A DNA stretch of 64,000 nt from Spirochaetia bacterium (GTDB lineage Bacteria > Spirochaetota > Spirochaetia > UBA9216), in NCBI GenBank assembly GCA_965140585.1, contig OZ223269.1, positions 32,001 through 96,000 on the forward strand, read 5' to 3'. The notes below the pieces were generated by a model. It did not search any database, was not told the origin of the DNA, and saw only the letters and a list, made by a program, of their open reading frames with translations. Position numbers and translations under genes: made by a program. Of this stretch, positions 1 to 64,000 are shown one piece after another. Within the stretch, counting starts at the first letter, position 1; each line of letters opens with the position of its first letter.

Positions 1-2973
1 CTTCGCCGGGAGCTGCCTGCTGGCAGATATAATCTGCTGGTGAAATGCAGCAACAGGGAAGAATCGTCGTCTTTCAATGCCTCATTTTATAAGGCTACCG
101 ACCGCTGGAAGGAACGTTCAGCCCTCTATTCTAAACTTTTTGAAGATGAAAGAATCTTTGATCCTTATTTAAATGAACTCTGTTCCGGCATTGATGACAA
201 TCCGGATTCAGCGGAATTGAGATTCTGGCTTATCTATGCTCTGGAAAAGAAGGGCTGGAACGAACAGGCAGGGGAGGTTTTGTCGGAGATTAAACCGGAA
301 TTTTTCAGTATTCTGCTTGAATGGCAGCAGGCAATGTTTGAAAGAGCTGAGGGGAATTTTGCAGTTTATGAGAAAAAAATGCTTATGCTTGCAGAAGAAA
401 ATAAACTTGCACCGGCAATCGAATATGCCATTTATAATTTTTTCTCCAATGAAAGATACGGGAAGGCCGAGGCTTTTCTGGACCAGCTTAATCCGCAGTA
501 CAGAGACTGGTATTATTATCAGCAGGGCCGGCTCAGGCTTCTTCTCAGCAACAAGGAAACTAAAGCCGCCGCTTCCCTGATAGGGAAAATTACTGAAAAG
601 TTCCCGGGCATAGCTCTGCCATATTATACAATGCTCAGATATGCCGATAACCTTTCAGATGAACAGCTCATAAAGTATATTTCGGGTCTCGGCAGGACAG
701 GCGGTTACCGGTCTGCAGTAGTTTACAATTACAGGGTAAATCGCAGCCGCGATAATTTTGCACTCGCAAAGAAATATATAACAGAATATCTGGAACATTA
801 TCCGATTAATGAATCCTGGTGGGTTGATTACATCAATCTTCTTTTTGACGAAGGAAATGCCAAATTAAGTGATATAAGAACAATAACTACAGAGATAGCA
901 GGGACATTCCCCATGTCTTATGAGATTATGTCAAAGGAAAAAAGCCAGTCCAGGTATGTTTACCGCCAGCTTGATGCTGTTAAGTCGGAAAATAATACCG
1001 GTTTAAGCAGCGAATTCAGATCCATGTATTACAAGGAGAAAGCCGCCTACAGTGATGCTCTTGGTAAATTGGTGAAATACTATCCGCAGGATATGGATAC
1101 CCGGGATGAATTAAGAGAGCTGAACGGAGAGAGCCTTTTCGGAAAGGAACTGAAGGTTTCTGACAGTTATTCTGTTGTTGATGATTACCGGAAGTCCGGC
1201 TTTTTCTTTGAAGATGCTGATGCTGTGGTTGTTTTTGACGACAGGACTGAAGTTTCTTTCGGCGACGGGGCTTCATTCACCATGCAGCACTTCATTTTAA
1301 AGATATTAAGTGCCAGGGGGGTAGAAGATAACCGTTATCAGTACCTCGAGTTTAATCCGGCATACGGGAACGGCGATATAGATGAAGCTTTTATTCTCAA
1401 AGACGACGGTACAAAGATCTATGCTCAGAGATCCGGCAGGAAACTTGCATTCCCCGGTCTGAGCCCCGGAGATTTTATCGTCATGAAATACAGAATAAAC
1501 AGCTATATGTCAGGGCAGATAAATAATGAACTGTGGTCATCTGTATATTTGAAAAATTTTTATCCGGTATACCGGATGAAGTTTCAGCTGATATATCCGG
1601 AAGATACGGAGCTTTCATATAATTACAATAATGTTGCTGAAGATGAAGTTGAGAAGGTAACAGATAATTTTATTGAAGGATATAAAAGAACAGTTTTTAC
1701 TGTCAGTCAGGCAAAAGCAATTAAGGTTGATGCCATGTCGCCACCTCTGCGTGATATTGCTCCATGGGTTGATATATCTTCCATATCTGAGTGGACAGAT
1801 ATTGTTGACTGGTACAAATCACTTTACCTTGGTCAGACAGAGTCGGACAGCAGAATTGAAGAGAAAGTAAAAGACTTATGCTCAGGCCTTGAAAAAACAG
1901 ATGATATAATCGCTGCAATATTTAATTACGTTTCTGCGAAAATTGAATATGAGGACCTTTCGTTTCAGTACAGCAATTTTGTTCCTCAGACTGCTGAATC
2001 AATATTCAGAGAAGGTTACGGTGACTGTAAGGATCAGAGTGTACTTCTGGTATCAATGCTGAAAGCAGCAGGTATTGATTCATATCTGGTTCTAAGTACT
2101 CCCGGCTACTACGGAGAACATCCTTATCTGCCGTCTCCCAGATTTACGCATGCAATTGTAGCAGTACCGTTTGGCGACAGGGTGGAGTTTCTGGATCCTA
2201 CAGGAACCAACTATACATACAGAGAAATGCCGGAGATGCTTTATAATACATGGGTTCTTCCCATTACTGAAGGCGGTCATCTGGTAAAAATTAATGAAGC
2301 AGATGATTCAGAAAGAACATATACCTTAATTGAGATGTCAGGTATTACAGGAAATACCGAGATTAAAGGAACGGCTGTATATCAGGGCCGCTCAGCCGGA
2401 AATCTCAGGGCTGCATTTAACTGGCGGAACAGAGAGCAGCAGAAAGAATATTATTCCGCCGCATTGAATACATGGATGCCCGGGATGCTGCTCAAAGATT
2501 TCAATACTCAAAATATCGGAGATCTGCTCTTTGATCCGATAATCTCATTTACCGGAACAGTTCCTCCTGTTCTTAAATCAGCAGGTGATGAGCTGTTCTG
2601 CATCTCTCCTGCATGGGAGGATATTATTGACTTGCGTGTCAGATCCTGGCTTGGTGTAAATAAAAGTACCAATGGAATTTCAATTACCGGGTCTCCATTA
2701 TCATCACCTCAGGTACAGACTTCTATAATTGATATTCCTGATGATTTTATATTAAGCAGCCTCCCTGAAAGCGCTGATTATAATTATGGTGAAAGTTACA
2801 TGAAATACAGCTACTCTTTTGAGTCTAAAAAACTGATTTGTACCAGAGAAGTGTATATACCAGATCAGTTTATTCCTGAGTCGGAAATGAATGCCTTCCG
2901 GGAGTTCCTTAAGCGCGGGATTATTAAGGATTCGGAACAGGTGTATCTGGGAATGGATACCCAAATACAATAA
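1..2973 (+). CDS. TPR + DUF3857 + transglutaminase-like protein (5'-partial; frame is open from base 1)
   Basis: Frame has no stop from position 1 (LRRELPAGRYNLLVKC...). Helical TPR-like N-terminus, a DUF3857-like region, and transglutaminase triad motifs GDCKD, FTHAI and LDPT. Confidence 0.8.
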   Translation, partial: LRRELPAGRYNLLVKCSNREESSSFNASFYKATDRWKERSALYSKLFEDERIFDPYLNELCSGIDDNPDSAELRFWLIYALEKKGWNEQAGEVLSEIKPEFFSILLEWQQAMFERAEGNFAVYEKKMLMLAEENKLAPAIEYAIYNFFSNERYGKAEAFLDQLNPQYRDWYYYQQGRLRLLLSNKETKAAASLIGKITEKFPGIALPYYTMLRYADNLSDEQLIKYISGLGRTGGYRSAVVYNYRVNRSRDNFALAKKYITEYLEHYPINESWWVDYINLLFDEGNAKLSDIRTITTEIAGTFPMSYEIMSKEKSQSRYVYRQLDAVKSENNTGLSSEFRSMYYKEKAAYSDALGKLVKYYPQDMDTRDELRELNGESLFGKELKVSDSYSVVDDYRKSGFFFEDADAVVVFDDRTEVSFGDGASFTMQHFILKILSARGVEDNRYQYLEFNPAYGNGDIDEAFILKDDGTKIYAQRSGRKLAFPGLSPGDFIVMKYRINSYMSGQINNELWSSVYLKNFYPVYRMKFQLIYPEDTELSYNYNNVAEDEVEKVTDNFIEGYKRTVFTVSQAKAIKVDAMSPPLRDIAPWVDISSISEWTDIVDWYKSLYLGQTESDSRIEEKVKDLCSGLEKTDDIIAAIFNYVSAKIEYEDLSFQYSNFVPQTAESIFREGYGDCKDQSVLLVSMLKAAGIDSYLVLSTPGYYGEHPYLPSPRFTHAIVAVPFGDRVEFLDPTGTNYTYREMPEMLYNTWVLPITEGGHLVKINEADDSERTYTLIEMSGITGNTEIKGTAVYQGRSAGNLRAAFNWRNREQQKEYYSAALNTWMPGMLLKDFNTQNIGDLLFDPIISFTGTVPPVLKSAGDELFCISPAWEDIIDLRVRSWLGVNKSTNGISITGSPLSSPQVQTSIIDIPDDFILSSLPESADYNYGESYMKYSYSFESKKLICTREVYIPDQFIPESEMNAFREFLKRGIIKDSEQVYLGMDTQIQ

Positions 2974-3000
2974 TGACGGCATTTTCTATAAATATGTAAG

Positions 3001-3029
3001 TTGCAATATATAACAACTTTCTCTATAAT
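3001..3029 (+). promoter_or_regulatory. sigma70-type promoter
   Basis: TTGCAA(3001-3006)-17 nt-TATAAT(3024-3029). Confidence 0.75.
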
Positions 3030-3035
3030 CTGTAC

Positions 3036-3146
3036 TGCGATTTACCATTTGGCCGGACGGTTCACCGGCTAAAAACAAATACAGCCTGTCAGGTTGTATT
3101 CCATTCCTTAATAGGCTGCCGTGATTCAGCGGCCAGCCTCTTTTTT
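3036..3146 (+). ncRNA. candidate structured sRNA or cis-regulatory leader RNA
   Basis: Lies between a consensus promoter and an intrinsic terminator. Hairpins at 3048-3073 and 3078-3100. No ATG-initiated ORF. Confidence 0.5.
3113..3146 (+). terminator. intrinsic terminator
   Basis: AGGCTGCCG...CGGCCAGCCT stem followed by CTTTTTT. Confidence 0.7.
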
Positions 3147-3203
3147 CACCGAAAATATTTTGAAATCTGCGGTTTTATTATTACACTCATCTTAGGGGGA
3201 TTT

Positions 3204-3368
3204 ATGACAGAACTCAAACGAAAGATGTGTAAATATTCAAAGGAAGATTTCAAAGAAAACAAAGAGCTGTTTGTTGAGAACGCTTTAAATGCAAAATTCA
3301 TCTGCAAACAGTGCCTCCGGACGGCCGCCGAAAAAGACCTGCTCTGTGACCCGAAAAAATTAAAATGA
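3204..3368 (+). CDS. small 54-aa Cys-containing protein (absent from ORF track)
   Basis: AGGGGGA SD upstream. Translates to MTELKRKMCKYSKEDFKENKELFVENALNAKFICKQCLRTAAEKDLLCDPKKLK. Its stop overlaps the SD of the next gene. Confidence 0.75.
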   Translation: MTELKRKMCKYSKEDFKENKELFVENALNAKFICKQCLRTAAEKDLLCDPKKLK

Positions 3369-3376
3369 GGTAATTA

Positions 3377-4962
3377 ATGACAACAGCAGAACTTCTTGTT
3401 AAATGTCTTGAACAGGAGGATGTGGAGTATATTTTCGGTGTTCCGGGTGAGGAGAACATTGATATTATCCACGCACTTACCCAGTCTCCGATTCGGTTTA
3501 TAACCACCAGACACGAGCAGGGTGCGGCCTTTATGGCAGATGTCTACGGCAGGCTGACCGGAAATCCCGGCGTATGTCTTTCAACCCTCGGTCCCGGAGC
3601 TACAAACCTGATGACAGGAGTTGCAGATGCCAACCTGGATGGAGCCCCTCTGATAGCAATTACAGCGCAGGTGGGGACCGACAAAATGCATATCACCTGG
3701 CATCAATATCTAGATCTTGTGAATATGTTCCAGCCTGTGACCAAATGGAGCAAGCAGATAGTCCGCCCCGATATTACACCTGAGGTGGTAAGAAAGGCCT
3801 TTAAGCTTGCATCCCGGGAAAAACCGGGGGCTGTACATATTAATCTGCCCAATAATATCGGTGCAATGACTACCGAGGCGGAACCTATCCGGAAAACATT
3901 GACCGATGAGAAGAGTTTTGCCGCATACGGAAGCGTTGAAAAGGCGGCGGTTGCCATTTCAAGAGCAGCCAATCCGGTAATTCTTGCAGGGAATGAAGTA
4001 ATCCGTTGTAATGCTGCCGGGGCTGTATTGAGGATGGCTGAAAGCCTGCAGATTCCGGTAGTAAATACCTTCATGGGGAAAGGGATAATTCCTTTCACAA
4101 GCAGGTATTCGATGTTCAGTGTCGGTCTTAATCACCGGATGGCAATTGATAAACTTTTTGACAGTTCCGATCTTGTAATCTGTATCGGTTATGATTTCAT
4201 TGAGTACGCACCAAAAATGTGGAATTCAGAGAGAAATATTGATGTAATACATATAGGCTCTCATGAGGCTGAGGTGAACAAGTACTACCAGCCGATTGTA
4301 AATATTATCGGAGACATATCTGATTCCATAACCGAGATCATAAGGCGATCTGTACGTACCGAAAAACCTGAGGCTGCCTACCAGTTGAAGGATGAGCTGC
4401 TTGAAGAATATCATTCGGCAGCGGTGATAGACTCATTTCCCATGGATCCGAGGCGAATTTTATATGATGTGCGGGCAGTTCTCGGGGAGGACGATATCTT
4501 GATTTCTGATGTCGGAGCCCATAAATGTCAATTGCACGGTATTATCACTGCTACCGACCCAATACCTGCATCATTTCAAACGGATTCGCGGCAATGGGAA
4601 TAGCTGTTCCAGGCGCGTTCGCTGCAAAAATTGTATATCCTGATAGAAAAATACTTGCAGTAACAGGAGACGGAGGCTTCATGATGAATGCCCAGGAACT
4701 TGAAACAGCAAAAAGAGAGGAAATAAATTTTGTCACTTTAATTTTCAGAGATAACGAGTACGGGTTAATCTCAATGAAGCAGAAAGAGAAGTTCGGAACA
4801 GCCGAAATGACCGGCTTTTCTAACCCTGACTTCCGGATGATGGCTGAAAGTATGGGGCTGAAAGGCTATTCAATCACATCGGCAGCCGATTTGAAACCGG
4901 TCCTTGAGGAAGCATTTTCTCTTTCTGTCCCAGCAGTAATCGACTGTCCGGTTGTCTACTGA
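3377..4962 (+). pseudogene. ilvB: acetolactate synthase large subunit, split by a 1-nt frameshift near 4523-4525 (pseudogene or sequence error)
   Basis: ORF 3377-4603 has FGVPGEEN, RHEQGAAFMAD and TLGPGATN. ORF 4525-4962 has the TPP motif GDGGF...N. Adding one A gives VGAHKMSIARYY. Confidence 0.85.
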
Positions 4963-5405
4963 TTCTCCATAAGAAAATAGCTGCCCTCGGTAAGACTGCC
5001 GAGGGTGGATATAAGCGCCACTATTTTCCGGCTTACGGCTGCTGCATTTTCTCTCTCTGTTATTCCCTTTTCAACGAGGTAGTCGGCCGTCTGATCCATT
5101 ATCCTCCTGGAAAAACCTTCGGCTGATTCTTCAGTCATACCAATCACGTGGACATTCGCGGAGATAGTGTCACCGATCGTATATTCATTTGAAGAAAACA
5201 TGAACATGATATCAGTTTCATCATTCAACTTGTAAACCGAATACTTCATAAACGGAATTGGTATCTCAAGCTCAACTTCCGCACGTATCCAGGTGTCGGT
5301 TCCGGCATAAATCTCCGGTTTTGATTTTATATTCTCGAATGTGGTTGTACAGCCGGCCATCAGCATAAGAGCTGCTGCCAGGATAACTATTCGCTGTTTA
5401 CTCAT
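4956..5405 (-). CDS. hypothetical lipoprotein (possible OB-fold)
   Basis: AAGGAG SD before MSKQRIV; lipobox LMAGC. Confidence 0.7.
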   Translation of the reverse strand: MSKQRIVILAAALMLMAGCTTTFENIKSKPEIYAGTDTWIRAEVELEIPIPFMKYSVYKLNDETDIMFMFSSNEYTIGDTISANVHVIGMTEESAEGFSRRIMDQTADYLVEKGITERENAAAVSRKIVALISTLGSLTEGSYFLMENQ

Positions 5406-5546
5406 ATTAATCTCCTTTTTAAAATATATTGTATCGTAAAACCAGAATAAGTTCCTGTGCATATAGAGAATTTCTTATCAATATTAATTTGACTATATGA
5501 AATTAATGCCTGATAATATTACTAATCATTAGCAAAGGAGAAAACA

Positions 5547-6119
5547 TTGCGTAAACTCATTTTAGTTCTTGTAATTATTGCAGTATCAGCTGCAGGTGCA
5601 TTCGCACAGGATCTTAAGATTGATTTCAAGGTTGATGTTACAGGCAAAACAAGAGTAAGCTATTTTACCTTCACAGGTCCTATCCGCTACATGGCTGCAG
5701 AGCAGGATCATTACGATGGTGCAACTTCAGCATCTCTTAAGGGTTCAACTCATCTATTTCAGCCGTACCGAAACGATGTTGAAGGAAAAAAAGTAATGCC
5801 TGACGGACTTAGAGGTCTGTTTCTTTTCGGTGTTGCAGGCGGCGAGCAGGCAAAGGGTGACGGTCTCAAGGCCTCAAAAGCATCCAATGGTGTTATAACA
5901 ATTGAATATTCACACCGCGGATCAGAATACAAGATTGTTACAGACAGAAACGGAAATATCAGTCTTACTAACGGTACCTTCATCAAGATGACAGACGGAA
6001 AAGATGTAGGCGATATGCCCGATCCCAACGCTATGTTCTACTGGAAAGGCAGCCTTAAGGCAGCTCTTAACGGTGATATTCTTACAATCAACGGTGAACT
6101 TGACGCAGTAAAAAAATAA
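5547..6119 (+). CDS. secreted hypothetical protein
   Basis: AAGGAG SD, TTG start, signal peptide ending AFA-Q; beta-rich mature part. Confidence 0.75.
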   Translation: MRKLILVLVIIAVSAAGAFAQDLKIDFKVDVTGKTRVSYFTFTGPIRYMAAEQDHYDGATSASLKGSTHLFQPYRNDVEGKKVMPDGLRGLFLFGVAGGEQAKGDGLKASKASNGVITIEYSHRGSEYKIVTDRNGNISLTNGTFIKMTDGKDVGDMPDPNAMFYWKGSLKAALNGDILTINGELDAVKK

Positions 6120-6145
6120 ATTAGTTTCAGAGACCGGATTAGCGC

Positions 6146-7165
6146 TTATTCAACGCAGATCCGGTCTATTTTTTTAAGTTCATCTTCAGTGAAGGGGCTG
6201 AATTGTGCAGCCGAAATGTTCTCGGTAATCTGCTTCGGAGAACTTGCTCCAATCAGCACAGATGCTACCTGAGCTTTGTTCAGCAGCCATGAAACAGACA
6301 GCTGTGCAAGAGTCTGACCGCGCTCCTGCGCAATCTTGTTAAGTTCCTTTGCTTTCCGTATCTTAATGGCCGTTTCACTGTTTTCATCCAGATATGAACT
6401 CTCATCTGCTAGCCTCGAGCCCTCCGGTATACCTTCAAGATATCGTCCGGCAAGTATTCCCTGTTCAAGCGGACTGAACGGCATAAGACCGTAACCGTTT
6501 CTATCCGGGCTGTCCGCAAGCGCTTCGGCCCTTCGATCGAACATTGAAAAGCGTATCTGATTAACCAGAAGCTGAATCCCCTGCGATTTCAGAAGCCCTG
6601 CTGCCTCATCGGCAGAAGCGGCGTCGTAGCGGTTTGATATTCCGGCATACAGAGCCTTTCCCTGTCTCACAAGCTGGGCCAGTGCCTCAGCAGTTTCTTC
6701 AACCGGGGTCTGAGGGTCTGGGCAGTGGTGGTAGAAAATATCAAAGTATTCCATTCCTGTGCGCTTCAGACTCTGCTCGCAGCTTGCAATGATGTACTTT
6801 TTTGAACCGCCGCTGCCGTAGGGCCCGTCCCACATATCAAAGCCCGCCTTGGAGGAAATTATCAGTTCATCCCTGAAGGGCAGAAAATCATTTTTAAACA
6901 TTTTACCGAAATTTTCTTCGGCAGAACCGTACGGCGGTCCGTAGTTATTGGCAAGGTCAAAATGGGTTATCCCGCAGTCAAATGCCTTTCTAAGTGTCTG
7001 CCTTGATTTATGAAGATCTGCGCTGTCGCCGAAATTATGCCATAAGCCTAACGACAGTGCCGGAAGTTTCAGCCCGCTTCGGCCGCAGTTTTGATAAATA
7101 TTCTTTGAATAACGTTCTTCAGACGGCTGGTAGGGGAGTATTCTTTTGTGATCATTTGTAATCAT
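6146..7165 (-). CDS. aldo/keto reductase, L-glyceraldehyde-3-phosphate reductase (YghZ/Gpr-like)
   Basis: SLGLWHNFG, THFDLANNYGPPYGSAEENFG, DIFYHH motifs. Confidence 0.9.
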   Translation of the reverse strand: MITNDHKRILPYQPSEERYSKNIYQNCGRSGLKLPALSLGLWHNFGDSADLHKSRQTLRKAFDCGITHFDLANNYGPPYGSAEENFGKMFKNDFLPFRDELIISSKAGFDMWDGPYGSGGSKKYIIASCEQSLKRTGMEYFDIFYHHCPDPQTPVEETAEALAQLVRQGKALYAGISNRYDAASADEAAGLLKSQGIQLLVNQIRFSMFDRRAEALADSPDRNGYGLMPFSPLEQGILAGRYLEGIPEGSRLADESSYLDENSETAIKIRKAKELNKIAQERGQTLAQLSVSWLLNKAQVASVLIGASSPKQITENISAAQFSPFTEDELKKIDRICVE

Positions 7166-7171
7166 TCTTAA

Positions 7172-7206
7172 ATGATAGTGACAAGTTCCGCTGCAGTCAA
7201 TAAAAT
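7172..7206. promoter_or_regulatory. overlapping divergent sigma70 promoters for the AKR gene and ybaK
   Basis: Plus strand: GTGACA(7178)-17-TAAAAT(7201). Minus strand: TTGACT(7200)-17-TATCAT(7177). Confidence 0.65.
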
Positions 7207-7213
7207 ACCGTTT

Positions 7214-7681
7214 ATGGGAAAGACAAACGCGGTCAGAATACTAGAATCTCTGAAAATCGGTTTTGATATTTTTGAATATGAGGTTGATGATTCTGATCTC
7301 AGCGCCCAGTCTGTTGCGGCTAAACTCGGGCAGGATATTGAAGCCGTGTTTAAAACCCTTGTTCTGCGGAGCGACAGGGGGGAAGTTTTTGTATGTGTAA
7401 TTCCCGGAAACAGCGAACTGGATTTGAAAAAGGCTGCAAAAGCATCCGGTTCAAAAAAATGTGATCTTGTTCCGATGAAAGAAATACTTGCGCTCACAGG
7501 TTATATCCGCGGAGGCTGTTCACCGGTTGGGATGAAAAAAAATTATCCAGTATATATAGATGAAACATGCATTCTGCATGAACGCATATACGTCAGCGCC
7601 GGGGTTCGCGGCATGCAGGTCCATCTATCACCCGGTGATCTTGTTGAGACTGTGTCCGCAGAAATATCAGATCTTGTGTGA
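7214..7681 (+). CDS. ybaK: Cys-tRNA(Pro) deacylase
   Basis: MGKTNAVR start, VFKTLV, TGYIRGGCSP, SAGVRG. Confidence 0.9.
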   Translation: MGKTNAVRILESLKIGFDIFEYEVDDSDLSAQSVAAKLGQDIEAVFKTLVLRSDRGEVFVCVIPGNSELDLKKAAKASGSKKCDLVPMKEILALTGYIRGGCSPVGMKKNYPVYIDETCILHERIYVSAGVRGMQVHLSPGDLVETVSAEISDLV

Positions 7682-7711
7682 ATTTTCACTAAACGATGGT
7701 ATGCTGTAATT

Positions 7712-9721
7712 ATGAAAAAGCATACTTCATATATTATTTTTGTAATTCTTGTAATATTTTCAACTCCATTTAATATTTCTGCGGCAGGAACTCTGGATGC
7801 TGCTTCAGTACCGTCTGATGTCCTTGCTGAGGAAATTTCTCTTCCTGTGACATCGGTAAATCTGTACTCATCCGGACTTGCACAGATAGTCCAGACTGGA
7901 AGGATCAGCGGTGATGCTGTCATTAATCTTGATGTGAGTCCTGATGATATAAACGATATCCTTAAAAGTCTGGTTGCCGAGGATCTCGGCGGCGGTTATG
8001 TAGATGTTATCAGTTTCGACAGCAGCGAACCTCTGTACGCCGCCCTCCAGGACCTTCGTATTAACCCATCAGGGGCTGATTCTTTATTTATATTTCTTTC
8101 AAAACTTCAGGGTGAGGAAATCTCGGTGATTACTGCGTCAGGGTTGTTCAGCGGCAGAATATTCAGTGTTGAGGACGGCTATGAAGGCGGTCCGGACTCC
8201 GCTGTACTTAATCTGATGACATCCTCAGGCCTGAAACCTGTTTCGCTTAGCGGGCTTCGAAGAATCAGCTTTGCAGATGATACGCTGCAGCAGGAGCTGG
8301 AATCAGCGCTTGAGCTTATATCAGGTTCAAGGGTTCGTACACGCAGAAATGTCAGTCTTTCCTTCAGGGGCACCGGCGATAGAGATGTACGTATAAGCTA
8401 TATAAGAAAAGTCCCCCTCTGGAAAACCAGCTACCGTCTCAGGCTTGACGATGAGGGCAGTACCCTGCTTGAAGGCTGGGCAATCGTACAGAATACCGGC
8501 ACTTCAGACTGGAAGGATATAAAGCTGACTTTTACGGCCGGAAGTCCCAACGCCTTTATCATGGACCTTGCGACACCTGTCTATGTAGACCGTCAGACAA
8601 TAAGCAGCAGACCTGATGCTCCCGTAGCAGCCGTTGAATATGACCGTGCTTACGGTGCTCCTTCGTCTGCCAAAAGTTATGCCGAGGCTCCGATGCGCAG
8701 TATGGCAACTGATAATCTCTACGATTATGTTGAAGATGAAGCCTATCTGCCTGCCCCGGCTCCCGCAGTTGTACAGGCAAGCGGTGAGCGAAGCGGAAAC
8801 TTCTACCGATATGAAGTGAGCAAGCCGGTGACCGTGAAGGCCGGAACCTCAGCAATGGTACCGGTAATTGTCGACACTGACGCCGGATTTCCTGTCGGAG
8901 TATATGATCCGGCCTACGAACTGGTATTCAAAGGCGTAATGCTTGAGAATGATACCCGGGCACACTGGTCTTACGGTCCGGCAACAGTACTGGAAGGCCG
9001 TGCCTATGCAGGAGATACTATCGTTCCTGATATCATTCCTGATGCTGACCAGCTTGTTACATATGCGGTACACGGCACCTCGGAGGTTATAAAAAGCGAA
9101 GGCTCTATTTCACAGCGGATTTCGGCTATGAAGATTGTTGACGGTATTCTGTACCGCTCTGATATCCGTAGAAAAAGCACTGAATACCGGATAAGCGGGA
9201 ACGAAGAGAAGCTGATCATTATTCATCCGAAAGCCTACGGCTGGAAAATAGTGGAAGGTCCTGAAGTCTTCGAAGAAAACAGCAGTGAGTACCGCTTTAT
9301 TGTGGGTACCGGGAACGAAAAGGTAGTCGTGACAGAAGAATACCCGGTTACTTATCAGTATGGATTGGAAAACAGCGGGCTCTCTGATATTTCAGTCTGG
9401 ATTGAATGGAAGGAAATGTCAGCCTCCATGAAATCTGCTCTTCAGCGCATAGCCGAACTTAAAAAAGATATTGAGCGAATCCGCTCGGAAGCTTCCATCA
9501 ACTCTTCCTCTCTGAGCAGGATCGAGAGAGATCAAAACAGGGTTAGAGAGAACATGAAGGTTCTGGACAAGGATTCAGATTTATATATACGTTATTCAGG
9601 ACAGCTTGAAAAGCAGGAGACCGACATTCAGCAGCTGAACACTAGGGCGGAAGCTCTTGCAGAAGAGCTCCTGCAGGCTCAGAACAGGCTTAAGGAGTAT
9701 ATAGGTTCGCTTAAAATTTAA
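7712..9721 (+). CDS. DUF4139-family secreted protein with C-terminal coiled coil
   Basis: Signal peptide, V.LYSSG, DILKSL, PLWKTSYRL, GWAIVQN..DW motifs. Confidence 0.75.
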   Translation: MKKHTSYIIFVILVIFSTPFNISAAGTLDAASVPSDVLAEEISLPVTSVNLYSSGLAQIVQTGRISGDAVINLDVSPDDINDILKSLVAEDLGGGYVDVISFDSSEPLYAALQDLRINPSGADSLFIFLSKLQGEEISVITASGLFSGRIFSVEDGYEGGPDSAVLNLMTSSGLKPVSLSGLRRISFADDTLQQELESALELISGSRVRTRRNVSLSFRGTGDRDVRISYIRKVPLWKTSYRLRLDDEGSTLLEGWAIVQNTGTSDWKDIKLTFTAGSPNAFIMDLATPVYVDRQTISSRPDAPVAAVEYDRAYGAPSSAKSYAEAPMRSMATDNLYDYVEDEAYLPAPAPAVVQASGERSGNFYRYEVSKPVTVKAGTSAMVPVIVDTDAGFPVGVYDPAYELVFKGVMLENDTRAHWSYGPATVLEGRAYAGDTIVPDIIPDADQLVTYAVHGTSEVIKSEGSISQRISAMKIVDGILYRSDIRRKSTEYRISGNEEKLIIIHPKAYGWKIVEGPEVFEENSSEYRFIVGTGNEKVVVTEEYPVTYQYGLENSGLSDISVWIEWKEMSASMKSALQRIAELKKDIERIRSEASINSSSLSRIERDQNRVRENMKVLDKDSDLYIRYSGQLEKQETDIQQLNTRAEALAEELLQAQNRLKEYIGSLKI

Positions 9722-9815
9722 ACAGTATAAAGGCTTTGTAAATAGTACCGGTAACGGCTGAGAAAACTGAAACTCTGTAATATATATTTTTTATAATAAA
9801 TTAATGGAGTTTTTA

Positions 9816-10338
9816 ATGAAGATTAAAAATCTGACGGTTCTCGCTGTACTGCCGGTACTTTTTTTACTTTTGTCATGCGATGATTCGGTTGATGCTTCCG
9901 GCACTTGAATATGATCCGGACAGTTTGTACGGCTATGAGCATGTAACCATTACCGCTGCGGGAGTATACAGCCTTTCAGAGGCCTCCAGAGATGACGCTA
10001 TAAATGTCGCCGGCGGTACCGATGCCTCATCACCGGGGACTTCTTCAAAACAGTATTCTGTGTAAATTACCTACAGTACAAGCCAGAGTGCGGACCCCCT
10101 GGTACATATCGAAGATGCTGATGGAGATGATGTACTTACCTTTGTGCCGTCAAAGATATACCAGGCCCTTGTCTTTTCTTCATCTGATCTTGTATACGGT
10201 TCAGAATACAGTCTTTACAGCGGAGGACGCTCTACCGGTACCGAAACCGATGAACTGTATTTCAGAGGAACATATGCAACCTCAGGTTCAGCTACAGAGT
10301 TTATTTTAAATTCTGTCGTGAAATCTGTGACAAAATAA
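9816..10338 (+). pseudogene. remnant of Cthe_2159/DUF4353-type carbohydrate-binding lipoprotein
   Basis: Lipoprotein signal (LLLSC) ends at a stop at 9908. A shifted frame carries VTITAAGVYSLS and DDAINVAGG, an in-frame TAA at 10063, then the C-terminal LVHIEDADG...YQALVFSSSDL...G.Y domain. Confidence 0.7.
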
Positions 10339-10388
10339 CTGCTGTTCAAACTATTGCAAATCAGCGATTTTTTCTTAATATTCAAGGA

Positions 10389-11102
10389 ATGAAGACTATA
10401 GCTTCAGTGCTGGTATTAATTCTGATTAACATATTTCCATCATGGTCCTTACAAAATAGCTACGATTTTCAATTCGGAGGGACAGGGTGGGTGAAACGTA
10501 ATTCCGTCGAACCTTCAGGGCCGGGACCGAATATCTTTGGAGCAGCAGGCATTCAAGCCTTACCGGACGGAATAACGCTTGAGATTCAAAAGCTTGAAGG
10601 GAATTGGCAATGTGCAGAAATATTTACCGCCGGGACATTTTCTTATGGTACTTTTGATCTGGAATTTTCATTAGATTCCAAGATTGACAGCAATGCTGTA
10701 TTCGGGCTTTTTTTATACAATAGAGACATTCCACCACGCTTTAACGAAATTGATTTTGAAATAGCGAGGTGGGGAAACTCTAAAAATAATAATTGCCAGT
10801 TTACCGTCCAGCCGTATGAAAAAAACGGAAACAGTATAAGTTTTTTAAAGAATGCTCCAACGAACAGGTTCAGATTGCTGATAAGCTGGACAAGTGAATT
10901 TATTCTTTTTACACTGCTTGATAATAAAGGTCGGGTTATTAATAGCTGGGAGTATGGTGGGCCGGATATTCCCAGGAACACCAAAAGCAGATTTCATATT
11001 AATGCATGGCTTTTTGATGGACAGCAGCCGTCCGGTGACGGCATACTTTCCATTACTATCCATAAATTTGAATATAGAGATATTTTTGATAATCGAGGTT
11101 AA
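10389..11102 (+). CDS. glycoside hydrolase family 16 protein, secreted
   Basis: Catalytic EIDFE motif, YGTF, signal peptide. Confidence 0.8.
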   Translation: MKTIASVLVLILINIFPSWSLQNSYDFQFGGTGWVKRNSVEPSGPGPNIFGAAGIQALPDGITLEIQKLEGNWQCAEIFTAGTFSYGTFDLEFSLDSKIDSNAVFGLFLYNRDIPPRFNEIDFEIARWGNSKNNNCQFTVQPYEKNGNSISFLKNAPTNRFRLLISWTSEFILFTLLDNKGRVINSWEYGGPDIPRNTKSRFHINAWLFDGQQPSGDGILSITIHKFEYRDIFDNRG

Positions 11103-11119
11103 AATGTATCTGGGACTGC

Positions 11120-12997
11120 TCACTCCGCAGCGGTTTTAAACACCGCTGCATCTGTTTCAATCTTCAGTATGTCGCTCAGGTTCGATTCTCCGATTTTCTG
11201 TATGTTATCAATCGAATCCTTCAGATTGCTTATTCCGCTGTGAATCGTTTTTATTGAATCACTTGATATGCTGCTCGAAGATTTTAATTCCTGAACCGCA
11301 TTAAGTATCTGGGAATTCCCTCCGGTCATTTCTCCGGCTGCTGATTCAACAGAAGCCGCTGTGTCCTTCAGCTGATCAAGGCTGTCTATAATGAGGCGGC
11401 TTCCGGCGTTAAGCTCTCCGGTTCCGGCTTCAATTTCCATAAAAAGATTACTCACGTTGTTTATTGAGTTTATTATCCGTCCGAAATCCCGATCTGTCCC
11501 GGCTGCCGCAGCGGAAACCTGCTCAATCGATTGTCTTATAGTGTTAAGATTCTGCTTAACCCCCTTCGACTGTTCAGCGGACTGTTCTGCAAGCAGTCTT
11601 ATTTCCTCTGCTACAACCGAGAACCCTCTTCCTGCTTCGCCCGCGTGAGCCGCCTCAATTGCGGCATTCATAGAGAGCAGGTTTGTTCTGCTTGAAAGGT
11701 TTGATATGAGATCATTTGCCTGAATCAGTTTTTCCGATTCAACGACTATAGTTTTTATAAGTTCAATTACATTCAGCATAGACTGGCGTCCAAGTTCAGT
11801 GCTGGCATTCATCTCAGAAACATCCTGCTCAGCACCGGAGAGCCTGTCGGAAATAGAGTTTATTCCGGCTATCATCTGCTCGATTGCACTGCTTGATTCG
11901 GAAATACTGTCAGTCTGTCTTGATACGGTATTCTTGAGGCTGTCAACATTCCGTGAAAGCTGTTCCACTGCCGCTGCAGTCTGATCGGTTGATGCAGACT
12001 GACTGAGTATTATATCTCTTATCGAATCGGTCTTCTCAATGATTTTAATGATTTCATCATTGGCAGAAACAATCTGGGTGTTCAGATTGTTTCCCGAGAT
12101 ACTCATCCTGTTAAACTGTTTTTGCAGATTAAGCACAAGCCCTGAAACCGATTCAATGATCTGTTCAAAGCTGATAATCAGGGTGTCTGTTTCATCAGGC
12201 AGTAAACGGTGCTTTTTTACCGGCATTTTTCTGCTGAAGTCGCTTCCTCCGGTACTGTCCATGAAATGTGATAATTTAATCAGAGGACTTACTGAAAGGC
12301 GAATCCTGAAGAATGAAAAAATCACCAGTACAAGTGATATACCGGCCAGAGTCAGAGAAACAACCCTGATAATAAAGCCGATCCGGGTATCCAGTTCTGA
12401 TTCAAATGATAATACTGCTTTTTCAATTTCATCGGTATAAACCCCGGTTCCAATCCAAATGTCGGTTCCAGGAACCATCATGGCTGTCCCAAGCTTGGGA
12501 AATACTACATTCTCAGGTTCTCCCGGTTTTGACCAGTAGAATTCCAGAAACATAGAACCGTCCGAAGCTGCTTTATCGAGTTCTCTTATGATGTACTGTT
12601 TTTTATCCGGAGACTGCAGGTCCCACAGATTTTTTCCAATATTTCCCGGGTTTCCCCCATGAATTACATTAATGCCGTTTCCTTTTTGATATCCGTAAAA
12701 GTAGCCGTCAGTTCCGAACCTTATCTTTCCAATTATCTCCCTGCTGAGCTTAAGCTTTTCTTCGGCGGTTAAACCGGATTGTTCAAAGACTGCCTGCATT
12801 GCCGTTACCGCAGATTCTGTTGTACTTTTAAGTTCCTGCCTGTATCCATTGTTGATTATTTCAGTTGTATAGTCGCTGACTGCCGACTCAAGCCTCTGAA
12901 TCAGAGAACTGAAGGTAAAAATAGTTACAATTGAAAATGCGGCGAATAATGCCGCCATTGGAATTATTAGTTTTAGACTGATGCTGATGCGCTTCAT
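11120..12997 (-). CDS. methyl-accepting chemotaxis protein with Cache sensor
   Basis: Two TM helices, RFGTDGYF...W.KPG Cache domain, [30 protein letters not shown] signalling hairpin. Confidence 0.92.
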
Positions 12998-13270
12998 CTG
13001 GTATATCTCCGGTGTTGTTGTGTATGAAATTAATTGAGTAAATATATATCGTTTAATCGATTTCTAACAGATACAGAGTGTTAGAAATTTGTAAAATAAT
13101 TGCAAGTTTTAAACAAATTATGATAGAATCGATGAACATTTCCGATTAGGGTAGATCTCCGGCAGTAGGTCAAAGAATATTTGACTCTAATCAAAAAATA
13201 ATCTATGGTGTATCGTTGATTATATTATTGGATTTATTTGATCTTAAATACCGATTTTACAGGACAGTAA

Positions 13271-14455
13271 ATGAAAAAGAACAATGCTGTTATTAGAAAA
13301 GCATTAAGGCACAGTCCAATCAGTGCTTACCATCTTGCTAACGGATTTCTGGGAATGCAGAAAGCCAGACATCTGGACTACAGGTTAAAAAGAACCAAAG
13401 GCCGCCAGCTGAAGCTTGTGACTTTTAAGATTACGCCCTTATGCAACCTTCGCTGTGTTATGTGCGGACAGCGCGGTGAGAAAGGGATTCTAAAGGACGA
13501 TCTTGCATTAGAAGAAAATAAAAAAATAATTGATATTGATACTTATAAGAAACTTATTGATGATATAGCTCCCAAAAAGCCTATAGTATACATCTGGGGC
13601 GGTGAGCCTATGCTGTATCCGAACTTTATGGATCTTGCAGCATATTTTAAGAAGAAACTTCCCTTCTTTTCGGTAAATACAAACGGTACCCTGCTTAAAA
13701 AACATGCTGAGCGGATAGTTGCAGATAAATGGACCAGTCTTTTTATATCGCTCGATTCCTTTGAGGATGTGAATGATCAGATTCGCGGAAAGGGATCTTT
13801 TGCCAAGGTAATGGAAGGCATTGAGGCTATCAATCGTGAGAAAGCCCGGCAAAAATCAACTTTTCCTCTTATAGGGATTGTTACAACCATAACAAACCTC
13901 AACTACATGTATCTTGATAAAATGACTGAATCCGTTAGTAAAATGGGTCTTGCCTGGCATATCATCAACCTCGGAACCTATGTGAACGAAGAAATCGGTC
14001 AACGTCATACCGCCTACATGAAAGAAAAACTTGATATAGATGCAGTCTCCTGGAAGGGGTTTACCAGCGGATACAATGAGGGCATAGACGGTGAAGCCTT
14101 TTCTCATATTCTGAATAAAGTCCAGCGGATGGACCCCGGATATCCTATAATTACCGTACCGGTAATCGATCACAGGGTAATCGGGAAGTATTACTCTGAT
14201 CTTGATATGATTGTACGCAATAAATGTTATTATCCCTGGTTCGGATGTGATATTAATTACAACGGTGATGTTCATTTCTGTGCAGATTATCCTGAATATG
14301 TTATAGGGAATATCAAGGATAACAGGCTGATAGATATTTACAATGGTGAAAAAGCCGAACGTTTCAGGAGGGAGCTTATCGATTCTCCCGAGGGGCTTTT
14401 CCCTGCCTGTAAACGCTGCTATCAGAATATGCTTGCAGGAAACAGGGTTAAATAA
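13271..14455 (+). CDS. radical SAM protein with SPASM/Twitch-type C-terminus
   Basis: CNLRCVMC, GGEP, TNG; C-terminal CYYPW...GDVHFC...IGN...CKRC. Confidence 0.88.
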   Translation: MKKNNAVIRKALRHSPISAYHLANGFLGMQKARHLDYRLKRTKGRQLKLVTFKITPLCNLRCVMCGQRGEKGILKDDLALEENKKIIDIDTYKKLIDDIAPKKPIVYIWGGEPMLYPNFMDLAAYFKKKLPFFSVNTNGTLLKKHAERIVADKWTSLFISLDSFEDVNDQIRGKGSFAKVMEGIEAINREKARQKSTFPLIGIVTTITNLNYMYLDKMTESVSKMGLAWHIINLGTYVNEEIGQRHTAYMKEKLDIDAVSWKGFTSGYNEGIDGEAFSHILNKVQRMDPGYPIITVPVIDHRVIGKYYSDLDMIVRNKCYYPWFGCDINYNGDVHFCADYPEYVIGNIKDNRLIDIYNGEKAERFRRELIDSPEGLFPACKRCYQNMLAGNRVK

Positions 14456-14503
14456 ACTATATATTAAATTGCTTTTAATCCATTTCTTTCTATACTTAAG
14501 TGT

Positions 14504-15088
14504 ATGAAGAAATGGATTTTTTTTATTCTGCTAATCTGTGTATCAACGGTCTTTCCTGCCGCCGAGACCACGCTGTCCGGTAAGGTTTCAGATGGACTTC
14601 TGCTTATGAGGGAAGAGGAAAAGCTTGCCAGAGATGTATACACATTCCTGTATAAATCTACCGGTCAGCAGATCTTCAGAAACATTGCATCAAGTGAACA
14701 GACCCATATGGATCAGATACTCAGGCTTCTGGACTTTTATGGAATCCCGGATCCTGTATCAGGTTTTGATTACGGCCAGTTCAAATCAGGTGAAATGAAG
14801 GCTCTATATAAAGAATTGACTGAAACCGGAGCAAAGTCTCTGGAAAATGCCCTTAAAACCGGAGCAACTATTGAAGATCTTGATATCAGAGATTTAAAAC
14901 TACTAATTTCGGAAACCTCTGAAACATCGATAATAACTGTTTATGAAAGTCTGCTTAAAGGTTCTAGAAATCATATGCGAAGTTTCATAAGCAGCATGAA
15001 CAGGTACGGATACAGATACAATCCGATCTATATAACACCGAAAGAATTCGAAGAGATTATCACATCACCAATGGAGCGTGGGAACTGA
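14504..15088 (+). CDS. DUF2202 ferritin-like protein with signal peptide
   Basis: MREEEKLARDVY, NIASSEQTH, IEDLDI, GSRNHMRSF. Confidence 0.85.
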   Translation: MKKWIFFILLICVSTVFPAAETTLSGKVSDGLLLMREEEKLARDVYTFLYKSTGQQIFRNIASSEQTHMDQILRLLDFYGIPDPVSGFDYGQFKSGEMKALYKELTETGAKSLENALKTGATIEDLDIRDLKLLISETSETSIITVYESLLKGSRNHMRSFISSMNRYGYRYNPIYITPKEFEEIITSPMERGN

Positions 15089-15148
15089 GAAAGTCCGTTC
15101 TTCCGAAACCGTCTTTACATATACGGACTTAGATCTTAAAATTAGAAC

Positions 15149-16912
15149 GTGAGCGTAAAGGGCAGATATTCTATACGGAGTAGGTTTTTATTCGTTGTAA
15201 TTCTCGCATCTCTACCTTTTTTCATTACCGTCACCACCTCTACAATACTAATTTACAACATTTCCGCTAAAAACCTGCTCAGGCAGATTAAGAATACATC
15301 AACTGTTATCCAGAATCTCACAGAATCAATGCTTAATACGGGAGTCAGATCATATCTGGCTTCAAAAGCGGATTCCGCTGCAGAGGTTATTTATCATGAT
15401 TATGCTGAGGGCGTACCTCTGGAGCAGGTCTACAGCCGTATTTTAAACTGTGATATTGGAAGAACAGGATACTTTTACGGAATGAATTCAAAGGGTGTGA
15501 TTATTTTTCATCCGGACTCCTTTATTGTCGGAATGGATCTGTCTAAAACCGATCCGGTAAAATATCAGCTTTCAGTACGAGAAGGATATTACGAATATTA
15601 CTGGCGGAATACTACTGAAAAGGAAGCGAGAGCAAAGGGACTGTATATGAGGTATCTGCCCGAAATTGATCTTATTCTTACCGCAACCGGATACCGAAAT
15701 GAGTTTATTAATATGATAGATTTTACGGAAATAGAGAATGCCATGCTTTCGACAATATCCGGAAGCCCGGTGATTCCTTATATTCTGGATTCATCAGGAA
15801 AAATTCTTTTTCACCCGAATTTCAATAATAAACCGGAAGATGAAATAATCTCCAATGAAGAGTTCTCAACCTTTATAAACGAGGTCATCACCAAAAAAGA
15901 TGGATTTACTTCATATTCGTGGCGTGATTCTCAAAATACATCATACCGCGAAAAAATAGTATACCTGAAATATGTAAAGGATTTTGACTGGATAATCGGA
16001 ACCTCGGTATATAAGTCTGAACTTAACAGAAATCTGGGTTTTGTGGTTATGATAGACACCCTGGTCGTCTTCATTGTGGCCACGATAATATTTATTATTA
16101 TTTTCAAGTCCAATAAGCTGTTTGAGCATGAAATCATGCAGCTTTCGGGAATGCTGTCCGATTCGCTTGGTAAAGAAGACTTAAGTCTTCGAGTAAAGAC
16201 CGGCAAGCTTCTTGAAATTGCTGAATTCGGAAATAATCTGAACCACTTTATGGAAAATCTTGAAATAAAAAGCCTCCAGCTGTCGGAATCTATAAAAGAA
16301 AAAGACTTCCTTCTCTCTGAAATCCAGCACAGGGTAATGAATAATCTACAGACAATAATCAGTATATTGAATCTTCAGATGCTGCAGGAATCCCTCTCCA
16401 GTGAGACTTATTCGGCTCTTGCCGCTACCCAGAACAGGATTAACGCCATGGCTATCGTTTATACTCATCTGTCCGTTGATAATGAACAGTTTAAAACGGA
16501 TATGGTGTATATAAGAAGTTTTATGGATGATTTTATAAGCTCGGCTATAAGCCTTTTTAAGATTGATACCGGCCGGATACAGATCATAAAGAACATTGAG
16601 GATATTTCTCTTCCACGGAATGAAACTATATTATGCGGGTTGATTATCAATGAACTTATATCGCTTATAATCAAGACAACAAAAGATCCAGATGCGTGCA
16701 GAACAATTATAATATCAATGGCAGCTATGGATGAAGAAGGGAAGTGTGTTCTTGAATTAAGCGCAGATTGCAGCAGCGGGATGATAGTTGATTCCGATGC
16801 AGAGGCTCTGCTGGAAATAGAGCTTGTCAATATTTTATCCGAGCAGATTGGAAGCTTGTATGATTTTGAGTATACTGATTTTTTCAGATATAAAATTGAA
16901 CTGCAATGTTAA
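15149..16912 (+). CDS. double-Cache membrane sensor, HisKA_2-type kinase with degenerate ATPase domain
   Basis: Two Cache repeats (G.IIFHP), HAMP-like linker, HRVMNNLQ H-box; N, G1 and G2 boxes not recognisable. Confidence 0.75.
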   Translation: MSVKGRYSIRSRFLFVVILASLPFFITVTTSTILIYNISAKNLLRQIKNTSTVIQNLTESMLNTGVRSYLASKADSAAEVIYHDYAEGVPLEQVYSRILNCDIGRTGYFYGMNSKGVIIFHPDSFIVGMDLSKTDPVKYQLSVREGYYEYYWRNTTEKEARAKGLYMRYLPEIDLILTATGYRNEFINMIDFTEIENAMLSTISGSPVIPYILDSSGKILFHPNFNNKPEDEIISNEEFSTFINEVITKKDGFTSYSWRDSQNTSYREKIVYLKYVKDFDWIIGTSVYKSELNRNLGFVVMIDTLVVFIVATIIFIIIFKSNKLFEHEIMQLSGMLSDSLGKEDLSLRVKTGKLLEIAEFGNNLNHFMENLEIKSLQLSESIKEKDFLLSEIQHRVMNNLQTIISILNLQMLQESLSSETYSALAATQNRINAMAIVYTHLSVDNEQFKTDMVYIRSFMDDFISSAISLFKIDTGRIQIIKNIEDISLPRNETILCGLIINELISLIIKTTKDPDACRTIIISMAAMDEEGKCVLELSADCSSGMIVDSDAEALLEIELVNILSEQIGSLYDFEYTDFFRYKIELQC

Positions 16913-16962
16913 AAAAAGTAAAAAAGTTGACAACTCAATAAAATTGCTGATTAATATATAGT

Positions 16963-19344
16963 ATGTACCAGCTTGTTGCTTTACTGTTTCCTGTTTTTCT
17001 TATTGGAATACTTTCATTTGTAGCCACAGCATATCTAATTCTGTTCTATAGAAGTAAAAACAAGAATTACATCCATTATATCGCAATCTTTGCTGTTTCA
17101 ATTGTTTATTCTTTGCTGGAAGTCTATTCATGTTCGCTGCTCTATCTTAAAGAGACTCCATGGGCGGTTCCTGATATATATCAGATAAAATCATTTGTGA
17201 TTATGGGTTATCTTGTTTTTCTGATTTTTTTCACGGATATTAAAACAGCTAAAATTATAAGTCCTGTTTTGACTGCGGCATTTTTAGTGATAATTTTTTT
17301 TACACCTCAATATTTTGTAAATATTTCAAGCAGCCCTTCCGGGGAATCTCTTCTCAGTTGGGGAATTCCGTCATTGTTCAAGTATGTGTTTTTCCTTTTA
17401 GCTTTCTTTCTGATAATTATATCGAGCGGAAAAAGCGATATGCTTGAGGTTGTCGAGTATTCCGGAAAACTTCCTGTTGAATCGGTTTTCTTTTCGGGTT
17501 TTCTTATTTTTGATGATTTTCTTATAACCTCACTGAATACAATTGAGCCTCTTGGTAATTCCTTGAATATCATAAGAACGTTTATTACATTTGCACTTAT
17601 TATCATCTTTTCTCTGACAGGAAACCGGCATACCCAGCACAGAAGACACGTGGAGTGGATACATTCTGTGTTCAGTAATGTCATTAAAGGAAAGCTTGAT
17701 CTCAGAAGCTCCAGCATTAAAAAAGATGCTGTCTGCTGGGTTGTAGATCCCGAGACAAAAAAGATTGAATATGTCAATTCCACATTCGACCGAATATGGT
17801 TGAATACCAGAACATTGCCGGCCGAAAAATATAAACTCTGGATAGAATCAATACATGAGGATGATTTTGATTATGTTTTCAGAAGTTATAAAAGCCTTAC
17901 ACCTGAATCTGAGCTTTTAGTAGAATACCGTATAAATACAAATGAGGGCATAAAATGGATCAGGGAAAAGGCACTGCTTACCTGCGATTCAAACGGCAAT
18001 TTTAGAATATTCAAGGAATCAAATGAAATTACAAGCGAGGTCCGGTATAATGAGCGCTTCTCAGGACCTGAATATGCTCTTTCGGTGATCAGCAGGAAGA
18101 TTTATCTCGATGTTCTGGATTCTATTGCAGAGGGCTACAGCGGATTTACATCCCCTGTTTACTTTGCTCTTCTGCTTATTGATATCAACCGGTTCCGGGA
18201 TATCAATATGGTCCACGGCAACAGAGTGGGGGATAAAGTTCTTGAAATCATATTTTTTCAGATTAAAAATGTAATCAGGAAAACTGATAAATTGTTCAGA
18301 ACCAACGGAGATAATTTTGCTGTTATTCTGACTGCTGTCAGCCGTGAACGCGATGTAATTAAAATTGCAGAAAAAATACTCAGATTATTCAGAGATCCGA
18401 TAAATATTGATAGTATGAGTATTCATGTTGAAATTAATATGGGAATAGCTGTTTATCCCTCCGATGGTGATACGGGCGAGGTTTTAAACAAGAGTGCTGA
18501 GCTGGCTCTCATACATGCTAAGAAATCAGATACGCCTTATATCTTCTCCTCTGAATCATTGAATACCGATGCTATGGTAAGACTTCAGATAACGGAAACT
18601 CTGAAAAAATCCCTTGTACAGAATGAGTTCTATCTTCATTATCAGCCTATCTTCGAATCTGAATACAAAATAGTCGGATACGAGGCGCTGCTGAGATGGA
18701 ACTGCAGCGGAAGCGGATTCTCGATTCAGGACATTATTGAGATAGCAGAAACCACCAGTCTGATGGAGGTTCTCGGTGAGTGGATATACAATAAAGCATT
18801 TGAAGATTTTGTGAAAATCCTGGAGCGGAATCCGGATCTTTTTCTTTCGGTCAACATTTCACCGGTTCAGCTTCAGAATCAGTCTTTTATCAGAAAAATC
18901 CATCATTCTGCTGTGCAGTCAGGGATTCCTTTTAATCAGGTGCACCTTGAAATTACTGAAACTACTTTTATGCGGGATCGGAATCTTTTATTTGAGAAAA
19001 TAAGTCGGCTGTCGGCGCTTGGATTCATAATATCAATGGATGATTTCGGAACCGGTTATTCCTCACTTGCATCGCTGAGAAAACTGCCCTTTCAGGTGAT
19101 AAAACTTGATCGTGAATTTATTCTGGAAATTCCTGAGAGCTCGGAAGCGTGCAGTTTTTTTGATGCTGCGGTACAGATGATCATTTCCGCAGGCAAGCGG
19201 CTGATTATCGAAGGGATTGAGACTGAGGAGCAATTCGAATACATAAAACAAAATGGAATAAACATTGAATTTCAGGGGTATCATTTTTCCAGGCCCCTCT
19301 CTTTTGATTCATTCAGCGAGCTTCTTAAGGCATACAGGAAGTAA
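16963..19344 (+). CDS. membrane PAS-GGDEF(degenerate)-EAL protein, probable c-di-GMP phosphodiesterase
   Basis: Multi-TM N-terminus, PAS, NGDNF in place of GGDEF, intact EALLRW, DDFGTGYSS and EGIET. Confidence 0.85.
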   Translation: MYQLVALLFPVFLIGILSFVATAYLILFYRSKNKNYIHYIAIFAVSIVYSLLEVYSCSLLYLKETPWAVPDIYQIKSFVIMGYLVFLIFFTDIKTAKIISPVLTAAFLVIIFFTPQYFVNISSSPSGESLLSWGIPSLFKYVFFLLAFFLIIISSGKSDMLEVVEYSGKLPVESVFFSGFLIFDDFLITSLNTIEPLGNSLNIIRTFITFALIIIFSLTGNRHTQHRRHVEWIHSVFSNVIKGKLDLRSSSIKKDAVCWVVDPETKKIEYVNSTFDRIWLNTRTLPAEKYKLWIESIHEDDFDYVFRSYKSLTPESELLVEYRINTNEGIKWIREKALLTCDSNGNFRIFKESNEITSEVRYNERFSGPEYALSVISRKIYLDVLDSIAEGYSGFTSPVYFALLLIDINRFRDINMVHGNRVGDKVLEIIFFQIKNVIRKTDKLFRTNGDNFAVILTAVSRERDVIKIAEKILRLFRDPINIDSMSIHVEINMGIAVYPSDGDTGEVLNKSAELALIHAKKSDTPYIFSSESLNTDAMVRLQITETLKKSLVQNEFYLHYQPIFESEYKIVGYEALLRWNCSGSGFSIQDIIEIAETTSLMEVLGEWIYNKAFEDFVKILERNPDLFLSVNISPVQLQNQSFIRKIHHSAVQSGIPFNQVHLEITETTFMRDRNLLFEKISRLSALGFIISMDDFGTGYSSLASLRKLPFQVIKLDREFILEIPESSEACSFFDAAVQMIISAGKRLIIEGIETEEQFEYIKQNGINIEFQGYHFSRPLSFDSFSELLKAYRK

Positions 19345-19363
19345 TTCTTTTTTCTTTACTTAT

Positions 19364-19390
19364 TTAGACTTTTAGATTAAATTAGTCTAA
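19364..19390. promoter_or_regulatory. inverted repeat, probable TetR operator
   Basis: TTAGACT-13 nt-AGTCTAA immediately before the TetR start. Confidence 0.55.
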
Positions 19391-19394
19391 GAGT

Positions 19395-19970
19395 ATGAAA
19401 AGAGATGTCTATCTACAGGTAATAAAAGTCTCAGAGAATCTTTTTAACAGGTTCGGAATATCCAAAACGGCAGTCGATGACATCGCTTCAAAATCATCGG
19501 TCTCACGAGCTACTTTATTCAATAATTTCGGCAGCAAGGAAGGTTTGATAAGGGCGGTCCTGGATGAAAATCTTAAATCAATGGCTGATATAATCGAGAG
19601 AAAATCTGCCGCTAAAAGCAGATTCTTTGAAAGCCTAAGAGAACTCATTATCGCCAGACTGAATCTTATAAACAAGCTGAAGTTTATTGTTGATAAAGAA
19701 ATCAGCACAGAACTCCCGGTGATCAACGAATTCAGAAGAAAGCTAAATATTGTATTCAGAAAGGGGCTTGTTTCTTTTTTTGACCGTGGACGGCTCAGGG
19801 ATGAGGAGAAGAGAAGGCTTATTGAGGGCCTTATGATTATGATAAGCGGAATTGAGAATAAAATATCGGCTGACGGAGTTGATTTTAATTCAGAAACCGT
19901 TTCGTCAGATATTGATTTTTATATCCGCTCATTTATAGGAAATACCAGTTTTCGGGAGGTTTTAGAATAA
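19395..19970 (+). CDS. TetR/AcrR family regulator
   Basis: N-terminal HTH: LFNRFG...DDIA...VSRATLFNNFGSKEGL. Confidence 0.85.
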   Translation: MKRDVYLQVIKVSENLFNRFGISKTAVDDIASKSSVSRATLFNNFGSKEGLIRAVLDENLKSMADIIERKSAAKSRFFESLRELIIARLNLINKLKFIVDKEISTELPVINEFRRKLNIVFRKGLVSFFDRGRLRDEEKRRLIEGLMIMISGIENKISADGVDFNSETVSSDIDFYIRSFIGNTSFREVLE

Positions 19971-20525
19971 ATGGAGATTGATGAATCTGTTTTCTTTTAT
20001 TTTCTTCTGTTTTCAGTTACCGGATGGATTATTGAGTTTATATTCAGAAGTTTGTATGAGAAGAGGATTGTAAATCCTGGAATGCTTCATGGTCCCTGGC
20101 TGCCTCTTTACGGTTTCGGCGGTTTGATTATGCTTTTTAGCCGTGCCCTTCTTTTTCGTTACGGAATCCTGACTGCTGCTGTATATTATTTTACGGTCTT
20201 CAGTCTGCTGGAACTTGGTGCCGGAATAATACTTGAGAAGGTCTTTGACCGCCGGTACTGGGATTATTCCGAAAACCGCTTCAATATTATGGGTTATGTC
20301 TGTCCGCTATATTCGATGGGCTGGGTTATTATCGGTCTTGCAGGAAGCCGCTTCATTCTGCCGTTTTTTACAGACTTTGTATCAGTACTTGCAGGCTCCG
20401 GTGCCTATTTTTTTAACAGAATGATTATGCTTGTTATGGTTTCTGATATTGTTATCTCTGTCCTTTTTACTGAAGCAAGACTTCAGAAGATCAAGGAGAA
20501 TTTGAACAGAAGATTTAGATGGTAG
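19971..20525 (+). CDS. putative ABC-transporter permease family membrane protein (CmpB/TMEM229-like)
   Basis: GW..E, NPG.L.GPWLPLYG.G, RYWDYS...FNI.G.VC motifs. Confidence 0.8.
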   Translation: MEIDESVFFYFLLFSVTGWIIEFIFRSLYEKRIVNPGMLHGPWLPLYGFGGLIMLFSRALLFRYGILTAAVYYFTVFSLLELGAGIILEKVFDRRYWDYSENRFNIMGYVCPLYSMGWVIIGLAGSRFILPFFTDFVSVLAGSGAYFFNRMIMLVMVSDIVISVLFTEARLQKIKENLNRRFRW

Positions 20526-21034
20526 CGGGAAAACAGGAATTCCAAAGATCATTACCTCCGTTTTTTTTAAAAGAGGAATCAATTCTTGAAATACTCGAGC
20601 ACAGGCTCTTTCTTCAGACTGCAGATTATAAGCATCATGATACAATAAGCTGTCATTCACACAGTCTGAAGGTAGCGAAGATAGCTTTTGATATTACTGC
20701 AAAAATCAGTGTTGATCGGGTTTCTCTGATCAGGGGGGCTCTGCTCCATGATTTTTATCTATATGACTGGCATGAAGGATGTCCGCCCTTTCACGGGTTT
20801 CGTCACCCTGAGGTTGCACTGCGGAATGCATCAGGACATTTCAGTATTAACAGGGTCGAAAAGGATATAATTCTGCGGCATATGTTTCCGCTCACTCCTG
20901 TGCCTCCCGTTACAGCAGAAGCTGTAATCGTCTGTATTGCCGATAAGGCCGCTGCAATGAAGGAGTATAGTTCTATCTGGCAAGGTAAACTCTGGCAAAC
21001 TCTGTCGCACCTGCGGAACCGCTGCCTGCGGTAA
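20519..21034 (+). CDS. HD-domain phosphohydrolase
   Basis: HSLKVA, GALLHDFYLYDW, HGFRHP, HMFPLT, ADK. Confidence 0.85.
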   Translation: MVAGKQEFQRSLPPFFLKEESILEILEHRLFLQTADYKHHDTISCHSHSLKVAKIAFDITAKISVDRVSLIRGALLHDFYLYDWHEGCPPFHGFRHPEVALRNASGHFSINRVEKDIILRHMFPLTPVPPVTAEAVIVCIADKAAAMKEYSSIWQGKLWQTLSHLRNRCLR

Positions 21035-21722
21035 TTTTGTCAAAACCGCTGAAAACTTCTATTTTTGTAAAACCTGCTGCCTTGAGCTCCGTTTCCAGGA
21101 ACTGCCGGGTCAGCGGCAGCAGCTTTGTGCTGTCTGATTCTGTCTTATCGGTTTCCCTGTCGGTAAGGGAAATGTGAAAGTTGATATATTCATCAGAAGT
21201 AAATTCATAGCTGCGTTTAAAGATATGGCTGTCAGTCTGTATTTCATCAAATGATACATTTCTGTTTTTTAAAATCATATCAAAATTCAGAATCTGAAAT
21301 ATGAAACCTCCCTCAAGGTTAAGGTTTCTTCTTACATCAGCGAAAAAGTTTTTAACTGAATCCTCCGAATCAAGATGAGGGAGTGTGTTTCCAAGGCAGA
21401 GGATTAAATCAAAATTTCCGAATCCGGATATGTCCTCCATTCCTGCAGCATGAAAATCTATTTTTTGCCGAATCCAGTCAGCTGTATTTGCTTTTCTTTG
21501 CTGTGCAGCTTGAATCATTTCAACACTGAGGTCAATCCCTGTAACTCTATGTCCGTTTTCTGCAAGCAGAACGGCAAGTTCTCCGTCCGCGCAGCCGACA
21601 TCAAGGATTCTGCAGGTCTTCTTTACGCCTGCCAAATGTCCAGCTTCTGCAATGCAGAAAGCAGTCTTTCGATTTTCAGAAGGAAAAAGTTCTGAATAAA
21701 AGGGTGAGATCAGTTCATACAT
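20973..21722 (-). CDS. class I SAM-dependent methyltransferase
   Basis: ILDVGCADG, GIDLS, LCLGNTLPHL. Confidence 0.85.
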   Translation of the reverse strand: MYELISPFYSELFPSENRKTAFCIAEAGHLAGVKKTCRILDVGCADGELAVLLAENGHRVTGIDLSVEMIQAAQQRKANTADWIRQKIDFHAAGMEDISGFGNFDLILCLGNTLPHLDSEDSVKNFFADVRRNLNLEGGFIFQILNFDMILKNRNVSFDEIQTDSHIFKRSYEFTSDEYINFHISLTDRETDKTESDSTKLLPLTRQFLETELKAAGFTKIEVFSGFDKITAGSGSAGATEFARVYLAR

Positions 21723-21737
21723 TGATAATTCCGCCTT

Positions 21738-21968
21738 TCAGCCGTTATTTCCGATGGCATTAACCGGACACATTCCCATTGCTTCAGCGCAGGCTGCCTC
21801 TTCTGTTTCATTTTCCGGCTGACTGTATACATAGGCGTAGTCTTCACCCTCTATCATTTTAAAGCACCCAGGTGCTTCGTTGATACATAAGCCGCAGGCT
21901 ATACAGCCGGAATCAATATAATACCTTCCGGCTGTATTTTCCGCAACTTTATCATTCTTGTCTGCCAT
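21738..21968 (-). CDS. monocluster ferredoxin
   Basis: CIACGLC...CPVNAI; AGGAG SD. Confidence 0.9.
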   Translation of the reverse strand: MADKNDKVAENTAGRYYIDSGCIACGLCINEAPGCFKMIEGEDYAYVYSQPENETEEAACAEAMGMCPVNAIGNNG

Positions 21969-22026
21969 TATCTGCTCCTGATGTTTAAATTATAGGAGCT
22001 GCGGCGGCAGAAATAAAGTTTTCTGC

Positions 22027-23037
22027 TCAGATTATAAAAATATTCCCGGCTACAGACAGCCCTGCACCCGATGCTACAGTACATACTTTATCACCGGTTT
22101 TTACTGATCCCTCAGTTACGGCATAAGAAAGCGCCATTGGGATACAGCCCGAGCCGGTATACCCGTATTTATCCATTACCATCACAGCCTTCTCAATCGG
22201 CTGCTTGAGAATGGACATCACTTCCTTTATCACACTGGCATTGATCTGTGTGAATATATAGTGGTCTATTTCATTGGCGGTGTATCCTGCCTTTTCAATC
22301 ATCTCAAGAGTAAATGCAGGCCAGAGTGTGATATTACGATCCCCGGGGAGCCGCTGAAGAAGCTGAAGACCCCATTCATCGTTATCAAGCCTTTCCTTTG
22401 TGATTGGCTGTCTTGTTCCGCCGGAATATACACCGATATAGTCCCACTGAGTACCGTCGGCAAGTTTATGTCCGGTGATATATTTGTTTTCTTCTTTATC
22501 GGTACACTTTTTCAGAACAAAAGCACCTGCACCGTCGGCAAAAATAGAATACCCGAAAGCGTCACCGGGTCTGAAAAAGGCCGGCATGTTATATACGCCT
22601 GCAACAACAGCATATTTAATCTCAGGATCGCAGGCTACCATTCTGGCAGCAGCATCCAATGCAGAAGTGAAACTTGCACATGAAGAGGCTATATCAAAGG
22701 CCCCGGTGTTGTGTTGACCCTTCTGAAGTCTGCCCTGTACAAGTATCGCTGTGGCAGGCGAAATATATTCGGGGGTATCTGTTGCGACTATAATAAGATT
22801 TATATCCTCCGGACTTATTCCGGCCGCCTCAATGGCTTTTACCGAGGCCTTCTCGGCAAAATCCGCGGTGGTTTCATCCAGTCCCCTGAGATGTGCAATG
22901 TGTCTTGTTTTAATACCAATTTTATCTTCAATTTTTTGTGCATCAAACTCGACACCGGCAAGTTTCAGCACCTCCTCATTTGAGATAGGATCACCGGGGG
23001 CATACAGGCCTGTTCCGGCAATAATTACTCCATCCAT
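22027..23037 (-). CDS. KAS III (FabH-fold) family protein, non-canonical (Cys/Thr/Tyr at triad positions)
   Basis: GIKTRH, DIASSCASF, FADGAGA; TQIN replaces HQAN and GYTG replaces GNTS. Start MDGVII abuts the thiolase stop. Confidence 0.85.
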   Translation of the reverse strand: MDGVIIAGTGLYAPGDPISNEEVLKLAGVEFDAQKIEDKIGIKTRHIAHLRGLDETTADFAEKASVKAIEAAGISPEDINLIIVATDTPEYISPATAILVQGRLQKGQHNTGAFDIASSCASFTSALDAAARMVACDPEIKYAVVAGVYNMPAFFRPGDAFGYSIFADGAGAFVLKKCTDKEENKYITGHKLADGTQWDYIGVYSGGTRQPITKERLDNDEWGLQLLQRLPGDRNITLWPAFTLEMIEKAGYTANEIDHYIFTQINASVIKEVMSILKQPIEKAVMVMDKYGYTGSGCIPMALSYAVTEGSVKTGDKVCTVASGAGLSVAGNIFII

Positions 23038-23038
23038 T

Positions 23039-24295
23039 CTAACTCTCCCTTCTGAGTACTGTAACACAGTTTGTGACCGCAGATCCTCCGACATTAAGGA
23101 CTGCAGCAGTTTCAGGTGTCCCCGCAGATGGGGCAGTACCAATCGGATTGCCGCAGAGCTGTTTATAAAGTAAAGCATGCATAGATACACCTGTAGCTCC
23201 TACCGGATGACCCTTTGCCTTCAATCCGCCGGACAGGTTGACCGGACACTTGTCGTCCTTGTCAAAGCGTCCTTCCATGTACTCATAACCCGATTTGCCG
23301 TCTTCAGACAATCCCAGAGCCTCCGTACACAGCAGCTGGTTAATAGTGAAGCAGTCATGCACCTCTGCAATGTCCACATCAGAAGCAGTAATCCCTGCCT
23401 CTTCGTATGCTTGGGCTACCGCTATTTTCCCTGCCATCAGTTCGTGCATATTGGGGCGCACGCTTATCGGCAGTCTTTCGGTAACCTGTGCGATTCCTGC
23501 AACATGAACCGGTTTTGATGCTGATTTTGAGAATTCCTCATTTGTAAGAATGACTGCTGCAGCGCCGTCTGTAACCAGTGAGCAGTCATGCAGTCTAAGC
23601 GGTTCGGCAATTATCGGGTTTTTTTCATCCGGCAGATTTTTTATTGCTTCAGCAGTAAAGAGGCCGAGCTTTTCCGGCACTGCTCCTTTGCCGAAGTGGG
23701 CAAGGGGATTATCAAGAGCATTGCGGTACATTAGAGCAGATACATTCGCAAGCATATCTGTAAGTTTTTCATCGCCCAGTTTATAGTGATCGCGATAGCC
23801 CTTCGCATACTCGGCAAAGAGTCCCGGAAAGGTCATTCCGTTAGCGCCTTCTTCAGGCCAGTATGAGGAGCAGGCAAGAGTATGTGTTACTCCCTTGGTC
23901 GGCAGCAACGACATTTTTTCTGCTCCGATTACGAGGACTCTTTTATATCTGCCTGATTCTATTCCGTAGATTGCGTTATACAGAGCAAGCGAGGAGGACG
24001 CACAGGCTCCTTCTACCCTGGTGGTGGGCAGAAAGCGGAATTTGTCAGGATTAACCTCAAGGCCCAGAGGTCCGATGTGCTCCTGATTTACAAACAGACT
24101 GGGGGAACAGGCTCCAATCCATATCGCATCTATTTCGGAAGGGTCCAGCCCTGCATCTTCAATTGCTCCGTTACCAGCTTCCTTAATCAGTTCATAAAAA
24201 CTGTAATTATCTGTAATCTCTCCGGTTTCCCTGTTTTTTGTAGAGAAAGTTCCGAATTTGGTGTTATAGGCACCTGTGATCCAGGTTTTACTCAT
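23039..24295 (-). CDS. thiolase (acetyl-CoA acetyltransferase, SCP2/HDCF-type)
   Basis: VEGACASS, DCSLVTDGAAA, EVHDCF, KGHPVGATG. Confidence 0.9.
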   Translation of the reverse strand: MSKTWITGAYNTKFGTFSTKNRETGEITDNYSFYELIKEAGNGAIEDAGLDPSEIDAIWIGACSPSLFVNQEHIGPLGLEVNPDKFRFLPTTRVEGACASSSLALYNAIYGIESGRYKRVLVIGAEKMSLLPTKGVTHTLACSSYWPEEGANGMTFPGLFAEYAKGYRDHYKLGDEKLTDMLANVSALMYRNALDNPLAHFGKGAVPEKLGLFTAEAIKNLPDEKNPIIAEPLRLHDCSLVTDGAAAVILTNEEFSKSASKPVHVAGIAQVTERLPISVRPNMHELMAGKIAVAQAYEEAGITASDVDIAEVHDCFTINQLLCTEALGLSEDGKSGYEYMEGRFDKDDKCPVNLSGGLKAKGHPVGATGVSMHALLYKQLCGNPIGTAPSAGTPETAAVLNVGGSAVTNCVTVLRRES

Positions 24296-24324
24296 TTTTT
24301 AACCTCCATTTGTTAAGTTATATG

Positions 24325-24418
24325 TGAATCATCTCTCATTTATTATAGCATAAGCCCTTTATCTGTCAATTTTTTTCTTGACAGTAATAAAAACTGGACT
24401 ATAATGAGAGGTGATTCA
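24325..24418. promoter_or_regulatory. divergent consensus promoters, each with a copy of the 14-bp operator
   Basis: Minus: TTGACA(24369)-16-TATAAT(24347), motif TGAGAGATGATTCA at 24325-24338. Plus: TTGACA(24378)-16-TATAAT(24400), motif TGAGAGGTGATTCA at 24405-24418. Confidence 0.8.
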
Positions 24419-24436
24419 GTATAAACAGGAGGCTAT

Positions 24437-25234
24437 ATGGATATTAAAGGTAAAGTCCTGGTTGTTACAGGCGGCGGAAGCGGCATCGGTGAGGCAGTAG
24501 CAAAGACTATAGCAAAAGCCGGGGCAAAAGTATTTCTTGGGGATATAAACCAGGAGAGCATCGACAGAGTTGTTGCTGAAATTCAGGCTGCAGGCGGAGA
24601 GGCTGCAGGTACTACAGTAAATGTTACTGATGAGAATCAGGTTAAAGAGCTGATGAAAAAAGCAGCTGAGACTTACGGCTCTGTGAATATTGTTGTTCCC
24701 TGTGCGGGAATTATACGTGACGGACTTATGATTAATACAGATAAGGAAACCGGAAAAGTTAAACGAACCATGAGTTTTGATGATTTTCAGTCTGTAATAA
24801 ACATAAATCTTTCAGGAACCTTCCTGACGCTCAGGGAAGCTGCGGCAATTATGGTTGATAACGGATGGGAAGGAGTTCTTTTTACAATTTCTTCAGTAAA
24901 CAAGATTGGACAGGTAGGGCAGCTTAACTACTCAGCTACAAAATCAGCAGTCGGTATGTGGCCGAAGCTGCTTGCAGGCGAATTTCACATGAAGGGAATA
25001 AGCAATATCAGGGTAGTCGGTCTGGCTCCTGGATATGTTGGGACCCCGATGCTTACAAATATGAATCAGGATGCACTTAATGCAATTCTCAAGGATGTTC
25101 ATATCGGAAGACTGATAGCTCCGGAAGAAATAGCAAAACTGATGCTTCATGTTGTTGATAATGAAGCTATTGATGGAACTACCATTGAAATCACCGGAGG
25201 AGTAACATTCGGTTCACGTCAAATCGCTAAATAA
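24437..25234 (+). CDS. SDR oxidoreductase (3-oxoacyl/acetoacetyl-CoA reductase-like)
   Basis: TGGGSGIG, CAGIIRDG, GQLNYSATK. Confidence 0.88.
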   Translation: MDIKGKVLVVTGGGSGIGEAVAKTIAKAGAKVFLGDINQESIDRVVAEIQAAGGEAAGTTVNVTDENQVKELMKKAAETYGSVNIVVPCAGIIRDGLMINTDKETGKVKRTMSFDDFQSVININLSGTFLTLREAAAIMVDNGWEGVLFTISSVNKIGQVGQLNYSATKSAVGMWPKLLAGEFHMKGISNIRVVGLAPGYVGTPMLTNMNQDALNAILKDVHIGRLIAPEEIAKLMLHVVDNEAIDGTTIEITGGVTFGSRQIAK

Positions 25235-25294
25235 GAATGTCTTTGACATTCTTATTTTAGAGTTAGATTATTTCTATGATAGAAATAATCTAAC
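25229..25294. repeat. two adjacent perfect inverted repeats
   Basis: AAATAAGAATGTC-ttt-GACATTCTTATTT (25229-25257) and GTTAGATTATTTCTA-tga-TAGAAATAATCTAAC (25262-25294). Confidence 0.85.
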
Positions 25295-25326
25295 ACCGGA
25301 AATTAATAAGAATAATTGAGGCACTT

Positions 25327-26346
25327 ATGCATATGAAATTTGATAATCCCTGTGTGGGATTAAGAGGATGGGGAACGTATATTCCTGAAACTTTCTGGGA
25401 CGCGGCAAAGGTCTCTGAAGAGAGCGGGGTCCCCGAGAATATAGTTATTGAAAAACTGGGTTTTAAACGCAAGCCTATGGCTCAGGAGCATGAGACAACC
25501 GCATTTATGGCGCTGGAGGCTTCCAGAAAAGCAATAGTCATGGCGGATATCGATCCCATGGCTATTGACTGCGTTATTTACAACGGCGGTCAGCATAAGG
25601 ATTATGTCTGCTGGCTTGCCGGTCTTAATATTGCTGATAAGCTTGGTTCTAAAAACGCCTGGTCATTCGATATGGAGGCCATGTGCGGTTCAATGATCAG
25701 CGGGTTTGAAGTTGCCAGGGGACTTATAGCTTCAGGCCGCTGCAAGACAGTTCTTCTTGCCAGTGGATACCGCAACGGAGATTTTATTAATTACAAAGTC
25801 CCCGAAACTACCTTCATGTACGACCTTGGCGCCGGCGGAAGCGCGGCCATTCTTCAGGGCGGCTACGAAAAGAATATCCTTATGGGATCTTCGTTCAAGG
25901 GTGACGGAAGTTTTTCCGAACTATGTACAGTTAAGTACGGCGGAACTAAACACTGGCCGATGAAGCCGGAAGACGCAGAAAAGATGTATTTTACGATCGA
26001 GGATAATGATCTTTTCAAGGAGAAGCTCAAGGAGGTAACAGTTCCCAACTTCTATGCTGTTATCAGAGAATCTCTTGAGCAGTCAGGGCTTGATGATTCG
26101 CGACTTGATTATCTGGGTATTCTGCATTTTAACCGCAGGACGCACGAAGCATTTCTGAACGAATTTAATTTAAAACCGGAACAGAGTTTCTATCTTGAAG
26201 ACTACGGCCATATAGGCCAGAATGACCAGCTGATTTCACTTGAAGAAGGATTGAAACTGGGCAGAATTAAAGACGGAGACAATGTTGTCTTTGTAGCAGG
26301 CGGTATAGGCTTTGTCTGGGCTGCCTGTGTAATCAGGATGGGATAA
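25327..26346 (+). CDS. KAS III-like protein, non-canonical (GHxGxxD type)
   Basis: FDMEAMCGS, LGAGGSA, ILHFN, YGHIGQNDQ, AGGIGFVW. Confidence 0.85.
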   Translation: MHMKFDNPCVGLRGWGTYIPETFWDAAKVSEESGVPENIVIEKLGFKRKPMAQEHETTAFMALEASRKAIVMADIDPMAIDCVIYNGGQHKDYVCWLAGLNIADKLGSKNAWSFDMEAMCGSMISGFEVARGLIASGRCKTVLLASGYRNGDFINYKVPETTFMYDLGAGGSAAILQGGYEKNILMGSSFKGDGSFSELCTVKYGGTKHWPMKPEDAEKMYFTIEDNDLFKEKLKEVTVPNFYAVIRESLEQSGLDDSRLDYLGILHFNRRTHEAFLNEFNLKPEQSFYLEDYGHIGQNDQLISLEEGLKLGRIKDGDNVVFVAGGIGFVWAACVIRMG

Positions 26347-27154
26347 GCCTTTTCCTTTCATAGAAGCCCATGATCAGTTCGTTTAGTTCATGGGCTTTTT
26401 CAAATATAGCCACATGTCCGCAGTCCGGAATTAGAATCAGTTCACCTGAGGGAATACTATCAGCAATTATTTCTGAAAAGTACGGTGGTTTCAATATATC
26501 TTCTTTACCGCAAAGTACAAGCACAGGTGCTGTTATCCCGTGCAGCTTTGAAGTGATGTCAACAGTAAGAAAGGTACGGTATAGATCCGCCTGTCCGCTA
26601 AAGTACTCTGAGGGAAGGCTGTTCATCTGGCATCCTCTCTGCATGAGAAAATCATGGTTATTCTTAAGATAGCTGCTGCTGTAAAGCCATGGAAGCATGA
26701 TGTTGTAGAATGCTTCGCCATTGCCCAGCTCTGCAGCCGTCAGCCAGGAGCCCACAGCCGCCTCAAGCAGCGGACTTAATTCGCTCACAGAATCGATTAT
26801 CACACCGGAAGAGCACATCTGCGGATATTTAACGGCAAAATACATGAATACTTCGCCTCCGTAGCTTGTTCCAATGAAGGATGCGCGGGAAATCCCGAGG
26901 TGATTCATCAAGCCTCTTAGATCCTCAACATGTTCATCGAATTTAGGTGTCTGTTCAGGTTTTCCTGATTTTAACTGGGCTCGAAAGTCATGCAGAATAA
27001 TCCGGAACCCCGCTTTTTCAAAGACAGGAAGCATCAGGTCCCAGCTTCCGGTTGATGCCATAACGCCGTTGAGAAAGAAAAGAGCCGTATCCGAACCCGG
27101 GTCACCCTTTTCCTCGTAATAGATATTTATTCCGTTTATCATTACTTCAGACAT
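26333..27154 (-). CDS. alpha/beta hydrolase
   Basis: Nucleophile elbow GTSYGG, GKED, GHV; AGGAGG SD before MSEVMING. Confidence 0.85.
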   Translation of the reverse strand: MSEVMINGINIYYEEKGDPGSDTALFFLNGVMASTGSWDLMLPVFEKAGFRIILHDFRAQLKSGKPEQTPKFDEHVEDLRGLMNHLGISRASFIGTSYGGEVFMYFAVKYPQMCSSGVIIDSVSELSPLLEAAVGSWLTAAELGNGEAFYNIMLPWLYSSSYLKNNHDFLMQRGCQMNSLPSEYFSGQADLYRTFLTVDITSKLHGITAPVLVLCGKEDILKPPYFSEIIADSIPSGELILIPDCGHVAIFEKAHELNELIMGFYERKRLIPS

Positions 27155-27172
27155 GAAATTCCTCCTAAAAAC

Positions 27173-27272
27173 TGAATCACCTCTCAAAAATATTAACATC
27201 AGGGCAGATTTGGTGCAAGTTTTTTCTTGACAACGGTAAATAGTCATTCAATAATAAATGAGAGAAGATTCA
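27173..27272. promoter_or_regulatory. second divergent promoter region with two operator copies
   Basis: TGAATCACCTCTCA at 27173-27186 (reverse copy). TTGACA(27227)-17-AATAAT(27250), then TGAGAGAAGATTCA at 27259-27272. Confidence 0.75.
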
Positions 27273-27296
27273 GTTATCATTTTTTTGGAGGTAGAT

Positions 27297-28520
27297 ATGA
27301 CAATGCGAAAGCTAATGCTTCTTGCCGTTCTTCTGCTCAGTACTGCGGTACTGTTTGCCGGAGGACAACAGGAAGGTGGAAAAGATCCGATTAAGCTTGG
27401 TGGTGTATGGCCGCTGGCTGATATTTCAGGGGATCAGGGAAGCAAGGCTGCTCAGCTCGCAGTTGATGAGATCAATGCAAAGGGTGGAGTTCTTGGTCGA
27501 CCACTGGAATTAATTGTAATCGACAGTGAGTTCAAGCCTGAGAAAGGTGCTGCTGCGATAGAGAGACTTGCAACAGTAGAAAATGTTGATGCCTTTATCG
27601 GCGGTATGGCAAGCAGTGTTCATCTTGGACAGATTCCTACACTGAAAAAGTATAAGAAACTTACTGTATGGACAGGTGCTGCTTCAAGTGCTGCAGAAAA
27701 AGCTATGGGTCCGGATGCCGACTGGTACTTCCATCTTCATCCATGGGATTACAACCAGGGTGCAAGCTATGTTGTTGGCTGGGATGCTATTGCTGAAAAA
27801 TATCCGCAGATTAAAATTGACAGGTGGTTCCTAGCTTACGAAGAAGGTCCTTTTGGGAAATCATCATTTGATGCAACAAAGATCCTTTTTGCTGATCTTG
27901 ATATCGATGGAGAATCCTTTCAGTCTGCGGCTGCAGGCGGCGGAGACTACAGTGCTGTTATAGAACATGCAAAGGCATACAAGCCTGATGTATTCATCTG
28001 GGCAGGTTATGATGCTGATGCTCTTCCGCTTCTGGAACAGTCAAAGGCTATGGATTTTAATCCTCCTCTGTACGTTGGAGCTCCTCCAGGATGGCCTGCA
28101 GACTTCGGTGACTCACCTCTGGCCGAAAACGTAACTCTTTACGGAATGTGGGTTCCTTCAATAGACAAGGTAAGTGATGTAAGTAAGAACTTTACAGCAG
28201 GATACAAGGCTAAATACGGCAATGTACCGGCTACATACTTTGCACCGCTTTCATATTCTGCTGTTTATATTGTTGCTGAGGCTATGGAAAAAGCCGGAAC
28301 TCTTGAAACAGAGGCTCTTGTAGCAGCAGCAAAACAGACCAGTTATGAATCCCCGCTTGGAGAAACCATCACTTTCAGCCCGTCAAATGTAATTCAGAAC
28401 CAGGGAATCAGAAACCAGAAGATTCTGCAGTGGCAGAATGGTGTTCAGGAAGTTATCTGGCCGTTCGAATACGCAACAGCCGCACCTGTTTACCCGTTTA
28501 CACCCTGGGGCAAAAGATAA
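27297..28520 (+). CDS. LIV-type (HAAT) ABC transporter substrate-binding protein
   Basis: GGAGG SD, signal peptide, LAVDEIN.KGGVLGRPLELIV.D. Confidence 0.9.
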   Translation: MTMRKLMLLAVLLLSTAVLFAGGQQEGGKDPIKLGGVWPLADISGDQGSKAAQLAVDEINAKGGVLGRPLELIVIDSEFKPEKGAAAIERLATVENVDAFIGGMASSVHLGQIPTLKKYKKLTVWTGAASSAAEKAMGPDADWYFHLHPWDYNQGASYVVGWDAIAEKYPQIKIDRWFLAYEEGPFGKSSFDATKILFADLDIDGESFQSAAAGGGDYSAVIEHAKAYKPDVFIWAGYDADALPLLEQSKAMDFNPPLYVGAPPGWPADFGDSPLAENVTLYGMWVPSIDKVSDVSKNFTAGYKAKYGNVPATYFAPLSYSAVYIVAEAMEKAGTLETEALVAAAKQTSYESPLGETITFSPSNVIQNQGIRNQKILQWQNGVQEVIWPFEYATAAPVYPFTPWGKR

Positions 28521-28533
28521 TATCTTTAAAAGA

Positions 28534-28559
28534 AGGGAAACCTCTCAAGAGGTTTCCCT
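28534..28559 (+). terminator. hairpin after SBP gene (partial terminator or mRNA-stabilising stem)
   Basis: AGGGAAACCTCT-ca-AGAGGTTTCCCT, no U-tract. Confidence 0.6.
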
Positions 28560-28586
28560 CTCTCACTCATCCACAGGAGAATTTAT

Positions 28587-29513
28587 ATGTCGAATAGAAA
28601 GCTAAAGGTAATAGTACCGGTAGCGCTATCCATCATTATTGTAGTGATTCTGCTTATATGGAAACCGACTGTTCTGATATTCGGTGTCCAGAGAGCCGGA
28701 CTGTACGCGGCTATTGCTCTTCCGATGGCTCTTGTCCTTGGAATAGTTCACATCGTCAACCTTGCCCACGGCGAGCTGATGATTCTTGCAGCATACATGA
28801 CTTATAACATAAGCAGGATGACTGGTATTGATCCTCTTATTGCAATGTTTCTTACAGCAGCCGTAATGTTCGTAATCGGGGCAATCCTTTATCAGATTAC
28901 TATTAAAAGAGCAATAAGCGCACCCGAGCTTAATCAGCTGATACTTACATTCGGTATTGCAATGGTCATCAGTCAGGGGATCAACCTTTTTGCAACATCA
29001 CAGCCGAGAAAACTCTCACTCGATTATGTAACGGCTTCTGCCAAAATTGGGGAATTGAGTTTCGGCACCTATGATTTTATATTTGTTGCGGTGGCTGTCG
29101 TCATGCTTGTCGGCCTTCTGTTGTTTCTGAAGAAGACCAGGATTGGTCAGGCTGCACTGGCTGTCGGCCAGAACCCCAGAGGCGCCGCAATAGTCGGAAT
29201 TAATGTACATTTAACCTACATGCTGATTTTTTCAATTTCAACAGCACTTCTTGGAATAATGGGAGCATTCTTTCTCACAAAGATGTCCATATTCCCGACA
29301 GCCGGAGGCCCTTTCACCATGAAATCTTTCTGTCTGGTTGCAATGGCGGGAATCGGAAATCTTCCTGCAGTGCTTCTGGGAAGTATCGGCCTTGGTGTAG
29401 CTGAAAGTTTCATCTCATCATTCAGAGGCCTCAGCGGCTGGTCAAATATAATATTCTTTGTTCTAATTATCGTTGTAATTCTAAGCCGTTCATTAAAGGG
29501 GAGGAAACTGTGA
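28587..29513 (+). CDS. LIV-type ABC permease (LivH-like)
   Basis: IVNLAHGEL, KTRIGQA, GIN; multi-TM. Confidence 0.9.
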   Translation: MSNRKLKVIVPVALSIIIVVILLIWKPTVLIFGVQRAGLYAAIALPMALVLGIVHIVNLAHGELMILAAYMTYNISRMTGIDPLIAMFLTAAVMFVIGAILYQITIKRAISAPELNQLILTFGIAMVISQGINLFATSQPRKLSLDYVTASAKIGELSFGTYDFIFVAVAVVMLVGLLLFLKKTRIGQAALAVGQNPRGAAIVGINVHLTYMLIFSISTALLGIMGAFFLTKMSIFPTAGGPFTMKSFCLVAMAGIGNLPAVLLGSIGLGVAESFISSFRGLSGWSNIIFFVLIIVVILSRSLKGRKL

Positions 29514-30436
29514 AAAACCTGAAAATGATAATTCCTGCTGCTTTGGTAGCGGTGTTTGCAATACTGTTTCCGCTTTTTTCAGGTCCCTATCCTCAGTCAA
29601 TAGCCCGGACAGTAATGACTTATATGGCGCTGGCTGTAAGCTGGGACATGCTGATTCGTTCCGGACAGCTGTCATTCGGTATTGCCGGATTTTTCGGAAT
29701 CGGCAGTTACTTTTCAGCATTGCTCTGTTTGAAGCTTGGAATACCGGCGTTACCTTCAATCATGATCGGCGGTGTTCTTGTCGGTCTTGTGGCTTTTGGT
29801 ATGGGATTCATAGTGTTGAGGCTTAGGGGGATGTATTTTGCAATTACAACCCTTGCCGCTGCCGAAATATTTAAAATAATCATCAGGAACTGGAATGATG
29901 TAACCGGCGGACCTGAAGGTCTTGTTTTAAAAGATGTAATCTTCGGCGGTAATTCTTACGGAATGTACTTTCTTACACTTGCCCTTGCTATAGGAGCAAT
30001 TGCTGCATCTATGTATTTTGAGCGGTCAAAGTTTCATCTGGCCCTGACTTCAATCCGTAATAATGAAATTGTAGCAAGAACCAGTGGAATAAACATCTTC
30101 ATGTATCTTGTAGTTGTCTTTGGAATTACTTCCGGTATACAGGGTCTTGCAGGCGGTGTTTATGCCCAGATGTACGGCTTTGTAACCCCTGACAGCAGTT
30201 TCAGTTCAGACTATACACTCCTGCCTCTGGCCATGTCGCTGCTGGGCGGAATGTACGGAACCTGGGGCCCGGTAGTCGGCGCTCTTCTGCTTGGCATAGT
30301 GTCGGAGTATTTGAAACTCTACATTCCATACGGTCATTTAATTGTTTATGGACTTATTATCGTGTTTGTTATTTTGGTTATGCCTGCCGGAATTACCGGT
30401 CTGATTAAATCAAGATTTTCAAGGGAGGCAAAATAA
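29510..30436 (+). CDS. LIV-type ABC permease (LivM-like)
   Basis: GQLSFG, RLRGMYFAITTL, TGGPEG, LGG.GT.WGPVVGA. Confidence 0.9.
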   Translation: MKNLKMIIPAALVAVFAILFPLFSGPYPQSIARTVMTYMALAVSWDMLIRSGQLSFGIAGFFGIGSYFSALLCLKLGIPALPSIMIGGVLVGLVAFGMGFIVLRLRGMYFAITTLAAAEIFKIIIRNWNDVTGGPEGLVLKDVIFGGNSYGMYFLTLALAIGAIAASMYFERSKFHLALTSIRNNEIVARTSGINIFMYLVVVFGITSGIQGLAGGVYAQMYGFVTPDSSFSSDYTLLPLAMSLLGGMYGTWGPVVGALLLGIVSEYLKLYIPYGHLIVYGLIIVFVILVMPAGITGLIKSRFSREAK

Positions 30437-31155
30437 TGGCTGATCTCGAAATCAAAAGTTTAACCAAGCGCTTCGGTGGTCTGCAGGCTGTTAACGGTGT
30501 TGATCTGACAATTTCGCGCGGTGAAATAGTAGGTATAATCGGACCAAACGGGGCAGGTAAGACAACGCTTATCAACCTGATCTCGGGAGTTATCAATCCC
30601 ACTTCAGGTACCATTCACTTCAACGGTGTGGATATCTCCTATATGGCACCGCATCTGAGGGCACGAATGGGTATTGCCCGTACTTATCAGCTTATTCACC
30701 CGCTTGAAAATCTCAGTTTAAAAGAGAATATAATGGTAGGTTTTGTGTTTGCTCAGGGGATGTCGCAGCGTAAAGCCGCCTCAGAGACTGAAAAACTCTG
30801 TGAATATCTCGGTCTTGAAAATATTACAAGGCCTGTTAGTAAGCTTAATATTCTTGAAATAAAGATGATGGAAATTGCTCACGCTCTTTCAACCGGACCG
30901 ACAATTCTGTTTCTAGATGAAATTATGGCAGGACTTAATGCCGATGAAACCCATAATGTCATCGATCTTGTAAAGAAAATAGCAGTAGAACAGAATCTCG
31001 GGATTGGGGTTGTGGAGCATGTTATGGGTGTTATCAAGGAAACTACAACCAGGGTTGTTGTCCTGGATGCCGGAGAACTGATAGCAGAAGGTCCTTACGA
31101 AAAGGTTGTTCAGAATCCTGAAGTAATCAAAGCTTATCTCGGAGGTGCACTCTGA
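30436..31155 (+). CDS. LIV-type ABC ATPase (LivG-like)
   Basis: FGGLQAV, GPNGAGKTT, LDE.MAGL. Confidence 0.92.
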   Translation: MADLEIKSLTKRFGGLQAVNGVDLTISRGEIVGIIGPNGAGKTTLINLISGVINPTSGTIHFNGVDISYMAPHLRARMGIARTYQLIHPLENLSLKENIMVGFVFAQGMSQRKAASETEKLCEYLGLENITRPVSKLNILEIKMMEIAHALSTGPTILFLDEIMAGLNADETHNVIDLVKKIAVEQNLGIGVVEHVMGVIKETTTRVVVLDAGELIAEGPYEKVVQNPEVIKAYLGGAL

Positions 31156-31856
31156 TGCTTGAAATTAAGAATCTTAACTGTTACTACGGAAAGCTGCATG
31201 TAATCAGGGATCTCAGCATGACAATCGGTGAAGAGTCAGTAGGACTCTTCGGGCCCAACGGTGCAGGAAAAACAACCCTGATTAACGCTGTAATGGGTAT
31301 GGTAAAGCCTGCTTCCGGTGAAATAATATTTGATGGAAATCCTGTGACCGGCATGGAAACTCATCTGGTCGCTCGTTCGGGCATAGCTCTGGTTCCCCAG
31401 GAAAGAGAGCTTTTTCCCTTTCTTTCGGTTTATGAAAACCTGCTTTTAGGGTCTTCATTTATTCCTCATGCTAAGGACAGGCAGGAAGAAATGCTTGAGA
31501 AGGTTTATGCAATCTTTCCGATCCTTAAGGAGCGAAAGGCTCAGCATGCAGGGACTATGAGCGGCGGTCAGCAGCGTCAGCTTGCAATCGGACGATCCCT
31601 AATGTCTATCCCCAAGCTCTTAATCCTGGATGAACCGTCTCTCGGTCTTCAGCCTTCGATCGTGTCAGAACTGTTTACAATTCTGAAGGATATGAAGAAG
31701 GATATTTCTGTACTGGTGACAGAGCAGAATGTAAAAGAAAGCCTCCGGGCAGTTGACAGAGGGTATATACTGGAGAATGGCAGCATAATTATGGAAAATT
31801 CTTCAGAAAAACTTGCCAATGATCCGCATGTTCTGCAGGCTTATCTTGGAATTTAA
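31155..31856 (+). CDS. LIV-type ABC ATPase (LivF-like)
   Basis: GPNGAGKTT, MSGGQQ, LDEPSLGL, EQN. Confidence 0.92.
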   Translation: MLEIKNLNCYYGKLHVIRDLSMTIGEESVGLFGPNGAGKTTLINAVMGMVKPASGEIIFDGNPVTGMETHLVARSGIALVPQERELFPFLSVYENLLLGSSFIPHAKDRQEEMLEKVYAIFPILKERKAQHAGTMSGGQQRQLAIGRSLMSIPKLLILDEPSLGLQPSIVSELFTILKDMKKDISVLVTEQNVKESLRAVDRGYILENGSIIMENSSEKLANDPHVLQAYLGI

Positions 31857-31871
31857 ATAAAGGATGTAAAG

Positions 31872-32639
31872 ATGGATATACCGGGTAAATACATAAGTAT
31901 CAAGAATCACAGACTGTACTATCAGGAACAAGGTGAGGGCAGCCCGGTACTTTTCATCCATGGTAATACAGGTTCACATGTCTGGTTCCGGGATGTTATG
32001 GATATTCCCGGATACCGGACTATTGCTCCTGATATGATTAATTTCGGACGTTCAGATCAGATTGAAGAATCGGATATTAATATTTACGCAGATTATCTGA
32101 ATGGGTTTATGGATGAACTGAAAATTTCAAACTGTCTTGTTGTAGGCCATTCACTTGGCGGCCCAGTGGCTATGTCTCTGGGGCTGCGTTATCCTGATAA
32201 GGTCGGGAAAATGCTTCTGATCGATTCCGGCCCCGTGGAAGGTCTTAAAACACCGGAAGAACATTACAGTGTTATTGAACTGTATAAAACCAACCGTGAT
32301 ATGATAAAGACTGCAATCGCAGCAATGGTGCCAACCTGCAAGGATGAAGATATCTTGAATCTTTTGGCAGATGAAGCTATGTTAATGAATAAATTATCAT
32401 ATGCGGGAAATCCCAGAGCCCTGGCGCGTGCTGATTACAGCGCTGAAGCTTCAAAATTCAAAGGGCCGGTTTTATTCATACGCGGCGCACTTGATCCTCT
32501 TATCACTGAGGATATGGGAAGGCAGACAGCCCGGGCGTTTGACGGAGATTACAGAGAGATTAGTCATGTTGGCCACTCTCTTATGATTGAAGATCCTGCG
32601 CTTTTCATGGAGATACTTGTTGAATTCGACGGCAGATAA
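31872..32639 (+). CDS. alpha/beta hydrolase
   Basis: HGN, GHSLGG, GALD, GHS. Confidence 0.88.
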   Translation: MDIPGKYISIKNHRLYYQEQGEGSPVLFIHGNTGSHVWFRDVMDIPGYRTIAPDMINFGRSDQIEESDINIYADYLNGFMDELKISNCLVVGHSLGGPVAMSLGLRYPDKVGKMLLIDSGPVEGLKTPEEHYSVIELYKTNRDMIKTAIAAMVPTCKDEDILNLLADEAMLMNKLSYAGNPRALARADYSAEASKFKGPVLFIRGALDPLITEDMGRQTARAFDGDYREISHVGHSLMIEDPALFMEILVEFDGR

Positions 32640-33762
32640 AGACAGAAAAACCATCACCAGAGAAAAACTTATAGCATCAGCGACTAAACTTTTTTCAGAG
32701 AATTGGTATGATGCTATTTCAATAGCAGAGATCTGCCGTTCGGCTGAGCTGTCCAACGGTGTTTTCTACCGTTATTTTAAAAACAAGGAAGAAATATTCA
32801 CTGCCATACTTGATGAGTTTCTTGAGATTCATGCAAAGCGTTTTACCCGTTTAAACGGAGATAGTGTAGAGCAGCGGCTTGTTTCTTTTTTCAGTCTTAT
32901 TCTTGAAAGTAACAGCAATGACCTTGCTTATATTAATATTTTCCGTGAAGGTGAATACCGGTTTCCAGAATATGAGCGGAGACTGCGGGACATCTACCTG
33001 TCTGTTCTGAAAGCTGTATACGGCAGGGATATGAAGATAAGCGAATACCTGTACATTGTAGGCAGTATTCGTTTTCTTCTTAGACGACCCTGCTTTACAC
33101 GGGATCATGTAACGGCAGAGTTTTTGAAGGACCTTGTATATCAGGGAATATTTTCAGTTGATCCGCCGTCAAACTTTGATTTTCTGAAGGTTGATGCTCC
33201 TTCTGCCGCGGATTCAATGGATGACTGTGATACCAGAACAAAACTGATTCTGGCAGGCACGAAGCTTATTGCTGAGCACAGTTTTTATAAGGTCAATATT
33301 TATGAAATAACCCGGGCTGCAGGTTATGCGGTAGGAACTTTCTATATTTACTTCAGCAGCAAGGAAGAGTTTTTCAGGGAAGTCGTTCTGTTTTTCGGAG
33401 TACAGCTTAGAAAATATATATCCATTTATCTGTCCAGAGATCTTGGACGTATGGAAGCTGAGCTTCAGGGAATGATTATTTTTCTGAAATATTTTGAAAC
33501 ACATATACAGAATTATCAGATAGTACGGGAAGCCGAGTTTATAATCAGACCTACTGCCCGTGAATATTACAATAAATTTGAGAGCGGATACCTTAAAAAT
33601 CTTACAGAACTTCGTGTAGAGGATAAGGTCATTGCCTCTAACTTTCTTATCGGTATAGCACATTTTCTTGGTATTGAATTTTATTTCAGCGGAAATATAG
33701 AAGATCCTGTTGAAGTTGTGAAAGAACTCGCAGGACCTATGTGCAGCGGCCTTAAAAGCTGA
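32620..33762 (+). CDS. tandem (two-repeat) TetR family regulator
   Basis: Two HTH repeats (TREKLI...GVFYRYFKNKEEIF and TRTKLI...GTFYIYFSSKEEFF). TTG start chosen from GGAG spacing. Confidence 0.85.
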   Translation: MNSTADKDRKTITREKLIASATKLFSENWYDAISIAEICRSAELSNGVFYRYFKNKEEIFTAILDEFLEIHAKRFTRLNGDSVEQRLVSFFSLILESNSNDLAYINIFREGEYRFPEYERRLRDIYLSVLKAVYGRDMKISEYLYIVGSIRFLLRRPCFTRDHVTAEFLKDLVYQGIFSVDPPSNFDFLKVDAPSAADSMDDCDTRTKLILAGTKLIAEHSFYKVNIYEITRAAGYAVGTFYIYFSSKEEFFREVVLFFGVQLRKYISIYLSRDLGRMEAELQGMIIFLKYFETHIQNYQIVREAEFIIRPTAREYYNKFESGYLKNLTELRVEDKVIASNFLIGIAHFLGIEFYFSGNIEDPVEVVKELAGPMCSGLKS

Positions 33763-33777
33763 TATGCATATAAAAAC

Positions 33778-33819
33778 TTGACATATGGAATTTATAGCCT
33801 TAAAATGAGAGGTGATTCA
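33778..33819 (+). promoter_or_regulatory. promoter with fifth operator copy
   Basis: TTGACA(33778)-17-TAAAAT(33801), then TGAGAGGTGATTCA at 33806-33819. Confidence 0.8.
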
Positions 33820-33837
33820 TGCATAATTGGAGGTACT

Positions 33838-35157
33838 ATGACAAAGTGGGAAGATGAATATAAGAAAAAATTTAAATCAATCGAAGAAGCTGTTAAAACA
33901 TTACCGCGTAAAGCTACAGTAATCGTTGGAATGGCCGCTATGGAAGCCCAGGGCTTTCTTACACAGGTTCATAAATATGAGGATAATTTTGATTTTCTGA
34001 AGGTAGGTTCCTGTCTTAATCTTGGAGACTTTCCGTTCTGTCAAGAAAAAAAATACGAAGGTAAATTCTGCAATGACAACTGGTTTTTCGGCCCGTCAAC
34101 CAGAAAAGCTGCGAAACTCGGTTATAAAATTGTTGATTATATGCCTAACAACCTCCACCGGGCAGGACTTGAAAAGGCAATGGCCGAGAAAGAAGAGGGC
34201 AACTACCTTGTCTTCTGGGGCGCGGTGACTCCGATGCAGGCTAAATCCGGTTATTTCAACCTCGGTATTTCTAATGTCTATGAACATGAAGTAATGGCAC
34301 TGGCCGATAAAATAATTCTTGAAGTAAACCCGCGAGTTCCTTACATGCATGGTGAAACCCAGGTTCATATATCCCAGGTTGATGCGATAGTTGAATATGA
34401 AAATCCGCTTCCCACCATACCTATTCCCCAGCCCAGTGAAACTGAGGAACAGATTGCCGCGCATATTGCAGAACTTGTCGGTGACGGCTCGACTCTTCAG
34501 ATTGGTATCGGAGGAATTCCAAATGCGGTTGCAAAACTGCTAAAGGGTAAAAAGGATCTGGGAATCCATACCGAAATGTTTACTGAATCGATGATCGAAC
34601 TCTTTGAGGATGGTGTGGTAACAAACCTTCGGAAGAATTTCTGGCCTGGCAAGTTTGTATGTACTTTTGCAATGGGAACCCAGAATATGTATGACTGGAT
34701 AGATAATAACCCCGGTGTTCTTCTGCTTAAAGGGAGTTATGTGAATAATCCTTATGTTATTGCACAGAATGACAACATGATAAGTATAAATACCGCGCTT
34801 TCAGTTGATATGACAGGACAGGTTTGTTCCGAGTCTATCGGTACGACCCAGTTCTCGGGTACCGGAGGACAGCTTGATACTCACCGTGGAGCAGTTATGA
34901 GCAAGAATGGTAAAGGAATTATAGCCCTGCGTTCAACAGCCAAAGGCGGAACAATTTCCACCATTACACCAACCCTCACACCAGGTTCGATAGTTTCAGT
35001 ACCAAGACACGATATTGACTATGTTGTAACAGAGTACGGTGTAGCTCACCTGAGAGGACGTACCGTAAGCTCCAGAACAAGGCAGCTTATTGAAATTGCC
35101 CATCCCGATTTCAGGGAGGAACTGAGCGGACAGGCCAGAGCGATGGGATTTATCTAA
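33838..35157 (+). CDS. acetyl-CoA hydrolase/transferase family (4-hydroxybutyrate CoA-transferase-like)
   Basis: LQIGIGGIP, GIHTEM, SGTGGQLD, VVTEYG; GGAGG SD before MTKWE. Confidence 0.9.
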   Translation: MTKWEDEYKKKFKSIEEAVKTLPRKATVIVGMAAMEAQGFLTQVHKYEDNFDFLKVGSCLNLGDFPFCQEKKYEGKFCNDNWFFGPSTRKAAKLGYKIVDYMPNNLHRAGLEKAMAEKEEGNYLVFWGAVTPMQAKSGYFNLGISNVYEHEVMALADKIILEVNPRVPYMHGETQVHISQVDAIVEYENPLPTIPIPQPSETEEQIAAHIAELVGDGSTLQIGIGGIPNAVAKLLKGKKDLGIHTEMFTESMIELFEDGVVTNLRKNFWPGKFVCTFAMGTQNMYDWIDNNPGVLLLKGSYVNNPYVIAQNDNMISINTALSVDMTGQVCSESIGTTQFSGTGGQLDTHRGAVMSKNGKGIIALRSTAKGGTISTITPTLTPGSIVSVPRHDIDYVVTEYGVAHLRGRTVSSRTRQLIEIAHPDFREELSGQARAMGFI

Positions 35158-35221
35158 ATTAACACCAATATATAATAAATTATATATTGTCGTCATCCTG
35201 ATGAAGTAGTATATTCATAAT

Positions 35222-35851
35222 ATGAAAAAGCACTTTATCGGGATATTTTTTATTGTTACATCTCTGATTTTAACTTCCACAGCCTGTAGTGCAGGGAAGA
35301 CTGAAACAGCGGAACCTTCAACTGAAACTCCTGCAGCAGCAGAATCATCTGAACCTAAAACCGCAGATGATGATGGATCACAGGCTCTTTACCCGCCTGA
35401 CGGATGGGTAACAGATATACGTGAAGCTTATAAAACTGCAATGGCTGAAGATAAATCAATTCTTGTTGATTTTACCGGTTCTGACTGGTGTGTCTGGTGC
35501 AAGAAACTAAGCGCAGAAGTTTTCACAACCGAGGAGTTCAAAGCATATGCTGATGAGAACCTCGTCCTTCTGTTTCTTGATTTTCCGAATACTTTTGAAC
35601 TTCCTGAAGAGCAAGTTCAGCACAACCAGATACTGGCCCAGATGCTTGAAGTTCAGGGCTATCCGACAATATGGCTGCTTGAAAAAGATCTAACTCCTGT
35701 TATGGTTACCGGCTACCGTGAAGGAGGTGCCGCTGAATACATAAGACACCTTAAAGAGGATATGCCCGATATTGATGAAGAGCAGAAAGCATCATTCCGT
35801 GACGGTTTTACAAGTGCTATAGAGGAATATATCGGGGCACTTGAAAGCTGA
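35222..35851 (+). CDS. thioredoxin-fold lipoprotein
   Basis: FTGSDWCVWC, GYPT; lipoprotein-like signal (STAC). Confidence 0.85.
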   Translation: MKKHFIGIFFIVTSLILTSTACSAGKTETAEPSTETPAAAESSEPKTADDDGSQALYPPDGWVTDIREAYKTAMAEDKSILVDFTGSDWCVWCKKLSAEVFTTEEFKAYADENLVLLFLDFPNTFELPEEQVQHNQILAQMLEVQGYPTIWLLEKDLTPVMVTGYREGGAAEYIRHLKEDMPDIDEEQKASFRDGFTSAIEEYIGALES

Positions 35852-35874
35852 AAAAAATAATCTAACTTGACATG

Positions 35875-35911
35875 AAAAGCTGTATATACATTATATACGG
35901 CTTTTTTTTTT
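35875..35911 (+). terminator. intrinsic terminator
   Basis: AAAAGCTGTATATA-cat-TATATACGGCTTTT plus T-run. Confidence 0.65.
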
Positions 35912-35982
35912 AGGAAAAACGATTTACTATATTTCGATCTGATTTTCAGACAGTTAAGAAACTTTATTTTTTGGAGAATTAA

Positions 35983-36486
35983 ATGAAAAAAGCGTTACTT
36001 GTTATGCTGCTTCTTTCAGTTGCAGTTGCCGGTCAGCTATTTGCTGAGGATGTAGATTTCACTTTTGACACAGACTTTAATGCACCGGGGCAGATAAATG
36101 CGAATGTAACTGTTGGTTGGGGCGGTGGACTTGCTGCAGCAGCTGGAGCTGAATATATCGTAGGTATCATCGATATTGAAGATTTTCCGCTGGAATGGGG
36201 AGTTGCCGCAAGAGCTGTAATGGATTTCGGCTTTTTCAGCGGATTTGATTTTGGTGTAGGCGGGCTTGGTACTCTTCACAAGGGATTCAGTCTTGGTGAA
36301 GGCCTTGATTTTGATTTCAACATTGGTCTCGGTCTCGGATATTATACCACTTCCGGCTTTCCTGTAGGATTTGCACATATTGAACAGCTTGCATGGTTGA
36401 TGAATGAAAATATGTGGGTTTTTCTTGAAAATACCAGCGTAGGCAGTGCATACTGCAGCGGTATCGGCGTCAGATTTGCACTGTAG
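35983..36486 (+). CDS. small outer-membrane beta-barrel-like protein
   Basis: Signal peptide, alternating Gly/aromatic strands, C-terminal GIGVRFAL. Confidence 0.65.
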   Translation: MKKALLVMLLLSVAVAGQLFAEDVDFTFDTDFNAPGQINANVTVGWGGGLAAAAGAEYIVGIIDIEDFPLEWGVAARAVMDFGFFSGFDFGVGGLGTLHKGFSLGEGLDFDFNIGLGLGYYTTSGFPVGFAHIEQLAWLMNENMWVFLENTSVGSAYCSGIGVRFAL

Positions 36487-36524
36487 GGCTGTCAGACGTA
36501 ATTCACAGATAAATCTGTAATCTG

Positions 36525-36552
36525 AAAAATCCCCTGAAAAGGGGATTTTTTT
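36525..36552 (+). terminator. intrinsic terminator
   Basis: AAAAATCCCCT-gaaa-AGGGGATTTTTTT. Confidence 0.8.
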
Positions 36553-36590
36553 ATGGTAGTATGGAATTAGATTAAAACCTGGAGAAACTG

Positions 36591-37643
36591 ATGGCCGGAT
36601 ATTCAGACCTTGCAAAAACACTTTCATGGAAGGATGGAACACTTACAATTATTGATCAGACAAAACTTCCTCTTGAGCTTGTAAATGAACCTCAGCAGAG
36701 TATTGAGCAGGTTTGGGATTCCATTAAAAAACTGAAGGTCAGGGGAGCTCCCGCAATAGGTGTGGCCGGCGCTTACGGTCTTCTCTACGGTGCACGCGAT
36801 GTCCTTAATAACTCCACTGAAATTTTTATCGAGAAGCTGAAGGAAAAAGCCGCATACCTTGATTCCTCAAGGCCAACCGCTGTGAATCTAAGCTGGGGAC
36901 TTAAGCGGATGGTCGAAAAAGCGGAATCATGTGATGGCTTGAACCCTGAGCAGATATATGAGGTGCTTGAGCAGGAAGCGATAGCCATCCATAAGGAAGA
37001 TACCGAACTCTGCTTCGGCATCGGCAGAAATGGAAAAAGCCTTATCAGGGATGGAATGGGAGTTCTGACACACTGCAATGCCGGCCATCTCTGTGCCTCA
37101 CAGCTGGGAACAGCTACTGCTCCGATGTATCTTGCTCATGAGGATGGTGTTGAATTCAAGGTATATGCAGATGAAACAAGACCTCTCCTGCAGGGAGCAA
37201 GATTGACAGCCTGGGAGCTTCAGCAGGCAGGCCTTGATGCTACGCTTATCTGTGATAATATGGCAGCTTATATGATGTCGAAGGGATTCATAAACCTTGT
37301 TATTGTCGGAACAGACAGGGTTGCCGCTAATGGAGATACTGCAAATAAAATCGGAACAATGGGAGTGGCAATTCTTGCCTCCCACTTTAACATACCCTTT
37401 TATGTTGCCTGCCCCTCATCAACCTTTGACCTGGAGACCCCTAACGGAGAAGGGATAGTTATAGAGGAACGCGATCCAGATGAAGTTACCAGTTTCGGCG
37501 CCAGACGTACCGGGCCTGAGGGGATTCAGGTAAGAAACCCCGCCTTTGATGTTACTCCCAACAATCTGATTACGGGGTTTATTACAGAAAACGGAATTGT
37601 AAATCCGCCTTTTAAAGAAAATCTGCTCAGCAATTTCCGCTGA
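36591..37643 (+). CDS. mtnA: methylthioribose-1-phosphate isomerase
   Basis: VRGAPAIG, RPTAVNL, THCNAG, ETRPLLQGARLT, GDTANKIGT, NPAFDVTP. Confidence 0.95.
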   Translation: MAGYSDLAKTLSWKDGTLTIIDQTKLPLELVNEPQQSIEQVWDSIKKLKVRGAPAIGVAGAYGLLYGARDVLNNSTEIFIEKLKEKAAYLDSSRPTAVNLSWGLKRMVEKAESCDGLNPEQIYEVLEQEAIAIHKEDTELCFGIGRNGKSLIRDGMGVLTHCNAGHLCASQLGTATAPMYLAHEDGVEFKVYADETRPLLQGARLTAWELQQAGLDATLICDNMAAYMMSKGFINLVIVGTDRVAANGDTANKIGTMGVAILASHFNIPFYVACPSSTFDLETPNGEGIVIEERDPDEVTSFGARRTGPEGIQVRNPAFDVTPNNLITGFITENGIVNPPFKENLLSNFR

Positions 37644-38541
37644 GCCAATCGGCAAATATCTTATAAACCTCGGTTCTGTTTGTTTCATTAAGGCTTTCAT
37701 GCCTACCGCCGGGATTCAGCACCATTTCTGCTTTGGAATGGCCTGTATTCTTATACATTTCAAATACCTTTTGAACACCGGCTCCGTTTCCTCCAACCGG
37801 ATCCTTTTCGCCTGAATACAGGAGTATCGGCAGTTCGGCCGGAGTCTTTCTGAAAGTCTGCTCATTTGAAATTATATCAAGGCCTTCAGCGAAATCCACA
37901 TAGAATCCGGCAGTTGCGACAAATCCGCAATACGGATCAGCCACATACAGATCCACCTGTTTTTCATCCCTGCTCAGCCACTCAAAACCCGTCCTGCCCG
38001 GATTGAACTGTTTGTTGTTTCCTCCGAAAGCAAGCTTATCTATCAGTTTGGCTTTGGCTTTTGAACCCTGAAAAGCCTTCTGCATTTTTGCGATCATTCG
38101 TAAGGGGGCGGTCTGGGAACTCTCAAACCATCCGGTTCCCGAAAGTATTACTCTGTCTATATTGTCAGGATTATCCGCGACCAGGTTTCGGGCAATAAAT
38201 GAACCCATGCTGTGGCCTATAATAAAAAATGGTAAATCAGGGTAATCTTTTCTCAGCTTATTGCCGAGCTGAACATTATCATCGACCATCTTCTGCCATC
38301 CATCAGCCTGTGCCAGCCAGCCGGCATTTTCAAGTGATCCGGCCGTTTTTCCATGCCCCCTGTGATCTTCACCGGCAACAACAAATCCCCTTGAATTAAG
38401 GTATTGTGCAAACTCATTATAGCGGCTGATTTGTTCCGCCATTCCGTGAATTATCTGTACAACAGCAGTCGGGGAGGGGCACTCCCATATTGATGCGTAA
38501 ATTTCAGTACCGTCAAGAGCAGTGAATCCATAGTCTTTCAT
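37627..38541 (-). CDS. alpha/beta hydrolase, lysophospholipase/monoacylglycerol lipase family
   Basis: HGMAE, DHRGHG, GHSMGS, RHE. Confidence 0.88.
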   Translation of the reverse strand: MKDYGFTALDGTEIYASIWECPSPTAVVQIIHGMAEQISRYNEFAQYLNSRGFVVAGEDHRGHGKTAGSLENAGWLAQADGWQKMVDDNVQLGNKLRKDYPDLPFFIIGHSMGSFIARNLVADNPDNIDRVILSGTGWFESSQTAPLRMIAKMQKAFQGSKAKAKLIDKLAFGGNNKQFNPGRTGFEWLSRDEKQVDLYVADPYCGFVATAGFYVDFAEGLDIISNEQTFRKTPAELPILLYSGEKDPVGGNGAGVQKVFEMYKNTGHSKAEMVLNPGGRHESLNETNRTEVYKIFADWLSGNC

Positions 38542-38583
38542 ATTGCACGAACCTCCTGAATAATTATATCATGGCTCCAGCAT

Positions 38584-39207
38584 ATGTATAACGAAGATTT
38601 ATGTAAAACAGCAGTGATACTTGCCGGAGGGAAAAGCCGCAGAGCAGGTTTTGACAAACAGCAGCTGCTAATCAAGGGTATGCCCGCTGCTGTTTATATA
38701 GGGAAGAATCTTGAAGTTATTTTCCCTGAAATCCTGATAGTATCCAATACACCGGAACTGTACTCTGACTGGGATTTTCAGGTTATAAGCGATACTGTAA
38801 GAAACTACGGACCGGCAGGCGGGCTGTATTCGGCCTTGAAATATCTTGATAAACCTGTTTTTTTAACGGCATGTGATATGCCATATGTTTCTCCTCAGTT
38901 TATCAAATTTATAATTAACAATTTTTCCAACTCAGGGATAGATATTTTATCCAGTTCCGATTCAATGAACCGGCCCGAGCCTTTTAATTCAATATACAGC
39001 AATTCCATAACTGCGGCCCTCTTGGAGTTTATAGAAAATGGCGGGCGGGGTCTTGCAGCCTTTCATAAAATAGTAAAAACGAACTACCTGCCTTATAAAG
39101 AGATCAATAAACTTACAAATGCCTGGGAAGCGTTCACAAATCTAAATTCTGCTGAAGAAATTAAAGAGTTTTTGAATAAAAACAGTGATATAACTGTAGA
39201 TAAATGA
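38584..39207 (+). CDS. mobA: molybdenum cofactor guanylyltransferase
   Basis: ILAGGKSRR.G.DK, GP.GGL, ACDMP, N.N. Confidence 0.85.
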   Translation: MYNEDLCKTAVILAGGKSRRAGFDKQQLLIKGMPAAVYIGKNLEVIFPEILIVSNTPELYSDWDFQVISDTVRNYGPAGGLYSALKYLDKPVFLTACDMPYVSPQFIKFIINNFSNSGIDILSSSDSMNRPEPFNSIYSNSITAALLEFIENGGRGLAAFHKIVKTNYLPYKEINKLTNAWEAFTNLNSAEEIKEFLNKNSDITVDK

Positions 39208-39228
39208 AACTGAAATACCGGAGGACTA

Positions 39229-40083
39229 ATGCGGGAAAACGCGGAATTTATCAGAAAGAACCTGAGTCGAAAAAAGCTGGAACAGATTTCCACTACCGTA
39301 ATAAATGCATACAAGGCTGGTGATGATGTGTTCATCAGCTCTGCTGCAGGAACAATTGGAATTAATACTGAGGGAAAAAGCCGAAAAACCCTTTTCTACA
39401 CTCTAATAAAAGCGGTTCATCCTGACCGCTTCTCGGCTCTGTTGAATGAATTTGAGACTGCATGCCGTAAATCAGACACCGGCCGCCTGTCAGCCATCAG
39501 GAAACTGCTTGAGCTGAAGCTCAGGGTAGCTGAAGAGCGGCAGAAACGTTTTGACTTTGATTATTCAGAAGTGTTTTATAATGACGCCGATGCATCAATG
39601 GGGTTTAGTTCTGATGAAGATGAGTACTACGATTCTGATTTTGCAGATAATGATTTTATTGCCGCAGTGAAATCTGAAATTTTCGGAAATCATCCGTATC
39701 CTGTCGATGCTTCGGATCTGGGGCAGATTGATGGTGTTCTGGATGTTTCCGGCTACGGATTTGAAGATACTGAGGGGCTTGAATACTGCCGAAATGTCAG
39801 GATACTGAATATTTCGGGAAATGACATATATAACATTCATGACCTGGCTGAACTTCATCAGCTGGAAGAACTTTATGCCGCTTCAAACCGGATTTCAGAC
39901 CTTTCCCCCCTGACCGGGATGGATTTTCTGGAGATTATCGAGCTTTCCGACAACGATATTGAGGATATCAGTCCATTGCTTAATCTCGCAAAACTTAGGT
40001 TTGTTAACCTCATTGGCAACCCTGTGTCCGACAGGGGATTGATTGAAAAGCTTCGTGAGCAGAAAGTTATAGTTATTTTTTAA
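39229..40083 (+). CDS. leucine-rich repeat protein with N-terminal HPD-containing helical segment
   Basis: Internalin-like LRRs (L..L....N.I.D...L); LIKAVHPDRF; acidic linker. Confidence 0.8.
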   Translation: MRENAEFIRKNLSRKKLEQISTTVINAYKAGDDVFISSAAGTIGINTEGKSRKTLFYTLIKAVHPDRFSALLNEFETACRKSDTGRLSAIRKLLELKLRVAEERQKRFDFDYSEVFYNDADASMGFSSDEDEYYDSDFADNDFIAAVKSEIFGNHPYPVDASDLGQIDGVLDVSGYGFEDTEGLEYCRNVRILNISGNDIYNIHDLAELHQLEELYAASNRISDLSPLTGMDFLEIIELSDNDIEDISPLLNLAKLRFVNLIGNPVSDRGLIEKLREQKVIVIF

Positions 40084-40149
40084 ATGGATGACGAAAAAAC
40101 CACTAAGTGTTATAGTATGAATGGATTAATTTGAATATAGGAATGATAT

Positions 40150-41730
40150 ATGTTGTTTTTTAATACTGCAGGACCTGTCAACTTTGAAGATCATTATGCT
40201 GTGAACCTGCTTGATAGACCACAGGTTAAAGATATTTTACGTTTAATTGAACAGAAAAAATACTTTGTGCTTCATGCACCAAGGCAGACCGGTAAAACCA
40301 GCCTTCTGCTTGCTATTGCAAATGAACTAAATAAAAAGGGTGATGTAAAAGCCCTTTATCTCAATGTTGAACCCTCGGTCCTCTACCTTGATAACCCGGG
40401 TGAGTGTTTTAAAAGTATTATATTCGAACTGGCTTCCAGAGCGAGAGACTATCTTGATGACTCATATCCGGAAGAGAAGGGGCTTGAGCTTCTTCAGCAA
40501 AAGGGGCCGGGATTCGCGCTTAATGAGCTACTTACCCTCTGGTCCAAGAACTCTGAAAAACCTATCGTCCTGCTTATTGACGAGGTAGATAAGCTTGAAG
40601 GAGATGTTCTGGCCTCTTTTCTAAAGCAGCTTAGGGCCGGATTCGACAAGCGCCCGAAACTTTTTCCCCAGAGTATAATCCTATGCGGTGTAGAGGATAT
40701 CAGGTACAAGATTGTTCAAAAGGATGAGGACAAGGATATTACCGGCGGAGATCTCTTCAATATTGAAGCTAAATCAATCGAGCTTTCAACACTGACTCAG
40801 CCTGAAATTGAAAATGTCCTGAAGGATCTTAAAAAAGACCGGGATATAGACTTCAGCGAAGATGCAGCAAAGCGTCTTTATGAAATAACAAGAGGCCAGC
40901 CATGGCTAGTTAATGCTATTGCCTACGAAATAGTCGAAGAAATGGTTCCCCGAAAGGCTAACATCAAGAAGATCACGAAGATCGAGGTTGATGAAGCCAT
41001 GGAAAACATCATTCAGAGACAGGAAATCCATATAAAATCACTGATGGACAGACTTAAGGAAGACCGTGTAAGAAAGGTCATTACTCCTATTCTTATCGGT
41101 TCAGACTTTCCGGAGGAACTAAGTGATGATGATTTAAGATATCTGACTGAACTTGGAATAATTCAGCTTAACAACTCGGGCATGATCGATATTGCCAACC
41201 CGATATATCATGAAATCATCCCCCGTGCCCTTGTTAATCCGACCAAGCGTATAATCAGATACGATCTGGCCAATTACCTTGATGAAAATGCGAATCTTAA
41301 CATCCATGAAATTATGAGGACTTTCCAGCCCTTCTTCAGAAAGCATGCACCAAGCTGGAATGAGCAGTTCCTCTACCGTGAAGCCGGTTCACATCTTTTT
41401 CTACAGGCTTATCTGCAGAGAATTATTGACGGTGGCGGAAGTATAACCCGTTACTACGGGATCTCCAGGAACCAGATAAGTCTTGTACTTAACTGGCCGC
41501 ATGGAATGGAGGATCAGACCTTCATAGTTTCTTCCCGCGATATAAGCTCATCAGTAAAATCTACCATGAACGCGGCTGTGCCGTTTCTTCAGGAAGAGAT
41601 GAAGGAACATGGTCTTACTAACGGCCATCTGGTTCTTTTTTATCCGATGGGAATGAAATCATATGAAAGAAAAGCCTTCCATCAGGTCAGCAAATTCGAC
41701 GGCGGTGAAATTGAAATCTGGGGTATGTAG
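40150..41730 (+). CDS. AAA-like P-loop ATPase with C-terminal degenerate PD-(D/E)xK-like domain
   Basis: FFNTAGP, APRQTGKTS, LLIDEVD, T.GQPWLVN, FLQAYLQRI..GG. Confidence 0.85.
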   Translation: MLFFNTAGPVNFEDHYAVNLLDRPQVKDILRLIEQKKYFVLHAPRQTGKTSLLLAIANELNKKGDVKALYLNVEPSVLYLDNPGECFKSIIFELASRARDYLDDSYPEEKGLELLQQKGPGFALNELLTLWSKNSEKPIVLLIDEVDKLEGDVLASFLKQLRAGFDKRPKLFPQSIILCGVEDIRYKIVQKDEDKDITGGDLFNIEAKSIELSTLTQPEIENVLKDLKKDRDIDFSEDAAKRLYEITRGQPWLVNAIAYEIVEEMVPRKANIKKITKIEVDEAMENIIQRQEIHIKSLMDRLKEDRVRKVITPILIGSDFPEELSDDDLRYLTELGIIQLNNSGMIDIANPIYHEIIPRALVNPTKRIIRYDLANYLDENANLNIHEIMRTFQPFFRKHAPSWNEQFLYREAGSHLFLQAYLQRIIDGGGSITRYYGISRNQISLVLNWPHGMEDQTFIVSSRDISSSVKSTMNAAVPFLQEEMKEHGLTNGHLVLFYPMGMKSYERKAFHQVSKFDGGEIEIWGM

Positions 41731-41772
41731 ACCCGAGATTGATATTCATTATCTGTATTAATTAGAGATGAC

Positions 41773-41800
41773 GGGGAATCCCCACGGTGTTCCCTTTTTT
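41773..41800 (+). terminator. probable intrinsic terminator
   Basis: GGGAA...TTCCC stem followed by a T-run. Confidence 0.5.
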
Positions 41801-41879
41801 ATTACATGGCTGCAGCTATAAATCCAGGTTATAGGCTGATTTTCTTGCAAATTCCCCTCTGATAAAATATATTTGTTGT

Positions 41880-42929
41880 ATGAATTCTAAACAGCAGAAA
41901 CAGATAATACTTGTTGTTGATGATATGCCGGATAATATCTCCTTGCTTTCAAGTATCCTTGCCGGAAGCTACAAGGTAAAAGCTGCAAACAGTGGTAATA
42001 AAGCGATAAAAATAGCCTTTGATACACCACCGGATCTGATTCTGCTGGACATAATGATGCCCGAACTTGATGGATACGAAGTATGTAAAACTCTAAAAAA
42101 TGACCTGAGGACAAGGCATATTCCAATAATTTTCATCACAGCACTCGGCGAGGTCGAAGATGAAAAGACAGGTTTTGATTATGGAGCTTCAGACTACATT
42201 ACAAAACCAGTCAGTCCTCCAATTGTTCTGGCCAGGGTTAAAAATCACCTTGCCCTGTATGATCAGAACAGAGAGCTGGAAAGAAAGGTTGCTGAACGTA
42301 CAACGGCATTAGCGCGCAGCCGTTTTGAAATAATACGGAGGCTGGGGCTTGCCTCTGAATACAAAGACAATGAAACCGGTCTTCATGTTGAACGTATGAG
42401 TTATTACTGTCATGTTCTCGCCAAGGGTATAGGTCTTCCCAGTATTGAGACTGATATAATTCTTAATGCTACTCCAATGCATGATGTAGGTAAAATAGGT
42501 ATTCCCGATAAAATTCTACAAAAGCCAGGCAGGCTTACAGATGATGAAATTATAATAATGCAGAAACACGCCCAGTTCGGAGCCGATATCATAGGTGAAC
42601 ATGATGATCCTATGCTTCAGGCTGCCAGGGAAGTTGCCTTGACACATCATGAAAAATGGGACGGGACCGGCTATCCAAACCGACTGGCCGGTGAAAAGAT
42701 TCCAATAATAGGCAGAATAGCTGCTGTAGCAGATGTTTTTGATGCCCTGACAAGTGAACGCCCGTACAAGGAAGCCTGGGCTGTTGATAGGGCTGTAGAT
42801 CTGCTGCGGGATGAGAGCGGAAGGCATTTTGATCCTGTACTTATTGAAGTTTTTCTGGATAACCTGCATGAGATCATTAAAATCAAGGAAAGTCATTCAG
42901 ATAAATTAAGCGGGTTTCCGGAGAAATAA
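41880..42929 (+). CDS. REC + HD-GYP response regulator (RpfG-like c-di-GMP phosphodiesterase)
   Basis: VVDD, LLDIMMP, MHDVGKIGIPD, HHEKWDGTGYP, DVFDALTS.RPYK. Confidence 0.93.
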   Translation: MNSKQQKQIILVVDDMPDNISLLSSILAGSYKVKAANSGNKAIKIAFDTPPDLILLDIMMPELDGYEVCKTLKNDLRTRHIPIIFITALGEVEDEKTGFDYGASDYITKPVSPPIVLARVKNHLALYDQNRELERKVAERTTALARSRFEIIRRLGLASEYKDNETGLHVERMSYYCHVLAKGIGLPSIETDIILNATPMHDVGKIGIPDKILQKPGRLTDDEIIIMQKHAQFGADIIGEHDDPMLQAAREVALTHHEKWDGTGYPNRLAGEKIPIIGRIAAVADVFDALTSERPYKEAWAVDRAVDLLRDESGRHFDPVLIEVFLDNLHEIIKIKESHSDKLSGFPEK

Positions 42930-45900
42930 TTGCGTATAAAAAAATTCATCAGACTTGGCTTTTCAGTCGCTCTTATAGCCATCATTACAGTTCAAATGTT
43001 TTTAATAAGATTCGCTGTTGAACGAATAATTCAAGAGTTTCAGAAAACTGAGATCCTTAAAAATGCAGAGCAGTTCAATGCTTTTTTTCAATTCAGGATG
43101 AAATCTATCGACAGTACACTTAAAGACTATGCATACTGGGATGAAACCTGGGAGTTTGCAGGTGATTTTAATATTGAGTATCAGGAAGAAAATCTTGAAA
43201 TCGAATGTTTTTCAAACCTGAATCTCAGAGGGGTCGTTTTCCTTAATAATGAGATGAATCCTGTTTATACTGATTTCATTGATTCTGAATCAAAGCATGT
43301 TTCTGATCTGAACTTTACATCAGATTCCTATTTCAGCGCAAAATATCCTGTTATTGATTCGGATACCGAAACAAGCGGGGGTTTTGCAGGAAGTAAGGAC
43401 GGTGAAATTTATCTGATTGTACGAAGGCCCGTATTTAGAAACGGCGGATCGGGAGAGCAGCGCGGCTGGATGTTATTCATATCGTCTTTTAGCAATGAAA
43501 TACTTGACAGCTACGAAAAAATACTCGGGTTCCAACTGATGATGCACACCGTTGATATCACTTCAACTCAGGAGGTTGAACCCGGAACATTGATCAACTT
43601 TAATGTAGATTCTTCAAGGGATGCTCACGCGTCTGTTATCTATAAAGATGTACTGGACCGGAAAAATTTTAGCCTGGAAATAGTAGATGACGGAAGTCAA
43701 TTCAATAATGTTCGTATTGGAGTAGTACTCTATGCAATAACTATAATACTGATTCTGGTACTGATCTCCATGGCGGCCTTTCGTTTTATCGAAAAAAATA
43801 TTATCAGGCGGATAGTCAGAATCTCAAAAGATCTTACAGAACTTGCTGTACACAGGGATTTTACCAAAAGAATCTCTGCATCCGGGAATGATGAAATTAC
43901 TAATTTAAGCACCGGAATAAATTCCATGCTGGATACAATAGAAGAATCTCGTATGACTCTTGTAACAAATGAAGAGTTTCTTACCCGGCTGCTTAATTCA
44001 ATTCCAACCGGTGTATACCTTATTGACCCTGAGACCAGTAAAATTGAAGAAATCAATATGCATGCCCTTAAGCTTCTCGGTCGTGATCGGATAGATGTTA
44101 TCGGTCATCAATGCAAGGGTATAACCTGTCCCGAAAATGGAATATGCTACCGGGATTTCGGTAGCAGTACTTTTCAGAATATACGGCATACTATTTTTTC
44201 AAAAGATGGAACCCAAATACCTGTAATAAAATCTGTCAGCCGTATTGAACGGCATGGAAAGCAATTCATACTTGAAACCTTTACAGATATTACTGAGCTG
44301 GAAAAGGCTACAAGAGAACTTGAGCAGGCCAGGGTTGTGCTTGAAGAGCGTGTGGCAGAACGTACCGCAAGGCTTAAGTCAATTCTTGATACCGCTATGA
44401 ATGGTATTATAGTTATGGATCATTTTGGTGTGATCACTTTTTTCAGTCCTTCAGCGGAAGAGCTATTTGATTATAAATCTGAAGAAATAATTGGAACTAA
44501 TTTCGAACTGCTGCTTTCAGAACCTCATCGATCAAAAGTTCATACGGCTCTTGAAAATTTCAGAAACGGAAATGAGCTGATTTTCCTCGGTAGTCGGCAC
44601 CAGATTTCTGCACTTAAAAAAGGCGACATTCATTTTTCTATAGAAATTGCAGCTAATGAAACTGAAATTGAGAACGAGAGGTATATTGTCGCAATGGCAA
44701 GGGATATAACTGCTGAACTTATGGTACAGCAGTCTGTTGAACGCGAAAAGGAAAATCTGGCGACCATCCTGGAATCAAGTCCCGTAGGAGTCGGAATTGT
44801 TGTCGATGGAAAAACCGTGTATGCCAACTCAACAATGAGACTGATGGGAATGGAAGTGGGCGAATTTGCAGTCGACGTTTATACAGATAAGGCCGATCAC
44901 GAAGAAGTATTAAGAATCTTCCGGTCCAACGGATACTGTCCGAACTTTGAAACAAGATTGAACGGTTTCGATGGAATAAGGGATGTTCTGCTTTCAGTTT
45001 ATCCATTCGATTATGATGGTAAACCCGGGGTTCTTGGATGGAACGTTGATATAACCGAACGAAAGCAAATGGAAGATGAACTTCGTCAAAGCCGTCAGAA
45101 ATATGAACGTCTGATTGATGAGCTCGGTGACAATTTTCTTATTTTTAGTCATGATGCGGAAGGTATACTGCTGTTCATAAGTGAAGGTGTAAGTTCTGTA
45201 TTCGGTGTTTCCAAAGAGGATGTCATTGGAAGGAAATGGCAGGAACAATTTGACTGGATGCCCGGTTCAGTAGAAATTGCGGCCGGCAATGTTGAAAAAT
45301 TCTATGACGGTACCAGTTTTTTTAATCAGTTTGAGTTGCAGTATCACCATCCTGATGGTGATATAAGAACTTTGATGGTGGCACATCATCCGGTATTTGA
45401 TGAAGACGGACAAATTCAGTCGGTCGACGGTCTTATTGAAGATATCACCATGCGTAAAAAGGCTGAGCTTGAGCTTGCGGACGCAAAGGAAGCGGCTGAA
45501 GAGGCTACCAGGGTAAAATCAGACTTTCTTGCCAACATGTCTCACGAAATCAGAACTCCCATGAACGCTATAATCGGACTGTCGCATCTGGCAATGCAGT
45601 CAGGACTTAACCCGAAGCAGCAGGGCTATATTTCAAAGGTGTACCGTGCTGCAGAGAATCTGCTTGGGATACTCAATGATATTCTTGATTTTTCAAAAAT
45701 CGAAGCCGGTAAAATTGATCTTGAAAATATTGATTTCTTTCTTGAGGATGTTTTTGAAAATCTTGCCAACATAATAAGTTATCGAATCGAAGATTCAGGT
45801 CTCGAGCTTATGTTTGACATCTCACCATCTACACCAACCGCACTTAACGGAGATCCTCTCAGGCTTGAGCAAATTCTGATTAATCTTGCTAATAATGCTG

Positions 45901-47696
45901 TGAAATTCACCGAAAAAGGAGAGATCGTAATCGGCGTGAGAGTAGATGACTGTTCCGGAAAAAGCTGCCAGTATCATTTCTGGGTCCGTGATACAGGCAT
46001 CGGTCTGACAGATGAGCAGCAGAATAAGCTTTTTCAGCAGTTCAGTCAGGCAGATACGTCCACAACCAGAAAATATGGAGGAACCGGGCTTGGTCTTGCT
46101 ATCTGCAGGAAACTGACTCAGCTTATGGAAGGTGAAATCTGGGTTGACAGTGAAGCCGGAAAGGGCAGTACATTTCATTTCACTGTGAATCTTGCCAGGC
46201 AGGAAGATGAACATGAGCGCTTCCCTGATCACAGCAGTATTGATGAACTTAAAATACTTATCGTTGATGATAACTCAACTTCTCTGCTTATTTTATCTGA
46301 AATTCTGGTTAGTTTTAAATTTATAATTGATACTGCATCCTCTTCTGACGAGGCGGTTTTAAAACTTTCAGATCCGGATAAAAAATTCGATCTTGTGCTT
46401 ATGGATTGGAATCTGCCCGGCAGGGACGGCATAGATACAGTAAAAATGATTAATAAATCTGAAGAGATTGAACACAAACCATCAGTTATAATGATGACCG
46501 CCTACGGCCGTGATGATGCTATCAATGCCAGTCGCGGAGTAGATAATATTGCAGAATATCTTTCAAAGCCTATTATGCCTTCATCTCTTCTTGATGCGGT
46601 ACTTGCTGCGACAGGCAGCAAAGTCAGAAGTGCCCGAAGAATTGATATACATACAGAGATGATTAGTTCCGTGAAATCCGGATTAAAGGGTGCCCGGATA
46701 CTGCTTGTTGAGGATAATGCAATAAATCAGGAAGTAGCTATTGAGCTCCTTTCCAGTGCTGGAATAGAGGTCACTCTGGCTGAAAACGGGCTGGAGGCTG
46801 TAGAGCTTGTTTTAAAAGAGGATTTCGACGGTGTTCTTATGGACTGTCAGCTGCCTGTAATGGATGGTTACGAGGCTACAGAAAAAATAAGGGAAAACGC
46901 TGCGTATTCAGAGCTGCCTATCATTGCAATGACTGCAAACGTTCTGTCAGGAGACAGAGAGAAGTCGCTTAAAGCCGGAATGAATGACCATGTTGGAAAA
47001 CCTGTTAATCCCTCAGAGTTGTTTTCAGTACTTGGGCAATGGATACGGAAGGGGGAAATCATTCATCATGGTGAAGATATTTCAATAGATAATGACATTC
47101 TACCGGAATTATCTGATATTCCAGGGTTGGATACAGAAGCCGGATTATCTGTAGTACAGGGCAATACAGCTCTGTATATACGTCTTCTGGGCAAATATGT
47201 TGAGATGCATGATGATTTTTCTAAGCAGTTTGAAAAAGCGCTTGCTGAAAGTTCTGAAGCATCAACCCGTCTTGCTCATTCGCTAAAAGGATCTTCGGGG
47301 AATATTGGTGCAAATGCTGTAAGAAAGGCCGCTTCGCAGCTTGAAGCAGCCTGCAGGGACAAGGCTGAAAAGAGTGAACTCAATTATATAATTGAACGTG
47401 TAAGTCTTAATCTTTCTGATCTGATTGCTGATATTAAAGAGCATATAATTGAACTGCAGCCGGGGATTCATGAGACGAAAGAGGATAACGGACTTTCTTT
47501 GACCTCTGAAATGATGGATAAGATGGAGCATCTTCTTGCTGAAAATGATACAGAGGCGGTTATTTATCTTGAAACCTTTACCGAGGCTGTTGGACAAAAG
47601 CAGTTTACACCGGCATTCAGGAAATTTGTGAAGACTGTTGAAAATTATGATTTTGAAAAGGCTCTTGATAATCTGCGGAAGCTGAAATTAAAATAG
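42930..47696 (+). CDS. hybrid sensor kinase CHASE4-HAMP-multi-PAS-HisKA-HATPase-REC-REC-HPt
   Basis: DYAYWDE (CHASE4), [26 protein letters not shown], two receiver domains, AHSLKG (HPt). Confidence 0.92.
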
Positions 47697-47727
47697 CGGC
47701 TGTAAATCCTCACAGCCGCTTTATTTT
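47691..47727. terminator. bidirectional terminator between convergent genes
   Basis: AGCGGCTGT...ACAGCCGCT flanked by A/T tracts. Confidence 0.65.
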
Positions 47728-47747
47728 CTGTTTATCAAATTAAAAAA

Positions 47748-48797
47748 TCAGAATCCCAGTACTTCAGGGTTAGGGATGGACGATAGTACCGGAAGGGTAT
47801 CAATGCTTCTGGCTCCGAGCTTTGCAAGTTCATAACGAACCTTTGCCAGCGGCACATCAGGATTGCCTGTTTCAATCTGAATTGAATACTGTGCAAATGT
47901 TTTACCCTCATTTATAGTGGGCTCATCTGCGAAAAGATTATTCTCGGAAAGGTATTCGGTAACTGCAGACTCTGAAGCTGAGGGAACATTGAAAACCAGC
48001 AGCACTTTATCTTCAGCATGGATTGATCCGTAGAGATTTAGAAGAAACATTTTGAGAAGATCATTTTTTTCCGGATCCTCTTTAAGCGATTTGTTTATCC
48101 AGATTCCGGTTTCACTGGTCATTATTTCGTCGATAATCTTCAGTCCGTAACTTCTAAGTGCGCTGCCCGACTGTGTTATCTCAATTCCCAGATCGGCGCC
48201 TCCGTTTTTAACCTTGGCTTCTGTTTTACCCCATGTTTCATAGACAACTATGCCGCTGTCGTTTTTAGGGGGAGTTTTGTATTTTTGTACCGACCATTTA
48301 CTGAAACGGTCATACTCACCGATTTCTTTCAAATTCTTATGAAGCCATTCCACAGCAAGGTAGGGCATTTCTGAAACTACATTTATCAGTTTTTTCTCTG
48401 AACATAGACGTTTCAGCAAGTCTTTGATGTTCTCTGCAGGATCATCACCATTCGCTATACCGACAATCCTTACTCCGCCCCTTTTCAGGGACAGTACCTT
48501 TTCCACATCAAGGGTCTTTCCGTATTCAATTGAAAGCTCCGCTTCACGTTCATGAATCCAGTCATCGCCCGCAATTGCCACATCAAGTTCATTCAACATC
48601 ATCTGGGCGCCGAACTCCTGAGGCCGTCCATCCCATCCGAAAAAATAGTTCACTGTCTGGAAGCTTGTTGGTCCCCCGGATTCATATCCTTTAGTTTTAA
48701 AGCCTGCTTCTTCAAGCAGGTTTATAAGGTTTCCGCCGCGGCCCGGGTTTGCAAGCGAGCCTGCCGGCATTCCGATAATCAGCTGTTTATTACTCAT
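47748..48797 (-). CDS. hisG: ATP phosphoribosyltransferase, divergent long form
   Basis: GMPAGSL, RPQE, D.AIAGDDW, WGKTEAK, EITQSGSALR, C-terminal regulatory domain; directly downstream of hisI. Confidence 0.8.
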   Translation of the reverse strand: MSNKQLIIGMPAGSLANPGRGGNLINLLEEAGFKTKGYESGGPTSFQTVNYFFGWDGRPQEFGAQMMLNELDVAIAGDDWIHEREAELSIEYGKTLDVEKVLSLKRGGVRIVGIANGDDPAENIKDLLKRLCSEKKLINVVSEMPYLAVEWLHKNLKEIGEYDRFSKWSVQKYKTPPKNDSGIVVYETWGKTEAKVKNGGADLGIEITQSGSALRSYGLKIIDEIMTSETGIWINKSLKEDPEKNDLLKMFLLNLYGSIHAEDKVLLVFNVPSASESAVTEYLSENNLFADEPTINEGKTFAQYSIQIETGNPDVPLAKVRYELAKLGARSIDTLPVLSSIPNPEVLGF

Positions 48798-49183
48798 TTT
48801 TCAACAAACTCCAGCTTCATATCAGGTGTAATTTTACGGTAATAGCAGGATGTGTGCGGACCTCCGTCCTCTTTTTTTGCGTGACAGGCTCCCTTACCCT
48901 GAGGAACAACCAGATACACAAGGGAATTCTGCTCGCAGTTGATCCTTATTTCTTCAATTTTGAGCATATCACCGCTTGTCATTCCCTTTTTCCAGAGTTC
49001 CTTCCTGCTGCGGCTCCAGTAGGTGGCATAACCGCTTTTTATTGTTTCATCAAAAGCTGTCTTATTCGCGAATGCAAGTATTAAAACCTCTTTGGTATTC
49101 ACATCCTGGGTAACTACCGGAATCAGTGTTTCGCCGTCCGGCCCGAAATCAATTAATAAATCTTCTGTATATTCTTTACTCAT
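48794..49183 (-). CDS. hisI: phosphoribosyl-AMP cyclohydrolase
   Basis: LIPVVTQD, YWSRSRKELWKKG.TSG, NCEQ, ACH, SCYYR. Confidence 0.9.
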   Translation of the reverse strand: MSKEYTEDLLIDFGPDGETLIPVVTQDVNTKEVLILAFANKTAFDETIKSGYATYWSRSRKELWKKGMTSGDMLKIEEIRINCEQNSLVYLVVPQGKGACHAKKEDGGPHTSCYYRKITPDMKLEFVEK

Positions 49184-49301
49184 AACCAGCCAATTTTACA
49201 GTATAATTCCCGGAATTGAAAGCAAAGTTTAGTCTTGCAATACAGCATGATTTCTGAAAGAATAGGGTCGTCCTATCAAACCTGATTATGAGAGTTTTAC
49301 T

Positions 49302-51179
49302 GTGCTATTAAAAAACAGGATATTTTATTTTGTACATCTGATTATTCTATCACTCATTACTGTTACGGCAGCTTTCAGCAGCGATTTAATTGAAAACCGT
49401 TTTATCAAACCTTCGATGGTTATTGAGGCTACCGGAGGTACACTTTATGCAGCTGCACCTGATTACGGCTTTCTTTTTTCAGCTGACGGCGGGAATAAAT
49501 GGGAAAGGCGCAATACCGGCCTGCCCTCAAAGATCGTATATCCGTTTGACCAGGATGAGATTGAAACCCTCACTTCAATCTCATACGACCCCGCTGATGA
49601 CGGCCGCATTGCATGTACAACAGCTTACGGACTTTTCCTCAGCAGCGACAGGGGGATGTCCTGGAAGGCTGTCCCGCTTGGAGACCCTATAGCCCGTTCC
49701 AATTATTTAACATCAGTTTCCCTCAATTCGGAAGATCATAATAGAATTCTTATTGCCACTTCATTCAGCGGTATATTTGAAACTACCGATTCAGGAAAAA
49801 CCTGGAAGGAAATTGCTGAAAAGGAAATTATCTACCGGGGAGCCGGATTCAACGAGGAAATAGCAGCCGCTTTTTACGTGCCCGGCGAAAACGGAGCCTT
49901 ATATGTTGCATATTCCTTCGGGAATGGACTTTATAAAAGTGATGATTCACGGAAAACCTGGAGCATGGTTTCAGGATTTTCAGAAACGAAAAGCATGCAG
50001 AACGCCTATTTTATAAGTACCGGCCGAATACGAATTGATTTCGGGTCCGAGCAGGCTGAATATTTTCCTGAAGATGATACCTGGAGTGATATTTTTCCGG
50101 ATGCTTTTTACAGGGCGCCTGCAGGACCTGCGAGAGCTGCACGTCTTGATTCCGCGGCTGATCATACAGGTCTGTATATTGGTCCTGGACATACAACGGG
50201 CCAGAGGCTTGAAAATCATCTGGATTTCATGGAAAGAAACGGCCTTGATTCAATTGTCATAGATATAAAAGATGATTTCGGCTACCTTACCTATGATTCC
50301 AGGCTCGACTTTCCACTGTCCATCGGGGCTGTAAAAAAACGAACTGATCTGGATTATCTTATCAACCGGGTTCATGAACGCGGCTTCTACGTTATAGGCC
50401 GCATCGTTGTATTCAAAGATCAGCAGCTGTTTAATTATTCAAATCACAAGTATGCCCTATGGGACAAATACAGTGATGAGCCCTGGCGGTATCTGATTAA
50501 GATTGTTGATGATGATACCGGAGAGGTCAGTTATGAGCAGCGTGAGTACTGGGTAGATCCATTTAACCCTGCTGTCTGGAAGTATAATGCCGATATTGCA
50601 GAGGAGCTGCAGGAACGCGGTGTTGATGAAATACAGTTTGACTATATCCGCTTTCCCTCCGACGGCAATACATCAAGAATCAAGTTTAACGCTATCCGCC
50701 CGGGAATGACACGCATAAATGCACTCGAATCCTTTTTCAGGCTGATCAGGGAACGCATTCACGTACCCATCAGTACCGACCTCTACGGTTTCAATACCTA
50801 CTACCGTATGGGCAACTGGATCGGGCAGAACATTGAAATGCTTGCCGACTACGTTGATGTAATATGTCCTATGTACTATCCCTCTCATTTCCCCCGCAAT
50901 TTTATGAGGGATGTTCCCTACATCGAACGGGCCGGAAAGATTTATAATGAGGGGACCTTGAGAGCTGCGGAAATTACTGAAGGCAGAAGCCTTATCCGGC
51001 CCTATGTCCAGGCATTTCTACTTCCCTCCGAGTACTACATGGAAGAGGAAGACTATCACCGTTATCTGCTGATTCAGCTGGAAGCCTGCCGTGAGGCTGA
51101 GTCCTCAGGCTGGTCACTCTGGAATATGTCCAACCGGTACTACATGGTCCCTGAGCCGCTCGGTGACTACCTTAAATAG
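49302..51179 (+). CDS. BNR/Asp-box propeller fused to DUF4015 putative glycoside hydrolase
   Basis: S.D.G..W repeats; IDIKDDFG, GRIVVFKD, DEIQFDYIRFP, PMYYPSHF. Confidence 0.82.
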   Translation: MLLKNRIFYFVHLIILSLITVTAAFSSDLIENRFIKPSMVIEATGGTLYAAAPDYGFLFSADGGNKWERRNTGLPSKIVYPFDQDEIETLTSISYDPADDGRIACTTAYGLFLSSDRGMSWKAVPLGDPIARSNYLTSVSLNSEDHNRILIATSFSGIFETTDSGKTWKEIAEKEIIYRGAGFNEEIAAAFYVPGENGALYVAYSFGNGLYKSDDSRKTWSMVSGFSETKSMQNAYFISTGRIRIDFGSEQAEYFPEDDTWSDIFPDAFYRAPAGPARAARLDSAADHTGLYIGPGHTTGQRLENHLDFMERNGLDSIVIDIKDDFGYLTYDSRLDFPLSIGAVKKRTDLDYLINRVHERGFYVIGRIVVFKDQQLFNYSNHKYALWDKYSDEPWRYLIKIVDDDTGEVSYEQREYWVDPFNPAVWKYNADIAEELQERGVDEIQFDYIRFPSDGNTSRIKFNAIRPGMTRINALESFFRLIRERIHVPISTDLYGFNTYYRMGNWIGQNIEMLADYVDVICPMYYPSHFPRNFMRDVPYIERAGKIYNEGTLRAAEITEGRSLIRPYVQAFLLPSEYYMEEEDYHRYLLIQLEACREAESSGWSLWNMSNRYYMVPEPLGDYLK

Positions 51180-51198
51180 AGACTGACATCTTTGTCAG

Positions 51199-54018
51199 TT
51201 AATCCATAATCAGCTGCAGTCCCTGAAAAAGAAATGCTCCATCCATATTCAGCTTAATGAACAAGGAAGCTCGCTCAAGTTCTAACAGGTAATATTCCTC
51301 TACAGCCGGAAGTGTCAGCCCGGCCTTTAAGCTTAAAGCTGAGGCATCCAGACCTATGCCGTATGAATAATATGTATACTCATCAATTATAAAGGATGGT
51401 GAAACAATTGAGAAATCAGCCTTTCCTTGAGTTGATAGGAACATGTACATGCCGCCGGTTACTGAAACCAGAAGATTTACCCCCGCCGAAAGTATGCCGT
51501 CATCAGGTCCGTCAGGACTTTCGGCATAACCGTAGGGACCTGCAGAGGCACTGAAAGAACAGGGTGATGTTGAATACGAACCTGAAAATTCAGTTTCTAC
51601 CAGAAAGATGTCCCGGAATATGGGAAAGCGAAAAGAGCCTGCCAGAACGGCCTGTGAAGCGTATTCAGTTCCAGCGCTGATACTTGACGGGTCAAACAGA
51701 TATTCGGCACTCAGCTCCCCCCTGAGCGGGCTTAAACCGCTTAAGGCCGAAGCATCCTTGACATATGAAAAATACATCCCGACAGCTGCTGTAAGCCCGT
51801 CTGCGGCTGTTATTCTGCTTCCGGAATCACTAATACCGAAGGCTGATGCTGATGACCGGGAGAGTTCATAGCTGAATGCAGAGTTTGCCGTGAGATAGAT
51901 GCTGCGGTTGAACTGGTGTTCGGCTATAAATGGTATAAAGTAGGCGCCTGTTACATCTGTTTTTTCAGTATACAAGTCGCTGTAGTCCGCTGTAAGTTCA
52001 CCGCTGTATGCATGAGAAATGCCGCCATACACATTTCCGGGGCCTGCCTTGAAAATAGTCACCAGTTCAATCTCCGGTCTCAGATCTTCAGGATACAAGG
52101 ATGCCGCCGCGCTCCAAACTGATTCAAAATCAAGATAGCTGCTGCTGAGTGAACAGCCGGCAGCAGTGATGCCGGCACCGAAGGCAACTGATGCAGGCCG
52201 CGGCGACATAGCAGGAATCGGCAGCCATAATACAGGCAGCGGCAAATTAAGAAAACTCTGCCCGGCCTGATGTTCCGTCTCCTGAACACTGAAATCATAT
52301 GCCGGAGGTATATGATCGCTGCTGATATCCGATATAAAAACCGCAGATTCAGGTTCTTTCATCACCTTCACACAGAAGCCCTGGGCGCTGTAAGATTCAT
52401 AAACTATGCTTCCGTCAACAGGGCTTCCCTTCAGTATGCCGACAGAATCCTCTGCTATGCATTCAAGGATCCCGGTGTCTTCAGAATACCGGAAAAGCTT
52501 CAGTCTGCCGCTATCCTCCCTGCAGAAGTATATACTTCCATCATCACCGATAACCGGGTTATAGTCTCCGGCAATGTCCGCAGCAAAAAGCGGTGAAGTT
52601 CTTCCGGAGAGCAAATCTGTTTTGTACAGATCCTGCATACCCCTGAGGCTTGCTGAAAAAATCAGTTCCTGTCCGGATGCTGTAAATACAGGGGTGAAAA
52701 CAGTTGCCTGCGACTCCCCGAAGGCTGTAGTTACAGATAGTGTTTCGGTATTTATAAGAATCAGTCTTGAGTAGCTGGAGTATGATTGGGCGGCAGCTAT
52801 ATAGCCTCCGTCTGGTGATAACGCCAGATCGTAAACTGCTAAGTCTTTAAGCAGGATTTCCCTTTTTCCGGTTTCGATGTTGAAACGGCATAGATCAGTT
52901 GCCATTTCCGATATTCCGGGCAGTCCAGCCTTTGAACGTGATGCTGCAAAGTATATATACCGCCCGTCACTGCTTATGCAGTAGGAATCACGTGTAGGCA
53001 GAGATGTCTCAAATACAATTTCTTCATTTTCGGGGAATCCAGGCCTATCCGGATCCTCAGTGAAACTTACAATTGCCGGTACAGAATCTGCATTAAAACG
53101 GTATGAGTACCATTTCTCTCCAATCTGTTTCGGGAAGCTGTAATTGTATCCGTTTTTTCTGGGCGAAATTATTTTTCCACGGTTTAATTTCAGATCATCC
53201 GCATATTCTCTTGTCAATTCTATCTTCATATCCGCGAATATATTCTCAAGACTTTCTCCGGTTTCATCTTTAACCGCGTCTTCAAAACTCATGAGCTCTG
53301 TGTTCTGCTTCCTGACTACCCGTGCGAATACATCCATCCCAAAGTGTTCCATCATGTAATTTACGATTATGTAGCCTGCGACATAAATACGTCCTGATGG
53401 CGGGTAGGGCGAACTGAATCCGGCTTCCTCAAGGCTGAACATGCTGTTCTCAATAATGGGAGCCTTATAATACAGTTCAAAAAAGGGATTTCTTCCTCTT
53501 CCGCCGTCAGTGAACTCTGTTTCAAGGTTTGTGGTTATCCCCTCAAGTGCCCATCCGGGTACTCCCCCGGCTCTCCATGACAGTGCTGCAGATCCGAAGA
53601 TTTTTGAAATGTTATGATCTATACCTTCCGGCCATGTTATATGAACATAGTGGGTAAGTTCATGTGTAAATACGTATTTAAGCCAGTTTTCATTTCCGGC
53701 ACCCAGCCATGGGCTTTTGGGACTTGTGACAAATATTGTAATCTGGGGCGGTACAGGGCTGAAATATCCGTTTGCTGTATCCATATCATTTGTTACAATG
53801 ACTTTGATATTATCCGGATACACTCCGAAATAGCCTGCTACCTTGTCGTATATGTCTTCTGCAAAGAAAAGCAGTTCATCAACAGCCCCGGCTTCGGTTT
53901 CCCTGTAGATAAATTTAAAGTGTTCGGTCTTCCGCTGAAGCAGTTCTGCCGCTGACACTGACAGCACTCCTGCTGTCCCGAATAAAATAATCACAATTAA
54001 AATTAATTTACTTTTCAT
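51199..54018 (-). CDS. secreted gluzincin-like peptidase + TolB-like propeller + probable beta-barrel
   Basis: HELTH...EG motif, SPDG-type propeller repeats, beta-rich C-terminus. Confidence 0.7.
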   Translation of the reverse strand: MKSKLILIVIILFGTAGVLSVSAAELLQRKTEHFKFIYRETEAGAVDELLFFAEDIYDKVAGYFGVYPDNIKVIVTNDMDTANGYFSPVPPQITIFVTSPKSPWLGAGNENWLKYVFTHELTHYVHITWPEGIDHNISKIFGSAALSWRAGGVPGWALEGITTNLETEFTDGGRGRNPFFELYYKAPIIENSMFSLEEAGFSSPYPPSGRIYVAGYIIVNYMMEHFGMDVFARVVRKQNTELMSFEDAVKDETGESLENIFADMKIELTREYADDLKLNRGKIISPRKNGYNYSFPKQIGEKWYSYRFNADSVPAIVSFTEDPDRPGFPENEEIVFETSLPTRDSYCISSDGRYIYFAASRSKAGLPGISEMATDLCRFNIETGKREILLKDLAVYDLALSPDGGYIAAAQSYSSYSRLILINTETLSVTTAFGESQATVFTPVFTASGQELIFSASLRGMQDLYKTDLLSGRTSPLFAADIAGDYNPVIGDDGSIYFCREDSGRLKLFRYSEDTGILECIAEDSVGILKGSPVDGSIVYESYSAQGFCVKVMKEPESAVFISDISSDHIPPAYDFSVQETEHQAGQSFLNLPLPVLWLPIPAMSPRPASVAFGAGITAAGCSLSSSYLDFESVWSAAASLYPEDLRPEIELVTIFKAGPGNVYGGISHAYSGELTADYSDLYTEKTDVTGAYFIPFIAEHQFNRSIYLTANSAFSYELSRSSASAFGISDSGSRITAADGLTAAVGMYFSYVKDASALSGLSPLRGELSAEYLFDPSSISAGTEYASQAVLAGSFRFPIFRDIFLVETEFSGSYSTSPCSFSASAGPYGYAESPDGPDDGILSAGVNLLVSVTGGMYMFLSTQGKADFSIVSPSFIIDEYTYYSYGIGLDASALSLKAGLTLPAVEEYYLLELERASLFIKLNMDGAFLFQGLQLIMD

Positions 54019-55199
54019 TCTTTCTTTGCCTTGTGTTCGGAATTGAGCAGGCTGGCCTTGGTGACCTTACTGCCCTTTGTTTTTATTGAAAAAACAGCCT
54101 TTTCAACCCTGTATTTTTTTTCAAACGGATCCTCAAACAGCTCCGGCTGTTCAGGTGAATCAGCATTCTCAACACTGTTGAAGCCTGTACCAATAAGTCT
54201 GACAGGCTCGGTTCCGTTCCATCTTGTGTTGAGCAGTTCGATGGAGTGCTGGAACAGCTCTTCCGCCGATGTTACATAGTGGTTCAGTGTTTTCTGCGCT
54301 GTTGTTGATGTGAAGTCGGAAAACCTGACCTTCAGGCAGAGTGTTTTGCTCTTCTTATTTTCCTTTATCATCCGGAACATTACGTGATGGGACAGCTCAA
54401 GAAGCATTTTCTCAAGGACTTCCCTGTCTCTCACATCTGAAGCGAAGGTTGTCTCGTTGCTGATTGAACTGCTTTTAACCGCTGTATTGTAGATGTCAAG
54501 ATCTACACCCCGGCATGCCTTATAAAGGAACTCGCCGCCTGATTTTCCGAATATGCTCATCAGGGCGTTTTCACTGAAAGTCCTGAGTTCTGGAATTGTT
54601 TTTATGTTTAAATCGGAGAGTTTTTCCAATGTTTTCTTGCCAAGGCCCCAGATATCCTTCAGTTCGAGCCTGTCAAGGAAGGCTTCGGTTTCTCCCTCTT
54701 TAACTATACACAATCCGTCAGGTTTGCCGTAATCGGATGCAAGTTTTGCAAGGAACCTTGTTTGAGCAGCACCTATAGAGATGTTAAGCCCCGATTCTTC
54801 TTTTACCCGTTTTTTTATCATCATGCCTGTATCATAAACACTGCCGAACAGCCGGTGAGTTCCCGTCATATCAAGAAAGGCTTCGTCAATGGATATCTGC
54901 ATGATATCGGGAGTAAACTCTTCAAAGAGCTTCATAATTCCGGCGGAAACGCTTTGGTAAAGTTTCATCCGTACCGGCAGGAAAACTCCCTCGGGACAGA
55001 GCCTTGAAGCTGTTACTGTGGGCATTGCTGAATGCACCCCGTATTTTCTTGCTTCATAGGAGCAGGCTGAAACTACTCCTCTTGAACCGGGGTTCCCTCC
55101 GATGATGACGGGTTTGCCGATAAGTTCAGGATTTTCACGCTGTTCAACAGCAGCGTAGAAGGCATCAAGATCTACATGAAAAATACGCTTCTTAATCAT
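54015..55199 (-). CDS. dinB: DNA polymerase IV
   Basis: HVDLDAFYAAVEQ, SYEARKYGVHSAMP, SIDEAFLD, AKLASD..KPDG. Confidence 0.95.
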   Translation of the reverse strand: MIKKRIFHVDLDAFYAAVEQRENPELIGKPVIIGGNPGSRGVVSACSYEARKYGVHSAMPTVTASRLCPEGVFLPVRMKLYQSVSAGIMKLFEEFTPDIMQISIDEAFLDMTGTHRLFGSVYDTGMMIKKRVKEESGLNISIGAAQTRFLAKLASDYGKPDGLCIVKEGETEAFLDRLELKDIWGLGKKTLEKLSDLNIKTIPELRTFSENALMSIFGKSGGEFLYKACRGVDLDIYNTAVKSSSISNETTFASDVRDREVLEKMLLELSHHVMFRMIKENKKSKTLCLKVRFSDFTSTTAQKTLNHYVTSAEELFQHSIELLNTRWNGTEPVRLIGTGFNSVENADSPEQPELFEDPFEKKYRVEKAVFSIKTKGSKVTKASLLNSEHKAKKE

Positions 55200-57300
55200 C
55201 GGAATACCGGGAGATAATGCTCAGATCAGAACTGATTAGAAGAGGCTGCCCCTGGATCTGCTGTAAAGAAGGAGGCGTGAAGTACTTTGCTTCAACGGTA
55301 ATATTGATTATAGCAGCAGAATTAATTGTGAGCATGAAATCGAGCGGGGACGGCGGGTTTTTACCTGTATAAATCTCTATACGCCTTTCGCCTGGAAAGT
55401 ATGTTGACGGGAAGCTGCTGTCAAAAAGTATCAGATCCTTATCGGAATTGATTTCTATACTTACTTCATCAGGCTTTTCTTCAAAGCTAATCTCTGCTTC
55501 AATTACACGCCGGTTAAGAAACTTCCTTGATTCTAGTTCGAAACCGATCTGACTGTCATAAACAGGTCCTTGATCGGCCATTGCATATAGTTCCTCTGCG
55601 GTTGCCTCATTAAGCGGTGCCGGACTGTTTATTGACAGTTCATGTGTCCCCGTGGTTTCGTCTATAAGCCCTGTTACCTGTACAGGCTGGGGATTCAGTT
55701 CATTAAAAGGTGAATAGCTGATCAGAAAAATGAGTATTCCCGCCGTCACTGCGGCAAAAGGGATTGGTGCCAGCCTTGTTACGTATTTGGATGGAGAAAT
55801 AAGCATATCAATACGGATAAGAGCAAGAACAAAGGGCAGAATAATAACACTGAGCACCAGGTTTCCGGAAAGCGGGGACAGGGTTATCATTCTTATCACA
55901 GTCAGTGAGGGAAGCCTGAATATTTCATAGAGGCCTGTCGCCAGAAGGAAGACTGAAAGAATCAGCATTACAATTTTCATCCATGTTTTTTTTACAACTG
56001 AAAAAATGAAAATAAAAAACAAAGCCCACAGGCTGAAATAGGACAGGGAAATATCAATAACTGAAAGGACAATAAGACTTATAACAAGAAAGAATATGGC
56101 TGAAATTGAATAGAAGCTCCCTTTTCGGGAAAATGGCAGCTTGATGAGAAGCCGCATGAGAAGGGAATAGAACAGCATAGAAAGTGATATCTTGAAAATA
56201 AAAATCAATCCCGGATTGTATTCCCATAAATCAGGGAAAGATATCAGCTCCAGTATTGTTGAAGTAAGCAGTGTTCCCAGAGCCAGCAGGCCGAATGTGA
56301 CTATATAGAGCATGGGCAGAGACCATAGGTTTTTCGACAGGGTATGCATATACCAGCCGAAATGTCTGCGCTTGAAGATTGGATAAATCATCAGTAGAGC
56401 AATAATTATAAGCAGTAGAAAAATATAGGAGGTCTCTCCCAGTCCGAATACATAGTGGCTGTCCCATTCATCCGGGAATCCGCCCGATTCCGAGATTGTA
56501 AATGCTTTAATAAACGTCAGCAGTTTTTGAGCGGCCTCACCGGGTTCCTCAGCCGTCCGGCCTGACTCAGCCTGAAGTTCAACAGCAGGATATCCCTCTT
56601 CCAGATAGAGTTTAATAAGGTTGTTCTCTCCTGAAGCTCTGAGCCTGTAAAGAACCGACTGGGTTTTTGAATGGAGTGTTTTGAATTCTGCGGATTTCAA
56701 TGCATCAGATGTCGAACTGAACAGCCAGAAAGGTGTGGTATATCCGTCTGTTCCAGAAATTATTCGGATTTTATTGGAAGGTTTCTGCAAATTCAGATAG
56801 ATAACCGCTGCAGGCGCCTCGGGATAGAATGAATCCAGAAAGTTCCTTGACCCCAGCGGATAATTACGGTTTCTGCCGAATTCAGCACCCAGAAAAAGGA
56901 TTTTTATGGAAACAGCAGGTTTGTTTGCGTGGAAGTAGTCCGCTGTATTTAGTGCCGCAGCAATTGTAAAACTTCCTGCATTCCGGTCTGATTCATTGAA
57001 AGCTGTATCAACCGGTACTGCGATTACCAGTATGTTCTCCGCATTACCTTTTATATCAGCTTCTACCGCTGAAGAAAAGGAATGATAGCCTTCGGATTCA
57101 CTGAAATCCCGTTCAGAGTATTCGACTCCGATTTCATTTAGACGCTGTTTTATATAGCTGAAAGTTTCTTTTTCGTTAGAAGACCCCTCAATTCTTGGAA
57201 AAAGCTTGGAAAAATAGTTAATATCGTTTATTATAGTATCCGGGAATGAAACGCTTGCAGTTATCAGACATAATATTATAGAGAAGCACAGTCTTTTCAT
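55192..57300 (-). CDS. M28-peptidase-like N-domain plus multi-pass membrane protein (probably catalytically degenerate)
   Basis: PR.EGS..E, AVPVDT, FLGAEFG; about 8 TM helices. Confidence 0.6.
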   Translation of the reverse strand: MKRLCFSIILCLITASVSFPDTIINDINYFSKLFPRIEGSSNEKETFSYIKQRLNEIGVEYSERDFSESEGYHSFSSAVEADIKGNAENILVIAVPVDTAFNESDRNAGSFTIAAALNTADYFHANKPAVSIKILFLGAEFGRNRNYPLGSRNFLDSFYPEAPAAVIYLNLQKPSNKIRIISGTDGYTTPFWLFSSTSDALKSAEFKTLHSKTQSVLYRLRASGENNLIKLYLEEGYPAVELQAESGRTAEEPGEAAQKLLTFIKAFTISESGGFPDEWDSHYVFGLGETSYIFLLLIIIALLMIYPIFKRRHFGWYMHTLSKNLWSLPMLYIVTFGLLALGTLLTSTILELISFPDLWEYNPGLIFIFKISLSMLFYSLLMRLLIKLPFSRKGSFYSISAIFFLVISLIVLSVIDISLSYFSLWALFFIFIFSVVKKTWMKIVMLILSVFLLATGLYEIFRLPSLTVIRMITLSPLSGNLVLSVIILPFVLALIRIDMLISPSKYVTRLAPIPFAAVTAGILIFLISYSPFNELNPQPVQVTGLIDETTGTHELSINSPAPLNEATAEELYAMADQGPVYDSQIGFELESRKFLNRRVIEAEISFEEKPDEVSIEINSDKDLILFDSSFPSTYFPGERRIEIYTGKNPPSPLDFMLTINSAAIINITVEAKYFTPPSLQQIQGQPLLISSDLSIISRYSDD

Positions 57301-57326
57301 TATGTTTCACAATAAGGGAAATTACA

Positions 57327-57869
57327 ATGATTCGTCAAGATTTAAAAACAAGACTGCTACCCGAGATTGAAAACTGCAGAAGCATAAGAAGCTTTTCAGC
57401 CCGTCCCGTAGAAGAAGAAAAGATTGAAAGTATCCTTGAGGCAGGAAGAATTGCCCCGTCTGCCAAAAACAGACAGCCCTGGCGTTTTATAGTTATCACT
57501 GATGAGGATGTGCGAAAGCAGGTTGAAAAAGCCGCCTATGGTCAGGAACATGTCGGGCAGGCTCCGGTTCTGATAGCGCTTGGAACAACCAATGTAGATT
57601 ATAAAATGCCCAACGGTCAGCCTTCACATCCGATCGATCTCAGTTTTGCTGCATCTTTTATGCTTATTCAGGCCAATGCAGAGGGATTAGGCGGGTGCGT
57701 GATTACTACCTATGATGAACGGGAGATGGGTGAAATCCTGACTGTTCCTTATAAGATGAGCATTGTTCTTCTGTTGGCCGTAGGTTATCCGGATCTGTCA
57801 GACAGTGAACGAGACAGCCTGAGGGAACGGAAACCGCTTTCTTCAATAACTTCAAGAAATCACTGGTAG
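57327..57869 (+). CDS. nitroreductase family protein
   Basis: RSIRSF, APSAKNRQPWRF, GLGGC, VGYP. Confidence 0.9.
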   Translation: MIRQDLKTRLLPEIENCRSIRSFSARPVEEEKIESILEAGRIAPSAKNRQPWRFIVITDEDVRKQVEKAAYGQEHVGQAPVLIALGTTNVDYKMPNGQPSHPIDLSFAASFMLIQANAEGLGGCVITTYDEREMGEILTVPYKMSIVLLLAVGYPDLSDSERDSLRERKPLSSITSRNHW

Positions 57870-57949
57870 TAATTATATTTTTCAGAATAAAAAATAATTC
57901 AGACCATAATATAATTCGTCCGGAAATTTAAAAATTAGGAGAACCTTCA

Positions 57950-58648
57950 ATGCCCACAATGTTTGAAATTTATAAAAATCATTCTGCAGAATATGATGAA
58001 CTTGTCAGCGCTGAGGATTATCAGGATAACCTTGGCGCATTTCTCCGCAGAAAGATAGAATGGAATGGTAAAAATGTCTATGAGGCTGGAATCGGTACCG
58101 GCCGTATGACTAAATACTATATTAAGTCAGCTGCTTCCTGTAGAGGATATGACAGGGAAATGCACATGCTTGAAAAATGCCGCAGTAATCTCTCTTCGTT
58201 CATGGATAAAATTACCCTCGGTCAGGCTCAAAATCTCGATCTGCCTGTACCTGAAATCCTGTCAGATGTTTTTATTGAGGGCTGGAGCCTTGGACATACT
58301 GCTGATGAATACGCAGAGACTATTTCTGATGTCTGCGGACGGATGGTTAACAGGATTAAAGAGATTGTTAAACCGGGCGGAGATATTCTGATTGTTGAAT
58401 CTCTGGGTACTCATGTTGAAAAGGCCGGTATTGCAAATAAAGCGCTTAATGATTTTCACACATACCTTGAAAATGAAGCCGGTTTTGAACGGAATGAGCT
58501 TCGTACTGATTATAAATTTAATAGCACTGCTGATGCTGCAAGAATATGCGGGTTCTTTTTCGGCGGGAATATGGGACGTGATATCATGGATAAGAAGCTT
58601 TCAGTTGTCAGGGAATATACCGGCGTCTGGTATCTTAAAAACATCTGA
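57950..58648 (+). CDS. class I SAM-dependent methyltransferase
   Basis: EAGIGTGR, KPGG; AGGAG SD. Confidence 0.8.
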   Translation: MPTMFEIYKNHSAEYDELVSAEDYQDNLGAFLRRKIEWNGKNVYEAGIGTGRMTKYYIKSAASCRGYDREMHMLEKCRSNLSSFMDKITLGQAQNLDLPVPEILSDVFIEGWSLGHTADEYAETISDVCGRMVNRIKEIVKPGGDILIVESLGTHVEKAGIANKALNDFHTYLENEAGFERNELRTDYKFNSTADAARICGFFFGGNMGRDIMDKKLSVVREYTGVWYLKNI

Positions 58649-58678
58649 CGCCGTCTGAATTGACTTACAGGAAGCTCC

Positions 58679-59794
58679 TTATACTGTTTCTGCTTCCTCT
58701 GCAAGGGTGAAAGACAGCTTATTCCTTGAGTTAAAACGTTCTTCACCAAGGGCTATAAGCTTATCAAGCATGTTAGAGTAGGGCAGACCGCCGGCTTCGC
58801 ACATTTTTGAAAACATACTTATGCTTGTAAATCCCGGTATGGTATTTACTTCGTTCAGCAGAAGCTTTCCGGTTTTACGGTCAATAAAAAAATCCACTCT
58901 TGCCATACCTTCAATTCCGGCTTCGAGATATGCTCTGACCGCTGTATCTTTTACTCTTTCGATCAGCTCTTCAGGAATGTCCGCCGGAATTATTAATGCG
59001 GCTCCGTTTTCATCTATGTATTTTGCTTCATAATCATAAAACTCGTGAGTTGGCGCTATCTCTCCGGGGAGATATGCTTCGGCAGTGAAGTTTCCTATAA
59101 CTGAACATTCAATCTCTCTTGCATCAACTGCAGGTTCAAAAATTATTCTTGAGTCGAATTTAAAAGCCTTTATCACTGCATCGGAGAATTCCGTGTAATC
59201 ATCAGCCTTGCTTATTCCTACAGAGGAGCCTGCTCTTGCAGGTTTTATGAATAGCGGATATCCGTACTCATTCTCAAGTTCAGATGCAAAGTCTGTAAGT
59301 GAAAAATCACTGCCGCTGTATAAATCAATATTCAGCGACCGGCAGGGGACAGTGTCCAGACCTGCTGCCATCCATATCTTTTTTATGATTTCCTTGTCCA
59401 TGCCGATTGAACTTCCGGAAACGCCTGAGCCTGCATATGGGAGATCGGCAAGCTCCAGCAGTCCCTGTACCGTGCCGTCTTCTCCGAAGGTTCCGTGAAG
59501 AACCGGAAATACAAAATCGATATCAAGTTTTCTGCCTTCGCAGAAAAGACCGGCTCCGGGAGCAATATATGCCAGCAGGTTTTCATCAGCGGTAATTGAA
59601 AGATCCCTTCCTGCATCAACATCGGCTGTCGCCTCCGGCTGAAGGTACCATCTGCCTGCTTTAGATATTCCAACCGCAGTTATCTCATACAGTCCGCGAT
59701 CAAGGTGGCTTATCACTGACGCCGCAGAAAGCATCGAAACCTCATGTTCCCCTGATTTTCCACCGTAGAGTATGCAGATGTTTTTTTTGTCCAT
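58679..59794 (-). CDS. ddl: D-alanine--D-alanine ligase
   Basis: GGKSGEHEVS, HGTFGEDG, GSSVG, YDYEAKY, NEVNTIPGFT. Confidence 0.95.
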   Translation of the reverse strand: MDKKNICILYGGKSGEHEVSMLSAASVISHLDRGLYEITAVGISKAGRWYLQPEATADVDAGRDLSITADENLLAYIAPGAGLFCEGRKLDIDFVFPVLHGTFGEDGTVQGLLELADLPYAGSGVSGSSIGMDKEIIKKIWMAAGLDTVPCRSLNIDLYSGSDFSLTDFASELENEYGYPLFIKPARAGSSVGISKADDYTEFSDAVIKAFKFDSRIIFEPAVDAREIECSVIGNFTAEAYLPGEIAPTHEFYDYEAKYIDENGAALIIPADIPEELIERVKDTAVRAYLEAGIEGMARVDFFIDRKTGKLLLNEVNTIPGFTSISMFSKMCEAGGLPYSNMLDKLIALGEERFNSRNKLSFTLAEEAETV

Positions 59795-59896
59795 AATTCC
59801 CTTCTTAGCTGATTATACTTGGTCTTTTCGGCCGATTGTCATTATAATGTTAAAGTCTTTACTTGTAAATTACGGTACTGAGGAGTGAGATAAGCA

Positions 59897-60925
59897 ATGC
59901 CGAAGAAAGCAATAGATCCTGCAACATGGACTTTTCTGTTATATTTTGGAATCATTATTCTGCTGTACATACTTTCGCCGGTGATTGTCAGTGCGCTAAT
60001 GCTGGGACTGTATTTGTCAATGATCATTATGGTTCCTGCAAGACTCCTTGCTAAAATTAAATTTATTCACCGCAAGGCTGCGGTTATTATCTCATCGGTT
60101 CTTATTTTTGCACTTCTGGCAATTACGGTTGTTCAGATATTTCCGATTGTATTTGATGAAGGAAAGAAGTTATTCAATGCAATTACCGCCGAGGGATTTA
60201 ATCTGACGCTGCCTGTATTTTTTGAGAATATGAAATACAGCGATACCATTCACCAGCTGGTTGATATGCTGGGAACACGCATATTCAATGCTTTCTCGTC
60301 AGCCGGTATTTCGCTGCTGAATAATCTTATAAAGGTAATTCCGGACGCACTCACTGCTTCAATTGTTTTTATTATTGCAGCTTCATATCTTACAGTGCTG
60401 ATTCCGGTTATAAAGAAAAATCTCTGGAGGTTTTTCCCTGCCTCAACCAGGGACAAGTCAATAGGCTTTGTTGAGGATTATTACACCAGTCTGAAATCTT
60501 TTATAAACGGACAGATGCTTATTGCCGCCTGTGTAGGGCTGATTGTCGGTGTAGGCATGAAAATAGCCGGGATTCCGTATTCACTTTTTTTAGGATTTTT
60601 ATCCTTTGTCACTAATTTTATTCCGTATCTGGGAATCATAACTGCCGCGGTTCCTTCAATATTTCTGGGCCTGTCGCATTACGGTGGCTGGGGCCTTTTG
60701 AGGGTAGCCATTGTTCTCTTGCTTGGTAATCAGATTGAAGTATGGCTATTATCTCCGCGCATTCAGGGCGACCGTATGGAGCTGAACTGGTTTGTCATTC
60801 TTTTGGGCATACTTCTGTTCGGCGGTATCTTCGGCATTGCCGGAGTACTTTTTGCAGTCCCGATCATGGTGTTTATCAGGAACTACTGGATAGAATACGT
60901 AGAGGAATTCTATAAAATCAGATAA
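59897..60925 (+). CDS. AI-2E family transporter
   Basis: GQ, NFIPYLG, PRI.G, G.FGIAGVLFAVP. Confidence 0.85.
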   Translation: MPKKAIDPATWTFLLYFGIIILLYILSPVIVSALMLGLYLSMIIMVPARLLAKIKFIHRKAAVIISSVLIFALLAITVVQIFPIVFDEGKKLFNAITAEGFNLTLPVFFENMKYSDTIHQLVDMLGTRIFNAFSSAGISLLNNLIKVIPDALTASIVFIIAASYLTVLIPVIKKNLWRFFPASTRDKSIGFVEDYYTSLKSFINGQMLIAACVGLIVGVGMKIAGIPYSLFLGFLSFVTNFIPYLGIITAAVPSIFLGLSHYGGWGLLRVAIVLLLGNQIEVWLLSPRIQGDRMELNWFVILLGILLFGGIFGIAGVLFAVPIMVFIRNYWIEYVEEFYKIR

Positions 60926-60968
60926 CCTTCTCCGGGATTAAGCTTACAGCGTTTGCAATTTTGCAGGT

Positions 60969-61565
60969 CTATGCGCGTCCGACCACCTGAGTGTAGATAA
61001 TCTTCTGCTGTTCAGCCAGTCCCATTTTGCTGTGAAGCTTTACACGGTCCACAAAGCCGAGGATGCAGGTGTTAAGACCTGCAGCGGTACAGTAAAGGTA
61101 TACATTCTGACTGATAAATCCTGTATCGGTTCCTGAAACAAAATATTTTCGATCATCATTTTTTGCCAGATACTTCTTCAGTTTTGAATAGTCTGAAACA
61201 TATACCAGTCCAAGAGGCGCATCTTTCATCATTTTTTGTGTTCCGATATCCGGCCTCAGATTATCTTCTTTTACACACTTCAGACTATGCTGAGCAGGAT
61301 TGTATAAAAATACTCCTGATTCAATAATGATGTAAACGCTGATTTCCTGTGAGTTTGATGCTGATGGTGCAGTCCGTCTGCTTTTACTTCGTTTAGTTTC
61401 AGCGAGGCTTATTCCGCACGCTGCCCACAAAATATTCGATATCTGCTGAATAGACAACTGCTCCCCGGAGAATTTTCTTTTTGAACGTCGTTGTTCCAGA
61501 GCTTTCATGAGAGGAAACGTAATATCTGTCTGAGGCGGGGGTAGCTTAATATCCGGTTCTTTCAT
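60969..61565 (-). CDS. SagB/ThcOx-like nitroreductase-family dehydrogenase
   Basis: RRSKR.F, LWAA.G, RTAPSA, QNVYL. Confidence 0.85.
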   Translation of the reverse strand: MKEPDIKLPPPQTDITFPLMKALEQRRSKRKFSGEQLSIQQISNILWAACGISLAETKRSKSRRTAPSASNSQEISVYIIIESGVFLYNPAQHSLKCVKEDNLRPDIGTQKMMKDAPLGLVYVSDYSKLKKYLAKNDDRKYFVSGTDTGFISQNVYLYCTAAGLNTCILGFVDRVKLHSKMGLAEQQKIIYTQVVGRA

Positions 61566-61621
61566 ACAGAAAGGGTAGGGCTGCTTTAAAATTATTTCAA
61601 ATTAATTTTTATAATTTATTT

Positions 61622-63166
61622 TTAGAATCCAAGTCCTCTGAGAGCCTCTTCCGCGGCGGTCTGCTCATCCCAGTCTACAGGACCGTCGGCATAGATTATT
61701 GTGCTTTCATGCCCCTTTCCCAAAAGCACAACGGTATCTCCCTCACTCGCTGTTTTAAAGGCTTCAAGGATGGCCGTTTTTCGGTCGGGTATAAGAAACA
61801 GATTATCACCCTCTGCTTTGGGGTTTGAAACCGGCTCTTCTGATTTTCCTTCAGCGCCGGCGGCAATCTGTCTGATTATATCCATTGGAACCTCGCCTCT
61901 GGGGTCCTCATCCGTAATAAAAAGGATGTCGGAATATTCCGCGGCAATCGCTCCCTGGATGGACCGTTTCTCAATGTCCCTTTCGCCTGCAGAACCGAAA
62001 ACGCTTATAAGCCTGCCGCGGCAGTTTTCCCTGAATACCGGAAAAACCTTCCTGAAAGATCCAGGGCTGTGGGCGTAGTCCACTATTACGGTGAAGGACT
62101 GCTTGCCGGTAATCAGTTTCATCCTGCCTTTTACGGCCTGAAGCTTCGGCAGAAGTCCTGCAAGATGAGCAGGTGATATTGGTGTGAGGTTATGAATTAC
62201 AGCAAAGGCTCCAAGCACATTTTCAATGTTAAAGCGGCCCGGCAGCTGAATTGAGGTTTGAAATGATTCAGTATGACCACCCTTTCTGATATTCAGCCTG
62301 AACTGATTACCTGTCGGCTCCTGTCTGATTTCATCAGCAAAGTAGTCAGCCTCCGGATTCAGGGTGCTGCAGGTATAGACCCTGTTTTGAGTTGCCTCAA
62401 TGAACGCTGCGGAACTTTCGTCATCAAGGTTTACTACCCCGAATGACTGTTTTTTAGCATTCACTTTGAGCTTTCTGAAAAGCTCTGTTTTATCTTTCCG
62501 GTACTGCTCAAAGCTGCCGTGAAACTCAAGGTGCTCATGGGTCAGGTTGGTAAAAACAGCGGCATTGAAATCAAGATTACCCAGCCGGTTGTTTTTAGGC
62601 GAGAGTCCGTGAGAAGTTGCCTCTACTACGGCATGAGTTTTACCGTTCCCCAGCATCTGTGAAAGCATCATCTGAATTTCAGTGGCCTCAGGAGTCGACT
62701 GTCTGTATGGATTTTTGGTTATTTCGTCGGCAATCTTGCAGGCTGCGGTTGAAATGAAGCCTGATTTTAAACCGCAGAGCTCAATAAGCTGATCTATGAG
62801 ATATACAGTGGTGGTTTTACCGTCAGTTCCTGTTACTCCCACGGTTATCAGTTTATCTGCAGGATTGCAGTAAAAGGCTGCAGATAATGGTGCCATAGCC
62901 GTCCGGGGATTATCAGTCATTATATAGGTGATATTCTCATCATATTCATCCAGAGCACGTGAATGCAGCACTGCTGCGGCACCTAGCTCGATGGCTTTAC
63001 CAATATATGAGTGACCGTCCACATGCAGGCCGTCCAGAGCGCAGAATAGAAAGCCCTTTTTTACCATACGTGAATCGTATGCCAATCCGCTGATAAGGGG
63101 ATCTCCCCCTCTTTTCTCAATTATATTGATATTAGCGGTTAAAGCTGATAATCTTTTTTCATCCAT
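61622..63166 (-). CDS. murE: UDP-N-acetylmuramoyl-tripeptide synthetase
   Basis: DSR, GVTGTDGKTT, TPE, E.TSH, DYAH, GKGHE. Start at MDEKRL is favoured by promoter position (alternative start 63175). Confidence 0.92.
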   Translation of the reverse strand: MDEKRLSALTANINIIEKRGGDPLISGLAYDSRMVKKGFLFCALDGLHVDGHSYIGKAIELGAAAVLHSRALDEYDENITYIMTDNPRTAMAPLSAAFYCNPADKLITVGVTGTDGKTTTVYLIDQLIELCGLKSGFISTAACKIADEITKNPYRQSTPEATEIQMMLSQMLGNGKTHAVVEATSHGLSPKNNRLGNLDFNAAVFTNLTHEHLEFHGSFEQYRKDKTELFRKLKVNAKKQSFGVVNLDDESSAAFIEATQNRVYTCSTLNPEADYFADEIRQEPTGNQFRLNIRKGGHTESFQTSIQLPGRFNIENVLGAFAVIHNLTPISPAHLAGLLPKLQAVKGRMKLITGKQSFTVIVDYAHSPGSFRKVFPVFRENCRGRLISVFGSAGERDIEKRSIQGAIAAEYSDILFITDEDPRGEVPMDIIRQIAAGAEGKSEEPVSNPKAEGDNLFLIPDRKTAILEAFKTASEGDTVVLLGKGHESTIIYADGPVDWDEQTAAEEALRGLGF

Positions 63167-63194
63167 AACAGGCATTATAGCTAACGGGGGAAAG

Positions 63195-63560
63195 ATGTTT
63201 CAAGTCAGAGTAGAAGATAATTTTGCAGCAGCGCATTATCTGGTCAATTATCACGGAAAGTGCGAGAATCTTCACGGCCATAATTACAGGGTCAGGGTTT
63301 TTGCGCAGGGAACTGAACTTGATGAAGGCGGAATGCTTACTGATTTTGGAGTTTTAAAGAAGGCTCTTAAACTTGTTCTGGATCGCATCGATCACAGCCT
63401 TCTGAATGAGAATCCTGTATTTGACGAAAGAGAACCCAGTGCCGAACTGATTTCATGGCATATCTATAAAGAGCTGAAGAAGGAAATCCCTGAGTGTCCG
63501 GTTTCAAGGGTTGAAGTCTTTGAAACCGACAAAAACATGGCTGCTTATATACCGGACTAA
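63195..63560 (+). CDS. queD: 6-carboxytetrahydropterin synthase
   Basis: FAAAH.L, GKCENLHGHNY, DF..LK, DH..LN, PSAE, VFET. Confidence 0.9.
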   Translation: MFQVRVEDNFAAAHYLVNYHGKCENLHGHNYRVRVFAQGTELDEGGMLTDFGVLKKALKLVLDRIDHSLLNENPVFDEREPSAELISWHIYKELKKEIPECPVSRVEVFETDKNMAAYIPD

Positions 63561-63563
63561 AGC

Positions 63564-64000
63564 TTGGATTATTCAGCTCCCTTCCTTACACAGCAGCTTA
63601 TAGCATACATCGGGAATAAGAGACGGCTGCTTCCCTTTCTTGGTGATGTATTTAAAGAGCTATCCTCAGAAAGCGGAGCAGGCACCGCTCCGCTTCGTTT
63701 CTGCGATCCCTTTGCAGGATCCGGCTCAGTCTCCAGACTGGCGAAGCTGATGGGCTTCAGTGTAAGCTCCAATGACTGGGAGATGTATTCATACTTGATA
63801 AACACTGCTCATCTCTGCTGCTCGCCGCAAGAAGCTGACCGTCTTTTCATAAGAGAAGGGGGGCTTGGCCCGGCTGTTGATGAGTTGAATCGATATGGAA
63901 GGGCTGATGCGGTTACCGGCCGACATGAGCCTTATATCAGCAGGTATTATGCTCCGGATGAAACGGAAACTGCAGATTACCATAAAGAGCGGCTGTTTTA
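63564..64000 (+). CDS. DNA adenine methyltransferase, D12/Dam-FokI-like (3'-partial, absent from ORF track)
   Basis: TTG start. Reads MDYSAPFLTQQLIAYIGNKRRLL...FCDPFAGSGSVSRLAK...SNDWE and stays open to the window end. Confidence 0.85.
   Translation, partial: MDYSAPFLTQQLIAYIGNKRRLLPFLGDVFKELSSESGAGTAPLRFCDPFAGSGSVSRLAKLMGFSVSSNDWEMYSYLINTAHLCCSPQEADRLFIREGGLGPAVDELNRYGRADAVTGRHEPYISRYYAPDETETADYHKERLF

Follow-up and report, generated by a model that had tools for sequence, protein, structure and literature searches.

On balance, the locus at 20973-35157 of the window (the 64,000-nucleotide stretch of a Spirochaetia bacterium genome that was analysed) and one unlinked operon probably form a regulon that, once induced, takes up esters of the 3-hydroxybutyrate type and ferments them at the CoA level. 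The gene set is found again in other phyla, at 102 non-redundant loci in all, many of which share the operator and a tandem TetR protein. The original prediction had proposed a catabolic system for an imported ester, and this fits with the presence of permease::hydrolase fusions in 17 loci, of hydrolases without a signal peptide and of a MaoC/Bcd/Etf operon. It had also called the system undescribed, and our literature search on these questions turned up no paper on such a gene set. Its title, however, spoke of acyl-CoA uptake, which is a misnomer: import would be of a free acid or ester, not of a CoA ester.

Genes of the locus

The thiolase operon lies on the minus strand and begins with an HDCF-type thiolase of the SCP-x/archaeal type (23039-24295; VHDCF motif, Cys98, GHP), whose top PDB match is 6esq_A (198 bits). 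The ATG of KAS1 (22027-23037), identified by profile matches as a KAS III-like protein with a FabH fold, starts 1 nt past the thiolase stop, and KAS1 is translationally coupled to the thiolase. Downstream are a 76-aa single-cluster-type ferredoxin (21738-21968), recognised from its ORF and CxxCxxC...CP pattern, and, as the end gene, a class I SAM methyltransferase (20973-21722; Pfam Methyltransf_25/11) that reached none of the NCBIfam cut-offs. In the neighbour table, both are found among relatives only in the closest one, L009, where the methyltransferase is 79% identical.

Divergent from the thiolase, on the plus strand, is an SDR (24437-25234) whose top solved relative, 2et6_A (126 bits), is a (3R)-hydroxyacyl-CoA dehydrogenase; the SDR itself is likely to be a 3-hydroxyacyl-CoA dehydrogenase. 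The second KAS III-like protein with a FabH fold, KAS2 (25327-26346, plus strand), is a member of NCBIfam NF005308 (PRK06840; 398 bits, cut-off 315). Between the two is a 92-nt spacer (25235-25326, plus strand) with two 15-bp hairpins (z = -6.4) that is unique in the genome and also holds a promoter-like site without the operator motif. Given the double hairpin and the motif-less site, KAS2 may or may not belong to the SDR unit; in L009, by contrast, the hairpin spacer is absent and the SDR-KAS2 gap is just 11 nt.

Alpha/beta hydrolase 1 (26333-27154, minus strand; GTSYG nucleophile elbow) is divergent from the importer genes on the plus strand. These encode a LIV-type SBP with a signal peptide (Peripla_BP_6, 27297-28520), two BPD_transp_2 permeases (28587-29513 and 29510-30436) and two ABC ATPases (30436-31155 and 31155-31856), all assigned by Pfam or NCBIfam family. 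Alpha/beta hydrolase 2 (31872-32639; GHSLG) follows on the same strand, and no signal peptide was found in either hydrolase. The end of the hydrolase 2 gene is overlapped by the tandem TetR gene (32617-33762, plus strand; TTG start), which encodes two TetR_N stretches on a single chain; the nearest TetR chains to its second half include a 'fatty acid metabolism regulator'. The last gene, also on the plus strand, encodes a family-I CoA-transferase of the 4-hydroxybutyrate or butyryl-CoA:acetate type (33838-35157; 3eh7_A, 338 bits). Every gene named in the original prediction was found here; several ORF starts had to be corrected from those of the longest ORFs.

Promoters, operator and regulon

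Five promoters of the locus share the arrangement TTGACA-N16/17-TAtAAT followed by the 14-mer TGAGAGGTGATTCA. A motif scan of the window with up to 3 mismatches gave 12 matches against 7.2 expected: the five with at most 2 mismatches each lie directly 3' of a -10 box, upstream of the five units, and the remaining seven all have 3. Two divergent pairs account for four of the sites. P_thiolase and P_SDR (24325-24418), each scoring 12/12 as sigma-70-like, have operators at 24338-24325 (minus) and 24405-24418 (plus), and P_hydrolase1 and P_SBP (27173-27272) have theirs at 27186-27173 (minus) and 27259-27272 (plus). P_CoAT (33778-33819, plus strand; 11/12) has its operator at 33806-33819. Four of the five promoters rank as the top sigma-70-like sites of the region 20500-35600.

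Across the 4.85-Mb genome, TGAGAGRTGATTCA with at most one mismatch occurs eight times and its reversed control not at all. Five of the eight sites are in the locus, two lack a promoter context and one lies at a promoter on a 0.4-Mb contig (G000:C2:259902) with the same -35/-10/operator layout. The operon behind this sixth promoter encodes, in order, a MaoC-type (R)-type enoyl-CoA hydratase (hydratase-2-like YAGITGDFNPAH), an AcrC/Bcd-like acyl-CoA dehydrogenase (559 bits), EtfB (446 bits, cut-off 445) and EtfA with an N-terminal 2x[4Fe-4S] domain. The shared 14-mer thus defines a six-unit regulon containing both branches of 3-hydroxyacyl-CoA dismutation, so that the predicted co-regulation of five units extends to an unlinked operon. 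The ferredoxin of the locus is a candidate electron acceptor for the Bcd/Etf of that operon.

The tandem TetR is presumably the repressor of all six promoters, binding the asymmetric 14-mer over the transcription start. A Shine-Dalgarno-like GAGGTGAT lies within the 14-mer, whose conservation could therefore be due in part to a role at the RNA level. The exact core AGGTGATTCA was counted 26 times in 1.38 Mb, against about 2.6 expected, and is present in 19/59 TetR-positive versus 4/43 TetR-negative loci (p = 0.008); it was not found in four TetR-less loci that were inspected. The operator travels with the tandem TetR.

Recurrence across phyla and the KAS III-like proteins

A gene-neighbourhood search had been suggested as a check on the cluster, and its outcome was positive. 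With KAS1 as query, 25 loci were found in Spirochaetota, Bacteroidota, Caldisericota, Bdellovibrio and Gammaproteobacteria, with an alpha/beta hydrolase in 17, an SDR in 11, KAS2 in 10 and a CoA-transferase in eight. KAS2 gave 260 relatives, and in the best 80 of these the neighbours included an SDR (69), a CoA-transferase (66), ABC ATPases (56), a tandem TetR (55) and KAS1 (36). Within the 102 non-redundant loci, KAS2 adjoins an SDR in 60/84 cases and KAS1 a CoA-transferase in 29/50, the usual neighbour of KAS1 being a second CoA-transferase paralogue. In 17 related loci a permease is fused to a homologue of hydrolase 2 (one of these fusion ORFs was checked by Pfam), which links import to ester cleavage. 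SDRs in most related loci are just 28-37% identical to the one described here, which counts against the 3-hydroxybutyrate reading. SBP families vary between loci (24-76% identity), with an SSF symporter in their place in Bacteroidota. Of 104 loci, two of them redundant, 38 encode a classical thiolase and a further 13 one of the archaeal type.

Taken at face value, the annotation describes fabH and fabG paralogues of fatty-acid synthesis that adjoin a branched-chain amino-acid transporter and share no function with it. Pfam and NCBIfam do assign KAS III, FabG-like and LIV families, and homologues are named 'ketoacyl-ACP synthase III' in the sources, yet we find this barely credible. KAS1 has Cys/Thr/Tyr, keeping the Cys but replacing the FabH His with Thr (FTQIN) and the FabH Asn with Tyr (YGYTGS), and KAS2 has Cys/His/His (LHFN ... 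YGHIGQ). Both lack the Cys-His-Asn triad and lie far below the FabH cut-off (for KAS1, TIGR00747 gives 162 bits against 292), and the genome's own canonical FabH is encoded elsewhere (C6:215727, 389 bits); neither is a FabH. The locus had been predicted to be free of ACP, and this was confirmed: no ACP, FabD, FabZ, FabI or AMP-ligase is present among the 22 ORFs scanned in 16963-38541, and the genome's ACP (C6:1247146) is 1.15 Mb away. The common operator and the cross-phylum co-occurrence, which show one functional unit, likewise contradict the face-value annotation. KAS1 and KAS2 would be acyl-Cys enzymes that use CoA thioesters without ACP.

Substrate and direction of flux

CoA-transferase, 3-hydroxyacyl-CoA dehydrogenase and thiolase form the standard catabolic route from short 3-hydroxy acids to acetyl-CoA. 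In the regulon, the LIV-type ABC system would bring in a short (R)-3-hydroxy acid as a small ester or oligo-ester; 3-hydroxybutyrate oligomers or monomers from PHB are the likeliest substrate. The two serine hydrolases would cleave it in the cytoplasm and the CoA-transferase would put the acid onto CoA, spending acetyl- or butyryl-CoA. Oxidatively, the SDR would convert 3-hydroxyacyl-CoA to 3-ketoacyl-CoA and the thiolase would yield acetyl-CoA, with ATP gained via acetate kinase. Reductively, MaoC would dehydrate 3-hydroxyacyl-CoA and Bcd/EtfBA would reduce the enoyl-CoA with ferredoxin as co-acceptor, rebalancing NADH, and the same CoA-transferase would convert butyryl-CoA to butyrate. We infer all of these steps, including the direction of flux and the substrate of each enzyme, from gene content.

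The SDR, the MaoC-type hydratase and the SCP-x type thiolase together make an (R)-type set, and the four acetate-kinase-family genes in the genome provide a fermentative background that supports breakdown of 3-hydroxybutyrate esters. Against this reading, no regulon member reached the cut-offs of the curated NCBIfam profiles for PHB and 3-hydroxybutyrate enzymes: with NF050089 (cut-off 300) the hydrolases reach 97.5 and 75 bits, and the SDR scores 112 against TIGR01963 (307) and the CoA-transferase 283 against TIGR03948 (675). The hydrolases match enol-lactonases and C-C hydrolases equally weakly.

Indirect support for 3-hydroxybutyrate oligomers, the example offered originally, comes from Gammaproteobacteria MAGs of the order QZLD01. 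These encode a KAS1 homologue (62-66% identity), followed by a hydrolase in 4/5 loci, and three of these have a gene for a PHB-depolymerase-family esterase 4-6 kb upstream (TIGR01840, 132 bits, cut-off 108). The order is described as correlating with PHA plastispheres under anoxic conditions, and as encoding more than 10 secretable PHA depolymerases (PMC10817984). The link may be driven by taxon rather than by gene. No PHB-depolymerase-family esterase above the cut-off was found in the whole genome studied here, so the host would depend on products released by others.

The same architecture might instead serve to degrade some other ester, lactone or keto compound that the cell imports; we judge this unlikely. 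Candidates are a lactone, 3-hydroxypropionate/acrylate, a poly-beta-keto or phloroglucinol-derived acid, and 3-hydroxyalkanoates that are longer or branched. The phloroglucinol route, which runs from 3-hydroxy-5-oxohexanoate via triacetyl-CoA to acetoacetyl-CoA, classically needs two thiolytic enzymes besides a CoA-transferase and a dehydrogenase; thiolysis of the unusual beta-keto chain would then fall to the KAS III-like proteins. About half of the loci pair one KAS with one thiolase, which would fit two successive thiolytic steps, and the closest solved relatives of the hydrolases include C-C (meta-cleavage product) hydrolases. The top NCBIfam matches of the TetR and of the dehydrogenase, both below cut-off, are the acrylate regulator AcuR and acryloyl-CoA reductase, and the differing SBP families and the Bacteroidota symporter also suit varied substrates. 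However, a single SDR is conserved, and the recurrent neighbours include neither a phloroglucinol-reductase-like second SDR nor a cyclohydrolase. The AbfD-like genes for 4-hydroxybutyrate lie elsewhere in the genome without the operator, the regulon includes a MaoC-type 3-hydroxyacyl-CoA dehydratase, and KAS1 and hydrolase genes lie beside PHB depolymerases in the PHA-associated MAGs.

Flux could also run the other way, in an (R)-specific reverse beta-oxidation module forming butyrate, in which thiolase or KAS would carry out the condensation, a FabG-like enzyme the first reduction, MaoC the dehydration, Bcd/Etf the second reduction and the CoA-transferase the release. The KAS III-like proteins would then be non-decarboxylative or malonyl-CoA-driven condensing enzymes, for which NphT7 serves as comparison. 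Together the six units do encode each step from acetyl-CoA to butyrate, KAS2 often adjoins the FabG-like SDR and it retains Cys/His/His, the same triad as in decarboxylating KAS I/II. We nonetheless consider this direction improbable. The cluster goes together with an importer, with cytoplasmic hydrolases that can be permease-fused and with a substrate-type repressor; KAS1 loci of aerobic Cytophagales have an SSF symporter, AMP-ligase and hydrolase without Bcd/Etf; and acetyl-CoA carboxylase or another malonyl-CoA source is absent from every locus examined.

The standard 3-hydroxybutyrate route needs no KAS III-like enzyme, and the catabolic model leaves the conserved KAS proteins unexplained. 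Because about half of the loci also have a thiolase gene, the KAS proteins would add to the standard route rather than simply replace it. Our best guess is that they are placed at pathway-specific steps, KAS2 and the SDR jointly acting on 3-ketoacyl-CoA, and KAS1 and a CoA-transferase on an ester or keto acid activated with CoA. The locus thus presents two FabH-like enzymes whose active sites are altered and whose reaction, as far as our literature search went, is undescribed.

Gene content and the shared operator

The window lies in a 4.85-Mb genome (G000:C6:32001-96000); among public genomes a Spirochaetia MAG comes nearest to it, with a protein identity of 95-100% across the locus. An ORF listing combined with Pfam and NCBIfam scans recovered every gene named in the original prediction, gene starts being placed by ribosome-binding sites and then checked via translation. 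On the reverse strand, a thiolase gene with the SCP-x hallmark VHDCF (23039-24295) is followed by that of the KAS III-like protein KAS1 (22027-23037), whose ATG lies 1 nt past the thiolase stop, and then by the genes of a ferredoxin (76 aa) and of a SAM methyltransferase (20973-21722). Divergent from this unit, on the forward strand, are the SDR gene (24437-25234) and, after it, that of the second KAS III-like protein, KAS2 (25327-26346). Hydrolase 1 (26333-27154, reverse strand), an alpha/beta hydrolase, is divergent from a forward-strand operon (27297-33762) that encodes the SBP, two permeases and two ATPases of the ABC importer, a second alpha/beta hydrolase (hydrolase 2, 31872-32639) and a tandem TetR (32617-33762). 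The forward-strand CoA-transferase gene (33838-35157) has its own promoter. As predicted, the locus is ACP-free: among the 22 ORFs scanned with Pfam and NCBIfam there is no ACP, FabD, FabZ, FabI or AMP-ligase. The ACP gene of this genome is found at C6:1247146 and its bona fide FabH at C6:215727-216710 (TIGR00747, 389.4 bits; cut-off 292.1). No Rfam family was detected at E <= 0.1 within 20500-35600.

The promoter motif said to be shared by these transcription units is real. The 14-mer TGAGAGGTGATTCA is matched five times in the window at up to two mismatches, each time directly past the -10 hexamer of one unit; at up to three mismatches there are 12 matches, not many more than the 7.2 that chance would give, the remaining seven all having three. 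Four of the five operator promoters are the top four sigma-70-like sites in 20500-35600. Across the whole genome, eight sites lie within one mismatch of TGAGAGGTGATTCA, compared with none for a reversed control: the five in the window, one on contig C2 and two that lack promoter context, near-matches on contig C4 and at C6:626600 having none. The C2 site has the same layout as those in the window (TTGACA-N17-GATAAT-operator) and forms a sixth promoter, which precedes genes for a MaoC-type hydratase, an acyl-CoA dehydrogenase, EtfB and EtfA. The hydratase contains YAGITGDFNPAH, which we take to resemble the hydratase-2 motif, the dehydrogenase is closest to acryloyl- and butyryl-CoA dehydrogenases (559 bits, under the cut-off of 640) and EtfA bears an N-terminal two-cluster ferredoxin domain. 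The 14-mer includes a Shine-Dalgarno-like GAGGTGAT and could therefore have a role at the RNA level, but its limitation to six promoters argues for an operator.

Several further features of these regions deserve mention. In the leader of the CoA-transferase gene (33806-33876), an ATG 2 nt past the GAGGTGAT, here a perfect Shine-Dalgarno-like match, opens a 12-codon upstream ORF that overlaps the real start; none of the other five leaders has such an ORF. A 313-aa ORF (L034:11996-12937, reverse strand) directly upstream of the C2 promoter carries Ntox23, a bacterial toxin domain (46.9 bits), and probably has nothing to do with the regulon. The 92-nt spacer between the SDR and KAS2 genes (25235-25326) contains two 15-bp hairpins (z = -6.4) and a promoter-like site (10/12) with no operator; in L009, the locus of the closest relative, the gap is 11 nt. 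The spacer may have been inserted recently and have cut KAS2 off from the SDR promoter; that it is a repeated element was rejected, its sequence being unique in the genome. At the other end, the methyltransferase gene and a forward-strand HD-domain gene (20519-21034) overlap by 62 nt at their 3' ends, and upstream are found a separate, single-domain TetR (19395-19970), a CmpB-like membrane protein and a PAS-GGDEF-EAL protein (16963-19344). The operator is absent from all of these.

The tandem TetR is presumed to be the repressor that acts at the 14-mer, with both repression and effector inferred. Pfam finds two TetR_N stretches in the one polypeptide and NCBIfam matches are located at residues 20-100 and 211-311. 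The best solved relative of the second half is the TetR chain 6el2 (62.5 bits), whilst other matches include a 'fatty acid metabolism regulator' and Mce3R (9b7y, 406 aa), so that tandem TetRs have a natural precedent. Mce3R-type repressors likewise carry two TetR DNA-binding domains per chain of ~380-410 aa; the similarity is weak (28 bits), however, and a further difference is that the operator here is a 14-mer conserved across phyla. The identical 14-mer is found directly past the -10 box in related Spirochaetota loci, and Brachyspira-like (TAAGAGGTGATTCAC) and Caldisericota (TTACAGGTGATTCAGG) loci, both encoding a tandem TetR, have close variants of it. Four inspected loci without TetR have no operator match at up to two mismatches. 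In 102 non-redundant loci (1.38 Mb), the exact 10-nt operator core occurs 26 times against ~2.6 expected. It is present in 19/59 TetR-positive loci, leaving 40 without it when exact matches only are counted, and in 4/43 TetR-negative loci (Fisher p = 0.008); at least one of these four (L009) ends just short of the position of the window's TetR.

Recurrence across phyla and two gene modules

A neighbourhood search with KAS1 and KAS2, as proposed in the original prediction, showed that their neighbours co-occur across phyla. With KAS1 as query, 83 stretches matched a pattern, of which 25 encode relatives, several being contigs of only 2-8 kb. Neighbours in these loci, scored by tblastn (E <= 1e-10, coverage of at least 50%) with Pfam added for one locus, were an alpha/beta hydrolase (17/25), SDR (11/25), KAS2 (10/25), CoA-transferase (8/25), archaeal-type thiolase (7/25) and tandem TetR (6/25). 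The KAS2 query matched 275 stretches, 260 of them encoding relatives. Among the best 80 of these 260, which come from Spirochaetota, Thermotogota, Clostridia/Bacillota and Acidobacteria, neighbours were SDR in 69, CoA-transferase in 66, ABC ATPases in 56, tandem TetR in 55, a hydrolase-2-like protein in 40, KAS1 in 36, a hydrolase-1-like protein in 16 and an archaeal-type thiolase in 11.

Gene order resolves into two modules. Defining adjacency as same strand with a gap below 400 nt in the 102 non-redundant loci, KAS2 adjoins SDR in 60/84 cases, and KAS1 orthologues (at least 50% identity, n = 50) adjoin a CoA-transferase in 29 cases and a tandem TetR in 24. By sequence comparison, the CoA-transferases beside KAS1 (45-50% identical to the window enzyme) and those beside SDR (median 62%) are two paralogues. 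In the lineage of the window only the SDR-side kind is found in the locus, and KAS1 is coupled to the thiolase. Gammaproteobacteria, Cytophagales, Caldisericota and Bdellovibrio have KAS1 without KAS2, Thermotogota and Acidobacteria have KAS2 without KAS1, and because each is thus found without the other in whole phyla an obligate KAS1-KAS2 heterodimer is unlikely.

The sole other CoA-transferase-like gene of the genome, which is interrupted, is beside an AbfD-like gene on the small contig C9. In this pair (G000:C9:633-3347), the AbfD-like gene (HpaB_N) and the adjacent CoA-transferase gene, of the 4-hydroxybutyrate type, are each split in two, with one TAG within the transferase match; either decay of a 4-hydroxybutyrate module or a fault of assembly could account for this.

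Clustering of 1256 ORFs from 104 loci, two of them redundant, identified a permease::hydrolase fusion in 17 ORFs of 477-685 aa (filter >450 aa) from Spirochaetota, Clostridia and Thermotogota relatives. Among the 17 is L021:1761-3524 (reverse strand), and in the one that was checked Pfam places BPD_transp_2 and Abhydrolase_1 in a single frame; a LIV-type permease and an alpha/beta hydrolase in one ORF would be an unusual transporter-enzyme fusion. The Bacteroidota layout has an SSF symporter as transporter, and in Cytophagales an AMP-ligase replaces the CoA-transferase. Bacteroidota clusters end in a helical protein of 474-475 aa (L019:15730-17154 in a Prevotellaceae MAG and L027:14960-16387 in a Marinoscillum MAG, 39% identical) that has no match in Pfam or NCBIfam and is possibly a regulator replacing the tandem TetR. 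Several 'conserved unknown' ORF clusters with no Pfam match were taken for artefacts on the one position checked, since L098:7839-9158 (reverse strand) is antisense over a KAS2 match at 8001-8993.

A proposed route for 3-hydroxybutyrate-type esters

Among solved relatives, the thiolase is closest to the archaeal acetoacetyl-CoA thiolase 6esq_A (198 bits; PhlC, 66-74 bits) and the SDR to a (3R)-hydroxyacyl-CoA dehydrogenase (2et6_A, 126 bits), with HSD10-type enzymes next. The CoA-transferase (AcetylCoA_hyd_C, PF13336, 219 bits; 3eh7_A, 338 bits over residues 7-434) has the features of the butyryl-CoA:acetate/4-hydroxybutyrate family but misses the TIGR03948 equivalog cut-off (283 vs 674.8); 4-hydroxybutyrate was rejected as a substrate, the AbfD-like genes lying elsewhere and having no operator. 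Peroxisomal-type D-specific beta-oxidation (MFE-2, hydratase 2 and SCPx thiolase) has in common with the regulon an SDR like (3R)-hydroxyacyl-CoA dehydrogenases, a MaoC hydratase and an HDCF thiolase; here, however, each is encoded by its own bacterial gene within a regulon under repressor control, which has in addition an importer, hydrolases, a CoA-transferase and the Bcd/Etf reductive branch.

In the route that we propose, a short (R)-3-hydroxy-acid ester would be imported and hydrolysed at the cytoplasmic face, and the acid moved onto CoA. The SDR would oxidise part of the 3-hydroxyacyl-CoA, with cleavage to acetyl-CoA, whilst the other part would be dehydrated by MaoC and reduced by Bcd/Etf, with the operon's ferredoxin as low-potential acceptor; a CoA-transferase would finally release butyrate. 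The genome has four acetate-kinase-family genes. Classical 3-hydroxybutyrate fermentation yields acetate and butyrate, with which the proposed route agrees.

The choice of 3-hydroxybutyrate (3HB) as substrate is open to challenge. All similarities to named polyhydroxybutyrate (PHB) and 3HB enzymes are below cut-off and no better than those to enol-lactonases or C-C hydrolases. Against PHB depolymerase and 3HB-oligomer hydrolase cut-offs of 300 (NF050089) and 250.6 (TIGR02240), the scores are 97.5 bits for hydrolase 2 and 75 and 40.8 for hydrolase 1. In addition, the SBP and SDR subfamilies vary between loci. Another ester, a lactone or a beta-keto compound is thus a serious rival, albeit one that we consider rather improbable. 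Biosynthetic reverse beta-oxidation, in which the regulon would build acyl chains, is less serious than this and would come as a surprise.

The 3HB reading receives indirect support from genomes that carry KAS1. Five KAS1 loci belong to Gammaproteobacteria MAGs with PHB, PHBH or 'Madre' in their record titles. Four have a hydrolase gene after KAS1, and three have, 4-6 kb upstream, a gene for a protein of 830-890 aa with a PHB-depolymerase esterase domain (TIGR01840, 131.9 bits in L012; cut-off 107.85). One of the five records has the accession prefix QZLD01. Excerpts from PMC10817984 state that, under anoxic conditions, the order QZLD01 correlates with PHA plastispheres, and credit its genomes with more than 10 secretable PHA depolymerases (PMC10817984). 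This association may be taxonomic rather than functional. In the window's own genome no PHB-depolymerase-family esterase exceeds the cut-off (best 52.8 bits), from which it follows that the host would be a consumer of soluble products.

Known PHB mobilisation and 3HB catabolism consist of an oligomer hydrolase, 3HB activation, a dehydrogenase and an acetoacetyl-CoA thiolase. Such systems and the locus have in common an esterase, CoA activation, a 3-hydroxy/3-keto dehydrogenase, a thiolase and a link to genomes bearing PHB depolymerases. They differ in that no enzyme of the locus reaches a curated PHB-family cut-off, activation is by a 4-hydroxybutyrate-type CoA-transferase, oxidation takes place at the CoA level, a dedicated ABC importer and two KAS III-like enzymes are added, and a reductive MaoC/Bcd/Etf branch stands under the same operator.

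The KAS III-like enzymes and their significance

The fermentation model leaves the two KAS III-like enzymes unexplained. Neither has the Cys-His-Asn triad in alignment with the genome's own FabH, the FabH residues being those we assume from the motif positions HQAN and NTSAAS. The residues are Cys/Thr/Tyr in KAS1 and in each of the 12 further KAS1-like rows, with Thr in FTQ[IL]N at the position of the FabH His and Tyr in MDKYGYTGS at that of the Asn, whilst KAS2 and its three homologues have Cys/His/His. A KAS1 alignment of 32 rows has C120, T263, Q264, Y291-S296 and D87-T88-P89 invariant. The TIGR00747 cut-off (292.1 bits) is reached by neither KAS1 (162.4) nor KAS2 (135.6). A structural model of KAS1 (pLDDT 91.4) predicts a KAS III (thiolase-like) fold, with Foldseek TM scores of 0.85-0.88 to FabH structures at 26-29% identity and nothing nearer than FabH among solved structures. 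KAS2 exceeds, over its full length, the cut-off of NCBIfam NF005308 (PRK06840, '3-oxoacyl-ACP synthase'; 398.2 vs 315 bits), a name that is a generic annotation rather than a tested function. Of 8000 candidates scored, 3926 are KAS1 relatives at E <= 1e-20, and among the matches listed their names are the generic 'ketoacyl-ACP synthase III' and one 'hypothetical protein'. Homologues are recorded for Spirochaeta isovalerica, S. dissipatitropha and Alkalispirochaeta sphaeroplastigenens, which represent cultured carriers.

Taken at face value, such names would make the locus one of fatty-acid synthesis and branched-chain amino acid transport. The original prediction held that an automated fabH/fabG plus BCAA-transporter label would be wrong, and the triads, the TIGR00747 scores and the ACP-free context contradict that label, which we regard as scarcely credible. 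KAS1 and KAS2 share with FabH (EC 2.3.1.180) the acyl-accepting Cys together with a Gly-rich loop at the C-terminal end but differ in the replacement of His-Asn by Thr-Tyr in KAS1 and by His-His in KAS2, in sequence identity (26-29%) and in their catabolic, ACP-free setting. PqsBC, CerJ, DpsC and ChlB3 also have the KAS III fold, work independently of ACP and carry altered triads; some of them acylate oxygen or act as paired paralogues. These are far more distant from KAS1 and KAS2 than is FabH, giving weak sequence matches (PqsC 44, CerJ 35.5 and DpsC 33 bits to KAS2; ChlB3 31 bits to KAS1), and the setting here is catabolic rather than one of polyketide biosynthesis.

The archaeal thiolase/HMG-CoA synthase/DUF35 complex resembles the locus in the direct coupling of an SCP-x/archaeal-type thiolase gene to a KAS III-fold gene, and its thiolase is 6esq_A, the best solved relative of the thiolase here. 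However, the locus has no DUF35 gene (the sole PF01796 of the genome is at G000:C4:109297-109455), KAS1 has Thr in place of the HMG-CoA synthase His, and in most phyla it has no archaeal-type thiolase neighbour. The invariant Asp of KAS1 (D87, in TDTPE) may occupy the position of the HMG-CoA synthase Glu. An HMG-CoA synthase candidate on contig C7 proved to be an StlD/DarB-family ketosynthase (L038:667-1809, 380 aa; NF005293, 560 bits, cut-off 450), here in a spirochaete genome. The PhlACB acyltransferase was rejected for want of DUF35 and the OleABCD olefin/beta-lactone pathway for want of OleC, the locus encoding no AMP-binding protein.

Is KAS2 a mere substitute for a missing thiolase? That idea is weakened by the presence of a thiolase gene in about half of the loci (classical in 38 of the 104 by Pfam check, archaeal-type in 13). 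As working assignments, drawn from adjacency and active-site chemistry only, KAS2 would act on the 3-ketoacyl-CoA product of the SDR and KAS1 on what its partner CoA-transferase makes, possibly an oligomer activated with CoA, the ester bond of which KAS1 would cut with CoA. A bolder proposal, which we think improbable even if worth stating, is that one or both represent a new thiolase-superfamily type that cleaves oxygen-ester bonds with CoA rather than C-C bonds. After activation of a 3-hydroxybutyrate oligomer at its free carboxyl by a CoA-transferase, the acyl group in ester linkage would pass to the active-site Cys. The Thr/Tyr or His/His pair would deal with the departing 3-hydroxyl instead of a malonyl enolate, and CoA would free the acyl group as 3-hydroxybutyryl-CoA. 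Such chemistry would explain the pairing of KAS1 with a CoA-transferase paralogue of its own, the retention of KAS genes alongside ordinary thiolases and their presence in PHA-specialist anaerobes. If it is true, an anaerobe could break down PHB fragments 'thiolytically', with the energy of each ester bond conserved. That one of the KAS enzymes catalyses a novel reaction is a real possibility.

A literature search found no description of the gene set, in line with the original prediction, or of either KAS III variant, and no paper on KAS III-like enzymes in PHB or 3HB catabolism or on a Cys-His-His KAS III. New here are the regulon of six promoters, one of them driving the unlinked operon of the reductive branch, the association of operator and TetR across phyla, the adjacency statistics for the two modules and the permease::hydrolase fusions. 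Microbes use PHB as a major storage polymer, and it is also sold as a bioplastic. Should the 3HB reading be true, the regulon would represent the main route for many anaerobes feeding on PHB and its fragments, with carriers in Spirochaetota, Thermotogota, Clostridia, Bacteroidales, Acidobacteria and the Gammaproteobacteria of the PHA plastisphere, a route that present annotation masks as 'fabH, fabG, BCAA transport'. With KAS1 and KAS2 come two large and as yet unstudied variants of the KAS III-fold active site, and the tandem TetR with its asymmetric 14-mer is a compact cross-phylum repressor-operator pair that could sense the pathway's effector. The gene set would also offer ready markers for anaerobic bioplastic degraders in metagenomes.
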